DNA from: Rhizaria sp. SCN 62-66
Lineage: Eukaryota
Length of the DNA stretch: 61,529 bases
Direction of reading: 5' to 3'
NCBI GenBank assembly: GCA_001724265.1
Contig: MEDY01000152.1
Span: 1 to 61,529 of the forward strand
Shown here: positions 1-61,529 of the stretch, piece after piece
Numbering within the stretch: position 1 is the stretch's first letter
Layout of the letters: each line of letters begins with the position of its first letter
Notes under the pieces: generated by a model
Database searches by the model: none
What the model saw: the letters and a program-made list of their open reading frames with translations, nothing else
What the model was told of the DNA's origin: nothing
Position numbers and translations under genes: made by a program

Positions 1-99
1 TCCGAGAAGGTCCGCGAGGCCGCCCTCCTTGCTGAGGCCGCTGCCCGCCGCGAGCGCCTGAAGGCCAAGAAGGCCAAGGTTGCTGCCCGCAACGAGTAA
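1..99 (+). CDS. 3' end of a highly expressed basic protein, probably 60S ribosomal protein eL19 (partial, runs off window)
   Basis: Frame 1 reads SEKVREAALLAEAAARRERLKAKKAKVAARNE then TAA (97-99), with strongly biased codons (AAG, GCC, CGC, GAG). Resembles the Lys/Arg-rich C-terminal helix of eL19 (KAEKAREK...EAKRAK). Only 32 aa are visible. Confidence 0.5.
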   Translation, partial: SEKVREAALLAEAAARRERLKAKKAKVAARNE

Positions 100-505
100 G
101 CACCTCGCCACTCAAGTCAGTTACTAATGCTTAGCTACCCAAAACCAAGCTAAGCGACCTATCTAACTTGCTCTCTCATGCACACGCACTGTTGCTGACT
201 TTGTCGGCAGTGGTCGTGTAAGTGAGGGATCCGCGCACATTCGCACTGCATATTTACGTTCTTGGAATGCGGCGACTTGTTTGCAAAACAACCCCCACCC
301 CAGTCACATAGTTTTCTTGTTTGTCTCGCTCGGCTTGGTCGGGCGAACAGATAATAATACAATATATTGAAATCATAAATCAGTGTCTCTCATTCGATAA
401 AAGCTTGGAAATGTATAAGTAATAATTCTCATGATACGTTTCTTGTTGCACATTCGTCCTTGTGCATTCGTGTTATACTAGATAGTTAAATACTAGATAT
501 CATTG

Positions 506-3016
506 TCATTCATTGTCGTAGTCCTCATCCTCGTCACTTGGCGATTGTTCGCTATTGCTTCCGTCCATGGCCAATAAAGCTAGATTCTCTAAGCAGTCTG
601 CCAACCGTTGCAGCAGTCGGTTCACAGTCTGCTCCTGCTCATGCGCTGAGCTTTGCACACGCTCGCAATCCTTCCTGGTCACGTCTGCTTCTGTGCGCAG
701 CCTGTCCGCAAAAGCAGCGGCGCGTGCGGCTGCGCGCTCACAGTCACTCACTGCGTCCAGCTGACGATCACCTGTCGCAGAGTCACTCGTGTCGCGTTGA
801 TCACAGCTAATCTCACTGTCACTATCATTGCTGACACTGCCGCTGTCGCTGTCGGTGCATTTACTTGCAGCTTCTGAGTCGAGCGCACAAGGCGGTAACA
901 GTTGATTCAATGCAAGCAGTGCGTGCTTTGCTTGTCCGATCCCATGACGGCGGACTTCATCTTCAGCGTTCGCTACTGCAGTCACTGCGGTCAGCAACAA
1001 CGCTGCCCAGCCGCACAATGGACCTCGATGTTGTTGCTCTTGCTTTGTGTCAATATCAATTTCAGTTTCACCGGCGGCGGTTTCTGCGTCTCCAGGAGTT
1101 GCAGCCCACACTATTCGCTCTACAACAGCCACAGGGGCCGCAGCGGCAAGCACCCACGCGCGGCACCGTGAGCACACGACATTGCTGCTACAGTTCAACG
1201 TAGCACCACCGCCCAAAACAACACCGTTCGCAGCTGAGACAACTGCAACGACAGCACTCGCTATGGAGCCGAGCTCTTGTCGGCCGCCGCAGTGGAGCCA
1301 TGCTCCGGCGCAGACGGTGGGCGAGTCACGGCGCGACTTGCACTCGGCAGAACTTTTGTACCTTAACATAGGATTGTTGCAATCGTTGTCAGTGCATATG
1401 TCAAAACAGACCGGCTCTAACTGTGTTTCTAAGCTGCGGTTATCACCGTTGCCAGTTGCGAGGTGCAGGCCAGTCAGAGTGAGTGCGAGCGACACCGCAA
1501 GAACTGGCAAGATAGATCCTCCAATCAGCGACTCAAGCGCAGATGTGCTATTCATGTTGTTGTCAAGGTTTGCGTGTGAATGTTTGCAGAAAGACACGCC
1601 GCGCACAATAGCTTGCTTGACGGGCTCGAGCGATAACACTTGACGAGCACACAGCAGCACATCTGATGCACTCGATCCAGTCAATGTTTCACCTGATGAA
1701 GTCGTCAGTAGGGCGAGCGTTAAAGACACCAAGGGGGTAATAACACTCGAGTTCAGCGGGTGTAACCGTTGCACTGGCTGTGAGCAGTGCCGCGACGACT
1801 GTGTCGCAGTGGTGATTGTCATCGTGGCATGCACAACGCTATCAGTATACGCTGCTTTGCATGATTGCGGAGAAAGGGACAGTTGCAGAAGCGTAGACAC
1901 GTTTGTTGCAAGGGTCAGCGCTGCACCAACAGTGCCAGCAGTCGCGCCGTTCGACGTAGGTTCAGTGCTCTGGGTGTAAATGGTCGCTGTGTGCATCAAT
2001 AGCATTTCGCTCAAAGCAACACAGTGCCACAGCCAAGCCTCATTCACTGTCTCTAATTGGGACTCAGTTCCAGCAAGCAGGGCCCTTGTGGCTGTATGCA
2101 GTCCGTCCGCGCGGCTCGCCATAGTGAGGCCTAAACGACAGAGCGCAGGCGGGAGCAGGAGTGGGATCAACGGCGAAAACAATGTGAAGTTACACTAATT
2201 GACGGAGGTTGCGTTGTGTTTGGGGTGGCGACGACAGTTGCAGTTGCAGCTTGACATCAACATGTCGACAGCAATATCGTTCAATAGCGTCAGCGATTCG
2301 CGACTGTCGCTGATGTTGTTCCCAGTTCTCATCTCTATATGTGTCGCAGCAATGTTGGTTGCAACTTCAGTTGGAGTGATACGAAGAGTAGCAAGCAGCG
2401 CTGATGCAGCGGGATCGCGCAGCCGAGCCCAGAGCTGCGCCACAAAAACTATAGCATGCGGCGCATCATCATACCCGACCGCGCTATCGTTGTAGTCGTG
2501 ATCGTTGTTGCCCTTGTTGGAGTTCTTTGCGTGACTGCATTCGTGATGCAACTGTCGTGAGGTGAACGCGCTCAGTGAGCCTGCACGCTTGCATACCATT
2601 GCAGCAAGGCCCAGCGGCTCTACTAAAGAGTCTAAATACTCTTCTAGTGCGTAATGAGAAGGCGATTTCGAACATGATAGAGCTTTGTTGATTGTGAGCA
2701 GCGGCGGAAGCAATATGCCATCAGCCCATGCATCCGCAGCGTCACTTAGATTACACTGAACACAACTACTGTTCTCTTGTGCAGTAGGCAAAGTAACATC
2801 GCTGCTCGTGTTGTCATCAGAGCTAATTCCACGGGCACGCTTAGAGCTGGGCTATGGCAGCGCGTCATGAGGTACTGTGGCAGTCGTTGTGGGAGTTGAA
2901 GGTGGGTGGACTGAAGTGCGTGGACACACTTCTTCAATCACAGTGAGCGGCGTGTACAAACGTGGTATCGGTTTGTCAACGCAGTATTCAGATAGCCATG
3001 TGTACAAATTATCCAT
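506..3016 (-). CDS. Hypothetical protein, 836 aa, with two in-frame TAG codons; C-terminal coiled coil and acidic tail
   Basis: ATG at 3016 (MDNLYTWLSEY...) opens one frame through TAG 2854-2852 and TAG 2197-2195 into track ORFs 2195..2791 and 506..2182, ending at TGA 508-506. No AT-rich spacer or frame change at either TAG; the next upstream in-frame stop is TGA 3067-3065. No family recognised. Confidence 0.7.
2195..2197 (-). other. In-frame TAG read as sense (inferred Gln)
   Basis: Context GTC AAT TAG TGT AAC TTC ACA TTG; 12 nt later the 558-aa ORF continues in the same frame. Confidence 0.7.
2852..2854 (-). other. In-frame TAG read as sense (inferred Gln)
   Basis: Context CTG CCA TAG CCC AGC TCT AAG CGT (L-P-*-P-S-S-K-R); frame is open on both sides. 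Confidence 0.65.
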
Positions 3017-3203
3017 GGCTAAGAGTATGTATCGATGAGGGCACGCTTGCGCGCTCCCAGCCGATCAAAAGGCGGAAAATTGTCGGGCGAATATCTCAGA
3101 GCGCCAAGGGCAATCTAGCACTGACCAGATGCCGGCGTATACGGACTTTTCGAGAGTGATAAATCTGAAGATAAATAAAATCTAGTGAGAATTGTATGGA
3201 AAT

Positions 3204-6200
3204 TTAGGCGACATCACAAATAACGGAGATAGTTTGTACAAAACCCTGAAGAACGGTGATGGCCTTCTTGGTCAGCGCCGCATCTCCAACTGCTCCCGAC
3301 GCAGAGGCGTCATACAGACCGCGGATACACGCAGTGACAACGCTCATCAAGTCGTCGCGCAGACGCACAAGCACGAGTTGTGTCTCCTCCTCGCTGTGTA
3401 TGAGTAGAGCGCGCGTCCACGCAACCGCGTTGTGCAGCCTCGCCTCGAACCCAGTCACACGCACGCGCGCCAACACCTGCTGCTGCGCCTCGGGCGACTG
3501 CGCTGCGGCGGCCGCGTGCCCCACCGCGTCCGCGCTCTCAGCAAGAGTAGCGGTGTTCGCGTGTAACTCGACGTCGACCATCTCGGCCGCCGCAACGGCT
3601 GCCTTGGCCATGGCCGCTGTCGTCTCCGCGCCCACCACGACGCCGCCCTGCGTGTGGGGCGCGAGCTCGCCGAGACAGAAGGCCACAGCGCCCATGCACC
3701 ACTGCCCGCGCGCCTCGGCGACCTCGTTCCGCACCGCGAACTGCACGCCCGCGGCGGCGCCCTCAGCCGCGGCCACCGCATCGGCGGTCACGCGGGCCAG
3801 CGCGCCGACGCCGCCGAGCGCGGCGGTGGGCACGGCGAGAGCGCGTTGGGACACGCCGCCCATCGCGGCGCCCGTGGCGGCGGCCGAGGCGGCCACGGAG
3901 GTCGCTGTAGTCGCCACCGCGGTGAGGCTGGTACGGAGGCCCGAGAAGAGGTAGCTCGACCAGCCCGAGCCCGCGCTGGCGGCGTCGGCGTCGGCGTCGC
4001 CGTTAGCGTCCGCGCCGGAGCCCGCGGCGTCGGCCGTCGTCGTGAGGGCGGCGAGCCCGCGCGTAAGCCCCCCCAGCAGTCCTCCGTTGTGGTTGCTGTC
4101 GATGGAAGCGTTGGGGTTGTGCAGCGGGTGCCCCGCGGGCGGACAGAAGGACAGCGCAAGCGGGTTCGGCAGCCCGGGCGGGAGCGTGACGACACCGTCC
4201 CACGCCGCGCCGCCGCTGCTGCTGCTGCTGCCCGCGCTGATTGAGCTGTCTCCAACGCTGTCTTTGGCTTCGTCGGTGTCGATACAGTAATCGTAGTCGT
4301 CGTCGTCGTCATCGTCACAGTTGTTGGGATCACGAGCCCCATCAGTCCCACCACTGGCGGGATTGGCCGCGCTGTTGCTCGTGGCGATGGCGGCCGCGAC
4401 GTTGACGATGACGGTGAGGTGCCGCAGCATGACCAGCGCTGTGAGCGGGGACCGTAGTCGCGACGCCATCACGGAGCCCGTCTGCGTCACCGGGGGCGGC
4501 AGCGGGCAGAGCGGGCCCAGCGCCGGCAGTCCGCCGACATCACCAGTGGCAGCGGAGGCTGCGAGCGCGTTGCTGGGCAGCATGGGCAGCGTGGTCAGCG
4601 GGGCGCCGAGGGTGGAGAGGCCCGCCGGCACGGGCTGCACGGTCGCTCGCTTGCCACCTGCAGCGCCAGCGCCTGCGGCAGAGGGCTTGAAGTGCGGCGA
4701 AGTGAGGATTGCCTGGTCGATGGCAGCCGTTGCGCGGCACAGCGAAGTGACTGCGGCGGCGAGCAGGTCGTAGCGACCGCCACCGACAGCCCAGAAGCCG
4801 TCGCCGTCACCACCACTGCCAGACTTAGCCTTAGAAGCGGCGGGCTTGGTGCTGGCGGTGGCCGGGCCGCCGCTGAGGCCGCCGCTGAGGCCGCCACCAC
4901 TCTTGCTGTGCGCGGCCATTGAGCTACTGTCTGTGCTGCCAGTCGAGCCAGAGCCGGGGTTAGAGCGCGGCCGGCGAGGCGGGGCGAGACAAAGCAGACT
5001 GTCGACGGCGGCGGCCACGGACGGCAGGAGCTGCGAGAGGACTGGGGGCAGGCCAGGGACAGCGGTTGATAACAGGAGTTCCCGCTGCCGCTGCTGCTGC
5101 TGTTGCTGTTGCACGCGCCGCTGCTGATGCTGCTTTTGGGAAGGCGCAAGCGGGAACGCACGGCCCGATGCGAGCGCGACCGACACACTGATCGCGTTCA
5201 CGTTTGCGCTGTCCGTATCCGGGCAAACATACGTCGCGCCAGCGCCAGCACCAGCGCCCACAGCGGAGACAGAACCCGCGCCCGCGCTTGTGGGCGAGCC
5301 GCCCGCGGCAAATGCGAGCGGCATGCGGAGGATAGCCCGGGCCTGCTTGCCCGCGGCCAGCGCTAGCTCCGAGGTCAGCAGCGACGCGGCCTGCCGCAGC
5401 GCAGGCACGGCCGTCGACAGCGTGGACAGGGCAAGGTCGGTGCGGAGGGAGAGTGCGAGGTGGGTCAGCATGCGGGGACTGACGCCGGCGTAGGCGCCAC
5501 CGGGAGCAGCGGCAGAGATACCAACAAAGGCAGATTGGGATGCGTGGTAGCGGCGCATGTTGTCGTCGAGAAGCGAGCCCAGAGTCGGCAATGCCGCCTT
5601 CCTCTTCCCAGCAGTACTCGTAACAGCCACGGTGCTCTGCGACTGCGATGGTGAGCGCGAGTGCTCAACAGCAAACTGCGCAATGCTATCGATGCTAGGT
5701 AATGGCAGCACATTCACAGCCTTTTTGCTCTCCGTGCCGGCACCAGCGCCGGCGCCAGTCGCAACAATAGCAAAGCCACTCGCTGTATGCGTTCCCCGGG
5801 ACGTCGCAGGGGCAGTCTGACTTCCGCCGTACGCGGCTTGACTCCCGCAGCGGTCAAGGTCGATCTTGACAGGCTCCAGCGCGACGCGCTTCAGCGCGTT
5901 GAGGGCGAAGCTGAGGGACTCGAGGCTCAGGCTCACGGTGCCGCCCACTGCAGCCACAGCGGCCGCGACAGGGGCGGCGGCACTCGCGGCCGGGCTAGTC
6001 CCAGACACAGCAGCGCCAAGAGTCGCCGAAACAGGAGTGCCAGCGGCGGCAGCGGCAGCGGGTTTATCGCCGCCCGCCGCGCCGGTGGGCGACGCGGACG
6101 CGGGCGCGGGCGGCGGCGCGACGAGCGCGCGCACAGCCTGCACCCACACGGCCCAGAGCTTGAGCATCAGCGACTCGAGCTGGATGAAGGCCTTGGGGGA

Positions 6201-8537
6201 CAGGCGCGAGCGCCGCCAGCGGTGCAGGTGGAGCCACAGCGCCCCGCTCGTGTGCGCCGCGGGCGCGCTTGCGGTTGCACCTGCACCGGCGCTGTAAGAG
6301 CCAGCGGCGGCGTTGACACCGGCGGCGGCAGCGGGGGCCGTGAGTGCGAAGGCGTGAGCGCGCGCGCGGTCGAGGGCCTTCTCTTCGCGCCTGTTGCCGC
6401 GCGCGTCCCGCTTGTCGCCGGCGTCGCCGCTGTCGTCGTCGTCATCGTCGTCGCCATCCCCGGCGTTGCTGATGCTACTGCTGCTGCGGTCGCGCCCGCC
6501 GATATTCACGCTGCTGTTGGAGTCGTCGCTGCTCTCGTCGCTGTCATCGCAGTCGTCGTCATCGTCGTCTTCGCTGTCGCTGCGGTTGTTGCTGCGGCTC
6601 GCCCCGGTGCGCACGGCGATCGTCCTGCTGCTGCTGTCGCCGCGGAGCGTTGAGGCGGCGCTGGGGGACTTCTTCCGTCCGCTCGTCCCGGGCGCGTCCT
6701 CTAGACCGACAATAGCGGTAGCTAACACGGCCTCGGCCTTGCAGACCTCGACCACGAACGCCGCCGTCTGGACTAGAATCACAGCCAACGCACTCTCCTT
6801 TAGACTCCTCACATTCGAATTCGCATTCACAACCGTGCTGCCGTTCGCGCTGTTATTGGCCGCGGTGGTGAGGGCGCGCACGGTGGCCCTGAGCGCGACC
6901 GTGAGCCCGGGCACCGCGACGCGCTCACGGGCGGCGAAGTACGCGGCCACGGTGTCAGTCACGAAGCCCACGTAAGGGTCGGCCTCGCCCGCGCCGCCGC
7001 CCAGGCCCGCGCCGTCGCCGCCGAGCAGGCCGCTGCCGAGGCCCAGCCCGCTGCCCAGCCCCAGACCGCTGCCCAGGTTACCGATGAGGCCCCTGTTCCG
7101 CGCGGCGGCCGCGGCGGCCGCTGCTGCTGCGGCCGCGGCTGCGGCTGCTGCAGTCGACGCCGCCGCCGCCGACGACGACGACGAGGACGGGGACGATGAC
7201 AGGAACGCGTGCGAGAAAGCGCGCTTGTGTGCCTGTTGCAGCAGCGGGCGCACGACAGTGGCGAGCATGAGGAACTGGCTGTAGGCCAGCGGCGTGACCG
7301 CGCCCGGCATCATCGTGAGCGGGTGTAGCGCGCCGCTCGCGGGGACCTGGCTCGCGCTCACGCTCTGGCTCGGCGGCTGAGACTGCTGTTGCTGCTGCTG
7401 TTGTTGCCGCGGCTGGAGTGCGGTGAGAGAGAGGCGCAGCGTCTTGGGTGGGAACACGCCGGCCATGGCGGTGGCGTGGTCTAAGTACCCCTTACACAGC
7501 ACGCGCGCGCGCTGCCCGAACGCCGCGGCGGCCTTGGGCGCGCGCGCGGCGTACTCTGCCGCGGCGGGGGCCCAGGGGTAGGCGCGGAAGTACTGCGTGA
7601 GCACCCAGAGGCGCGCGGGGATGAGAGCGAACGCGGGCGGCAGCGACGGGTACGCCTGCGGCTGCGTCGGCGCGCCCGCGGCACCGCCGGTCGCGGCGGC
7701 GGCGGCGGCGGCGCTCGCTGCAGGCGCTGCGGCGGCTGACGGGACGCTGCCGCCCAGCGCCGCCGCCGACCCGGTGCTTGCAGTCGCCGAAGCGGGGCTG
7801 CTGCTTGTGGTGTGATGGTGGGCGGAGACGGTGGGCATCGGCGGCAGCAGCGGCGGGCGCGCGAGCTGGGCCGTGATGTCGTCGAGGTCGTTGTAGAAGC
7901 GCAGGTGCGCGGCGAGCCGGGTGCGCTTGTCGGTGAGGTGCTGCTGCTGCTCGCTGAGCCCGGCGCTCTGGGCCGTGACGTCGGCACTGTGGCGCTCGAC
8001 GCGCGCGCAGCCACGATGCAGCGAGGCCGCGTGGGCCGCGATCGCCGTCACCGCGGTCAGCGACGCCGAAAGGCTGGACAGCTTCGAGGCCAGCGACGCG
8101 CGGTAGATGACGATGCGCACAAGCTCGGGGTTCGCGGCGAGGAGCGATGCGGGGACGGCCGGGAACGGCTGGGCCTGGTCGCGGCCACCACCAACAACGA
8201 CTGCGTTTGCAGGCGTCGATGCAGCTGCTGCCGAGGAAGTGCTCATGGTGAGTGCGATTGCAGAGCTGGCAACCGCGGCGGCGGTGTACTCAATGCAGAG
8301 ATCACTCAGATCGTCAAGACCGATGCCGTCACCACTGATGGCTGCCACACCGGGCATGGAAGGAGACGAAGGCCGCGCGGCGTTGTAAGCTGGGGCCTGG
8401 CCCTTGATTGCCTGAGATAAGGGTGTGACAGCAAGGGCCTCAAGAGCGGCCAATGCGGACGCAAACTCGGGATGCGAGGTATCCGCGGCGCTAATGGCGG
8501 CCGCGCTAGACACCGCGGCACTCGTTGCAGCACTCAT
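3204..8537 (-). CDS. COG3: Conserved oligomeric Golgi complex subunit 3 (Sec34)-like, 1777 aa, expanded by low-complexity insertions
   Basis: Colinear COG3-like blocks: LSEQQQHLTDKRTRLAAHLRFYNDLDDITAQLARP, ARLWVLTQYFRAYP...EYAAR, AYSQFLMLATVVRPLLQQAHKR, YVGFVTDTVAAYFAARERV and LVQTAAFVVEVCKAEAVL, separated by Ala/Ser/Gly/Asp tracts. Ends in TAA. Confidence 0.75.
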   Translation of the reverse strand: MSAATSAAVSSAAAISAADTSHPEFASALAALEALAVTPLSQAIKGQAPAYNAARPSSPSMPGVAAISGDGIGLDDLSDLCIEYTAAAVASSAIALTMSTSSAAAASTPANAVVVGGGRDQAQPFPAVPASLLAANPELVRIVIYRASLASKLSSLSASLTAVTAIAAHAASLHRGCARVERHSADVTAQSAGLSEQQQHLTDKRTRLAAHLRFYNDLDDITAQLARPPLLPPMPTVSAHHHTTSSSPASATASTGSAAALGGSVPSAAAAPAASAAAAAAATGGAAGAPTQPQAYPSLPPAFALIPARLWVLTQYFRAYPWAPAAAEYAARAPKAAAAFGQRARVLCKGYLDHATAMAGVFPPKTLRLSLTALQPRQQQQQQQQSQPPSQSVSASQVPASGALHPLTMMPGAVTPLAYSQFLMLATVVRPLLQQAHKRAFSHAFLSSSPSSSSSSAAAASTAAAAAAAAAAAAAAAAARNRGLIGNLGSGLGLGSGLGLGSGLLGGDGAGLGGGAGEADPYVGFVTDTVAAYFAARERVAVPGLTVALRATVRALTTAANNSANGSTVVNANSNVRSLKESALAVILVQTAAFVVEVCKAEAVLATAIVGLEDAPGTSGRKKSPSAASTLRGDSSSRTIAVRTGASRSNNRSDSEDDDDDDCDDSDESSDDSNSSVNIGGRDRSSSSISNAGDGDDDDDDDSGDAGDKRDARGNRREEKALDRARAHAFALTAPAAAAGVNAAAGSYSAGAGATASAPAAHTSGALWLHLHRWRRSRLSPKAFIQLESLMLKLWAVWVQAVRALVAPPPAPASASPTGAAGGDKPAAAAAAGTPVSATLGAAVSGTSPAASAAAPVAAAVAAVGGTVSLSLESLSFALNALKRVALEPVKIDLDRCGSQAAYGGSQTAPATSRGTHTASGFAIVATGAGAGAGTESKKAVNVLPLPSIDSIAQFAVEHSRSPSQSQSTVAVTSTAGKRKAALPTLGSLLDDNMRRYHASQSAFVGISAAAPGGAYAGVSPRMLTHLALSLRTDLALSTLSTAVPALRQAASLLTSELALAAGKQARAILRMPLAFAAGGSPTSAGAGSVSAVGAGAGAGATYVCPDTDSANVNAISVSVALASGRAFPLAPSQKQHQQRRVQQQQQQQRQRELLLSTAVPGLPPVLSQLLPSVAAAVDSLLCLAPPRRPRSNPGSGSTGSTDSSSMAAHSKSGGGLSGGLSGGPATASTKPAASKAKSGSGGDGDGFWAVGGGRYDLLAAAVTSLCRATAAIDQAILTSPHFKPSAAGAGAAGGKRATVQPVPAGLSTLGAPLTTLPMLPSNALAASAATGDVGGLPALGPLCPLPPPVTQTGSVMASRLRSPLTALVMLRHLTVIVNVAAAIATSNSAANPASGGTDGARDPNNCDDDDDDDYDYCIDTDEAKDSVGDSSISAGSSSSSGGAAWDGVVTLPPGLPNPLALSFCPPAGHPLHNPNASIDSNHNGGLLGGLTRGLAALTTTADAAGSGADANGDADADAASAGSGWSSYLFSGLRTSLTAVATTATSVAASAAATGAAMGGVSQRALAVPTAALGGVGALARVTADAVAAAEGAAAGVQFAVRNEVAEARGQWCMGAVAFCLGELAPHTQGGVVVGAETTAAMAKAAVAAAEMVDVELHANTATLAESADAVGHAAAAAQSPEAQQQVLARVRVTGFEARLHNAVAWTRALLIHSEEETQLVLVRLRDDLMSVVTACIRGLYDASASGAVGDAALTKKAITVLQGFVQTISVICDVA

Positions 8538-9165
8538 CTGAAAGTGAGCAAGTGAGCTTGAGCTCGGGTCGAGTGCGGAGCGCTAAGAAACCTACAGGAA
8601 GGTCTTAACCACAAGTATAGTAAAAATACACAAACCTCTTATGTAATCGCCCTATGAGTAGCTTTCAGAGTTGCTTTATGATCAATGACGGGGCGAAGAT
8701 AGAAATGCTCGAGGGGGTGAGTGGATACGATATCGCACGAGGCTAGATCAAGAGATAAACCTCAAATCCACGGTATTGAATTTAAATAATAGATATAAAT
8801 TGTGCGTATAATACCCAGGCACAAACTCAAATCTTATAGTGTCGTTCAGGCCACTCGGTATTCACATATAATTTCGCGTCGTCAGCAAGCCCCGAGTCGC
8901 TGGTTAGCGGCTGGAGCGGGGAGCAGCGACAAGGATAATCATACCACGACTTAAAGACAGCGGTTAATAACAAGACATCTTAAGAATATATCAAAGCATC
9001 AGTTGCTTTATTCGCGATGTGAAACATCTATACCTATACACAGACAATATAACAGTAAACAGTCATCTTTATCACAGGATCTATCTCTACGCGAGTCACA
9101 CTCGCTCTCCGCGGCGGAGCAGTCAGCTTAGGGCTTGGCCACTTCGATCAATCAAGCACACTTCT

Positions 9166-10743
9166 TTACTTGAGCGAGTGGCCCGCGCCCGACATCCCGG
9201 CCGCCTTGTTGGCCTCGGCGAGCGTCTCGCGCTTGACCAGCCGGCCCTCGCTGTCGCGGTAAAACACCCACTGACCGACCACCTGCTTTGTCAGCCCCGC
9301 AGTCGCGCCGCCCGCGCTGGAGCTGCTGCCGCCGCCGAGCGCGTTGCCGCTGCTGGCGGAGGCCGTAAGTGCGGAAACGGGCGTCGCGGCGCCGGTCCCG
9401 AGCGCGTAGCCCGTGCCCACGTGTCCCACATGTCCCGCGGAGCCCGTGCTCGCGTGGCTGGTGCTGCTGCTCGCGCTGGCAAGCCCGCCGGCCGAGCTGG
9501 GCGACGGCAGCACCAGCGCGGCCTGCTCCGCCGCGGCCGCCGCGGCGACGGTGCCCGCGACGGGCGTGTTGAGCCCCCAGGGCGAGGCAACCGTGGCCAC
9601 CGCGGGGGCGGGGCTCGCGGAGCCCGCGGCCAGACTGGAGCTGGGCGCGGCGGACCCGGCGGCGGCGCCCGTCTTGAGCGAGTGGCCCGCGCCCAGCTTG
9701 GCGAAGTAGCCCGCGCCGCCCGCATTGGCGGCGCCGCCGACCACTGGGGTGCCGCCGACCACGGGCGTGCCGTTGCCGTAGCCGCCGCCGCCGGCCGCCG
9801 CGGCCGCGGGGTTGAGCGAGAGCGCGCCGATGGACTGCGTGAAGGGCGACACGGGGGGCGTGGCGCGGCCGCCCGCGGCGGAGGCGGCGCCGGTCCCCAG
9901 CACGCTGCCATTGCTAGTGGGCGAGGCGAGGCTGCCGGGCGGCGCGGGGCCCTGCGGCAGCGGCGGCTTCTGTCCGAACGCGAACATGGGCGCTGCGGAG
10001 GGCTGCGAGGACGCAAACGTGGGCAGCCCGGCCGTGGAGACGGCGCCTGGCGCGGAGAAGGTGGTGCTAGAGCTGCCCGTATTGGTGCCCGGAGCGTGGG
10101 TGTAAGCCGCGGCGGCGGCGAGAGCGCGCGCGTTCTTCTCGGCGTCGAGCTGGGCCTTGCGCTTGGGGTAGTCCTTGGCCTCCTTAAAGTCGACGTTGAG
10201 GTCGGTCTCGATGATGAGCACCGCGTCGGCGGGCTCGAGCGCGACGACGTCGAGCTGGAAGGTTCGGTTGACGTGCGAGATGCTGATGGTAGAGCCCTTG
10301 TTCAGCACAGCGTAGCCGCGCAGCCCGCGCTCGAGCACGGCGCGCGGGTTCGTGAGCTCGTTAAACGTGTACGAGTGGGGCTGAAACTGCACAAATGTGC
10401 CCTTGGGAAGGTCGACATTGAGCAGGGAGACCGAGTCGCCCTCGTCGAGGCCCAGGTGGATCATCATCCAGTACGGGATGTAGCAGTGACCTTCTTCGGC
10501 AACGAACTCGAGCACGCCGCAGCAGACCTGCAGACCCGTGTTCGGGTTCGTCAGACGGAACATCATCGGGTACGCGATTTCGAGCTGGATCAGCGCCTCC
10601 AGGGTCGAGGACGGAAGCAAGATCTTGTCACCGCACTAGAGGTCCTCGCGGTCCTTGCAGCCGACGGAGAAAACGCGGAAAGCGGAGCGGTAGGGCCCGC
10701 GGGGAGCCTGCTGGCGAGCGCCGCCGCCAAAGAAGCTGAACAT
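9166..10743 (-). CDS. UFD1: Ubiquitin fusion degradation protein 1 (p97/Cdc48 cofactor), 525 aa, with one in-frame TAG
   Basis: ATG at 10743 gives MFSFFGGGARQQAPRGPYRSAFRVFSVGCKDREDL*CGDKILLPSSTLEAL..YPMMFRLTN..CGVLEFVAEEG.CYIPYWMM..LPKGTFVQFQP..TNPRAVLE..LRGYAVL..IIETDLNVDF, the UFD1 UT3 domain. Low-complexity tail carries SHP-like GxGxxL motifs. Ends in TAA. Confidence 0.95.
9169..9694. repeat. Perfect 22-nt direct repeat (9169-9190 and 9673-9694) encoding GAGHSLK twice in the UFD1 tail
   Basis: cttgagcgagtggcccgcgccc occurs at both positions. Confidence 0.85.
10636..10638 (-). other. In-frame TAG inside the conserved UFD1 N-domain
   Basis: GAC CGC GAG GAC CTC TAG TGC GGT GAC AAG ATC. It occupies the polar (usually E/N) position of the D-R/K-x-x-L/V-E-x-G-x-K-I motif, with UFD1-like sequence on both sides. 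Confidence 0.9.
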
Positions 10744-11293
10744 TCGGACACGAAGGTCAGTGTGGAACGGGAACGAGTGTTTGAGGACAGGGGAAGTGGT
10801 GACTCACGCGTGGCAGGGAGGAGGGTTGGGTCTGTGGGTCGTAGGAAGGTATTAAGCGTGACGTGTGAGATTTCAAAATAAAAATAAACAGGATACAACA
10901 CGTTTACTATATAAGCAGATAGTGACACAGCGGCCTGACGCACGATTGCGGATATCCAGCAATTGAAAAATCGGGACCTGAACCAGAAATCCGTTCGTGG
11001 TTCGCAGGCAAGGTCCCGGTTGGCGCCTGCTCACATCACTAGGACACTTACGGGCGGACTATGTGGCTCGTTGGGAACACCGTAAATAGGCCTGTGGCTG
11101 GCTGTCGTACTAGATCTCACGAATTTCTGTCAGCTATAACATTATTTTTGCCTAGACTGTTAATCCTGCTCTTCTACCCGCTTCCGTCACTCATACTCCT
11201 TGACTTGCTTTCTGCCCGCCTTCTAGAAATCTCTATCCACACACAAACTTAGCGTTTTTTTCTTCTTGGTCGATTTGCGCACAGCCCTTACGC

Positions 11294-14200
11294 ATGCAAC
11301 CAGTGGGATCCCCGGTCGCTCCCGCGCCGGCCGCCGGGCAGCCCCACGCAGGGGCTGCGGCAGCCGCGGGGACTGCGACGACTCCTGCGACAGTCGGATC
11401 TGCCACTGTCTCCGCTGGTTCCGGCGCCAGCTCTGCTGCAACTGCATCGCAGCTTAGCGCAGCAACAGTGTCTGACATCTCGCATTTTGCCGTTGTATTT
11501 ACGTCGATTGCGAAAGACATGAAACAACAAGCCGCTTGCCTTAGCGCTGACGCTACCGCCAACGCCACCGCCAACACGAGCACGAGCACGAGCTCGCGCT
11601 CGAGCGCGACAAGCACTGACGGAGCCCGTTGCGACAGCGACAGCGATGCGGACAGCTGTGACATTACCACCGCCCCGCGCTACGCCCACGGTGCTCGCGG
11701 TGCCCTTGCCCGGGACGCCAGCGCCGCCGCCTCGGACGCTACTGCGTCTGTTGCCACTGCTTCCGGTGGTGGCGGCGACGGCGGTGGAGGTCGATGGTCC
11801 GTCCCTGCTTCCGCTGCAGCGACGCTGCAGGCGTTTCCGCGCTTTTTGTCGCTTGGCATGAGCACCGCAGACGCTGTAGCTGCCTTTGCCTTCGCCCCCG
11901 CATCATCCTCGAGCTCGAGCTCCAGCTCTAGTGCGAGCGCTGCCTCTGCGGCTGCGTCTGCGGCCGCTGCGACCGCGACTGTGATGGCTGCTGCCGCGGA
12001 CCTGTTCGATCTTGCTCTTCCAACGTCATCGGCCTCCACCGGTGATGAAACGACTTCCACCGCCGAACAACGTGCTCGCACAGATAGTGTCAGATCTCGC
12101 CTGAGTGGGAATGCCGCTCGGGCCACTTATGACTGGCTCGAGTGCACGTGTGCTCCCTCGCTGCCCCAGCCTCGCCACGGCCCTGGCCATTGTGGCGAGC
12201 TCGAATTGGAGAGCGCACTGTGCGCTGCAACGCCGTGCGCTGCGTGCCGGTCGCTGTATCTTGACGCTCAGTCCTACAGTGTGCCGTTGCCTCTCCCGTC
12301 ACTCGACCATCTCCCCTCTCAGTCCCAGGCGCAGTCACCGACTCGGTCGGAAACTGCGCTGTTCACTGCAGACGGCCTGCGCCACCTGCCGGTCAATCTG
12401 CCACTCCCTCTGCACCCCGCCCACGGCAACCTCAGCGCACAGTCGCAGTCTCGCCCGGCCCACTCGATTGACCCCGCGAGCTACTACGCCACTAGCGGCT
12501 TGACTTTGAGCTGGGATCCGGCGGTCACGGGAGCTGTGGCCACACTGTTCCTTTCGCTCGCACTTCCCACGTGCACGACAGCATCTGCCGCATTGCCACA
12601 AAGTGCTGCACCTTCGTCAGGAACTGACGCTCGCGGTAACGTGGCGATCGATTGGTCGAATTCTTTGCAGCAGCTCTGCGCACGCGACTTTGCTGGCAGC
12701 CTCATGTCCGCAGCGCGTAACATAACTACCACGCATGGCAGCCCTTCTGATTTAACTGCTGATAGGAGCGAGATTAACGCGGAAAACAGTAGTTTCGTCA
12801 CCAGTACTCTTGCATCTGCAGTCGCCGCGCGTCGCGGTTTAATCTCGATGCTCGCACACCCCTTGTGTCCGGCAACTGTGCGCACCGCCGCAGTCGGCGA
12901 TTTCTGCGCTTTGCTGGCAGCTGCTGCAACAACCGCGGCCGCTGCTGCAGCAGAAGCAACTACTCCCGTCACTGCGACGGAGCCTGTGACTGCGTTTGTT
13001 TCGGTTCCTTTGGCTCCGCGCCTTGCTAATGTCATCACGACGACGATGCCGACCGTTGCACTTACAGCCATGCCACGCGTTACTACACAAAGCAACGATG
13101 GCAGTGCAAGCGTGAGTGCCGAGAGCGGATCTTTCGCGTCTCTCCTCGACAACTTGCCCCCGCTGACGTCGACAGCACACTCGGTCTCAACTCCGCACAG
13201 CGTGCACAGCCGGATGCAGCAACAATAGCAAAGTCGCGCAATGTCTCTTTGCACCCGCGCGCTGTCGTCGCGGCTTAGCTTCCGCAGTCAAGCCGCTATG
13301 CGGTGTATAGAGGCGCTGTGGGTCGTAGCCATTGTCACTGACCTGTTAAAGGCAGTGACGGTTGCACTTACACTTGACAGCTCAAGTATCAACACCAACA
13401 GCAACAAAGCTGGTCAATCTGCCGCAACGTCCTCTGCAGAGCTTGCCTTCGCCGCTGTATCAGCGTCCGCAGCAGCTTCTATCAAGTCCGCTGTTGTTGC
13501 TGCGTACAGCAATGCTGCAGTTACTCTTCACTCCTCGCATGCAGCAATTGCGCTGCATACCTTAAGTTGTAAGCTCATACATTCTCCCGCTATCGCGATT
13601 ACAGCAGGTGCGATGTCTGCAATGACTGCCTCGACTTCAGCTATTGCCGCCGCGATTGCGGCCGCCCCCGCGCGCGCCGTTGCAGCCTTTGCATCGCTCC
13701 CGCCCCCCATCTTGTCGGCTCCTGTCGCTGCGGCCGCGGCCGGTGGCGCAACCGCTGACGCCGGTACTGGAAGCAAGGAGTGGATGACGGCTGCTTTAGC
13801 TGTGGCTGAGGCAGTGCTGCTCTGGGGCGACAATGCAAGTGCTCAGAGTCACCATCATCTACAGCAACAGCAGGCGCCCACGGGCAGCAGCAGCGTTGCG
13901 CTCGCGAGCTTTGGCGCATCCAACGCCCCTCTCACAGTGACGTCGCTGACGGCCGCTAGTGGCGCGCATCAGACTCTCACAACCTCTGCGCTCACGGTAA
14001 TCGCGCCCACGGTTACGGCCCACTTGCGCCCGCTGTTGTTAGGCTTGCTCAACTGTGTCCGCACGACGTACTCCGAAGTCAAACCGGATTCTGAACAGCG
14101 CTGCGCCCATCTCTCTCCGACACTTGCACAGCAGATTGCACGGCTGTGTGCGTTGACGCTGGGTGCGCGGCCTTTGGCGACAGTGAATACAGCAACGAAC

Positions 14201-17200
14201 AACGATAGCGTGGGTAACGCTGGTTGCGCTGTAAGCCTACGGCCGCTGCCGTTACCGATCTCGCTTCGGGGGCTAGCCATTGTGCTGTATACAGAGCTCG
14301 CCAAGCTGCCCACAACCGAGACCGCGTATGCATTCACAAACCCTGTTCATAGTGATACTGCCAGCTCGAGCGCGAGTGCCCAGGCGCCTGTCCAGGCGAC
14401 TGTAAGCGCTACTAATGTGACTAATTTGAGCGATGCGGCTGTGATGGCGTGCTCGGTCTGCCCTCATCCGTTCATTTCACGTGCAGGCGCCTCTGTCTCT
14501 GCTGCTATTGCGTCCTATCTGCCCACGATTGTTGCGGCGGCACTCGCATTTGAGAACACGCTTCCGCAGAGCGTCTCTTCTGTTCGTGGTTCTCAAGCTG
14601 TAAGTGCGTCGCTGTTCCCACTGGTACGTTTTCTTGTGCTTACCATAATTGGTACTGGCGACGCAACTCATGGTCGGTCGCGCTCCGTTGCCGGCAACGA
14701 GTGCGGCGACTTTGAGCACATTGTGCTGAATGTCGACTCAGGACTGCTGACTCGGCAAGAGCGTGTGAACGTTGCCTTGGCTGTCGCAACAGCAACTGCC
14801 AGCGCTGTCGCTGCCGCTGGCCCTGCGCCAGGCACTGCTGCGGCATCTGGTATCGTTATGGACGGGGCTGATCCTGTTCTGTCGGCGCTGTCGCAGCACA
14901 CTGCACAGCTTCTGTTGTCAACAAACGCGCTCACCAGCGCGATTGTTCGTGGCCAGGATGATAATGTGAATACTCCGTGGTTTGCCCCTGCGAGCGCTAC
15001 ACTGCGCTATCTCGCTGTCTGGGCTGCCCAGCCCGCCCCGTATACACCTGCTCACACGCTCAGCAGCGGCACTAATGGCCAGAGCAGTCGGACGAGCTAC
15101 ACTCCTGCTGTGCAGACTTTGGTCAATTGCCAGTTTGCGCAACTCCGCGCCGAAGTATCCGTCGGAGTCCTGCGGCTGAACTTATGTTATCTTTTGTCCA
15201 CTCCGGCCACGGTCGCTGCGCTGTTACGGTTGCGGCACGCCATTCTGGGTCAGTGGGCTTGTCGCGCTCCGTCTCTTTCTGGGGAGGCCGCAGCGGCGGC
15301 AGAGGCGGCGATGACACTCGGTTTTGACGCCGCGGTAATCACATCTCCAACTGCTGGTAAGCCCATTGTTTCTGCTGGTGGTGTTTGTGCTAGTGTGTGC
15401 GCGCTGGCGTCGTCGCTGCTCGCTCTTCAGCAATGGTCGCGCGCGCTTATCGCCTCCTCTGCAGCCCTCTCGTCACAGAAACTTTACTCTTCAACGGCAA
15501 TCTCAACTGTTTCTATTCGTGGAGGCCTGTGCGATGCTCTGTCACGCTCACTTTTGTTGCGTCCGTTGCGCGCCGCGCTTGCCGCCGCAAGCGAGACCTG
15601 GGCTCTCGTGTCAGCGAGGATTGGCCGCGCCACCGCTGCAATGTCACCTGCCGCTGCAGACATTGTCGTCGTTTCGCTCCCAATGCCCGCTATGATTAGC
15701 AATCCTGATGCTCCGCCTGCGACCGCTGAATTGCCACAAAGCATGGAGGATGGAGGTGGCGGCGAAATCAGTGAGCATGCGACCGCCATGGATGGGCTGG
15801 GACACGTTCTGACACTCGCGCGCGGCAACTACAGCGCTGTGCTCGTGCATCACTACTCCCGTTGCCGCGCACGGAGTGCGAAGGCCAAGATCGCGGCAGC
15901 CAGCGCTCGCGCCAGTGCGCGGGCGCAGGCACAGGCCGCCGCCGACTCTCCTGTGTCGACTGACCTGGCCGCGCTGGGTGCCACAGCAGCAGCCGCGGTC
16001 ACTGCAGTGGCTGATGCGGATGAGGCTGTGCGCGCACTCGCCTTGCCACTGCTGCCGCCGTGCCCGGCGCTGACGACTGTACTCTCTCTGGCTCCGCGCG
16101 CGCCGCTGGGGCTGAACGTTGAGGCGCTTGCACCGTATCCGTTCCCTGCCTCGGTTGCACAGGCACATGCACAGAGCGCTGCAGGCGCATCTGTGAAAGG
16201 TGTGTCAGAGTCGAAGTACTTGGCCCAGTGTCAATGGAGTGTTGTGGCTTCATTCACTGCAGCTGCTGCTGTTGAGGTCTCTGCCACGGCAGCGGCTTTG
16301 CAAGCGAGTGCTTCATGCGCTTGTTCCAACAATTTTAGCACGTCTAGTATTGGCTTTGCTGCTGTTGACAGCGGGTGTTTATGCGCGTGTGACACACCTG
16401 ATGACGCCACTCAAGCTCGGGCGACTGATAGCTTGTTTGCAGCCGGTGCTGGCAATATGACTGTTGCGAATATTGTATCCCCAGCTGCTGCATCCCCTCT
16501 ACCGTCGACCATGTTCTTCAGGCTCTTTTCACAGTCAGTCGTTGCCACCGTTACCGCATTGTCTGTTTTGCCGTGGGCCTCCGTTGCAGCTCTCGACCCA
16601 TTGGCTGGTAATGCTCGTCAGCAAGTGTGCCCCGTCCCGATGGGGCTGTCGATTGCCGCCGCCCAACCTGTCTCATCTGCGCTCTCACGGTATTGTGCTA
16701 CGACGGGATTACTAGCTCTCGACAGCATCCTCGCTGAAAATTCCACAAGCACCGATGATGACAGTCGTGAGTTTCCTTCTGTGTGTGCGTGTAGTGAGTG
16801 TCAACAAGAGAACAACTACAATAACATGATTTGTCTGAGCATGAATACTGCCACCAGCACTCTGGGAATCACTGCTAAAGCCAAAGGTGACGCTGCGAGA
16901 TTTGTCTCGCCGATGTCACTCGGCAGTGAGCCTCCTGCTTGCGTGCTTTGGGACAAGAATACTGCCGCCGCGTGCTTAAACCTCACCATGTTGCTTCCGC
17001 CGACTCTTTTCCCTGACACCTCGACAAGTGTCCGCTCACGGTCGACGCAATCAAAGTGCTCCCAATCTCTTGCTCTGTCTGTGCTACGCGCTGCGCTTAC
17101 GTTCGGCGACTCTGCGCTTTCTCTCGCGGCCGCATCCTCAACTCTTAGTTGTTTTTTCGATGACATTAATGGCTCTGCGCTTGGCCGCGCCGCCCACCCG

Positions 17201-20200
17201 CCTCCCGCCGGCGCTGCCGCGTCCCGTGCTGGTGCCGTGTCCGCCACGACAGTCTACCTTGCCCTGTTGCCCTCGGCCAGTCGTGCACGCGCTCTCTCGT
17301 GGCTTGCCCCGTTGATTGCGGCAGTGTCAGGCGGACAGGCGCAGGCCGTAGCTCTCGCCAGGCCCGCGTCTTGCGCAGCAACGCGAAGCCATGATGAGAT
17401 TGCAGAATTGCCCAAGGACTTTGTCGGGACGATTACACGTCGGATTACTGATCGCTCTTCAATCGGTGTCTCGCGTAACATTGATCAACCTAACTATCTA
17501 TCGCGGATCTTACTCTGGTCCTCTGCCATTTCTGAGCCCGCAATGAGTCAACGCAGGCGCGAGGCAGCCGTGTTGCGCCGCGCAGCCGCTGTTGCTGTAC
17601 CGGCGCTGGCGAGCTTGAAAGCAGGGGCTGGCTTGGCGCTGTTGGCACCACCACACGTGATGATTCGTACAGGCGCTGGTGTCGGGGGCGTTCGCGCAAA
17701 TCAGCCCGACGATGGTGACGGCGGGAACACCACCTCAACTAGGCCTATCTCTGCCTCTGCTGCAGGCGCGATTAAAACGGGTGTTGTACGTGGGGACGCA
17801 TACGTGTGTTTCCCGTGCTACGTTGCAGTTGTTCCCGCTGGCGCACCTGCTCCGGGGCCTTTGGCTCACGTTCGGACGCTCACTTTATTCGACCCCTTTG
17901 CAGACACCGACACTGATTCAGGTTCTGACTCGGGTGAAGATACTGAGTTGGACTCGGCTGATGAGCCGCGCTCAGAGCATAAACACGGTCACGAGCACCA
18001 GCGAGGGACGCGAAATCGATCTAGTGGATGCAAAACGTCTGAAGACGTGCGTGGCGCTGGTGGGCTTGTCATCCGCTCGCAGTGTAACTACTGCATGTCG
18101 GCTCTTCCCCCTTCCAGGACGACACCTTTGGCTAGTACTGATGTGAACAAAAGCGCGCCGACAACAGCTTTTGAACTCTCACCACAGCTTCCGAGTGTGA
18201 CTTCGCTCATGACGCGTTTTGTGCACTCCAACATTATTAACCCCGGAGCAAGTGGTGCTGCGGACGGTGGCATCGATATGACAGACGATTCCAATGCCAA
18301 GAGTAGCGGTGTTAGCTCTGCTGTTACACAAGTCGCCGCTTCACCGTTTCCTCCCCTCGCTGCTGCGGGCGACGCGCTGACGCCCACTGCTGCTCCGCCC
18401 GTGAACGCGGGCGTGATGAGCCATGGGTGCAACCATTGTTGCTATCATACTCGCCCCTCCTCATACTCTCAAACATCCCGCCCTCGGCGCAATCGCCGTC
18501 ACAACCGCAGTCATATGACCTCTAGTGACAGCGACTCTGCCGCGACAGTGAAAACCGCACCTGCTGCATCTGCTGCCATGTATGCGCGCTCGTGGTCTGC
18601 TGCATTATCCTGTGCCTTTCCTGCAGCTGCAGGCTCAGGCGCACTCGCTGCTGCGGCGACTGTTGGCGCGCTGTTCCCAAACCTCAGGGCGGTGTCGCTG
18701 GATCTAAGCCGCCAACTGTTGTCGGCGCCGCGGCTTCGGAGGCTGCCACCATGGCCGCTTGCGCTGCCGCCACAGACTCCCACGCAAACGCAGTCGTATG
18801 ATCATCGGTCGCCAAAGATGTCCCAGTCTCCGTCTCAGCGCTCTGCCCCACAATCACAGTCGCAGGCGCACTCGCAGCAACAGAACACACAGTCGCAACC
18901 GAGTAGTACGCTTGTCGGTTCTGGTAAGGGCGCTGGAAGTGTGTTCGGCAAAGCGAACGTCTCAAACAACGCGCGTAAGAGCTCTAAAGCCTCAGCCAAT
19001 ACGAAGGCTGGTACAACTTCTGCGAAGGGTAATGACAAGAACAAGAACAAGGCTGACAGTGACAGTGATATTGAGTATGTTTCCTTGCTTACCGACAGTG
19101 AAACTGCGAGTGATAGCGAGACCAGCAGCGATGATGACGACGACAACGACTCAGCCGCTGCTACTTCTAAAGCTGCTTCTACAGCTGCGGCGGCTACTTC
19201 TGCTGCTGCTGCTTCTGCTGATTCCGAAGCTGAAGCCAAACGCGCCCGTGCTGAAAACAAGGTACAGCGGCAGCAAGAGCAGCGCACTGCCTGCAATGCA
19301 CGTCGGCTTCAGCGGCAACAGCAGCGTGCACGTGAGGCTACGTTCCGCCCCCAGGACCGGTCGAGCTCGCACGTGTCCTTCTCGTTCTTTGCCCCATTCC
19401 TCTTCTTGCTTGCCCCGCTGCCACCGCAGCCCCTCGCGGCCCACTTCTATTTGCTCTTTGCCAATTCTAATATCGACGATGTGTCAAGTAGCGTACGGGG
19501 AGTGAACTTGCCTGTTGTGCGCGAAAGGACTGTTGGGTGGCGTCTGTCACTGCGTCCGCTGCCTCTTGAGGCTGATACTGTCACTGTGGCGCACAGCCAC
19601 ACCGTGTCCGTGCCACAGACAGGCCCTAAGACGCCAACAGAAGAACCTGTTGTTGAACCACTTCGCTGTGAACGCCAAAGCGTTAGTAACGCGACCAATG
19701 AAAGTACGCGTGCTGTCGCGGCTCTTGCATTCACGCACACGCTCTCCCTCACGCATCCTATCGAGCAAACACTGCTTTTGAGCTACGATGGCAAGGCAGG
19801 CGGCGCGGATGCAACTGCTACGACTGCAAACGGAACGTCAGTTCGCGCGAAGGGAGCAGGCACAGATGTAATTGCTGCGGCCAACACTCTCGTGATGGCC
19901 CTCACAACCTACAATGAATCAAGCGCTTCACAAGCTCAAACCAGTTCGAGTCCTGCAAATTCAAGTTTGAATGTCGACTCGGTAGCTGTGAACCCTCTTT
20001 CACTCTGGGGCAGTTCTGCAATCGAGTCGCTAAAGTGGCTGCAAACTGCTGATCCTGCATCATCGCTGTGGGTGCTGTTGACACAAGCGCCGTCCCTGAA
20101 GCTAAACTGTTTTGATGCTTTAGGTAGTGTTGACGGGACCTCGAATGGTGGTATTCTTTCCCTCGGACAAGCGTTGCTCTCATCGCAGCCATCGACAAGC

Positions 20201-23200
20201 GATATTCGGAACACGACTTCAGTTGATGCTGCGTTTAGTGCAATCTGTGCAGCGATCATGGTCTCCTGCCTTGCCACCCTGACAACTCCTGATGGCAGCG
20301 ACTACAATGCTACACTTCCATTGCCGTTGACTCGGAGCGCCCGCGTTAGTGCTCCTGCGATCGCAGATGCCGCTGTGTCTGATGCTGTCATTACGCTGCA
20401 GCGCGCGTTCCGCGGTTTGCCGTTGTGGGCCACTCGCCTTAACTTCGAGCGTCTCTGCTCTTACACACTCATTCTGCCTGACACGAGCGCTCAGCTGACT
20501 GACTCAGTTACATCGGCAACAACTGTGTTGACATCGTCGGCTAATATTGCTTCCGCGAAAGTACCACCAGTGGTTTACGTGGCTTCATGGGGACCTACTG
20601 TTCCGCGCCCTCTTAACGTCACCGTTTCCGACCATCTAGCTAGTTCAGCTGTCTCTGCGCGTTTTGCCCTTGCTTCGCTGACAGCACCGTCGCTATCTCT
20701 ACTTCCACCTGCGCCATTGGGTGCGTTGACATCATTGTTCCCACTCTCTCCACCGCCAGTGCCATACAGTGTCGACGCCGCAGATGCACCCACGCGCGCT
20801 GATGCGAGTACGCACGGCCTGCGTGGTCTTCCTCCGCTGCGCTCACGGCTACCGCTGCATACTGTACTTGCCACGCGCTCTGATGCGCCTGCTTCAATTC
20901 CAAATTCTGCACAACGGCGGAGGAAGCCGCAACGTAAGCCGTTTGTACACAGTGAGCGGGAAAGCAAGAGCAGCCGTGTGGAGGATGACGACGATGACGA
21001 CTATGAAGACAAGGACTGGAATGCCAACAGGAGCCCTGATGAAGATGGTGACAGCGATGACGAGAACAAGACAGTCACCGTCGCTTTACCACCTCCTCAG
21101 TTTCTGATGTATGCGCCACCAACTAAGCTCGCGTTCCGCCGCAGCAGCAAAGGATACGCCAAGGGTTCAGTAATTCCGCTTGTGGCTGGCACTGTCTGTG
21201 GTGTATCGAAGTTCCATCATTCGGCTAAGCTTCCCGATGCGTGCTCACAGTCACCCATTATCTTCTCATCTTTCCCATCAAACTCTAGTGTGAGTGATGG
21301 CTGTGGCTATCCTCCCATTTCTGTCGCCGCTGCGCCTCCGACTCCTGTCCTCGGTCTTTTTCTTGTGTCCTTACTGACCGACGCACAACCCCTTGTACGC
21401 CACTCTGTTGCCGCGGCATTACCGACTTTGCTCACGGTTACTGCGCACAGTGGCGTTGACGTTGCTGTGTGCACCACTGCGCCCACAGACACATCCACTT
21501 CTTCTGTTGTGGACTCGACGGCGACGGCACATGTCGACCTCAGTGAGGAGCTGGCGCCGTACATTTCTCCGAACTCAACCCTCCCGGTTGTCGCGGCCAA
21601 CGCACCTCCGCTCGTGCCTGCACCGACCGTCCGCGCCACAGGTTACGTTGCGGGCCGCAGCCACCCCACTGCCCATCCTGCCAGTGGTCATCAAACTAAC
21701 GCCCAGTCGCACCAACAGCCTCATGCGCAAACACAAACGCAGCACACGCCAACCCACCCACAGGATCGCGGCAGTCCTATGGCTGACGGCGATAGCAGCA
21801 ACGAGTTGTTGTCGCAAGCGCAACACAAACCGATGATGCATCAACAAGCCTCGCACATGCACTCGCAGCTACCGTCACAGTCGCTGTCTCCGATGGAAAC
21901 ATCGAGCTCTCCTGCTTCGGCCAACACGACGCCAGTTAGTGCGGCTGCAGCGCCTGCTGATTCAGTCACAGGCGCAGTCGCCATGAGCAGTTCTAGCAGT
22001 AGATCAAGCTCCAGCTCCAGCTCGAGCAGTGCAGCGCATGGATTGAATCCTAGTGCTGGTGCCTCACTGTCGATGGCTAGTGAGCCTCGCGTGCCCGTGT
22101 CCGCCCCCGCAATGCCTGCGCCAGCGTTTTCGGCCGGTGGGCCGCTACTGATGCTCTTTGCGGGCGCCTTCGCAACGGTGCCCGACCCGGCACGTTGTTT
22201 ATGCGGGGCCGGTGTTCATAGTAACGCCACTCGGAGTCAATGTGCCTGCAGTGTTACGCCGCGCTGTGGTGTGCCCGAGGCGCTCTCCCGCCTCGCAGTC
22301 GCGCTAACGGCTCGGTTCGAGACGCTCCACGCGCGCGCCGCGAGGGTTGCGACGGTGACCAGCACGGCGCGGCGCGCTGCTGCAGCAGCTCTTGCGGCCG
22401 CTGCCCTAGGACCAGTCTCTGCGCCAATAGCAGCGCCGTCGGCGGCATCTAAGACCCCTGCGGCTACCGCGGCTGCTGGTGTGACAGCTGCGGCAGCCGC
22501 TCTTGTCGCCGCAGCTGCCGGCACACGCGCCGGCATTGGAGGCGCGCTTGCGTTGTTCTCAGGACACTCGGCCACATCAGCGTATAACGGTGCTTATAGA
22601 CTTAGCACCTCGCATGCTGCAGCAATAACACCCGTTAAAGGCGGACGATCTGCTAGTGCGACATTGCCTGGATTTGACAATGATAGTGCTGCTGTTCGAA
22701 CTGGAGGGTTGGCCGAGCCCACGGTCACTTCGCGTGCGCTGGCTGAGGCTGAAGGCAAGATGAGTCGCCTGCCCACGCGTTTCCGTGACAGCGTTGGGGT
22801 GAGTGACTGTGAGAGCGCATGGCTCCATGACAGTTTGGCGATGGTCCGCGCAAACGCTGACCTCATTGACAGTGATGACAATGAGCAGTGTGACCAAACA
22901 TCTTGCGCTGCGTGCAAGCCTAGCAGCAACCCCGCTGCTGACGCAGCTGCAGTTTCCGGCGTGGGTTCAGGCACTGGAGGCGCAGGATATGGAAGCAGCC
23001 CGTACGTGCCCTTCCCGCTCTACATTAGTGGACGCGCGCTCGCTGCGGTGATGAACAACACAAACACTCATGACCCCGCCTCCGCTGGCCAGCAACGAAA
23101 CGCGCCAGCAGTGAGTGTGAGCGCCTTGCTTGCCGCCACTGCGGTGCACTCGCTGCTCACGCTGCCTTTCCGTGCACCCCTGACACCGGGCCTCAGTGCA

Positions 23201-26200
23201 CGCTGGACGCTCGCACTACTACTCTCGCCACACCGCACGCCCACAGTGACACCCGCAGTCCTCTCCTCTCGCAATGCTGCTGCGAAGCGAGGTTCCATCG
23301 CGAACGCTCATGATCACGCGAGTTCTAGTTCTGCTGTGGACGGTCTGGACGGCAGCATGACGCAACAATGGTGCTACCGCCCCGCGCTTCCGCCTTCAGA
23401 GGCAGTGTCTGTGGCTGCTGCGGCTAGCGTGTCCGCAGTGTCCGCGTTTGTAATTCTCCCGTCGTCATTGCTTCAATTACAACACCAGCAGCAGCAACAG
23501 CAGGAGAGTCTGCCACGTGGACACTACCAGCAGCAACAACGGTGCGTTGCGGCTGCCATCGCGGGAGATTTCTCGCCCCTTGCGTTTCCCTTTCCGGCTC
23601 TGCCGCCACTGCCGTCTGCCCTCGCCACTACCATAGCAGTGCTCTACTCCTTGTCGGCACACCTTGCCACAGCCACTGCCGCCGCACCTGCGGCGCCTGG
23701 CGCGCCATCGATGCTCTTCTCCCCCTCGTCCGTCGCAGTGACTTACGCTGCTGCCACGGTCAACGCAGCCGTCGCCGCCGCCACGCCCGCGGCGACAGCG
23801 TTCCCCGCTCCCTGGGCCTTGCCAGACCAGCTGGTGCGTCCTCTCACAGCCGGCGCGACCACGGCGGCCGCCGCGACGGCGACCGCAGCCGTGAACGCAG
23901 CGGCCAGCGCCGCGAATGCCGCTGCAAACGACGGCTGTAATCGCAGCGGTGCGGTTAAAGGTGCCGGCACGGGCGTGCTGGGCGGCAATCTGGGTCCGAG
24001 CGGCGGCGCCAGCGTGCATGTGACTGCCACCGTGGGCGCACTTACAGCGCTGCACGCAGTCCTGGGGTACTTAGATCTCGACAATAGTGTCCCCAATGTG
24101 AACAACAATAACATTGGCGGAGGCGATGAGTTTCATGGCAATGCCGCGATTATGAAGCTAGCTCAGCTGTTCAGCATGACTGCAGAATCCGGGGCAGCCT
24201 CGCCCGCCGCTGCATCCACAACTGTCCCCGGCGCGACCGGGACTGCGCGCGCCGTGCCTCTGCCGCTGGCATCCGCGGCAGCTGTGCGCTCGTTGCTCGC
24301 GCCGAATGGCATGCTTGCGGTCGCACTTGCCCCACTAGCACCTTACGCTTCGCTGCAGGCAGTTCCAAGCACAAGCCCGAACAGCAAGAACATGGGTGTG
24401 AAGAGTTCGATCGCGTCACCCCTAGCTTTATCTGCTGCGCTTTCCGCTACTGCTGCGTCCACCCCCGCGACTGCCGCCATCTCCGCCAAGACTGCAAGCA
24501 TGGACGCCCGCACTGCTGGCTCGAAAGGTGGTGCCTCCAGTTCAGCTGCGGTTACCGCATCCGGAACGACTGTGGCTGCCTCGGCAGCGACATCGGTGAA
24601 CGCGCTTCAGTTGCGCTGGGCGCGTGTTGCTGCCGCTGTGGCCGCGCTGCCGCCTGCTCGCGCTCACGCTCTCCCGCTCTCCCTGCTGACTGCGCGCCCT
24701 GACTCGCCATCGTCCACCGACGGCCTAACTTCTCAGTCTCCTGCGGTTCGCGCGGCTGTGCTGTCGCTCGTGCTTTCTGCCGCTGCCGCCGAGCCTGACG
24801 CCGCGCTGGCTACAGTCTCTCATGCTGCGCCTTCTTTGGTGCCGTTGCAACCCCTCGTTGCACTAGCTGCGGTCTTCTCGCCGCTGCTGCCCCTTGGCAA
24901 CTGCGAATCGCTACCATCGGCCAGTGCCTCTTCGGGCGGTGTTTTCTCGACTGGTGGGGGATCGTTTGAGCCCCCTACGGCAGACGAAATTCGGCATTGT
25001 CTTCTCGCACTTGCGCATACTCAGGCTCAAACTCTTTCTCACGTTAATGCAAACGCAAGCATGACCGATGCGAATGTCGAGTCGAGGAATGACGTTGGCA
25101 TTTGGTCTGTGGCTCCGTTCTTGCCTGTATACATGCGTCCTGTTGCTTCCCCCGTGGCTTCGACTTCTGCCTCTAGCGCGGCTACTGGTAACCATGATAA
25201 CGATGGAGCCGTCGGTGACCTCGACTCTGGGTTTCATCGCAGTGGTCTCAGTGTTGGCGTTGTCGGTGGCGTCGCGTGGCTTTCCCCTGCCCCGTGGCCG
25301 CCGCATCTTAACGCACTGACTTTTGCGCAAGCACAAGCACGGATTGCCGCCGCTGCCGCTGCTGCTGCCGCTGCTGCCAAGCTTAGCGGCAACCGAGTAC
25401 GCGTGCCATCAGACCAGGCAATTCTAAACGCTGCTGCGGCCACAGTATGCGCACGCAACTGCGGCATTGGCGAGCGCCACTGCGAATGGATCATCGACGA
25501 CTTGAGGTCCAATCGCCTTGTTGGCGCCACATTGCCGTCAGATGTGGTGAGCACCGCGTTTAGTGCTGTCAAACCACGCAACAGCACAATTTCTGCTCAC
25601 GGTACCTCGTCCGGAGGCAGTGGCCGCGTGTGTGCGTATGCTCACAACGCCGGTTTTGGTACTGGTACTGTTGGCGGTTTGTGGGTTGTGGACACGAGTG
25701 CCGTAGAACCCACCGTGGTCTCGGGCAGCGGCAGCAACGTCAAAAGTGTGATGACAAAGCGCCGTATCAATTTCATGGTCAGTTGCTCAACCCAGGTTTC
25801 ACGCTCAGTGACTTTCAACGCGCGTATGTTTTTGCAAACCAAAGCGAATGCTGCCACTGACAATGATGCTGTAAGCGACAACGATCACGCTGACGACGAT
25901 GATGCCAATAATGATGGAAGCACAATCGGCCTTCTCGCTCTTCCTGTCGTGCCATCTTCGCGTGGCGCCTCGAACACCTTGCAGTTGTCCTTTCCCTCAC
26001 TTTCTTCCTTTGCGGCTACCAAGTTGGTATCGCTTACGTTGCAACGCGGGCTCCGCCGTCACCCGTCTCATCACACCTGTGCGAAGCGGACTTCTGGTTT
26101 CATCAGCAGTTGTCGTGTCATAGCCGCGCCGGCGTGTCTGCCATTACCCCGAGCCCGCTTGACTTCACCCCCGGCCCCTGAGCCACCGCTACCACTGCAT

Positions 26201-29200
26201 CCTTACGCCAGCTCCAGTAGCTTCGTTGACACATGCGTGGGATACTCTGACTTTTCCGCTGTCCCTGCGCTCGCAGCCGCACTGCGTCTTACCGCGGCTT
26301 CCGCCGCAGCCACTGTCGCCTCATCTGCTGGTGTCGCCCTATCACACCTGCTGCTTGCTGCTCACGGTCTCCTGCTTTACCCTGTTGTGGCATACATTGC
26401 GACAGCTGCCCCTACGCTGACTGTGCCTGCTGTGTTGACGGTCGCCTCTCACCCCCACTACGCCGGCGGTCACACGTCCGAAGACGGTTCATCTTCCGAC
26501 AGCCCCGACCCCCCACAGCTACCACTTGTGTTGTTCGCCCCGGCTGCGCACGCAACGATGGGTCTATCTGCGGAGTCGAACCTTGCCCGTCGACGCGCGC
26601 TACCACTAATCCGCTCACTGGCCCGGCGTTGGCTCGGCTGGGAGCCTGTCGCGCTGCTACGGCACTTGCTGCCCCGTGCACTGCCTGCCGCCGTGTTGGA
26701 CTCTGCGGGCACTGCGCGCGAAGAAGAAGATGAGGCAACCGAATACCACAAGGTGTTGCACACCAACACTGGGCAATCTATCGCGGCCGCCGCTTCTGCT
26801 GCCGTTCTATCTTCACCTTCGGCATCAGCTTCAGCTGCGGCATCGGCTAGTTCCAGTGTTGGCGCTGACACTCGCGCGCGCGCGCAAGAGATCATCGCAA
26901 CCGCCACCGTGACTGAGCCCGCGAGTGTGCGGCAGCTCACTGCGGCAGCGCTGGCGTGTGGTGGTGTCGCACTGTCGGCTTCGGCTGTGGTGCGCGCAAG
27001 CAACTGCAACGGACGCGTGTTGGGCGAGGCCGCTGCAGGCGCATGGGTTGAAGCGCGGCGCAACATGCGTGTTGCAATGTCTGAGCCTCTGCTTACTGTT
27101 GCGCCAACCATGGATGCGCTGAAAAACACTGTTAACATGCAGAATGATGACACTAACTTTGTAGGGCACGACAACAAGACGGACTCTGACAGTGATAATG
27201 AGAGTGGGAGCGATTATGATTGGAGAGACGACAGTGATGATGAAGATATCGTCAATGGGGCAGATTTTTCCTCAGCCGCAGCATCTGTCTCAACCGAAAT
27301 TAACTCAACACATAGTCGAGACCGTGGTGTTGCTGTTGAAGGCTCGTCTCTGGGCCGTTTCCTCATGCGTCACTACTACCACGATCATAACTCGTACCTT
27401 GGACTTCCACAGTCGCTCCCAGCGCATCCTGCATCGAAATTACGTCGGGACTCGCGCCAATCTGGCAGCCGCAACGTCTCCGTTGTGCGCGCGTTTCATC
27501 ATCCCTGCTTGGCATTAATTGATGTACTGTTCACGCACGGTTGTTTATACCGTTCCCAACACCTCACACGGTCAGTGTTATCACGCGCCTCCCCGTATCT
27601 CTTGGTGCCACTGCTCCTATCAACGCTTGCTTGGGGCACGAAGCTCCGTGCGCTGCGTGTGCTTATGCGCGAGATTGCACCTGTCGACGTTGCGCGGAGG
27701 GTTGACATGCTATTGGCGCCCACGCTTTATAACCAGTCGACGGACTCAGAAGCAAACAAGTCTGCTTCTGAAAGCACCAGTTCTAGTGATGACGCTGGGA
27801 TTCGGAGGAAGATTGGTTCTGGTCGTGGGGGCGACTTCATTGTTACCTCAATGACAGCGATGGTTGTTACTGCCGCTGCTAACGCTGTTGCTTTGCAGAA
27901 CTCTTCTGTCAGTGGTGCCAAACACCGCGTGCGAGCTCCGACTGCACACAAACTCGTTCTTATCTCTGACTCGCAGCCCGCAATCAGTGACTTGCTCATC
28001 ACTGCCCGCCATCGCTACGTACACCTAGAGCTCATCGCCGCACTCGGCCGTCCCGCTCTCGCGCGCACGGCGGCGCAGGCGCTGGCGTTGCTAACGAGCC
28101 AGGAGGACGCGCACGACGCTGAGGCTGCTGCTGCGGATGCTGATGTGTGCGTACAGGCTGCACTCTGGTCTCAACTCAGTAGCCACGTTAATGCGACAAA
28201 TGACAAGAAAAACCATCTTGATCGCACGAGCAACAAAGACTCAACTGGTCTCAATGAAAATCCAGTTCCGTGCTCTTTTGCAACCCCGTTGACGACATCG
28301 ACCTGGTACCCCAACAATGCACGCACGCGTGAGTCACTGACTGCGCGCGCCATGCTCAGCCAGAGCCCCCTGACCGCGTTTTCTGCGCCGGCTTGGGACG
28401 CGCTCTCGCTCGCACGCCTTGACTTTGTTCCGCCAATGCTGCCTGAGCCAGACATATTCTTGTGGGCTGTTGACAAGGTCGACAAGCTGCTCACAAGTGC
28501 GCCGCGCGCGGCCGTGGCCAACATCGCTGCAACCACCGCTGCTGTCCGTGCTGCCACGGCGGCAAGCTCTGGGACTGTGGCAGCTGTGAAAGCTACTGCG
28601 GCTGACGATGTCACGGAGACTGGTTTAGTGCTGACTGCATTCGATGTCGACGAGAACAAGGCAAGTGCGATTGAGTCGTGGCTCCAACTCAGTCAAGCTG
28701 CATTTTCAGGCCCGCTACAGCTACCCGTGACAGGTGTCCTTACACTGGCCCCCAGCACCATGTGCGCCGCGATGGACAAGAGTCGTGGAGTGCGCGCACA
28801 GTTGACGACCGAGAGTATGAGGGCTGCGGAACTCACATCTGTGATTGGTCTTGGGGTTGTGGCTGCTGCAACGCAACTGCCATCCTGCCTCTCAATCACT
28901 CATTCTCTTCCAAATGGTAGTATCAACGATCCAAATGTGATTGCTAGCATTGGGGCCGGAGCTGCGCATTCTACGAGTTCAAGTGCGACTTTGAACTCGA
29001 GTGCGAGTGGTGGCCGCAGCAGTACTCAGCCTGGTTCGCGGCCTTTGTTTATCTCACCCGCCCTGTGTGTTTTAGATCAAGCTACTGCTGCCGCCGCTGC
29101 GTCCGTCTACGCTGCCGCCCTTCCCGCGCTTGCCACTGCGACAACAGCGACAGCAATGATGGGTACGCCCGTGACACAAAGTGCGATGCGTGAAAAGGGC

Positions 29201-32200
29201 ATGTTGTACTACCGCGCACCGTGGCTCGCGTACGCTTACACTGCGGGCATTGTGCCGACATATACTGTTTCATCGCTCGCTAGCCAATCTCCCACATCTA
29301 TTATCACTACTGTCGACGCCGCGCAGCGCTCTTTGGCTGTCGCAACGCCATTGTGGCTCCCAACTGCGTCTTCGCTCTCCCGTCTTCCACCGTTAGCCGG
29401 TCCGTGCTTTCCAGTTCTTAGCGCCTCCCATGTGGACAGCACGCTCAAGACGACGGTGAGTGCCACCGTTGGTACGCAGGGTCGCATCAGGGCCGCCGCC
29501 GTCGGTGCTGCGAAGGCTACATCTGCAACGAGCGCGGTTGTTAGCGCGCCCAAGCGCGTGCGTTTGGTGGTGTCTGGAGATGTCTTCAGGCCTCCTATCA
29601 CTCAGCAGCACAGTAGCAGCGACGACACTAATAACACGGTCACCATTAGTAACAGCTCAAACGCTTTGGATGAAAACGCACCGGTCGGTACCCAACGTGA
29701 CATGTCGTTATTTAATATCGGTGCTGGTGATGGCGATGATGACGATGTGCTGCTGTCACCTCAATTTCTTGACTCGGCTACTGTCGGTGATGTAAATGTT
29801 TCGGCAATTGGCGCAAGTGGTAGCCGATCAGTCTCACAGACGCAACACACACAGTCACAGATCTCAAACTCGTCGCAACATGCACGGTCACAAGCCCCCC
29901 TAGCAGTGTTTTCATTGCCGTTAGCACCTGAGTCCGCTGAAACATTATCGCCGGCACGCCGCTCTGCTTCCCCTGCAAACGCAAGCGCCTCTAGTGGGAC
30001 TTCTGGCCTGCATCCCTCTCGCTCAGCGACACTTCGCCGCGATCTCTCTGCTCAAGCTACGGCGCCCGCAACGTCTGCCTCCAGTGCGAACTCCGGCAAT
30101 GCTGTTTCTACTACTGCGGGACTTGTTTGCTGCATGCCGACGCTGTTTCCGTCCACAGCTGCGACTACGCTGCTACTGGGTCTTGGGCAGGTTCTGCCAG
30201 CTGCACGCAGGCATTTGGCACAACACACGGGGTTTTTGCTTCACAAGATTGTAGCGTGGGCCGAACTACCCGCGCTTGCAGTCACTAATTTCTTACACCA
30301 GTCCGCTGCTAGCAATATAGGCGACAGTTCTGATAACAGTGCCTCCAGTGGCAGTGATGTTGACAGCGCTCTTCTTAGCGTACTGCGTGTAAACGCACAT
30401 GTAGATGGTCTTCCCAAACAACTATCTGCCTTCCACGCATTCTCCCGAGCGTTCTCTGCGGCCACAAGTGCGCGGTCCCCGCCACGCCTACTGCGACCCA
30501 CGTTGTCACTGCTGTCGTCGCTCTGTGCAGCATTGCCTGCGCCGGCGCTGGGACCACATCTTAACGATGTTGTGCGTCTTGCTCTTCCCTACGCCGCCAA
30601 CGACGTCTCTGGTCTCTCGCTGCTTCCGCTGTCGGTCGTCACCGTACTTCTGGGCGAGGTCGCCTCTGCAGCCACTGCCTCCGTTGTTGCCGCGACTAAG
30701 ACCGGCGCCACCGTGAGTGCTGCCTCCGTTAACGCTGCTGGTGGTGCTATCTCATTAGCGCAGCGCAACGCTCTTGTTGCTGCGCTTGCTCCGGCTTTGC
30801 CGCCAGCGCTAATCCCTGAGTTTATCGCTCGTGCTTCTGTGCTTTTTCCCACCTATAGCAATAGTAGCACAAGCGCTGGTAATGCTATTGCTGGAACAAC
30901 CCCCGCTGCTGTCGCTTCAAGCGCCTCAGCATCTTCCGCTGCTCGAACGGGTGCCTTTGGCCTTCCCGCATCTGTCATTGCCACGTGCGCGCGTTTGTTG
31001 CAAGCACCGGTCGATGTACTCGGACGTACGGCAGGTTCTCTGCTTGCGCACGCACGCGTCACCAACGCCGCTGCCGGAGCAGTTTTCTCAGCCTTGCGCG
31101 TCTCTGGTGGGAGCGGCTCGGCAGAGGCAGCGAGCGCGGTCTCGGGACCTGGCGTTGGCGCCGGCGTTGCAGCCGCTGCGGCGATTGCCGAAGGCAATGA
31201 GCTGCTTGCGACTATTATGGCGGCTGTACCGCTGCGGACGGCAGCCCTGGTGCCTGCAATCGCTGCAGCCGCCGTTAACGCTGTTACTGCAGGTACTACA
31301 CAACAGCATTACACGCCTATTATCCGTGCGACATGCACTCAACAGCATCAACAACATCAGAGCAGTACCGAAGGCGCAAATGGTCCTGATGTTAATGTTT
31401 ATACTTTAATGACGTTACTTTCAGGTTCACTAAAGGCGCTTTCGACAGTATCTGTCTCGACACTTTGCCCCACTTTGCTTCTGCCTGACCTGGGTGCATG
31501 CCTGAGGGGTTTCCTTGTCCTCTCTGATGCTCTTAGCCTTGCTAGCAACGATGGCGGCGTCCGTTTGTCATCATCGGCAAGTTTATCTACCGCAGTGTCC
31601 GCTCTCACATCTCTGCAAAGTGCTGTTGACAACGCGTTTGCGATCCTTGATTCAGCCACAACTGTCATTGTTGCCGCACACTGCTCCGCAGCCCGCCGCA
31701 AACGTGCTGTCAACTCGGATGATCATGGAGACACCCGCGCAGGTGCAATGATTTTTGCGCACACTCGCCTCGAAGACCCGTTTGCGTCTGCATCGGCCCT
31801 ATCAGCTTTTGTGCCGCAGCAGACGGCACGGCGCAGTGCCGCTGCGGGTGTCACAGGTCCTCGGCGCCAACGTGCGACTGCTGTGGCCCTGGGGGCTTTG
31901 GGAGCCGGTGGAATGTTGAGCTATCTTTCTGCAACTGACAACGCAAGCCTTAGCGGCACCGCTGCCGATGGGGGCAGTGGTGCATTTGAGCTTAGTCAGA
32001 AATTTACTCAGGGGCTTGGCAGTGTAGGAATGATCAACAACCGTTCGGCTGTCTTTGCCTCCGCTGCTGCCGTCGCAGGGACTGCAGGCTTGTCAGGCAG
32101 TCTGCAACCTACACTTCGTATTACGCAAGTGCGCCCAAGCCCCAACGCTGCTGATGGCACTGCTGGCTCTGCTGCTGCAGGATCCCCTCCAACAAGTGAT

Positions 32201-35200
32201 ATTGGTAGCGGCAGTGGTGCTGACGATGGGCGAACGATAGCTGCCGAAAGCGTCCCTATCACGGGGTCCAACTCGAGCTCAAGCTCTAGCTCGAGCGGCA
32301 GCTCGAGGGGAAGTGACAAAAGCAAGATCAGCGTTGCCAATGTTGGTCGCGATGTGGGCTTGGTAAATCGTCGCAGTCGCCGCGTTGTGTTCAGTAGCGC
32401 AACAGATAAAGCGCAGCTAGAAGATGATCTTGCCGCTGCCCATGGCGAGTTTCAGAGCGACGACGGCGCCGAAGACGGTGGCGCCCTCGATGATGCGAAC
32501 GAGTATGATATTGACGATGAAGAAGAAGGACATGCTGTCAACGATGAAAACAGCAACAACATCAACAGCAATAATGGAGCTACTGGTCCTAGTAACGCAC
32601 AGCACGACGAAGGTGACTTTGCTCGCGATAGCCATGCCCCAATGGTCGATGACCAGGACGACAACCTTGTTGACGTTGACGACCAGGATGACGCCAACAA
32701 TGCATGGTTTGGCCGCTTCGATGACGGGATTGGTGAAATCCACATGGGCAGCCAGTCTCCTGGCGAAAGCGATGGCTACTCAACGCGCGACTCCCGTTAC
32801 CCGCATAATAACAGTAATCACGAAGAACATGATGGCAGTGCAGCAGCGCGGAGCGATCACATCTCGAGTAGCAACAGCAGCGACAGCTCAAGCTCAAGCT
32901 CCAGCGGTGGCACCGAGAACGTCGACGCTCCAGCGCTCGCAATCATTGCCAAAGCTTCCGCTTTGCTTACGCTGCCCTTTTTGCATGCTCGGCCCATACC
33001 CAGCTCCAATCGTCAGATGTCCAAGAAGACTCCTCTCGAATCAGTTGCATCGGCCGCTGCCGCGCTCAAGCTGCTTGCGACGTTGCCGCCACTGCTGTCT
33101 AATACTACCGCAGAGCACGCGACTGAAGTTGCTCATGCAGCGCGCGCGCATGCACGCTCTGCACTCGCGGCTGCGGCGGCACATGCGCTTGCAGCCGCCA
33201 CGGCCGCACTCGTTGCAACCGCTGTGTCTGTCGCGTCTGCTGAAACTGGCGTGAATAGTGTCGGTGCGGGTGCGTATGGCGCGGATGTAGCCTTCACTGA
33301 GGCTGCTTTGCCACTGAATGACGCGCTCACAACATCAGCAGCGTCTCTCATCGCATCTGCCGGCGCCACTACGACGATTTGTGGTTCAGCTGGTTTTGAG
33401 AGCAATGATGAGGGTGTCGCATGCAAGTTCATCCCTTACTCAGCTGCGGGTGCGCGCCACACTGGTGATGTTCGCGATCGCGATGAGTTTGAGTTCGCGG
33501 CAGCGCTCGCGTACTCAGCCGCTGCACCGCCTGGTGACTGCAGCTCTTGCCATCATCCCAACGCTGATGTGGTGTTACACACAGTTGCATGGCTCATGAA
33601 GCTTGCATCGAAAGACTGTGAGACTGATTCTATCACCAACAACGGTTTTGTCTCTGCCGTGAGTGGAGATGACGATACAGCACAGCGCTTGCCACCCGCG
33701 TTGCGTACTCTCTTGCGTACCTCTGCGACTGCACACACGGTTGCCAACACTCTTCGCGCGCTGCCGAGTGGAGGTCTAGCTGCGGCTAAGCAACGGATTG
33801 TTCAAGCCCGCGCTGTTCTGGCACGGTCTCTTGCTGCTGCAATTGGTGTTCCGCCAGTGCAAGGCCGTAGCCAAGCCGTGTCCATTTTGCGGTATCCTGA
33901 TCAAAGTCCGCTTGCAACTGCGTCATCAATTCCTCCTGCGGTGGCGGCGCTACTTGATCTCGCGCCGCGTCGCGTTACACGCAGCGCGAATGGCGGTGGT
34001 AGCAGCCGCTTCGGCATTCGCGCACAGATTGACGAGTTCGCTGCGCTGGCTTCAGCCGCCACAGCCAAATTGATGTTGCCCGTAAACGCGTTTGTCACTT
34101 CAATGACTGCGATGACGACAGCGGCTGCATCACTGCTGCCACATTTCGCTTCGCAAGCGTACACCGCCCAGTGGGCCCCTTCGCCCGCACCAGCACCCAC
34201 ATCGTGTGCTGCGTCGGTCTCTACTCCAGGACGTGGCAATAGCGCTGCAGTGTCTGTATCCGCTGCATCGGTGGCCTCCTCTGCCGCTGCTGCCGCTGCA
34301 GACACTGCGGCATCGTCCCCGTCGCCTTTTGCGGTGGTCTCGCTGCTGACAAGCCTCTTCAGCTCGCGTGCACACGCTTTACGACCTTTCTTCCTGGAGC
34401 TGCCCTCGAGTTCCGGCCCGCACAGTCGATTGCGCGCACTCTGGCGTCTGCTGCTGCCACGCATGCTCACGTCGATGCGCACGCCTTCGACTGCTGCCGC
34501 TTCCATCGCCGCCGCACCCGCCACGAGTTCCGCGCTTCCAGCTCCGACCGCTATTCCGTCTGCTAACGCGGCTGCGTCCGCTGTAGTTGCCTCTGGGAAC
34601 CCAGTCACACGGCATGGCTCGATGGATTCAAGCGCTCCTCCGAGCGCATTCCACTTGCTCATGCTTTTGCTGCCTGTCGCCATGGGGGACAACCCGTGTC
34701 CGCGCGTGCGCGCTGGCGCCGTCTACGACTGCTACCAAGTTCTGCGCCGCGCGCCGCCGCGCACGCTGCACGCTGTTCTGCGGCAGGCTGTGGCGGAGTC
34801 AGTCCACACGGCTCTCACAACAGCGGCCACGGAGCTTGAGATCAGGCTTGATCTCGTGGCTTCGGCGACGGCGGCCGTGCTTAAGGCCGCAGCGACTGCA
34901 GCGGCTGTGTGTGCACCTGCTTCGGGGACCACCTCCAGCCGCACGCGCGCAGGTTCTAGCGCTCTGACTGGGGTCGGTGGACTGATGGGCAGTGGTAGTG
35001 GTGCGAACAACTCGACGCTGCATTCGATCGCTCTGCTGTTTCCGCCATCATCCACCGTTGCAGTAGCCCTTACAGCGTGTGCCAACGCAGCGCCCGGAAG
35101 CACATTTGTGTCGCTTCTCGCGCCCGCGCTACGCGGCTATCTGCAGGCCGAGGATGGCGGCGCGCGGCGCACCGCGGGCTGGTGTCTCGCGCTCATCGGC

Positions 35201-38200
35201 GTCGGCGCGGCTGCCGTTGTCGCCGCGCCAGTTCCTGGTCGCGCAGTCGCAACCGCGGCGGGCAGGGCTGGCGCCGCTACAGCTCGTGGCTCTGTTGCTG
35301 CAGGCAACGGCAGCAGTGGCGGTGATGTCGCTGCTGCAGCTGCGGCAGCGTCAGCTGCTGCGGCTTCGGTCGCGACACGTGCTGCCGGAACTCCCGCTGC
35401 TGCCGCCGCAGCCGTCGCCTCCGCAGTGGCCGCGATCAAGACCAACATCTCCGGAGGTGGTGCGGCGCGGGTTAGCACTGACGTTGCTGCTGCGCTTGCC
35501 GCGGTAGCTGCAGTGACGGCCGCCGCTTCAGCGGCCTCGACCAGCAACAGCAATAGTGTCCCCAAGCACGACTTGGCCGCGAATAGCTGCGGTTATAGCA
35601 CCGTCGATACAAACGTGCCCCCGCCGTCCTTGACCGACTTCCCGCCCAACATGCTGCTGGACCTTCCGCCGCGCGTGTTGGCGTTCCTGCTGATGCGCTG
35701 CTTCCTTATTCCCGGTCTGCGCATGGGCCAGCAGCGGCGCGTATACTTCTACCGCCACGCCCTGCAGCGCATGCTTCAGATTCTTGGCATTCACGAGGAT
35801 GTGCCGTCATACTCAACTTACGCGGCTGCAGTCGCGCCCTTTGTTCCCGCAGCGCGCCGCCAAGAGGCTGAGGCCGAGGCGTGCGCGCGGCGCGAGGCGG
35901 CCGTTGCTGCTGCGGCTCGTGTCAGCCGCAGTATCGCTGGCGTTGCCATTGCCACAGCGCCCACTGAGGTTGATCCCGAATCGGCTCCCATGTGGCAACA
36001 CCACCACCCGAACCTGTCGGCGGCGGCCGCGGCTGCATCAGCAGCGAACATCTACGGTCCGGGCAACGGGCCTCGCCCTTCGCGAGTACGTTTATCGCCT
36101 GAAATCGCCCAGTTGTCGGACAAGGCTGTGGGCGCGATGGCTGCTGGCGCTACACCGCTTCCGCTACCACCTGGGATTGCGGCACTTGTCCCTAATGTGA
36201 TGAGTGGGTTTGAGACATTCTTTATTGCATCCACAGTTGCGCCAGGCAGGGCTACTGCGATGATGTGCTACGTGAAGCCAGACGATGATGATTTCGCTCA
36301 CGGTAGCAACAAGATCGGTGATAATGGCGATGGTGATTCCGATGACGATGATGTAAGTACGGGTGATAGCAGCGATGATGATTCCGAGCGTAAATGCAAT
36401 TGCGGGCAAGACAATGACGGACGTGACAGCGACGGCTCCTTCGTTGATGGAACGATGGGACTCATGGCACGCTCGCTAGAACCTGCTAGCGTTGACAACA
36501 GTTATAACAGCTCTCTCTCCGATAGCAGCAGTCGCCGGCGGCAGCATCCTCGTAGTCGCGCCCGCGCAAACCGCAACGCCGCTGCGAATTGTGACGGCAC
36601 TGTCATCGTAAGCGACGGACACGACGTACTCGGTGACGGACTAAGTTCCACTCTTGGGGTTCTCACCCGCTACACTCAAATTCTTCATGACCCTTCGTGC
36701 TCCCCTTTAGCCACTGCGCTTACATCTGCCTCCGCATCTGTATCTGCTGCGGCTCTCTCCAACGCTACCACTGTCACGTCTGGTACTGACGCCACATCGC
36801 CGTCTGCAACTGCGCCCGACACTGTAGCAGCCCCCACGAGCTCCCGCGGCAAACGCGCGAGTGCTGCCGTTGGGCGCGACGCGTTTGATCAACTGGCCGA
36901 AGTAACGCTGTCCGCAGACCGTGCGTTCTCACAATACACTGCGGTTGACACGCATGGGCGCGTCATCTCTCTGGCGGATTACAACGCCAGCAGCAGCGGC
37001 AGTGGCAGCAGCAGCGCGAAGGCCGCTGCGGCGGGCAAGGGTAAAGGCAAGGACGCGGCAGGCGCTGTCACAGGAGCGAGCGGCAAACGCGCGCGCGTGG
37101 CTGCTACGTCAACGGCGACTGTGGCAGGCGATGGTGCGGGCGCAGCTGGTGCCGGTTCTGCTGCTGGTGTGGAGGCCGGCTCCCAGCGCGGCGGTGCGGC
37201 ACTGGTGTTCCTGAACGCCGCTGCATCCGCGCCGAGCTCTGCGCTTAGTCACGCTGCCGCAGGTAGCAGTGGCAGTGACGTGGGCTTGGCGGCGGCGAAC
37301 ATGTTTGCAGGGCAGAATCCACTTCATACCATCACGACCACGCTCACATCTCTCTTATGTCCTGACGTGTCCACCACCACCGCGACGGCGACTTCAGCGC
37401 TTGTGACTACTGGCAGCACGAGTGCACAGGGTATGGGTGCGGCGACAACGACGGCAGCGTTGGCGGCAGGCGCCGCCACGCCCGCTGCTTACGCCAGCAC
37501 AGCCACTGACACCGCGGCACCTCCCGCAGCCGCTGCACTAGTGCGCACACTATTGCCCGCCATTGAGGCTCGGCTTGACCTTCGCACGACGCGACCTGAC
37601 TTTGGCGCGTTGCCCGTGATGATGTCACGCGTCGCGGTGGCCAACGGTCTTGAAGGCGCGCTGCCGACAATCACCGCCTCAACGCTCTCTGCGGAGGCGC
37701 TTGTTAACAAGTCTTATGCTGCAGGCCCAGTTGGTCATAGTGGTGTGCAACATCACCGCAACTGTGCTCGCCACCCGCAAAACGCCAACTCCAGCTCTGT
37801 GCGCTCAGCCTCTAGCGCACGACGGCGGCACCAGCGCAAGACTGCGCGGATTGTGTCCACACCGGCGTTTAGCGCGACCGACGATGCTGCCGCAGCCGCT
37901 GCTGCGGCGACTGCGACGGGTGGTGCGACGCACATTGGCACTGGTGGCGCCGCGCTAAGTAACAACGTTATTCTTCCTGTGTCACAAGTGAAATGGTCAT
38001 ACCTCCCGCCTGGCATTAGTCAGGCCGTGTCCTTTTGGCGCGCATTTACGCTGGAAGAGCAGCAACTGCTGCAACCGCTACTGGCAGCGACGTACTTTCT
38101 CAGCCCGCTCGCGCCCACGCCGGACGCTATCATTGCGCTCTCATCCACCCACACCAGCGCTGAGGAGTGGGCCTGTCGGTGGGTGTACCGGCTGGTGCAA

Positions 38201-41200
38201 GATGCCGTCACAGCCTACGACGCTGCATCGCCGTTGTCACGCACAGGCAACGCATGCGATGCGCACATTACCAATCAGGCCGCTCGCCACGCACGTGTGC
38301 CGACACGGCGCCCTGCGCCTCCTGCTGTTGCCGGTGTATCGCCCGCAGGCGTCACGGCGTCCGTGGCCTCTGTCCCGCTGCCCGCGGCCGTGAGTGTCGA
38401 CGGCGTCAGGCTGTGCTCCCATACTGACTTGTTCCTTCGCGTCGTGTCCTCAGCGGCCTCCGCTGTGCGGGGTGGCGACCACAGGCTGGCTCGCTTCCTC
38501 GCGCCTCTGATTATGCAGTTTCTCTCTCTGCATGCATCTGACGAAGGCGCCGAGCACCTGGGCGTATTACGCGCTGTCAATACGCCTACACATCCGACGA
38601 CCGCTGTCCCGAGCACAGCTAGCGCCGCTACTTCGACACAGTCCGGAGGCCAAAGCAGCACGCCCATCAGCGCAAGCGTAGGGCCTGCTGAAATGCAACA
38701 ACGCGCCCGAAGCGGTGGCAACGGTGGTGGCGGCAATGGCTCTTTGTCACCGTTCGGCCAGGCTCGGTCACCCGTCGGCGGTGCGCATGCGTTGCTCTCT
38801 CATCTCTCCCCAGCACAGCAGCAGCGTGTGAGTGCCTTTACTGCTTCGGCCAACGCGAATGCGGCCTCAGCAACAGCGGCTGCTACAGCAGCGAGCGCGT
38901 CATAGTCTACTGCAAGCGGTTTAACGTCTGATGTGACCGCAGAGTCGGATGCATATCTGTACGGTGCGCATACGCCTGATCCGTACCCGGGTCCACCGCT
39001 CTATTTATCGTATGCGGCTGCGACTTCCGCAGCCTCCGCCGCAGCGGCCGCGCACTCGATTGTTCTTTCATCTGCTTTGCTTAGTCCTGCGTCTAGCGCT
39101 GGTTCGAGCAACAACACGAATGATGGAACGAAAAACTCGCTCACTGTCGCATCTCCACCGTTGACTGGTCACGGACGCACATCCGCTGCCTCTAATCCGT
39201 CACTGGCGTCCACGTCTGCACCTGCGGCTGAAAGATCGGAGGTGTCCGCTGCAGCTGCAGAGGCAGCGGCTAAAAGTGCCGCCATTGTCAGTGCTGCGCT
39301 GAGCGAGCTGGGCCCGTTCCGCATGCTCAGTGGCCTAACCTTCTTCGACATCGCGCTGATTCGCGCGCGGTTGGAGATTATGACGGTCGTTCGGCTTGCA
39401 GCCGGGATGTCGCTGCCAACATGCACAGAACCAGGTGGGTATTTGCACGCGGTGAGTCGGCGTGCAATGGAGGCCAATGTTGAAGCTGTGATTATGCGAC
39501 TTACCGCCGCTCTCTCAACCAGTAAATCCAAAGATTACAGTGATGGTGATAGCGATGCACGCGGCGGAGATGAAATGCACGATCGTGACAACGATCATCG
39601 CAACGACAACGGGGGTGCCAGCAATGCTCGCAGTGAACGCGCGCAGCGCGATCGCAATCTCCGCACGGCTACTCTTACACACAGCTCAACCATTGTTGCC
39701 GACATCGATGCCATCGCTGACGCACCCTTACGTAGCCTCATCTCATCCCTGCAGTCATCTCTTGCACTGCTGCGGGCCTTCTTCCCTCCGTTGCCGCATC
39801 CTGCCCCACGTCCGCCGGCATACATGCTGTCTTGCGCGTTTCTTGCGCTCGACATTGCCACCGCGCTAAACAGCTGGACCGCTGCTGCTGACTCCGCAAT
39901 CACAGTTGAACACTTTACGCGCGAAATTCGTGCTGCCATGGAAGCTGCAGCGGAAGCGAACACTCGCTACGCCCTGGAGTTTGACTACGACTTCACACCT
40001 GTACGCGCTATTGCGCCGCACTCGTTATGCCGCCCGCTCGCGGTGTACTACGCAGAGACCGAACTGCAACCTGCCACCGCTGCACAGTCTGGTCGCACAG
40101 GCAGTCTTCGTAACACTGGGGGTAAGGCACTCCCGTTGACGACCGCTGTCGAGGGCGCTGAACCGCTGTGGCTACCACTGCTCACAGTCTCCATCGCTGC
40201 AATTTCTAACGCTGCTACCCGCGCTCTCTGCGCCGGGACGAGCGCAAACGGCGCGAACGCGATTAACGCCACTACTTCTGCTGCTTCTAGTGGCAATGCT
40301 GAGACCGCATCTCAATCTGCATCTGGTCCTATTGTGTACATCACTGACGATCAAGTTCAACGCACGCGCTTTGGTGTGGTGACTCTTTTTGCAACCGCTC
40401 TCCCACGATCTGTCCTTTCTGCGGCAGCGTTACGCCTCGGGTCGCTCCCGCATGCGCTGTGGCACACCAACGCGATGCTCCGTGCCCGCACCAGCGACGC
40501 CCTGCGTGCCTCGCGCACTGCCCGCGGGCTAGGGCTTGACAGCGTGCTTAAGCCGGCCGTGTACGACGTCGGTATGGGTCCCGCAGCGCAGCTCAAAAAC
40601 CTCGGTGCGCTGCTGTGGAGTGATCTTACGCTGCTGCAGGACATTTACTCGAGCATGAATGCAGTTTCTGGTATTGAGGCAGTTGCTATGTTACGCGCAA
40701 GTGCTGGTGCAGCTTCTGCTACACCCTCTGCTAGCGTTACCTTGAGTGCGAACGGTAATTTATCGTTGAGTGGCACTAGCGGTAGCGTTAACGTTGGAGG
40801 ACCTCTCGGTCGCGGGACTAGTTGGGCAATGACTCGCGGGAGTTACAATGACGCAAGTGGCGACTTAAGCGGAATCCGCGCTCGCGTCAAGGACCTTGAG
40901 GTTGAGGGCGACTGGCGCGAGGCTGCTGTGCTGTACGGGTTTATCTTGTCAAAGGTGCCGCACGACCTGAAAGCTCATGAAGGCATGGTGCGCTGTCTGG
41001 TTGGGCTTGGCAACGTTGCTGCTGCAGCTGCACATGCGTCGTTTGTCATCTCCAGCATGCGCGCCGCGGCTGCATCTGCTGCTATGCGCCCGGCGCTGGT
41101 TGCCGCTGCGCTTCGCGCCAATCAGATTGTGCCGACTGAATTGTCATCGCCTTCGACGTCTCTGGCACGAACGCTGCCGTCACCCTTGTGGGGGTCACCA

Positions 41201-44200
41201 TCACCTACGGCGTCGGTGTCCAGCGTCATATCATGGCCTGACAACATCACAGCTCTTAGCAGCAAAAACAACGCAATCTTGGATGTTAGTGCCTACGACG
41301 CTGCTGCGTTCGCCGTTGCAGCACCTGCATTGGCGACAAGTTCTGCTAACAGTGATGTCGCCCGCATTGACAGCCACTCCAATAGCCAGTTTCTTGCTTT
41401 GCAAAGTGCTGCAGCTGAAGGTTTGTGGCGCCTGGGGCAGTGGGACCAAATTACTGAGTTCCTCCCTTCGCTCAACAACGACACGAGCTCTCGTCATAGC
41501 ATCAGTCGCGGGATCTCTAGCAGGAACATCTCTGTTTCGAGGAATCCCGCAAAACATAAATCCTCATTCTCCGATGCAACTTCGGTGCATTTGTCTTTGC
41601 CGCCACGGCTCTCGTCTTTCCCGTTGCTGTTGTCAACCGCAGTAACGGCGCTGCACACACGCGATCAACCTCTGTGGGTCGCTGCCTTGGATGATGCCTG
41701 TGTGGCCACACTCAGCCCGCTCGCCGCAGCGGCATCCACCCACGCGTCGGTTGTTGCAGCTTCTGCCGCCGCTGCTGCCGCGCCTGCTGAGGCTCGCCGC
41801 GCACTGACGAGCCTACACGTTCTTCAAGATCTTGCTTATGTCGCTGCTGCTGCCTCGAACACCTTTAGCAGTGGCACTTTGACAGGTGTCCGTGGGGGGA
41901 TGCTTGAGCTTCCAGCCGCAGAGTCGCTACGCACAGTTGTCGCTGCCGCAGACGCGGGCATCGACCCCGCTGCATGGGCCGCTGCGAGCGCCGCCTTTGT
42001 CCGGATTAAAGCATCTCGCACTGTTGGTGAGACTGCGAGCAATGTTGGTGTACAATCGTCTGTGTTTGTGCAGTGTCCCGCAACGGGAGCGCTTATTGTT
42101 GCCGCACCGTGCTTTGTGTCCCTGCGCGTGTTTCCGCCAGGATCTACGCTCACAGCTGTCACCGCCGCCATTGCGGCCGCATCGTCGGGACCCGTCTTCC
42201 CGCCGCAAGAGCTTTCGGCCGCTGGACCAGCGCTCGCCTCTGCTGCAGCGGCTGTCGCAGCGGTACTTCCGCTTAGTACAGCGTCGTGGGTGCGCTCTCT
42301 CGCGCACGAACTCGCTGGCACCTGGCGCTCGCGGCTTAGCTTCCTGTCAGCGCCTGGACGCGCCGCATTGCACAGCGCAGGCTCCGCGACGTCAGCCGCA
42401 GGCTTGACCGCTGCTGACGCTGGTGGCTCACCATCGTTTGTGCGCGGCTTGACTTATGACGACCGCGAGCTGCTTCTCAGCACCCACCGGACCGTCTTTG
42501 CCGAGCTTGGTCTTGCACTTGCGGTTGCGGGTACACAGGTCGTTTCATCGCAGCTTGCGCGCCGCTGTGGCAAGCTTGAAATTGCGTCAGCTAATATTGT
42601 TGCAGCGACTGTGGCCGTCACTGAAGGGATGCGCAGCGCGGCGCTTTTTGCACGCGTGGCAAGTACTGGACCTGCTGCCATTACTCGTGCTTTGAGCGGG
42701 AGTGGCAGTATGGGGGCAGTCGGGCTTGGTGCTGCTGGTGACAGTGAATCTGGTGCGCTTGAGAACGAAGGCACGTCCGCGCTTGCGTTTAGCCAGCTGC
42801 TCTCTGCTGCGACGACAGCGACAGCCGCTGCGACAAACACGGCTGCTAATGCAGCGGCAAATGCGATTGCCACAGGCGCCACAGCCACCGCGGCTGCTGC
42901 CGCTGCCGAGTCCGCAGCTGCACCTGCGGTAGCAACCGCCGCCGCAGCAGCGCGTGCCTGCCGCCGCCACTGTCGTGCGCGCCTTGCGCTGGCGTCGTGC
43001 GCATTCGAGTCTGCCTCGTTGCGCCACCAACAGGGCTCACAGCTACCTGCGATCTCGGCCCTCGAGGCAGAGACCGCGGCGCTTGAGCTGACACTGGCCG
43101 CCGCGCAAGCCTGGGTCTCCGCCGGTGGCGCTGCAGGCGCGGCGGGCGCTGCTTTCCCGCTGGCTCTTGAATTGCGGCTGCGACAGGCGCTCGTATATGG
43201 CCTCACTCTGCTTGGACAGTGGTTGATGCAGGCGCGCTTCCGTGAGGCCGCAGCCTCGTACGACTCATGGCTCAAAGCCATTGCGGTTGCTGAAGGCATG
43301 ACGCGTGTGCCTGAGCCCGCCACAACTGCTATTCCAGCCGTAACTGCGGCGCCAGCGCTTGCGGGTCCCGCGGCTGCTGCTGCCGCTGCTGCTGCGGCGG
43401 CTGCTGCAGGCGCAGCGGCGACGAGTGCAAGTCGCAGCAAGCGCGCAACCCCCGCCGGACCGGTGCCACCGTTTCCACCGTCTGCGACTCAGCAGCCTTC
43501 GCAGTCTCAACACACGCCATCACACCGCACTGGCCCCGGTGCCAGCGCGGCGGCTGCAGCGCTAGGCTGCCTCGCCGCGCGCCCGTCATCACTGTCGCCG
43601 CTTCCGTTCTTTCTGTTGGGACAGCACTACGACTCTCTGTGCCAAGCCAGCATGGCAGCTGCCGCGGCTGCTGCGGCCGCAGTTTTCACACGTGGGCGTA
43701 GCAGCGATGTTGATTCCAGTATCAATGGTGGCATGAGCGGTTACACAATGCAGACGATGACGTACTTGGCGCTCGCTGTGGGGAATCTGTGCACGGCGCT
43801 TGTGCAGAGTGATGCGTTATCGTCGGGCCGCATGGTGCTGAAGCACAACTCCATTGTTGCTCTGCCTTGGTGCGCGCCTCAGCCATTAGCTCAGGCGTCT
43901 TCCTCGTCTCGTAACAGTGCGGCGCCTAGCAGCTCTGCGTTGACTGGTGCTGGCGGAGTGCTCACAGGCGGCGATATCTGGGGCATCCACGATCACGAGA
44001 GCGACCCTTCTGTGGCATGTGCGCCTTTCTACGCTGCAGTTCACTCGACTGCTGTTCCCGCAGCGGCTGCAGCCGCTACAGCCGCGGCAACCGTGCTTGC
44101 ACACGCTGTGCAGGGCGACGAGGATGACTTCACTCTCGGTCTCCGCGTCGGCGGTGGTGACTACTACTCCAGCACTGCAGAGATTGTTTCATCTGGCTCT

Positions 44201-47200
44201 GCAGCACTCTCGGGTGCAGACAACAGCGGCGATGGTGGGAGTGGAGGCAGCGGGGGCAGCGGTCACAGTGACCGTGACCGCGCAGCTGCAGCAACGGCTG
44301 CTGCAACTGTGCTTCCGCTCGCCCTCCAGGCTCTACCGCGCGTCTTGACGCTGTGGTTTGACGCCACTACTGCCGCTGCAGCCGCTGCCACACGGGCTGT
44401 TACGCTTGCTCGCTCGGTCGCCACGTCTGCCGCGCATGCGGACGCCGTGCAGGACGACATGAAGCGCGCTGAAGCCGCTGCTGCGCGCGCCTCCTCCCGA
44501 GCTCCACAGCAACAACAGCAGCAGCAACAGCAACATCAGGGACTTCCTGCACCGCTGCTTGCGGCGAGCAGGGAGGCAAACCAACGGCAACAACAAACGG
44601 CGTCCGCATTGTACGACCTTGTTTTGCGCACGCCTTTGGTGCAGAACCCTGCCGCTGCCCGTCTTTTGGTGGCCGTACGGCGCCGCGTGGAGGCGCTTGC
44701 TGGAGAGCTTTCTCCGGCCGCGTTGTCGCCAAGCATGGAGCAGATCCTCTCTCGTCTTACGGACGGCTGCCGTAGCGCGGTGCCGGCGCCAGCAAGCGCG
44801 GAGGCCGCGGCCGTCAGTGACGCGATTCTCGCAACCAGTTCGAGTGTCGCGTCGCGCAGTCGCGACGGTGAGCGTGAACGTGAGCGTGAGCGTGATACTG
44901 AGCTCCGTGCCAGTGCGCTGCGCGCTGCCACAGGACTTGGATACGACGTAGGCCTCGTACTTGCAGACTTGTATCTGGCAGCAGCGCCCGCGCACACGCT
45001 CGCCGTCACGACGAAGCTGCTGTGCTCTATTGCATCAGGATACCCGCAGCAGACCCTATGGCGACTCGGTCCTCTGGGACTGCTTCTTACGAGCGGCAAC
45101 AATGCCTCAGCGCCCGGTGCAGCCGACAAGCTTGCTGGGCGCCTTGCCGCGGATGCAGTCGCTGCAGCTTCAGCCGCCACCTCACGCGGCGGTGCTGGTA
45201 CGCTATCTGCCTCGCTGAAGCTCGCGAGCCGCCTCTCTATCTCGGCCATCACATCGCTTGTGCAGCCCATTTCTGCCGCCATTGCTGCCGCACACTCATC
45301 CTCGAGCTCTGCCACCTCCGGGCTCGGCGGCGGCGCGTTTGGTGCACCGGGTGTGTTGAGTCATGGCGACACGCCAATGTCGCGCGTCAGCGTTGCACGG
45401 CACGTCATTGACACGATGGACTGGGCCGGGCTATTCGGCCCCGTTTCGCTGCATCTGCGCATGCACGCAACCAAAATGTTTGTCTTCCTGGCGCGCGTTG
45501 CCTCGGCCAACTACAGCCGGATTGACCGCAGTCTATATGAGATGGACCGCAAGAATGGGGTGGCAGTGGCAAGTTCGTATCGCAGCACTACCACACCCAA
45601 ACTGTCCGAGTTTTGTGCTAAGGTGAGTCGCCACGTTCAAATTGGGGCAGCAAATCTTGCTGCTGCGTCTAACAGTGGCTCATCTGCGAGCAGCAGTCGC
45701 AGCGTTGACACAAGTGCAGCGAGTCCGCATTTAGAGATTCCGACGCGATGCCCGCTTATGGTGCCGCTGCACCGGTGGTTTACCCCGCAGACTGCCCCCA
45801 CGACTGCGGTGTTGCCGTACGCGCCTGCGCCGATGCATTCCCACACCGGTGACAGTGGCGGCGGCAATGGCGGTCCCGAGGACAGCGCGTCGTCGCAGCA
45901 TGGGCGTTATGTCGGTGGCACTGGGTTCAATGGCGGCTTTGCAACAATGTACGCGTTCAACGACTCAGTCCTTATCCTCACCTCGAAAGAAGCGCCCAAG
46001 CGCCTCACAGTCATTGGCTCCGATGGCAGCTCTAATTACCTTCTTTGCAAGCGCGAGGCGCGCGGCGACATGCGCAAAGACCAGCGCCTGATGGATGTCG
46101 CTGCGCTTGTTAACATGGTTCTTAGCGCTGCCTCTGCGGGTCGCGACAGCAACAGCCTCAGTGCGAGCGCGGGTGATGACACCGCTGGCCTCACGCCTGC
46201 AGCTGGATGGAACGGAGCCAACTCGTTCACTGCGGTTGCGACAGGTGCAATGTCGGCTTCCGCTGCTGCGACTCTGGCTGCCTCAGCTGCTGCGAGTACT
46301 GCCGCCTCTGCCGCGGCCGCCACAGCCAGGGCTGCTGCGCTCACGTACAACGGCGTCAGCGGCAGTCAGCTGTCATTCCTGTTCAATGGCATTCGGCCGA
46401 CCGCCGAGTACGTGCGTTATCTCTCTGCGCGCGCAAGCATCGCCAATAGCGTCGCAATGGCGGCTGTGAACACGGTGCAGGCGCGCCGTCGCAGCCACCG
46501 CGCGGCTGCTCGCGGCGGTGGCGTGCAGGGTGGCGGTGGCAGCGGAAGTCTTTACCAGGCCGCTGTGGGCAACAACAGCGGTAGTAGCACCAGCAGCAGC
46601 AGTTACGGCGGTGGTAATGGCGGCAACGCAGGTGACGGACTCGATCTCGGCGACGGTGGCGATCACGACGCCGACACTGCATCCCTGCAGGAGGACCCCT
46701 TGCGTACGTACGCTGTGCTTGTGCTCACGACCTCCGACGACCAAGTTCACGCGCTTCCGCGCACACACCAGGCCACAGCGGCCGACACTGCGGCGCTGCC
46801 GGGCCACAGCGTGTCCTCTGGTGGCGTGCAGGTGTTCCGCGACCCGCTCGTGCAGTCGTTCAACGCGACTAAGCTTGATGGCGGGTGTGCCGTGTGCGAG
46901 TGGGTGCCTTACACCAAATCACTTCGTAGCATCGTGATGCGGCAAGAGTCCGTCTCGCGCGGCCGCTCTCGCACGCTCGGTGAGATCCACAGGCGCTTTT
47001 TTGCACCGTCGAATGAGCCTGAGCTCGCGATGCTGAACCCCGTGGAGAAGTACCGGGTCATCTGTCGCATGTGCCCGCCGGTGATGCACCAATACTTTGC
47101 AACCAGGCGCTGGGGGCGCGCCGCTGCGGACAACGAGGCCCTCGTCGCAAGCGGTTCGGGCTACGGCGTGTACCAGGGAGGGTGTGGCGGAGACCCGGAG

Positions 47201-48193
47201 GCGTGGCTCAACGCCGTCCGTCTTTTCACCACCACGGCCGCAGCGTGGTCGGTCCTTGGCGGCATTGTTGGCCTTGGTGATCGTCACACCGAGAACATCC
47301 TCATCGACACGAGCTCTGGTCAGGTCGTGCATGTCGACTTCGACGTCGTGTTCCTCAAGGGTGAGAGCCTCAAGGTGCCTGAAGTCGTTCCTTTCCGTCT
47401 CACGCCCAACATGATCGACACGATGGGAATCCTCGGTGTCGGTCTGCCTACAGTCACACGCGAAGACAGGCTCACGCCGACCATCACGCTTCCCGCTGCC
47501 GCAGGCGCCACTGCGGTCGCGCTGGCGGCCGACGCCGCTGCAGCGGCCTCACGTCCTGCCCCTGCCTCTGCGTTCTGGGAAGACGTGACGCGCATTCTAG
47601 GCGTTAAATCCGCCGCTATAACCGCACCTAACGCTGCAGCTACCTCGCCTCCCAACAGTAGCAACAGCAGTGGGGGAATGCGAACTGGCACAGCCGGACC
47701 GAATGTCAACTCAACAACAGCCGCTGTCGCCGCCGTCGCCGCCACCGCGGCCGCGCCCGCTGCCCATGCACGCGGCGTGACAGGCTGGGGCAATGGGTCC
47801 CCGCTACCGGCTTTGGTGCCTGGCGCCGGGTGGGGCGTGCGCATCGACTCAGTCGGCGGGCGCGAGCGCGGCCCCTTCGTAAGGTCGTGCGAGCGCGTGC
47901 TGACTGCGATTCGCGTTCACGACCGTGCTCTGATGACGGCATTCCACACGCTGATCTACGACCCGCTGGTTGACTGGGGCATTTCGGGCGGTGAGCGCAC
48001 GGCGGGTGGCGCCGGTGCAGACGGTCAGCATCTGCAAGATGTTTTACGAGACTTAGAGCTGAGGATTCGCGGTGTGCTGCGCCGCGGCGCGCCAGCGCTG
48101 TCGGTGACTGGCCACGTGCAGCAGTGGATTCAGGAGGCCACGGATCACTATAGGCTTGGTGTGATGTACATCGGGTGGATGGCGTGGATCTAA
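11294..48193 (+). CDS. ATR: Giant ATR/Mec1/Rad3-family PIKK kinase; single 36.9-kb reading frame, 12,299 aa, with two in-frame TAGs
   Basis: Track ORFs 11294..13228, 13241..38905 and 38933..48193 share one frame and are separated only by TAG plus 4 or 9 sense codons. ATR-type motifs: FWRAFTLEEQQLLQPLLAATY, EEWACRWVYRL, DHRLARFLAPLI (before TAG 38903); LPRSVLSAAALR..ALWH, DLEVEGDWREA, EGLWRLGQWD, ALPRVLTLWFD (FAT); PKRLTVIGSDG..LCK..DMRKDQRLM, LRTYAV, EWV, GLGDRHTENIL, VHVDF, VPEVVPFRLTPNM (kinase); LSVTGHVQQWIQEATD..MYIGWMAWI-TAA (FATC). The exact start and inclusion of the first 644 aa are less certain than the C-terminal identity. Confidence 0.88.
13226..13228 (+). other. In-frame TAG within a Gln run (inferred Gln)
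   Basis: ATG CAG CAA CAA TAG CAA AGT = M-Q-Q-Q-*-Q-S. Confidence 0.85.
38903..38905 (+). other. In-frame TAG between ATR-homologous blocks (inferred Gln)
   Basis: GCG TCA TAG TCT ACT (A-S-*-S-T). Colinear ATR similarity lies both upstream (~38030-38525) and downstream (~40400 onward). Confidence 0.88.
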
Positions 48194-48707
48194 TCAGCCA
48201 GAGATGAAAGCAAATTCCATCACATATGTTGACATGTGCATCGGAACGATTTATAATTATTTGAGCAGGTCACACATGAGATGTGTATTTGTGAATGATT
48301 TAAATTTACTTTATGATATTTAGCGATAGAAACTACTTTAAAATACATTGATTGACTCGAAAAATACCCGTCATTGAACTTGAACAATGTGAAATGTGGT
48401 ATTCGGAGCAATGGCAAAATGCTTTTTGTCGACCACGAACAACGAGACAAGCGAGTCGGTCGACTCGACTGAGACAGGAGGGCATCGGGCAAACTTCGCA
48501 CTATGTTTTCGGCATCATAAGTCCGATACTTGGCTCTGTTATTGAGGGTATATATATTTACACGCAGCATTAATTTCTGTTTTTTAATTACTACCCATAA
48601 ATACACGCTCTGACTCCTGATAACCTACGCTTAAAAAACACCGTCGTTTTTTGTTGCTCTTCGCGCCCTCTTCACTATGCCTGTCTTGTGTGCCGCATTC
48701 CCAGGCC

Positions 48708-50123
48708 ATGTACTGGCCTATCTTGATCGGCAGCGTTGCCGTGTGTGCGGCGTTGAACCTCTACAGCAAGCAGGCGTCCAAGGCCGAGAGCAAGGGCAAG
48801 AGTGAGAACGACACCAAGGATGCCGCGACGCCTGAATTCCGCTCCTTCCAGCGTTCCTGGCTCTCGGTGTACTTGCTTGCCATGTTCTCTGACTGGCTCC
48901 AGGGCCCCTACGTCTACGCGCTCTACTCCAGCTACGGCTTCTCCGGTTCCCAGATTGCTCTCCTGTTCGTCACCGGCTTCGCGTCGTCCATGCTCATCGG
49001 CACTTTCGTCGGCGCTCTCAGCGACAAGTACGGCCGCAAGCGCATGTGCCTGCTGTTCGCCGTGCTCTACACCGCTGCCGCGCTCACCAAGCTTGTCAAC
49101 TCCTTCCCCGTGCTGCTGTTTGGCCGCCTCTGCAGCGGTGTGGCGACGTCCCTGCTCTTCTCCGCCTTCGAGGCCTGGATGGTCTCCGAGCACAACCGCC
49201 GCGGCTTCCCCCCTGCCCTGCTCGGCGACACCTTCAGCAAGGCCACGCAGGGCAACGGCATCGTCGCCGTCATCGCGGGTCTCGTCGCATCGTTTGCCGC
49301 CGACTCCCTCGGCTTTGCGGCCCCGTTCGTGTGCGCCACGGGCCCACTTGCGGTGCTCGCGCTGCTCGTCACGGGCTGGGAAGAGAACTACGGCAACCAG
49401 ACCGCGGACATTGCGGGCACGATGAAGACCGCGTGGACGACGCTCACGGCGCGCAAGGAGATTGCGCTCCTGGGCGCCGCTCAGTCCATCTACGAGGGCG
49501 CGATGTATGCCTTCGTCTTCATGTGGTCCCCGGCTCTTATCGCGACCTACACTGCCGCTGGCGCCGACGCCGCCGCGACTCCGGTTAAGATCCCCTTCGG
49601 CGTCGTCTTCGCCTGCTTCATGGTGTGCGTCATGATCGGCTCCGCCGTCTTCGCGCTCATCACTGCCTCGCACCCCGTCCGCGTCGTGCCGTACCTCATC
49701 CACGGCGGCGCCGCCGTAGCGATCCTCGCCGCCGCCTTGTGCACCTCGTCCACGCTCCTCGTTTTCGCCGCCTTCCTGCTCTTCGAGGCCACGTGCGGCA
49801 TGTTCTGGCCCGCGTACGGCACGCTGCGCTCGCAGCACATCCCCGAGGAGTCGCGCGCCGGCGTGAGCAACATCTTCCGCGTCCCGCTCAACATGCTCGT
49901 GCTCGTGATCCTCTTCGGCAGTGAGCGCATGTCCGCGCAGACGATCTTCTTCATCTGCGGCGCGCTGCATCTTGTCGCGCTCGGGCTCTACGCCGCCTTC
50001 GACGCCGCTGTCGCCGCCAAGGCGAAGAAGGAGGGCGCTGTCAAGGTCGCCGAAAGCGCGGCGCCCAGCAAGAAGACTGCTGCGCCCGCGGGTGCGCGCA
50101 AGCCCTCGACCAAGGCTGAGTAA
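48708..50123 (+). CDS. MFSD5: MFS transporter, molybdate-anion transporter family (MFSD5/MOT2), 471 aa
   Basis: FRSFQRSWLSVYLLAMFSDWLQGPYVYALYSSYGF, LSDKYGRKR, LLFSAFEAWMVSEH, WEENYG, YEGAMYAFVFMWSP, IPEESRAGVSNIFRVPLN; multiple hydrophobic helices. First ATG at 48708; ends in TAA. Confidence 0.92.
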   Translation: MYWPILIGSVAVCAALNLYSKQASKAESKGKSENDTKDAATPEFRSFQRSWLSVYLLAMFSDWLQGPYVYALYSSYGFSGSQIALLFVTGFASSMLIGTFVGALSDKYGRKRMCLLFAVLYTAAALTKLVNSFPVLLFGRLCSGVATSLLFSAFEAWMVSEHNRRGFPPALLGDTFSKATQGNGIVAVIAGLVASFAADSLGFAAPFVCATGPLAVLALLVTGWEENYGNQTADIAGTMKTAWTTLTARKEIALLGAAQSIYEGAMYAFVFMWSPALIATYTAAGADAAATPVKIPFGVVFACFMVCVMIGSAVFALITASHPVRVVPYLIHGGAAVAILAAALCTSSTLLVFAAFLLFEATCGMFWPAYGTLRSQHIPEESRAGVSNIFRVPLNMLVLVILFGSERMSAQTIFFICGALHLVALGLYAAFDAAVAAKAKKEGAVKVAESAAPSKKTAAPAGARKPSTKAE

Positions 50124-50602
50124 ATGGTAAATGTATGGTAGAGGCAAGTTTATTTTCATATACGAGTATCTTGTTAACGTTGCTTTAAATAACAAAAGTA
50201 ATCGCTGTTTCTTGTTCAAAAGGAACAGCAATGTCACATGCATGGCGATCAGCTTAATTTGAGTTGCTGTTCGTCTTTTTTTGCTATACATAGTGGGATT
50301 CTTTCAAATAACCTTCTTTAGAAACCATTAAGATCTCAATATTATGCTGTATTGGCCGCAATTTATATCTTTCGAATCGGTTCATTGTAAGCATTGCTAA
50401 CTTACATCCGTGTTACTTTGCGACGTCAAAGTCAAGCATGATCACGCACGTATTCCTGTGGCCTTAAAACAATCTACAAATAACGATCAATAATGCTCTG
50501 TCACAACTTCAGCACAAAGACTACATAATTGTGATTAATGAGAGACAAGCGGTGCCATTGCAAAATCCTTGTGGCACGAGTAGGGTGTGGTGATGGACGC
50601 GC

Positions 50603-53043
50603 TCACCGGCCCGAGAAGAAGTAAGAGTTGATCTGTGCCCTGCGCTCCTTGTTGTCCTCCGCCTTCTCGCGGCGGTGGAAGAAGTAGACCGTGCCGGCAA
50701 GCAGCAGCAGTGTGGCGACAAACGCGACGCCGACCCAGAAGAGCCGCGTCGAGGGCGACACGAAGAGCTCGAGCGTCCACGCACTGTGCGTCTCGGCGGG
50801 GTACGGGAAGACGATGAGCTGCGCGTTGGGCACCATGGCGACCCACATGTTGTAGTGCTGCGAGCTGTGGATCGGGAACGCTGCGAACACCTCCTCGATG
50901 TAGCTCGCCGTGCGGCCCAGACCCGAGTGCGTGTAGGGCATGCCCAGCGGGAGGTAGGCCGACTGCGGCAGCTGCGTCGACTGGCGCACCGACTTGGTGC
51001 CCGACAGCGAGGTGATGGTGAACTTGAACGACGCGCCCACGGCGGCCGCGCCGTAGGGCCGCGGGTCGGGGAACTTGGTCCCTGTGGGACACCACGACGG
51101 ACACGCGCCGTTGATGCCCATCAGCGTGAGGAAGTACGCGTCCTCGTTGAAGTTGTTCGCCAGCGCCACCGCGCTGTTGGCGTAGGCGGTGGCAGTAACG
51201 CCCCCCTCAGTTGCCGCGGTCACCGGGGTCGGGGTGCGGAGCACGAAGACGTCGAGCCACCCGTTGTTATTCAGGTCCAGAAACGCGCCCGCGTAGGCGT
51301 TATCGATCGCGCTCAGCTGCACGTTGTCCGCGGCCAGGGGGTGGAAGCCGCGGCGGCCCGCGGACGCCGCCTCGGCAACGCAGGGCGGCGCGGCCGCGGA
51401 GGCCGACGCCGAGCAGGGCATGTTGCGCCACAGCTGCATCAGAGACGCTGAGAGAGCAAAAAACATACAAAAAAGGGGGGGGGGGGCAAAGAGTGTGTGA
51501 ATGTTAAATGTGGTTGTGTGATAAAATCTCCCCCTGTTCCGGTTCAATGTTGATTATTGTGCGTACCGTTGGTGGCGGTGTTGAAGACGGGGACCAAGAG
51601 GTCGGGGAAGCCGTCGTTGTTGGCGTCGCCCATACGCAGCGTGAGTGGCGGCTTCGTCAGCGAGAAAGTGCCGGCGGCGGCAGAAGCGCCCGCAGCGGGG
51701 GCGGCCGAGAAGCGGTAGCCCTCAGGCAGCGGCAAGATCAGGTGACGCGATGACGCTAAAAATGAAGAAAACAACAACAAAAAGAGAGAGAGTGAGAGAC
51801 GAGAGTCAACAACATAAAACAGAATTGAGGGCGAAATATGTTACAACGCTTTAAAACAGAGTGTCAAAGGAAAGATGCCAGCTTTCACTCAAGTATCAAA
51901 TTATGACATATTACGCGTGAACGTACCCTCCTTATCTGGAAACTCAAAGTAAAATGAGGCGTCGGCAGTACAGAGGTTCTGCTGTCCCCTGCAGTTGCGG
52001 CCGGGGTTGATCATGGAGGCGCACATGGGCTTCTGGATGTTGTACAGCACGTGAATCTCGCTCTTTTCGGAGCAGTCCCCGCCCGCGGGCAGACAGACGG
52101 GAAACACCATGTCGAGCGTGCCGTCGGCGTCGACGTCTCCCCACACGGGCGCCCCCGCGCCCGCCGGGAAAGAGTACTCGCGCGCCATAACGTAGTTGCT
52201 GCCAAGCGGCTCTGTGTTGCTGTTAAGCCACAACTCGGCGTAAGGCGCATCCGCGTTGCCGGCGAAGATGAACACGTCCGACAGACAGTCGCCGTTGAGG
52301 TCAACGAAGGCCGTCGCAGAGGGCTGCACAAAGGGGATGTCTTGCTCGTCCCGGTGCATAAACTGGGTGGTGTCGTCGTGGCTGAGAGCCGTGAAAATGT
52401 ACTCCCCGGACTTGGAGACGGCGCCGGTGTTGCTCCACAGGCGGCGCTCCCCGCCCGGCGCGGTGCCGATCAAGTCCGGGAAGAAGTCGTTGTTGTAGTC
52501 GAACGCGGCTGGCACCGACAGCGGCTGGTGGTCGCCCGTGAAGCCCCGCACAGGCTGCACCTGCAGCGCCTGGCCCAGCTCCAGCACGCGCAGCATCGTG
52601 ACCGTGAGCGCGCCCTCGACCGCGACGTCGCCGTTGTCGGCATCGGCGTTGGCGGCATCGGCGTTGGCGGCGTCGGCGCTCGTGAAGACGAGGATCTCGA
52701 GCGCGTTGTCTTTGTCGATGTCGTTGGCAAACATGCTCACGACGGTGCCATTAAGCACTATCGTCGGGCCGTCGGGCTGGAACTGCTTCAGCGCGGGGCT
52801 GTACAGCCACACCTGCACCGTTGACGTCGTCACCGCGCCGGCTTCGGCCGCGGGCGTCACCGTCGCCGTCGCCAGGTCCGTGTGCTTGTCGGAGTTGAAG
52901 TCGGCGAAACACGAGATGGACGCGCCGGTGGCCGCAATGTCAGCCACCGCGGTCGAGGGCGCAAAGGACGCGCGCGCAAGCAACACGCACACAGCCAGCA
53001 GTAGCGCGGAGAGGAGCGCGGCGCGGGCGCGGAGCGGAGCCAT
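50603..53043 (-). CDS. ITFG1: T-cell immunomodulatory protein / LINKIN (FG-GAP repeat type I membrane protein), 716 aa; exons 53043-51927, 51755-51567, 51447-50603
   Basis: Signal peptide; FG-GAP motifs (FADFNSDKHTDL, DYNNDFFPDL, AFVDLNGDCLSD, GDVDADGTLDMVFPVC, LRMGDANNDGFPDLL, FLDLNNNGWLDV); QLPQSAY.PL.MPY..GLGRT..YIE; PNAQLIV.PYP; TM helix followed by HRREKAED.KER. Spliced length is 2151 nt, in frame. Ends in TGA. Confidence 0.9.
51448..51566 (-). other. Spliceosomal intron 2 of ITFG1 (119 nt, phase 1)
   Basis: G|GTACGC ... C12/T-rich tract ... CTCTCAG|CG; removal restores the frame. Confidence 0.88.
51756..51926 (-). other. Spliceosomal intron 1 of ITFG1 (171 nt, phase 1)
   Basis: G|GTACGT ... 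polypyrimidine tract ... TTTTTAG|CG; AT-rich, contains an in-frame TAA; removal restores the frame. Confidence 0.88.
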
Positions 53044-54157
53044 TGCTGGAGGGCAGTTGTGGTGAAAGTTGCGACGAGCTCAGGGGCGGAAGGAAAAAGA
53101 AGCCAGAAACGTTACTTTGATGTCAGTAAAATACCCAACGCGTTGGCTATTCGGAAAAATGTCTTCAAACAAAGAAAAGTCGCGACGGATGAGAGACATT
53201 AAGGAAAATGATTGTGAAGGTCGCATCAAACGGACAGCGTTTGACTGATTGAAAATGCGTTAACACCTGACAGCAAAGATTGAAGCTTATTAAAATTTGA
53301 AAATTACCACAAAATCTCTAACATGTGATCTTCCCCGTGTGGAAGCGTCACCCCTATTTGTCGATGATGAATGTCTGGGGCGCTCATTTTTTTTCTCCGG
53401 CTTGTGACGTAGACCCCAACAGGCACTGGAGGCGCGACGTAAACGAAATCTCAATAACTACTCATATGGTCATGTGAAATCCGCAGATATATGCGATATC
53501 AAGACACATCAAGCCACAACAAGTAAATTCAAGAGATAATGTATTGGTTATATATGCGCGTGTGCAAAAAAAAGACCTTCACTCTTGCGAATAGTGAACA
53601 TATACCTGATTGTTACGAGTCATCAATTCCGAGTAACACAAGCGTACACAACACACACTCACACAAGGATACGGACGTACAGTGACACAATGAACAGGGA
53701 ATTTAAATCAAAACAGTTGCATTGCTTCCAATGACAAAACCGAGCTAGTAGTGGCCCGGACTGCGAATTACATACACGCGATCTTGACGAACAAATCGAA
53801 GCAAGCGAGAGAAAGAGAAGAAAATGACTAAAAAAAACAGTCAAATACATGACAGGACGAACAAAAAAGAGAAATCATATCACGGAGAAGAAGGGAAAAA
53901 AAGGGAGCAAATGTACAGTTGTGCTAAACGATCAAGAACAGAGAGACTAGAGAAGCCTAAGTGTTACATGTCATCACATAGCACTGACCAGCACGCGGCA
54001 CAGAATTGACAAGCAGGTGTAAATGAGACTGTTTTGCTCATATTCAGCCCAAATTTGCGATCATATTTATGTTGCTTCATTCTGCGAAGCTTAACTCAGC
54101 CTTAATGTTGTTTTTGAAGTCTGCATCTGCTCGTATTGCGCTGATGTCGCACTCGCT

Positions 54158-55516
54158 TCACGTCGTGCTCTTGGCCGCAGGGGGAAAGCTCTTGGCACTC
54201 GCAGCATTGCTGCTCCCCGCACCCGCACTCGCGCCCGCCGCGCCTGCCGCACCTGCGCCAAAGCCCGCGTCGCTTCCGTTGCCGTTGCAGAACGACGTGC
54301 GCGGGCTGCCCTGCGCCGCCGGGCTGGCAAGCCCGGACCCCGGCCCCTGCATAGCGATCGGCCCCACCCCGCCCGCAGACCCGGCAGCGGCGGCGGCGGC
54401 GGCGGACATGGCGCCGGGCACGTAGGACTGCGGGTGCGGGTGCAGCAGCGGCTGCGCAGAGCTCCCGCGCGGCGAAAACGGCGACATGATGGCTAGCACT
54501 GCCTTGGAGCCCGTCTTGGTGCGCTTGACCGTGGCCTGCGCCTTGAGGCGGCGGCGCTCGTTCTCGAGCCAGATGGCGGCCATGTTCTTGATCATGACGT
54601 CCTTGATGTCGGGGCCGGCCTCAGGATCGGGCACATCCTCCGGCGCCACCGCCACAGAGACGCCGGCAGGGTTCGGTGGCCCGCGCGCCGCGCTCGCCGC
54701 CGCCGCCGTCGCCGCCGCCGCCGAGGCGGAGCCAGAGGCCGCGGCGCCGGCGCCGGCGGACGCCGGGTCCGCGTAGGTGGTGGAGTGGAGGAGGTCGAGG
54801 TCGAACGAGGACAGCGCTGTCTGGATGGCGTACATCTCCAGCTCCTCGAAGCTCGCGTCGGCCTCGGGCGGGCCGCGGCTCAGCAGCGACGACGCCGACG
54901 GGGAGCCGCCCAGCGCGCCCAGCGTGTTGCCGCTGCCGCCGCCGCTGCCGCTGCCGTTGCCGTTGCCAGTGAAGGCGGTGGAGGGAAGCATCTTCTGGAA
55001 CGCAGCCGCCGCGGGGCCCGACGAGAGCTGCATGATAAGGAAGCCTTGGCGCTCGGCCCACGCCTGCGCGTCGAGCGGGAGCGGGAACGCGGCGTCGGCG
55101 GACGGCACGCCGTTGACCACGGGTGGCGAGGAGACCTGCGTCGCGGAGGGCTTGATCGGGGTCGAGAGGAGGGCCAGGTCGAGGGCCGCGTACGAGTCCG
55201 GCACCGTCTTGGACGACGTGGCGGCGGGCGCTGGCACGGGCGAGGACGCGGGCGCTGACGACGACGAGGACGACGAGGAGGCCGAGGCCGAGACGACGGA
55301 GGTGTACGAGGCCGAGGTGGAGAGAGTGGTGGCGTTGAGAGGGGTGATGGCGACGGCAGGGGCCGGGAGCTGAGTCGACATCTGCGTGTTCAGGGTGGGG
55401 AAGATAAGGGGCGTGGGAACGATGGCCGAGTCGGGGACGTCATCACCGACCACGCCGGTGTTGATGGAGGGACGCACAGCGCCACTGGGAGTGCTGCTTG
55501 GAGCGACGGCTGACAT
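54158..55516 (-). CDS. Hypothetical Ala/Ser/Pro-rich protein, 452 aa
   Basis: ATG at 55516 in GCC-ATG context, strong GC3 codon bias, ends in TGA, flanked by AT-rich DNA. Short ordered segments (FEELEMYAIQTALSSFDLDLL, IKDVMIKNMAAIWLENERRRLK). No family recognised. Confidence 0.75.
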   Translation of the reverse strand: MSAVAPSSTPSGAVRPSINTGVVGDDVPDSAIVPTPLIFPTLNTQMSTQLPAPAVAITPLNATTLSTSASYTSVVSASASSSSSSSSAPASSPVPAPAATSSKTVPDSYAALDLALLSTPIKPSATQVSSPPVVNGVPSADAAFPLPLDAQAWAERQGFLIMQLSSGPAAAAFQKMLPSTAFTGNGNGSGSGGGSGNTLGALGGSPSASSLLSRGPPEADASFEELEMYAIQTALSSFDLDLLHSTTYADPASAGAGAAASGSASAAAATAAAASAARGPPNPAGVSVAVAPEDVPDPEAGPDIKDVMIKNMAAIWLENERRRLKAQATVKRTKTGSKAVLAIMSPFSPRGSSAQPLLHPHPQSYVPGAMSAAAAAAAGSAGGVGPIAMQGPGSGLASPAAQGSPRTSFCNGNGSDAGFGAGAAGAAGASAGAGSSNAASAKSFPPAAKSTT

Positions 55517-55893
55517 GGCTTCGGGAGGCGCTGGAGCCACGTGCAAACAGCTAGACAGGTAAAATGCAAGTTCAGTCAATAGAACCAAAGAGGGAAAACG
55601 GTCTACACAAAGCTATAACAGTAAACTAGAAGAGAGGCCGGTGTGGGTGAGCGAAACCTGCAAAAATGGAAACGAGTCCAACTTCTCTGAAGGGACTTTG
55701 AAGAGAAATACGCTCAGACGCGAGCGTCATCAAGCGCCCGTGCAAACTTGAGTCGATTAAAAATATCGTGTTTTTGACAAAACAATTTCACAATGTGCAT
55801 TAATGTGCGCGCAATTCAAAATATCTGGAATTCCCAATGTCTCCAGAGGAGAAAATGATTTTACATAGATTTTTTTCGGAACACCAACGAGCC

Positions 55894-55901
55894 TTTCCCG
55901 C
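55894..55901 (+). promoter_or_regulatory. Candidate E2F site upstream of RFC5
   Basis: TTTCCCGC is an exact match to the E2F consensus TTTSSCGC, in AT-rich DNA ~320 nt before the RFC5 ATG. An 8-mer match alone is weak evidence. Confidence 0.4.
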
Positions 55902-56221
55902 CCGCCTTTGGCAATCATGTTTGTTCCTTTAGCGCTTTCAGAAGTTCGTTGATTGTCTCATCAATGACTACTTTACATATAAATCTTGGATTTTGAGTTC
56001 TTTACGTAATTATCACTCCAAAAGACCTTGCGGCCATGCGCAACGCTGCTTGGCTCTCGTCCCAGACTTGCTACGACAGCGCGCCAAACCCGCCACTCTC
56101 TGTCCCAGCCCTCCTTCTGTCCCTGTAATGCTTATTTCATTTCCTATCTTATTTCCTTTTAGTTATACTCACTCCCCTGCTCCTTTTGCCTTTCCTGGCG
56201 TCTTCTCGATAGACAGCCAGC

Positions 56222-57894
56222 ATGTCTCAGTCGCCTGCTGACAACAGCAACTCCTCCGCGTCAGCCATGACCGACGGCGCCGCTGCGCCGCCCGCGCCCA
56301 AGTCCTTCGCCGACATGTTCAATCCTGCGGCGGCCACCAAGCGCCAGGCTGCTGCCGAGGCCCGTCTCAAGGAGGCCGAGGCCGCTGCTCTCACGATCGC
56401 CGCTGCCTCCACTCAGGTTCGTCCCGCCTCCGTATCACTCAACAAACGACAACAGTACTAAACGGCATATTGAAACATGCAACGTTCTCAAAACCGCTCG
56501 AACTTATCGTAAAGTTCTAAAGCTAACTTAAACTATACTATATTGCCTTTTTGTCTTCCTAACCTTTCAACCTGTGTTGTTGTGACTTCGTGTCTGTTCT
56601 TTGCGCCCCCACTTGCACACAGGACAAGGATGGCGTGTTCCACGCCCCGCACGAGGACATTAACAGCGCGTCCTTCCGCGGCGACACCGTCTCGTGGGGC
56701 CGCTCGGCGACCGAGGTCGACGCGCTCGAGTCGGAGCGCCTGGCCGTCAAGGCGCGCATGCCGTGGACGGAGAAGTACCGCCCAGAGTCGCTCACCGACG
56801 TCATCTCGCACGGCAACATCCTCACCACGCTCGACGCGCTCATCGGCCGCGGCGCGCTGCCGCACTTGCTTTTTTACGGCCCGCCGGGCACAGGCAAGAC
56901 GTCGACCGCGCTGGCCGTCGCGCGCAGGCTCAACGGCGCCAAGGAGATGCGCCGCATGGTGCTTGAGCTCAACGCCTCCGACGACCGTGGCATCGACACT
57001 GTGCGCGACAAGATCAAGGAGTTCGCGTCCTCCCGCCAGCTCTTTCAGGGCGGCACCAAGCTCATCATCCTCGACGAGGTACGCTCCATTACACAGCAGC
57101 AGCAGTAACAGCACAATCATTCGCTCGAAATGTCGAAATGGACTCGAAACAGTCTGAATCTATCGCAACTGTGCTAACATAACTTAATAATCTCCTTTGT
57201 CTTTTCTTTTTCTGGGTTGTTTTCCATTTCTCAGGCTGATTCCATGACGCGTATTGCTCAGTTCGCGCTGCGCCGCGTGATCGAACAGTACACCAAAACG
57301 ACGCGCTTCGTGATCATCGCCAACTACGTCAACAAGATCATTCCGGCGCTGCAGTCTCGTTGCACGTCGTTCCGCTTCGGTCCGCTCGACTCGGCCGACG
57401 TGAAGAAGTTCCTGCTCACTGTCGCCGCGCAGGAGCAGCTGCCGCTGGACGCTGCGCACGCGGGCATCGACGCAGTCATCTCGCTCGCCGGCGGAGACAT
57501 GCGCAAGTGCCTCAACGTCATGCAGGCGTGCAAGGCCGCGTACGGGCGCGTGGACGAGCGCACTGTGTTTCAGTGCACGGGCGCGCCCGACCCCGTGGAC
57601 GTGCAGAAGGTCATGGACTCGTTGCTTAACGCCACGTTTGCGGAGGCCTTCGCGGCGGTGCAGACGCTGCAGCAGGAGAAGGGGCTTTCGCTCGTCGACA
57701 TCCTGCAGTCCCTGCACGGCATCGTGCTGCGCATGAAGCTGCCGCCCACCGCGCTGGCCTTCCTGCTGCCCCGTCTGGCCGACGTCGAGCGCGCGCTGAC
57801 CCAGGGCGCCAGTGAGAAGCTGCAGCTGGGCGCGACTGTCGGCGCGTTCGTGCTCGCCAAGACCATCGCGGCCAAGGCGGCAACCGCCAAGTGA
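56222..57894 (+). CDS. RFC5: Replication factor C small subunit (human RFC5 / yeast Rfc3 type), 436 aa; exons 56222-56416, 56623-57078, 57235-57894
   Basis: MPWTEKYRP, LPHLLFYGPPGTGKTS (Walker A), MVLELNASDDRGID, KLIILDE|ADSMT (Walker B split by intron 2), ALRRVIE, KIIPALQSRCT.FRFGPL, GDMRK.LN. Ends in TGA. Exon 1 is less certain than exons 2-3. Confidence 0.93.
56417..56622 (+). other. Spliceosomal intron 1 of RFC5 (206 nt, phase 0)
   Basis: CAG|GTTCGT ... CTAAC branch-like motifs ... CACACAG|GAC; AT-rich with stops. Confidence 0.78.
57079..57234 (+). other. Spliceosomal intron 2 of RFC5 (156 nt, phase 0)
   Basis: GAG|GTACGC ... GCTAAC ... long pyrimidine tract ... TCTCAG|GCT; removal rebuilds the DEAD Walker B motif. 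Confidence 0.95.
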
Positions 57895-59019
57895 AGTGCG
57901 CGATGTAGTGCAGCATTGTGCAGTGATGTGTTGTGGATAACTCGACTCGTTTGGGTGTGAACTTGTCTGAAATGCAAGTGGCACAGAAGATATTTTCAGG
58001 TCCACTGGGGGCCAGAGGATAATACTGGCGCCTTTCGGAGTAAAGAGACGCTTTATATAATACAAAGTTGTTACTCACGCAATTATTGGCTGTTTTCTTT
58101 TGCTTGATAAACTCTTAATGGAGACTATTAACTTGAAGATCGTCACTGCGGCGCTGCTGCAAAGTGGGTAAGCAGGCGTATCACAACTCTCGTACAAATA
58201 CACCCCGGATGCCTGCTTTACATGCTCATTGCGCATTGATGCGAGCTTATTAATGTGTATGTGATTTTTCGTTTGAATTTGTAGAACTTTTGCAGTTATG
58301 AAATAATTGAGTTGATATCAGACGATCGTTTTTTTGATCGCCGGAAATCAGAACAGAAAGTGCAAAATAGAGGAAAATGCGTTTATTCAAATTCACAACA
58401 TGAAATCAAGCATAAAAACACGCGATAAAGAAGATATTACGTTTTTGTTTCTTAATGAGTCGATATGAGCGAGATATTCCAAGTTTTTGCTAGTCGCCGA
58501 CGCGGACCACAGTCACTCGATCCGATTTCGCGGTCGACCGAAGAATTCTCAGAAGTTCTTTAAGCGAAACGGATCACCCTTACAAGCCGGTTATTACGCA
58601 TCCTACGATCGCCAAGCGGAATGATAATACTGAAAGCATATCTTTTGCGTTACAAATGCACTTTTGTCATATTTTTCATCGTGTTTTGAGGTGCTGATTG
58701 GGTCTAAAATCGCTCTCGATGAATGATGTGACCATGCCGCCTTGCGTCATCATTCGACCTTCACAATCCCTCGCACCCCACCATCCTCCGCTGCATACTG
58801 TACGCATACTCCACTCATAACCACATGCAACCATATTTTATTTTGTTTTATCGGATATAGCACTCCCCCAGGCTCTAATACGCTCTGTTCCAGCCGGATT
58901 CCCATCCCCTGCCCCCCTTCTACTTTTTGCACTCGCATCTGTAACACTTAGCTTCCGCCGGCCGCCGCGCGTCCCGCTCTGCTCCGCTCCGCAGCGCTCC
59001 CCGTTTCCGCTTTTTCATT

Positions 59020-59790
59020 ATGGCTCAGTATCTTCCCGACACTCCTGGTCCGATCTATGACCTCAGCTCGACGTCCTTCGTCAAGCAGAACCAGTCCAAG
59101 AACAAGGGCTTCTCGTTGACTGGCCGTCCCCACGGCGTCCAGTCCGAGTCCCTCCCGGGTCCCGCCAAGTACAACATCAAGCGCGACTTCGACAACAAAT
59201 CCTCGAACACCCCTCAGTACTCGTTCACGGGCAAGGCGCGCGACCCTAACTACGACCAGGGTTTGCCGGGCCCCGCGGCGTACTACAAGGACGGCCCGCC
59301 TTCTGTCTTCAAGACGCAGGGCAAAGTGCGCGGGTACACGCTCTCGGGCCGCACGCGCCTCCCCTCGATGTCCGACGACGACATCCCGGGCCCCGCGCGC
59401 TACACGAGCAAGTACGACCCCTCTGTGCAATCGCCTTCGTGCATCAGTGCGGCGGGCACTTCGTCGTTCCTGACGTCGCGCCGCAACGTGGGCGCGGGCA
59501 GCGAGGGCCCCGGCCCCAAGTACAACATCCCCACCACGGTGGGCGGGAACAAGATCAACGGCCGCGCCGCGTCGCTGGGCTCGCGCAACCACCAGCCGCG
59601 CTCGGACGACGGACCCGGACCCGCCAAGTACTTCCCCACGCTGCCCGGCGAGTCGGATGCCAGCAAAAAGACCAGGGGCTTCACGATGGGCGCGCCGCTC
59701 AACCCCGGCGCGTCGACGTACCTGTCTTCCAAGATGGCGCGTACCATCATGCTCAAGGACCAGGTCGCGGCCAACAACCCCAAGCAGTGA
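59020..59790 (+). CDS. SHIPPO-repeat (PGP-x-Y) ODF3/CIMAP1-like axonemal protein, 256 aa
   Basis: Six regularly spaced repeats: TPGPIY, LPGPAKY, LPGPAAY, IPGPARY, GPGPKY, GPGPAKY, most followed by an (F/Y)(S/T)x(x)GR-like motif. Ends in TGA. Confidence 0.85.
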   Translation: MAQYLPDTPGPIYDLSSTSFVKQNQSKNKGFSLTGRPHGVQSESLPGPAKYNIKRDFDNKSSNTPQYSFTGKARDPNYDQGLPGPAAYYKDGPPSVFKTQGKVRGYTLSGRTRLPSMSDDDIPGPARYTSKYDPSVQSPSCISAAGTSSFLTSRRNVGAGSEGPGPKYNIPTTVGGNKINGRAASLGSRNHQPRSDDGPGPAKYFPTLPGESDASKKTRGFTMGAPLNPGASTYLSSKMARTIMLKDQVAANNPKQ

Positions 59791-60070
59791 GGAGTGGGCA
59801 AATCGAGGAACGATAGACACCACATGTGTGATGTGTGTGTTGTGTGAGGGCGCGGGGCCGGAGGTGGAATTTTGTGTTTTCAGGGCTGTTCTTCTGGGGC
59901 ATTATTTCGTTTTTTTAATGACGTGCATCATAATGCACGGGCTTGCGCTGAGTCCGTGGAGCTGCCAATAGTTCCATGTGTTGATATCAGTGTCACAACA
60001 AGTACGAAGTAGGACAGAGAAGACAGCATATTTCCAAATTGCTTCGCAGCTAGAAAGAAGAAAAAACATA

Positions 60071-60102
60071 AGCACGTATCAGTACGAGCACGTATCAGTA
60101 CG
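60071..60102. repeat. Perfect 16-nt tandem duplication in intergenic DNA
   Basis: agcacgtatcagtacg occurs twice in tandem. Confidence 0.85.
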
Positions 60103-60499
60103 TAGTTTATCAATTAATAACAAGAATGAAATACATTTCACACTATTTTCTACATTGGCGTTTGCACCTCATAAAGGTACTTGCTCAGTAACATATTGCA
60201 CAGAATGTGGCGATTGAGAAATGAGAGAAGATAACATATTAATTTGTGTATACGTACGTACGTATTTGTACTACGGAAAAGACTATATCAGCTAAAATGG
60301 GGTTGCAAACTTTGTGCGAAACACTGTTGTGATGAAGACAGGGACAATATGAACTGAAATAAAAGTGATGTTTCGTATTTTGAAACATGAGAGATGAGAA
60401 ACTAAAAGACAAACTGAAAATCAGTGCTATGAATATAACAGATCAACGGCTTTCACGTGCGTGATTTCGCCATACCAGGTGTGTTATCAAGTGATTAGC

Positions 60500-61529
60500 T
60501 TACATCTGCTGATCATCCATGGGCAAGCCAGCGCCACTCGTCGCACTAGCATCACCAGCAGCATCAACGGGCTGAACCACGGTCTCCGCAGCAGCAGCAG
60601 CAGCAGGATCCGTCGAGGGAGCCGCCTCAGCGCTTACGACAGGCGCGGCCTCAGCGGTTTCCGTGACCGCGGCAGCAGGCTCGGCAGCAGCAACGACCTC
60701 AGTGACAGGAGACGCAGAAGGGGCTGCCTCAGCCTTAGCCATAGCCACAGGGGCAGAGTCGACAGAGGCAGGCGCCTCGGCCTCAGCCTCAGTAGCGACA
60801 GGGGCCTCCACGGCCTCCACAGCAGCAACAGGGACTGGGGCCTGGAGAGCTTCAACCACAGTTGCATCAGCAGCAGGTGTAGGGGTTGTCGTATTGACAG
60901 GCGCAGTCTCGACCGCAGCAACAGCAGGCTCACCGTTGACGTGACTGTTGTTGTTGCTGTGCGCGAGCATCGTGGAGTAGAACTCCTGCACCTCGAGCTT
61001 GTGCACGCTTGCGAAGTAGTCCTTCTCTTCTCCGCTCAGCGCGTCCCACGACGCAACGCCGGCGGGCGTGGCCTCGGCGGCGGCGCCGGCCTCGAACCAC
61101 AGGCGCACGCTGGCGAGCTCCGCGGGGAGCGCGGAGGCCAGCGCGGCGGCCTCGCTGCCCGCGAGCTGCTGCGTCAGCGTCGCGGCCTGCGCGCGCACGC
61201 CCTCGGGGAAGAGCGCAAGCACAGGCGCCGACAGCTGCTGCGCGATCGCGCTCACGTCCATCATCGCGCCGGCACCGGCGCCACTCACTCGCTTCGCCCC
61301 AGCCACACCAGCGTTGTTAGCCGGGATGTTGAGGTTGGCGTTCACGGGGGGCGGCAGCATCACGTCCGCCCCGGCCTCAGCCGCGGCGGCGGCGGCAGCG
61401 GCGGCGGCGGCGGCAGCGGCGGCGGCTGCAGCGGCTGCCGCGGCGGCGCCACGGCCCCTGGGCGCGGGCGTGGGTGCGGGAGCGGCCGCGTAGGCCGGCG
61501 CGCGGTGCAGCGGAGCCGTGGCGGCCGCG
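60500..61529 (-). CDS. 3' part of an Ala/Glu/Pro-rich protein with a possible degenerate HMG-box helix (partial, runs off window)
   Basis: Frame is open from the window end through a poly-Ala tract (~61380-61447) to TAA 60502-60500. WDALSGEEKDYFASVHKLEVQEFYSTM resembles HMG-box helix 3 (W..LS.EEK..Y). Confidence 0.7.
   Translation of the reverse strand, partial: AAATAPLHRAPAYAAAPAPTPAPRGRGAAAAAAAAAAAAAAAAAAAAAAAEAGADVMLPPPVNANLNIPANNAGVAGAKRVSGAGAGAMMDVSAIAQQLSAPVLALFPEGVRAQAATLTQQLAGSEAAALASALPAELASVRLWFEAGAAAEATPAGVASWDALSGEEKDYFASVHKLEVQEFYSTMLAHSNNNSHVNGEPAVAAVETAPVNTTTPTPAADATVVEALQAPVPVAAVEAVEAPVATEAEAEAPASVDSAPVAMAKAEAAPSASPVTEVVAAAEPAAAVTETAEAAPVVSAEAAPSTDPAAAAAAETVVQPVDAAGDASATSGAGLPMDDQQM

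Follow-up and report, generated by a model that had tools for sequence, protein, structure and literature searches.

A UAG codon inside a conserved UFD1 gene and the possibility of a UAG-sense nuclear code in a candidate rhizarian

The UFD1 gene described here carries an in-frame TAG at codon 36. The triplet is real and unspliced, and it lies within an otherwise conserved gene, at a column where the nearest relative has Glu. Across the window (the whole 61,529-nt stretch of DNA that was analysed), TAG is the only stop triplet found inside genes, and it ends none of the 11 gene models. It is very probable that UAG is read as an amino acid in this organism, if leaky decoding is counted, and probable that it is a sense codon for some residue, with UAA and UGA still serving as stops. 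Its assignment to glutamate specifically is tentative and has a little less than an even chance. Somewhat more tentative again is the fuller proposal of a rhizarian code at an early stage, undescribed in the literature searched, in which UAG is Glu and UAA and UGA are both stops.

Results

Organization of the UFD1 gene

The gene lies on the minus strand, on which the first-pass annotation was silent; the plus strand has CTA at window positions 10636-10638, so that the minus-strand triplet is TAG. The placement of a UAG at codon 36 within the UFD1 fold, as that annotation had it, is confirmed: the frame runs from the ATG at 10743 through the TAG at 10638-10636 to the TAA at 9168-9166, and a Pfam domain spans the TAG. 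The elements of the gene are as follows.

9166..10743, minus strand: UFD1 coding sequence; 525 codons, intronless, GC3 0.90, TAA end
10741..10743, minus strand: start ATG; 25/35 N-terminal residues the same as in the relative P0178
10636..10638, minus strand: in-frame TAG as codon 36; the nearest relative has Glu; in the loop that separates strands 19-26 and 40-44
10405..10689, minus strand: Pfam UFD1_N1, residues 19-113, across the TAG, E 6e-30
10180..10404, minus strand: Pfam UFD1_N2, residues 114-188, E 2e-26
10564..10566, minus strand: first ATG past the TAG (codon 60), 24 codons beyond it
9166..9168, minus strand: terminal TAA; the C-terminus aligns with that of P0178

The gene is identified by its Pfam matches, UFD1_N1 and then UFD1_N2 in the expected order, whose positions were shifted by 20 residues translated ahead of the Met. 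Around the codon the minus-strand frame reads ...FRVFSVGCKDREDL-[TAG]-CGDKILLPSS... The top PDB matches are UFD1 chains (E 5e-47), in which the Glu of DRSDVEKGGK lies opposite the TAG, and a fold predicted from a 44-sequence alignment (mean pLDDT 88) places position 36 in a loop. If UAG terminated, the product would be 35 aa long, as had been noted at first pass. The accompanying claim, that a downstream restart would delete core strands, is borne out by the predicted structure: initiation at codon 60, the next ATG, would cost two strands (19-26 and 40-44) and a helix (45-53).

The low-complexity tail of the protein (9166-9700, minus strand) contains two GAGHSLK-type motifs in common with P0178; these resemble the FxGxGxxL consensus of the SHP box. 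Their retention supports the idea that selection acts downstream of the TAG.

Against the nearest relative (P0002/P0178) the domain is 83% identical with no indel, and the relative has Glu at position 36. Identity is 13/14 just before the TAG, 20/23 just after it and 141/164 over residues 37-200, and the C-terminal tail is also conserved. GC3 is 0.86 before the TAG and 0.91 after it. Third positions make up 29 of 40 listed UFD1 differences to relatives' contigs; the excess indicates that the two lineages taken as a pair are constrained, and does not single out this branch. No near-identical UFD1 paralogue was found among 56 protein matches, which were of 115-368 aa only, and the organism's own UFD1 protein was absent from the same search over the same lengths. 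Scans of metagenome, viral and prokaryote contigs returned no UFD1 relative.

The TAG in independent sequence data

Parts of window 9000-11000 are contained in 18 of 20 listed runs, belonging to 11 studies and coming, where labelled, from bioreactor, wastewater, sludge or fuel cell. Four runs (X4, X6, X7 and X8), from studies other than the possible source, were compared in detail. Record 7 of X4 spans 10307-10819 (513 nt) with 0 other letters and 0 gaps, TAG included. Record 13 of X6 spans 10478-11554 with 2 other letters, one of them at 10501; the second presumably lies near the contig end, outside the TAG, as no row that is listed has better support than it would need to be left off. The contigs of X7 and X8 do not cover the UFD1 TAG, and the small shares of the window in these two runs say nothing about habitat or strain. 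The same TAG allele is present across runs of other studies and years, and the TAG is neither an assembly error nor an intron. Over window 10100-10703, X6 and X8 also contain contigs of organisms related to this one, with identities of about 87-90%, which may help to date the code change; a relative's contig in X6 (record 12, with 43 other letters) covers codon 36.

X4 is on record as an RNA-Seq cDNA library and bears the analysis label 'RNA? (probably DNA)'. Its long exact pieces fall on UFD1 only, ending at 10819, 76 nt above the ATG, with none on 10828-13400; X6, unlike X4, covers the 10828-13400 spacer and ATR frame. The X4 pattern is a hint, not proof, of a transcript that keeps the UAG. 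Two observations had been named at first pass as contrary to a sense codon, namely a cDNA lacking the UAG and a second, intact UFD1 copy with the present locus untranscribed. The probable-RNA contig of X4 retains the UAG ungapped, and X4 lists no differences that would mark a copy at an identity of at least 82%; both results lean towards the first-pass reading and are not conclusive.

Stop triplets and other TAG-bearing frames in the window

The other genes of the window, and the remaining in-frame TAGs, are listed below.

506..3016, minus strand: 836-codon ORF; no Pfam match, two internal TAGs, TGA end
2852..2854, minus strand: TAG at codon 55 of the 836-codon ORF
2195..2197, minus strand: TAG at codon 274 of the same ORF
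3204-8537, minus strand: COG3-like gene; 1,777 codons, rich in low-complexity inserts; sub-threshold Pfam COG3_N match (E 2e-5)
11294..48193, plus strand: ATR-type frame; 12,299 codons without TAA or TGA, two TAGs; divergent from UFD1
13226..13228, plus strand: TAG at codon 645 of the ATR frame; in a Gln run, CAG CAA CAA TAG CAA
38903..38905, plus strand: TAG at ATR-frame codon 9204; amid Ser/Ala-rich sequence
50603-53043, minus strand: ITFG1-like gene; two GT-AG introns
56222-57894, plus strand: RFC5-like gene; two GT-AG introns
59020-59790, plus strand: SHIPPO-repeat gene

The census covered 11 gene models (two partial) with 18,142 sense codons. Inside them TAG occurs 5 times and TAA and TGA 0 times; at their ends TAA occurs 6 times, TGA 5 times and TAG 0 times, counts that are partly circular because TAG was read through when the models were made. 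Under random nonsense changes the probability that all five internal triplets are TAG is 0.036-0.047, and that of no TAG among 11 ends by chance is 0.01-0.10. The ten 35-codon blocks beside the five TAGs have coding scores of -0.03 to 0.53, compared with a non-coding median of -0.84 and a 95th percentile of -0.09 (reference blocks scored under a model trained on the ATR frame); both flanks of each of the five TAGs score as coding.

TAG is the rarest codon, at about 1% of Glu or Gln codons, and in the ATR frame it is observed 2 times against 88 expected from base composition, about 40-fold below; the UAG-only codes described in print are unlike this. Given the deep silent-site split from the sister organism (59/113 four-fold sites), a codon freely interchangeable with its synonyms should have become more frequent; our own arithmetic gives roughly 17 from 348 GAG at 5%. 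UAG is so rare (5 of 18,142 codons) that the change would be recent, or the codon costly or inefficiently decoded. AGA (11) and ATA (23) are likewise very rare among the approximately 18,000 codons, perhaps reflecting missing or scarce tRNAs. No tRNA gene and no Rfam match were found in the window, whose repeats are Ala/Gln codon runs only. The hexamers that follow the five TAGs (TGCGGT, CAAAGT, TCTACT, CCCAGC and TGTAAC) have no common motif, and none of the five sites has unusual downstream structure (z -1.4 to +1.3); the shared 3' motif and the stimulatory structure of programmed site-specific readthrough are both lacking.

The ATR-type frame ends in an ATR-type kinase and a FATC domain. 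It has no evident intron and is about 4.6 times the length of human ATR (2,644 aa), enlarged by Ala/Ser-rich insertions even within the kinase domain. UFD1 and the ATR frame are divergent, with 550 nt between their ATGs (window 10744-11293), probably a shared promoter region. An ATG lies 5 codons past the TAG at 13226, so this TAG, at codon 645, could be a true stop. Among the X6 pieces listed none bridges 13226, record 16 stopping at 13219. The search for relatives of the region around 13226 returned only the window's own pieces, and no homology to ATR was detected for the pieces of the frame upstream of 38903. The same 8-mer, GTGAGTGC, stands in frame 117 and 78 nt upstream of the two ATR TAGs (window 13112-13228 and 38828-38905, plus strand), against a background of 2-4% per codon; it could be due to chance (Val-Ser-Ala), or could mark GC-rich introns that preserve the frame and do not resemble the four real ones. 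The real introns, those of the ITFG1-like and RFC5-like genes, are 119-207 nt long and have T/C-rich 3' ends.

The best 8000 candidates for the 836-codon ORF included no relatives other than the window's own pieces, and around three of the four TAGs outside UFD1 no relatives were found. SHIPPO repeats belong to a family linked to flagella, and the SHIPPO-repeat gene suggests that the organism is a flagellate.

The amino acid inserted at UAG

As the first-pass annotation had judged, codon 36 of UFD1 is the best single test site in the window: of the 5 internal TAGs it alone falls in a conserved domain that can be aligned. Its description of the column as usually Glu or Asn also agrees with the alignment. 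Among 56 homologues, 26 have Glu, 15 Asn and 5 Asp, one each has Lys, Ser and Val, 7 have a gap, and none has Gln or Leu. The tree-based site posterior, computed on 49 of 57 rows (8 were dropped for gaps or low cover), is 0.91-0.94 for E, 0.02-0.06 for D, 0.010-0.012 for Q, 0.004-0.009 for K and up to 0.0006 for L. UAG as Leu, Tyr or Trp was rejected on this column; Lys and Ser are alive but weaker.

The column had also been expected to discriminate Gln from Glu or Leu. This stands for Leu, which is strongly excluded; Glu and Gln are told apart only moderately, since the loop tolerates E, N, D, K and S, and GAG>TAG is a single mutation under any meaning of UAG. For the latter reason the right comparison between Glu and Gln is one of the chance of fixation. 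A rough three-site model (the UFD1, poly-Gln and Ser/Ala sites), in which the selection weights and the precursor codons at both ATR sites were assumed, gave likelihood ratios E:Q of 3.2-13.6 and L:Q of 0.02-0.04. With an assumed prior of 0.5 for Gln and 0.12 for Glu, the posterior is 0.42-0.74 for E and 0.23-0.54 for Q.

The strongest competitor is a code in which UAG is Gln genome-wide, with UAA and UGA as stops as in Iotanema spirale, and the UFD1 codon is a tolerated Glu-to-Gln change in a loop. Position 36 is indeed a variable polar loop residue, and UAG as Gln is the commonest UAG-only outcome in the published accounts drawn on here (I. spirale, Hartmannula, Trochilia). The TAG at 13226 is one transition from CAG in its run of Gln codons; among QQ?Q contexts in the window the variable position is Q in 20/27 and E in 1, so that the poly-Gln setting fits Gln better. 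However, CAG>TAG in an unconstrained Gln run would be expected under a Glu code too, and Gln is found in 0/49 aligned homologues at the UFD1 column, where its posterior is some two orders of magnitude below unity (0.010-0.012, as above) and that of Glu exceeds 0.9; the E:Q likelihood ratio is 3-14. Gln is on this balance rather unlikely, though it is the alternative to be taken most seriously. The number of conserved UAG columns is one (Glu 0.91-0.94), and the single poly-Gln context favours the opposite answer. Overall, Glu is ahead, Gln is still in contention and Leu is all but eliminated; a residue other than Glu or Gln is scarcely credible. For a peptide test of position 36 it matters that deamidation of Gln yields the mass of Glu (+0.984 Da).

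Other readings of the TAGs

A UAG of weak or dual function, poorly recognized by eRF1 and subject to near-cognate readthrough, would allow a few internal UAGs to be tolerated and a few UAG ends to exist; we regard it as unlikely but as a genuine competitor. The extreme rarity of internal TAG would suit such a codon, as would precursors that look mixed (GAG, CAG and possibly TCG) and the CAA-UAG-CAA context at 13226 with its nearby ATG, a context that is leaky in yeast and TMV. Against this, the five sites have neither a common hexamer nor unusual downstream structure, TAG stands at 0/11 ends, and leakiness of the usual degree at codon 36 would presumably forfeit most of a housekeeping protein.

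Under the standard code, the TAG would be a nonsense mutation that has recently disabled this copy of UFD1, another copy existing elsewhere, and the other TAGs would be gene ends or lesions. No census statistic is more than modest when taken singly, the P values being about 0.04 and at most 0.10, and a distant relative (L004) appears to end 3/7 ORFs at TAG. This reading is nonetheless quite improbable: the 525 codons of UFD1 contain no other lesion and have kept their codon bias and tail, the same allele recurs in the independent runs, X4 has no listed differences that would mark a similar second copy and none of the 56 matches is near-identical, and five TAG-only events would be required in three neighbouring frames.

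That the TAGs never reach the ribosome, whether they are misassembled, edited in the RNA or the last bases of short in-frame introns, is more improbable still. GT-AG introns do occur in this organism (4, in RFC5 and ITFG1), both ATR TAGs have the in-frame GT-type motif 117 and 78 nt upstream, and minor editing would be invisible since contigs drop rare variants. But UFD1 aligns with P0178 free of indels, X4 has the site with neither gap nor change, and the proportion of T in the last 40 nt is 0.38-0.62 for true introns (GC 0.36-0.44) and 0.10-0.20 at the five TAG sites; intron escape appears conceivable for the ATR TAGs and absent for UFD1.

Lineage of the organism

In a quick RFC5 tree (73 rows) the organism shares a group of 33 rows with Lotharella, Bigelowiella and Lapot (SH-aLRT 98); in a second tree (48 rows) the SH-aLRT is 89.5, with Lapot joined at 24.9. 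In these trees it sits on a long branch with metagenome sequences. This one-gene evidence would weakly suggest that the organism belongs to Rhizaria; Sainouroidea, within it, is no more than a guess. Rosculus vilicus, whose GC content is 37.7% (PMC10770858), was rejected as the organism.

An RFC5 scan returned 80 loci, of which one (L001) is identical to window 57058-58690. Another (L002) represents a sister organism, with 85% amino acid identity, differences at 59/113 four-fold sites and no TAG in the compared codons. These loci, forward-strand matches only, contained no UFD1 and no TAG at a conserved column, and the stops printed in them are in intron or gap regions. The more distant L004 (64% RFC5 identity) has 7 long ORFs, 3 of which apparently end at TAG (4146-5978, 13034-15856 and 16339-17961). 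In these 3 the first TAG lies 400-900 codons past the ATG, and in two of them it is at most 10 codons from the next stop. TAG probably still terminates in the L004 branch, which would have the standard code.

Discussion

The reading preferred here, UAG as Glu, can be set out as a sequence of steps. The host would be a microbial eukaryote of high GC content, probably a rhizarian on a long branch, and its nuclear code would read UAG as sense. UAG would first have dropped out of use as a terminator; eRF1 may have little affinity for it, and it may be decoded by a tRNA whose CUA anticodon is a single change away from the CUC of tRNA-Glu. GAG>TAG at UFD1 codon 36 would then have been a silent change, and the other four TAGs tolerated changes in low-complexity, fast-evolving sequence. 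The stage would be an early one, with UAG gone from gene ends and making up about 1% of Glu codons, the sister species still having Glu and a more distant relative still terminating at TAG.

In the sources drawn on here, nuclear codes in which UAG alone has turned sense are rare, with Leu, Gln and Ser as known meanings. If true, UAG as Glu with UAA as a stop would be a new code table, and, provided that the lineage is right, either Glu or Gln would mean that the code has changed a second time, independently, within Rhizaria. The literature searched, which included few subscription papers, contained neither UAG as Glu with UAA as stop nor a second rhizarian code change. The low frequency of UAG, together with relatives that apparently differ in stop usage, would offer a rare chance to test the onset of a reassignment, where the alternatives are a stop that is first lost and then captured or an ambiguous intermediate. 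Standard gene calling already truncates these proteins: protein collections contain a 644-aa fragment that stops immediately ahead of the TAG at 13226 and a 538-aa fragment of the 836-codon ORF.

Comparison with known UAG codes

The rhizarian exLh (Sainouroidea) is described as reading UAG as Leu, with UAA and UGA as stops; UAG is frequent there (384 in 71 genes) and the organism is insect-associated, in the part of the report used (PMC5304391). Like exLh, the present organism has internal UAG and, in the 11 gene models, ends genes only with UAA or UGA, and it may belong to the same supergroup. Unlike exLh, Leu is nearly excluded at the UFD1 column, there are only 5 UAGs in 11 models, and the runs are from bioreactor and wastewater. 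A code of the exLh type was rejected, Leu occurring at the column in 0/49 aligned homologues with a posterior of up to 0.0006.

UAG is given as Gln, with UAA and UGA as stops, in Iotanema spirale, where it makes up about 8% of Gln codons (PMC5304391, in the portion consulted), and in the ciliates Hartmannula sinica and Trochilia petrani; the same passages on phyllopharyngean ciliates report UAG-only codes with Leu or Gln, and mention Ser for Scotinosphaera (PMC11687900). As in Iotanema, Hartmannula and Trochilia, UAG alone would be lost as a stop here; the lineage is, however, unrelated, UAG stands at about 1% rather than the about 8% of I. spirale, and the UFD1 column favours Glu.

In the sections of the sources drawn on, UAG as Glu is known only where UAA is also reassigned, in Oligohymenophorea sp. 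PL0344, peritrichs and Blastocrithidia (PMC10553269, PMC5304391, PMC12153298). In peritrich ciliates and Blastocrithidia UAR is Glu, and in Blastocrithidia UGA is Trp as well (same sources, same sections). UAG as Glu is proposed here as in these organisms, but neither TAA nor TGA is found inside genes. Codes of the PL0344, peritrich or Blastocrithidia type were rejected, as TAA ends 6/11 genes and is never internal. In PL0344, as far as the consulted text goes, UAG is Glu, UAA is Lys and UGA is the only stop, and UAG is decoded by tRNA(CUA) genes closest to tRNA-Glu (PMC10553269). The present organism differs in its use of UAA as a terminator, in its 120-210-nt introns and in a position in the RFC5 trees that is not ciliate-like; it would resemble PL0344 in the reading of UAG as Glu by a tRNA(CUA) derived from tRNA-Glu.

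Follow-up and report, generated by a model that had tools for sequence, protein, structure and literature searches.

The locus described here raises the question of whether a frame of 36.9 kb that is interrupted by nothing except two TAG codons is one gene, what protein that gene would encode, and how its TAGs are read. The frame lies on the forward strand of the window (the whole 61.5-kb stretch of DNA that was analysed). Stop counts per frame over positions 11204–48193 revealed one TAA (the terminal stop), 2 TAGs, and no TGA in this frame, against 293 stops in frame +1 (46 TAA, 54 TAG, and 193 TGA) and 587 in frame +2 (109 TAA, 132 TAG, and 346 TGA). Its openness far exceeds chance, and the original prediction of one long frame free of TAA and TGA holds for all 12,299 codons of the giant ORF counted from the first ATG. 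Under the standard code the frame falls, as was foreseen, into 3 abutting forward ORFs in the same frame, 11204–13228 (674 aa), 13229–38905 (8,558 aa), and 38906–48193 (3,095 aa), which merge into 11204–48193 with exactly 2 TAGs inside when TAG is taken as sense. Scored with a codon model in 600-nt windows, this frame ranked first in 120 of 121, the lone exception being a near tie. The translation (aa 1 corresponds to nt 11204 throughout) has the Ala/Ser/Thr-rich composition that had been proposed (Ala 20.0%, Ser 12.5%, and Thr 7.6%), uniformly from end to end. Rfam gave no match, and no tRNA was found in the 61.5-kb window.

The end of the gene encodes an ATR-type DNA-damage checkpoint kinase, as predicted, and the whole 36.9-kb reading holds only with TAG as an amino acid. 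An ATR-only profile confined the detectable ATR blocks to aa 8942–12329 (the C-terminal 3,388 aa), where seven significant blocks, A to G (Table 1), are collinear with the profile and parted by inserts of 144–863 aa, the C-terminal half being stretched ~2.6-fold relative to the profile. Block A scored 18.6 bits, whereas none of 30 block shuffles exceeded -2.2 and the reversed protein gave -1.7; its hhalign probability was 66–68%. Blocks B and C (hhalign probability 98.2%) correspond to the start of the FAT region, and the kinase domain (blocks E and F) is interrupted by a 248-aa insert. The motifs DRHTEN and HVDFD, which we take to be the catalytic motifs of the kinase, and the C-terminal MYIGW are present in the translation. 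Of the Pfam domains named in the original prediction, PI3_PI4_kinase and FATC were found above their cut-offs, whereas FAT remained below its own (11.2 bits vs 24.2, E 0.21) and UME (PF08064) stayed without a match in all pieces of the giant ORF, even with E values as high as 10 allowed. The FAT part of the ATR-only profile does match the ORF (E 3.1e-20 and 9e-10). The absence of UME does not exclude ATR, because some of the retrieved ATRs likewise carry no precomputed PF08064 match; an hhalign match of aa 6417–6540 to the UME part of the profile (E 0.13) did not beat reversed controls and was discarded. Ranking against the sequences of solved structures in the PDB placed human ATR first (3e-38), followed by Mec1 (5e-32), SMG1 (4e-27), ATM (4e-21), mTOR (7e-17), and DNA-PKcs (2e-6), and among 27 database matches the best 23 carried the ATR domain set and the 4 weaker ones were TOR-like. 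The predicted C-terminal module is thus nearer to ATR than to other PIKKs, as judged by match ranking.

Table 1. Positions of the giant ORF, the second TAG-bearing gene, and the features within and around them
Feature	Position	Strand	Basis
Second gene with in-frame TAGs	506..3016	-	ATG at 3016, TGA 506-508, 836 codons, no internal TAA/TGA
In-frame TAGs of second gene	2852-2854 and 2195-2197	-	Stop scan
AT-rich stretches directly 5' of the first ATG of the giant ORF	10831..11281	.	Resemble all other intergenic gaps in the window
Giant ORF, first ATG to TAA stop	11294..48193	+	12,299 codons (11294-48190), two in-frame TAGs
Ala/Ser/Thr-rich region, ~8,900 aa	11294..38026	+	Open frame, coding-like codon use, neither homolog nor domain detected
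Candidate in-frame intron GTGAGT...TAG, 117 nt	13112..13228	+	GC 0.61, pyrimidine 0.40 in last 30 nt
In-frame TAG 1, within a Gln codon run	13226..13228	+	Stop scan; context CAA-TAG-CAA
ATR block A, aa 8942-9154, profile 1354-1475	38027..38665	+	E 6.6e-8; upstream of TAG 2
Candidate in-frame intron GTGAGT...TAG, 78 nt	38828..38905	+	GC 0.62, pyrimidine 0.47
In-frame TAG 2 (aa 9234)	38903..38905	+	Context TCA-TAG-TCT; between ATR profile positions 1475 and 1526
ATR blocks B and C, aa 9692-9972 and 10059-10178, profile 1526-1792	40277..41737	+	E 3.1e-20, 9e-10
ATR block D, aa 11041-11096, profile 2069-2106	44324..44491	+	E 4.5e-7
ATR blocks E and F, aa 11579-11647 and 11895-12079	45938..47440	+	E 2.6e-22, 6.6e-53
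Pfam PI3_PI4_kinase (PF00454)	46850-47431	+	E 7.8e-29, 101.7 bits, cut-off 27.1
ATR block G with FATC, extreme C-terminus	47870..48190	+	E 4.4e-27
Pfam FATC (PF02260)	48098-48187	+	E 3e-12, 46.5 bits, cut-off 25.3; stops one residue short of the stop codon

If both TAGs terminate translation, the locus would give distinct or shortened products (674, 8,558, and 3,095 codons) and would represent an ATR in pieces, a gene in decay, or neighbouring genes that share a frame by coincidence. The standard code leads to this reading by default; the last ORF by itself has the normal length of an ATR, and three neighbouring genes would share one frame by chance with a probability of 1/9. We nevertheless consider it very improbable, on the following grounds: (i) the predicted ATR homology spans TAG 2, and the last standard-code ORF, which contains neither the first half of ATR nor block A, is not a whole ATR because block A stands upstream of this TAG; (ii) all intergenic gaps in the window are AT-rich dips, and the composition along the window has no such dip at either TAG, although every other gene boundary has its AT-rich spacer; (iii) ~150 open codons separate TAG 2 from the following ATG; (iv) differences between strains (described below) show a synonymous excess on either side of TAG 2 (11 of 17 upstream and 15 of 21 downstream); (v) a second gene, on the reverse strand, shows two more cases of the same pattern; and (vi) the interruptions are TAG in 4 of 4 cases, though TGA is the commonest off-frame stop triplet. 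The letters of TAG 2 are identical in the contigs of runs X2 and X3 (37757–39370, 0 differences).

Splicing would offer a way to keep the standard code. Both TAGs could end short in-frame introns starting with GTGAGT, which would make the protein 65 aa shorter and still a giant ATR. Such sites do occur in frame 117 nt (TAG 1) and 78 nt (TAG 2) upstream, a coincidence with a chance of ~0.2% (GTGAGT within 120 nt of both TAGs, given 14 sites in the 37-kb ORF), and the first candidate contains a branch-like CTGAC motif. The 4 verified introns, all in neighbouring genes and 119–206 nt long, are of a different type: they start with GTACGT, GTACGC (twice), or GTTCGT and not with GTGAGT, are AT-rich as had been predicted (GC 0.36–0.43), and have a pyrimidine fraction before AG of 0.73–0.87, compared with a GC of 0.61–0.62 and a pyrimidine fraction of 0.40–0.47 in the candidates. 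Moreover, 11 of the 14 GTGAGT sites are merely in-frame Val-Ser codons, there is no reason for introns to be multiples of three and stop-free until the final codon, the TAGs of the second gene have no GTGAGT-type site upstream, and none of nine gene ends is a TAG. These differences make the spliced reading quite unlikely. The claim of an intron-free ORF agrees with the scan for introns of the local type, which found 31 GT[AT]CG[TC] donor sites in the giant ORF, all followed by sequence of at least 0.51 GC, and hence no such intron. No intron-like joints were found in the contigs placed around TAG 2, which has no bearing either way on splicing. Eleven listed joints were rejected as introns; they look like repeat artefacts because their sides are 20–22 nt long and their skips span 112–13,814 nt.

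The use of TAG was compared across the window. In 9 supported coding stretches (16,968 codons), TAG occurs 4 times and TAA and TGA not at all, and the TAGs lie within 2 genes, the giant ORF and the second gene on the reverse strand (Table 1). The frame stays open for 8558 and 3095 codons after TAG 1 and TAG 2, and for 218 and 562 codons after the TAGs of the second gene; the open runs past the nine gene ends with TAA or TGA are 12, 5, 21, 35, 33, 1, 26, 65, and 5 codons. These nine ends comprise 5 TAA, 4 TGA, and no TAG, a small sample in which the absence of TAG would have a chance of ~0.08 if TAG made up a quarter of stops. The organism thus appears to end its genes only with TAA and TGA (n = 9 ends). 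GC3 is 0.52–0.70 in the giant ORF and 0.53 in the second gene, and 0.80–0.93 in the TAG-free genes. A homolog search with the second gene returned only itself, and a public protein collection holds it as a 538-aa piece beginning past its last TAG. All 4 TAGs fall in stretches without homologs. Decoding as an amino acid is the likeliest fate of TAG, judged from 4 codons in one 61.5-kb window, because the ORF has no local-type intron, a second gene carries two TAGs, and TAG stands at none of the nine gene ends.

A softer version of this reading is programmed or basal readthrough, in which eRF1 would still recognise TAG and near-cognate or suppressor tRNAs would compete with it, so that the code would be ambiguous and the full-length protein a minor product. 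The base after TAG is C or T in 4 of 4 cases (p ~0.023) and the base directly before it is A in 3 of 4 (p ~0.027), statistics that are post hoc with n = 4; a review (PMC4615788) describes C or T after and A before a stop codon as weak-termination, readthrough-favouring contexts, and the surroundings of TAG 1, CAA-TAG-CAA, are of this kind. The rarity of in-frame TAG points in the same direction. By contrast, no stable RNA structure was found 3' of any of the 4 TAGs (z = -1.03, 0.37, -0.02, and 0.76), an essential kinase would be made only in traces if its synthesis hinged on two events of low efficiency, and the lack of TAG at the nine gene ends is in keeping with a codon that has lost its termination function. 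Readthrough is therefore improbable in our view, and decoding of TAG as sense is retained as the preferred reading.

Reassignment of UAG alone has precedents in the rhizarian exLh (UAG = Leu) and in Iotanema spirale (UAG = Gln), as described in PMC5304391, and in phyllopharyngean ciliates, as described in PMC11687900. The window resembles these codes in having in-frame TAGs together with gene ends of TAA and TGA only. PMC5304391 reports 384 in-frame UAGs in 71 genes of exLh, with UAG scarcest in highly expressed genes; here, likewise, TAG occurs only in genes with low GC3, but it is far rarer (4 in 16,968 codons).

Whether the inserts between the ATR blocks are protein was addressed through strain differences. 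Of 38 differences between the X4 strain and the window, 26 are synonymous in the frame of the giant ORF (11.7 expected; 0 of 5,000 resamplings reached 26). Outside the ATR blocks, 22 of 32 differences are synonymous vs 10.2 expected (binomial p 2e-5). The inserts between blocks thus behave as translated sequence under purifying selection, in line with the original prediction that they are translated. PolyA-RNA contigs (X6) were placed on 22 of 30 bins and on both sides of TAG 2, with DNA carry-over uncontrolled; no X6 contig lies over 38205–39356, and contigs cannot prove single transcripts.

The original prediction of ordered ATR blocks dispersed among inserts was borne out for aa 8942–12329, but not for the first ~8,900 aa, which have no ATR match. 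In the same way, the attribution of the 4.6-fold length to dispersed inserts fits the C-terminal half, whereas for the remainder it is an extrapolation, and that part could equally be fused or novel. The N-terminal ~8,900 aa gave nothing above controls against Pfam, against PDB sequences, or against the ATR alignment (hhalign with reversed controls), and its best blastp match among 126 PIKKs had an E value of 5.8. A profile match at aa 8068–8216 (-1.4 bits) was no better than shuffles and was dropped. The giant ORF has no internal duplication (5 self rows only), and its tandem repeats amount to 6 short rows. In a crude composition classifier, "core-like" windows made up 16% of the N-terminal part, 14% of the C-terminal inserts, and 43% of the blocks, a likeness between the N-terminal part and these inserts in crude composition only.

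Two origins of this region were weighed. It may be ATR's own helical arm, which in known ATRs is a HEAT solenoid that binds ATRIP, greatly expanded and diverged here; we infer this to be the most likely origin. Alternatively, the ATR part may comprise only the last ~3,400–4,300 aa, and ~8,000 aa upstream may stem from an in-frame fusion with another region that is either of recent origin or has no relation to ATR. Fusion would account for the absence of any above-control ATR signal N-terminal to aa 8942, for the lack of a usable Atlas match to aa 679–2678, and for the excess of length, given that the ~1,350 profile positions not accounted for, stretched 2.6-fold, would come to ~3,600 aa and not 8,900. 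However, the N-terminal arms of PIKKs are poorly conserved, with a near-zero consensus there in the alignment of 21 ATRs; the nearest named Atlas clusters to aa 5001–7000 are helical-repeat proteins (Tra1, PSME4, ECM29, MMS19, and listerin), a weak solenoid-like lead with scores of ~0.9 and low recognition; a weak HEAT match (E 0.11) lies near aa 3387; and neither another domain nor an internal duplication was detected. We regard fusion as rather unlikely, though as an alternative of real weight. The fused arrangement is compatible with the best explanation as regards coding and TAG.

The module shares with ATR and Mec1 the order of its blocks (mid-region block, FAT, kinase, and FATC), with FATC at the extreme C-terminus, and these two proteins are its best matches among solved structures. 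It differs from human ATR (2,644 aa) and yeast Mec1 (2,368 aa) in that the giant ORF is 4.65 times as long as the human chain, carries inserts of 144–863 aa (248 aa of them inside the kinase domain), has no detectable UME and ~8,900 unmatched residues, and consists of a single exon with two in-frame TAGs. A paper (PMC12134460) reports that DNA-damage-response homologues of unicellular eukaryotes, ATR among the examples, can be much longer than the human ones, the extra residues of such proteins sitting in interdomain regions of unknown function. In a representative protein search covering length classes other than the "longer" one, no match was closer than 40% identity and none of the best 150 of 5,126 was giant, the longest ATR-like protein of these 150 having 3,441 aa; giant relatives may therefore exist. 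Among the 27 database matches mentioned above, the longest ATR-like protein had 4,050 aa. A metagenome scan with aa 9235–10234 recovered no relatives among 47 pattern matches. With the neighbouring MFS_5 transporter as query, the same kind of scan recovered 46 loci, none of them informative, with identities of 56% or lower except for a 50-residue end piece; the best named matches of this transporter (Thecamonas and choanoflagellates) are ~50% identical. A literature search found no report of a giant ATR or of a wastewater eukaryote with UAG reassigned.

Together, these results make it probable that the locus is one intron-free ATR-family gene whose TAGs are read as an amino acid and whose product is a single ~12,299-aa polypeptide. 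The host would be a eukaryote known solely from bioreactor and wastewater metagenomes, and the product an ATR-family kinase of the replication-stress and DNA-damage checkpoint. Its conserved module (mid-region block, FAT, kinase, and FATC, with catalytic motifs apparently intact) would occupy the last 3,388 aa and be split by low-complexity inserts of 144–863 aa, translated and under purifying selection, which may loop out of the conserved core. The ~8,900 aa ahead of it would most likely be the expanded and diverged N-terminal helical arm. Both TAGs would be decoded as an amino acid, rare TAGs perhaps being tolerated within weakly expressed genes at weak-termination contexts, and one transcript would give one ~12,299-aa polypeptide acting like ATR. 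Only tentatively do we go further and suggest that the window combines an early or ambiguous stage of UAG-to-sense change in a wastewater-reactor eukaryote with the longest PIKK yet seen, a ~12,299-aa ATR in a single 36.9-kb exon; in this view UAG would be rare, limited to weakly expressed genes and to weak-termination contexts, and unused at gene ends, and the inserts, being under purifying selection, would probably have a function.

If the whole frame is translated, no other retrieved ATR-type kinase would come near it in length, and it would offer a natural experiment on the amount of disordered sequence that a PIKK core can absorb. The predominance of synonymous strain differences outside the blocks indicates that the inserts are more than neutral filler. 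The locus further points to a probable change in stop-codon use in a eukaryote without close named relatives, and annotation of the host genome with the standard code would cut genes at each TAG. A rare, context-restricted sense TAG, if true, would be a snapshot of how reassignments begin.

Three abutting standard-code ORFs, the three-way split that the original prediction expected of standard-code annotation, share one plus-strand frame (11204–48193; see table). When TAG is read as sense, they merge into a giant ORF of 12,329 codons (residue 1 at nucleotide 11204) with exactly two TAGs, designated TAG 1 (13226–13228) and TAG 2 (38903–38905). The predicted 12,299-codon frame without TAA or TGA was confirmed, counted from the first ATG at 11294. 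Over 11204–48193, this frame contains one TAA (the terminal stop), two TAGs, and no TGA, and the other two plus frames have TAA/TAG/TGA counts of 46/54/193 and 109/132/346. The codon model ranked the frame first in all but one of 121 600-nt windows, and that one was a near tie. Thus, the open frame is real and specific to one frame, and is not a by-product of composition.

Coordinates of features in the window (nt) and in the giant ORF translation (aa)
Feature	Position	Strand	Details
Second TAG-bearing gene	506–3016	-	ATG 3016, TGA 506–508; 836 codons, no TAA/TGA inside
UFD1 gene	9169–10635	-	Pfam UFD1_N1 8.9e-27, UFD1_N2 1.9e-26; between COG3-like gene and giant ORF
Standard-code ORF	11204–13228	+	674 aa
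Standard-code ORF	13229–38905	+	8,558 aa
Standard-code ORF	38906–48193	+	3,095 aa
ITFG1 intron	51926–51756	-	placed by homology and frame
ITFG1 intron	51566–51448	-	placed by homology and frame
RFC intron	56417–56622	+	placed by homology and frame
RFC intron	57079–57234	+	placed by homology and frame
ATR block, profile 1354–1475	aa 8942–9154	+	E 6.6e-8
ATR block, profile 1526–1721	aa 9692–9972	+	E 3.1e-20
ATR block, profile 1704–1792	aa 10059–10178	+	E 9e-10
ATR block, profile 2069–2106	aa 11041–11096	+	E 4.5e-7
ATR block, profile 2282–2348	aa 11579–11647	+	E 2.6e-22
ATR block, profile 2366–2521	aa 11895–12079	+	E 6.6e-53
ATR block, profile 2523–2635	aa 12223–12329	+	E 4.4e-27

The proposed identity of the product as an ATR kinase was supported by Pfam, which matched PI3_PI4_kinase (7.8e-29) and FATC (3e-12), both at the very end of the translation. 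When the last 846 residues were compared with 5.8 billion proteins, 27 passed: the top 23 carry the domain set of ATR, and the last 4 resemble TOR. Solved structures ranked in the order human ATR (3e-38), Mec1 (5e-32), SMG1 (4e-27), ATM (4e-21), mTOR (7e-17), and DNA-PKcs (2e-6). A 2,635-position ATR profile, made from an alignment of 21 retrieved ATRs and searched against the whole translation, gave seven significant, collinear matches. These blocks are spaced by 144–863 residues in the giant ORF, compared with 2–277 profile positions; the kinase domain is interrupted by one 248-residue insert, and ~1,280 profile positions are stretched across 3,388 residues (2.6-fold). The expectation of ordered ATR blocks dispersed among inserts therefore holds for residues 8942–12329 and is not supported upstream, where no ATR signal rose above controls.

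The first ATR block lies upstream of TAG 2 (residue 9234), and its aligned part contains ATR-specific motifs. Residues 8000–9233 scored 18.6 bits against the profile, compared with at most -2.2 for 30 block shuffles and -1.7 for the reversed protein; the hhalign probability was 66–68% for the first block and 98.2% for the start of FAT. The ATR-sized 3,095-aa ORF is thus not the whole ATR, and the gene appears to continue through TAG 2. Contigs of two sequencing runs, X2 and X3, span 37757–39370 without any difference, TAG 2 included, so a slip in the assembly of a single sample cannot account for TAG 2; as independent support the 2 runs are weak, having identical statistics, and X2 comes from the same study as the window's likely source.

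In a further run, X4, the strain differs slightly from that of the window. From the 40 listed of 54 differences we used 38, leaving out site 44776, present in X3 alone, and site 44878, which is a high-depth repeat. In the giant ORF frame, 26 of the 38 are synonymous (11.7 ± 2.8 expected; 0 of 5,000 resamplings reach 26) and 24 fall at third codon positions; in the other two frames, only 9 and 4 would be synonymous. Synonymous differences make up 11/17 upstream and 15/21 downstream of TAG 2. Outside the seven ATR blocks, 22 of 32 are synonymous (10.2 ± 2.6 expected; 0/5,000; binomial p 2e-5), which bears out the predicted translation of the inserts, as constrained coding sequence: the non-homologous stretches between residues 8078 and 12160, the range covered by this result, evolve as constrained protein and appear to be under purifying selection. 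Upstream (residues 1–8077), X4 is identical to the window. Contigs of the polyA metatranscriptome X6, which are short and uncontrolled for DNA carry-over, are found to either side of TAG 2, in 22 of 30 bins, with none over 38205–39356.

X4 also differs unevenly from the window: four contigs over 28200–35224 show 0–1 differences, and from 35435 on 3–7 sites differ in each kb. This mosaic suggests that haplotypes may have recombined. Depth spikes at 44208–45541 in X4 and X6 (21–61, compared with ~5 elsewhere; ~1,800 at site 44878) coincide with a short simple stretch common to other abundant sequences of those samples.

The neighbours are ordinary eukaryotic genes, namely a COG3-like gene, an MFS_5 transporter, ITFG1, an RFC small subunit, and UFD1; a plus-strand ORF at 8971–10881 was rejected as an antisense shadow of the UFD1 gene. 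The four verified introns, 2 each in RFC and ITFG1, are 119–206 nt long with a GC content of 0.36–0.43 and a pyrimidine fraction of 0.73–0.87 in the 30 nt before AG. They begin with GTACGT, GTACGC (twice), and GTTCGT instead of GTRAGT, a type of 5′ site that may help to place the organism. Inside the giant ORF no AT-rich dip like these introns was found, and its four short dips (60–100 nt) all read as ordinary coding sequence. None of its 31 local-type 5′ sites (GT[AT]CG[TC]) is followed by sequence below 0.51 GC. By the genome's own standard, the gene is therefore intron-free, as had been predicted.

TAG 1 and TAG 2 could instead be the last bases of in-frame introns of 117 nt (13112–13228) and 78 nt (38828–38905), as GTGAGT stands in frame upstream of both; for 14 such sites in the giant ORF, chance alone would place one within 120 nt of each TAG in ~0.2% of cases. 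We consider this reading improbable: at 11 of the 14 sites GTGAGT is a Val-Ser codon pair in frame, and the putative introns are GC-rich (0.61–0.62), have no pyrimidine tract (0.40–0.47), and start with a 5′ site unlike those of all four verified introns. Nor do introns have to be stop-free or of a length divisible by three, as both putative ones are, and the second TAG-bearing gene (506–3016) has no GTGAGT-type site upstream of either TAG.

This second gene has in-frame TAGs at 2852–2854 and 2195–2197; all three of its segments score as coding in one frame, with 12–38 off-frame stops in the two long segments. No homolog but itself was found, and a public protein collection holds only its last 538 residues. 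Altogether, the 16,968 supported codons of the window include 4 TAGs, no TAA, and no TGA, and the nine gene ends comprise 5 TAA, 4 TGA, and no TAG. The four TAGs are followed by 8558, 3095, 218, and 562 open codons, and the nine gene ends by 12, 5, 21, 35, 33, 1, 26, 65, and 5. Termination of translation at the TAGs is contradicted by (i) the ATR block upstream of TAG 2; (ii) the absence of an AT-rich spacer at the TAGs, such dips marking every intergenic gap in the window; (iii) the ~150 open codons separating TAG 2 from the next ATG; (iv) constraint on both sides of TAG 2; and (v) the recurrence of in-frame TAGs in the second gene.

The base after the in-frame TAGs is C or T in all four (p ~0.023) and the base before is A in three (p ~0.027); a purine follows seven of the nine true TAA/TGA stops. 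Weak-termination contexts, according to part of a review (PMC4615788), are +4 C > U > G > A, adenines upstream, and a CAA downstream. RNA structure 3′ of the four TAGs was not unusual (z -1.03 to 0.76), and the window holds no tRNA genes. From four TAG codons and nine gene ends in one window, we read TAG as decoded as an amino acid, either fully reassigned or ambiguous and context-dependent; TAG 1 interrupts a stretch of Gln codons, no more than a hint at Gln. Two codon-usage classes exist in the window, and in-frame TAGs are restricted to the low-GC3 class, that is, the giant ORF (0.52–0.70) and the 506–3016 gene (0.53); GC3 is 0.80–0.93 in UFD1, MFS_5, RFC, ITFG1, the COG3-like gene, and the gene at 54161–55489.

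The open frame and fitting codon score indicate that the first ~8,900 residues are coding. Pfam gave no family there at E ≤ 0.01 and, at E ≤ 10, a single HEAT (E 0.11, near residue 3387) as the sole repeat match; DUF742 (0.0069) and SGT1 (0.034) were at chance level. PDB sequence searches of this region gave no meaningful match, hhalign of 1,500-residue pieces against the ATR alignment gave none above reversed controls upstream of about residue 8944, and the best blastp match among 126 PIKKs had E 5.8. Composition is uniform along the entire protein, with no internal duplication found and almost no tandem repeats; islands with little low-complexity sequence include residues 5427–5504, 6325–6475, and 8138–8203. 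A protein-atlas feature search gave no match for residues 679–2678; for residues 5001–7000 the nearest named clusters were helical-repeat proteins (Tra1, PSME4, ECM29, MMS19, and listerin; scores ~0.9, low recognition), a weak lead toward helical-repeat character. We infer that the region is most likely an expanded ATR N-terminal arm. A fused or novel region is a live alternative, because at the C-terminal 2.6-fold stretch the missing ~1,350 profile positions need ~3,600 residues, not 8,900.

ATR-type kinases and inflated DNA-damage-response proteins are already described in protists in sections of PMC12134460, and UAG-only reassignment in a rhizarian and a fornicate (portions of PMC5304391) and some ciliates (portions of PMC11687900). 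In the rhizarian exLh, UAG encodes Leu and is rarest in highly expressed genes, according to the same portions of PMC5304391, which resembles the confinement of the window's TAGs to low-GC3 genes. A literature search in a limited collection found no report of a giant ATR or of a wastewater eukaryote with UAG reassigned. The longest retrieved ATR relative has 4,050 residues, and the longest among the best 150 of 5,126 has 3,441. The window sequence occurs in metagenome contigs from bioreactors, wastewater, and activated sludge. For the MFS_5 transporter, identity is only ~50% to its best named relatives (Thecamonas and two choanoflagellates) and 72% and 65% to unnamed proteins from metagenomes. 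The host of the rare, probable sense TAG thus appears to be an organism without a close named relative. The novelty lies in degree and in how the features combine: one exon of 36.9 kb, an ATR-type kinase predicted to be 4.65 times as long as human ATR, inserts apparently under purifying selection, and a rare, context-restricted TAG that is probably read as sense.
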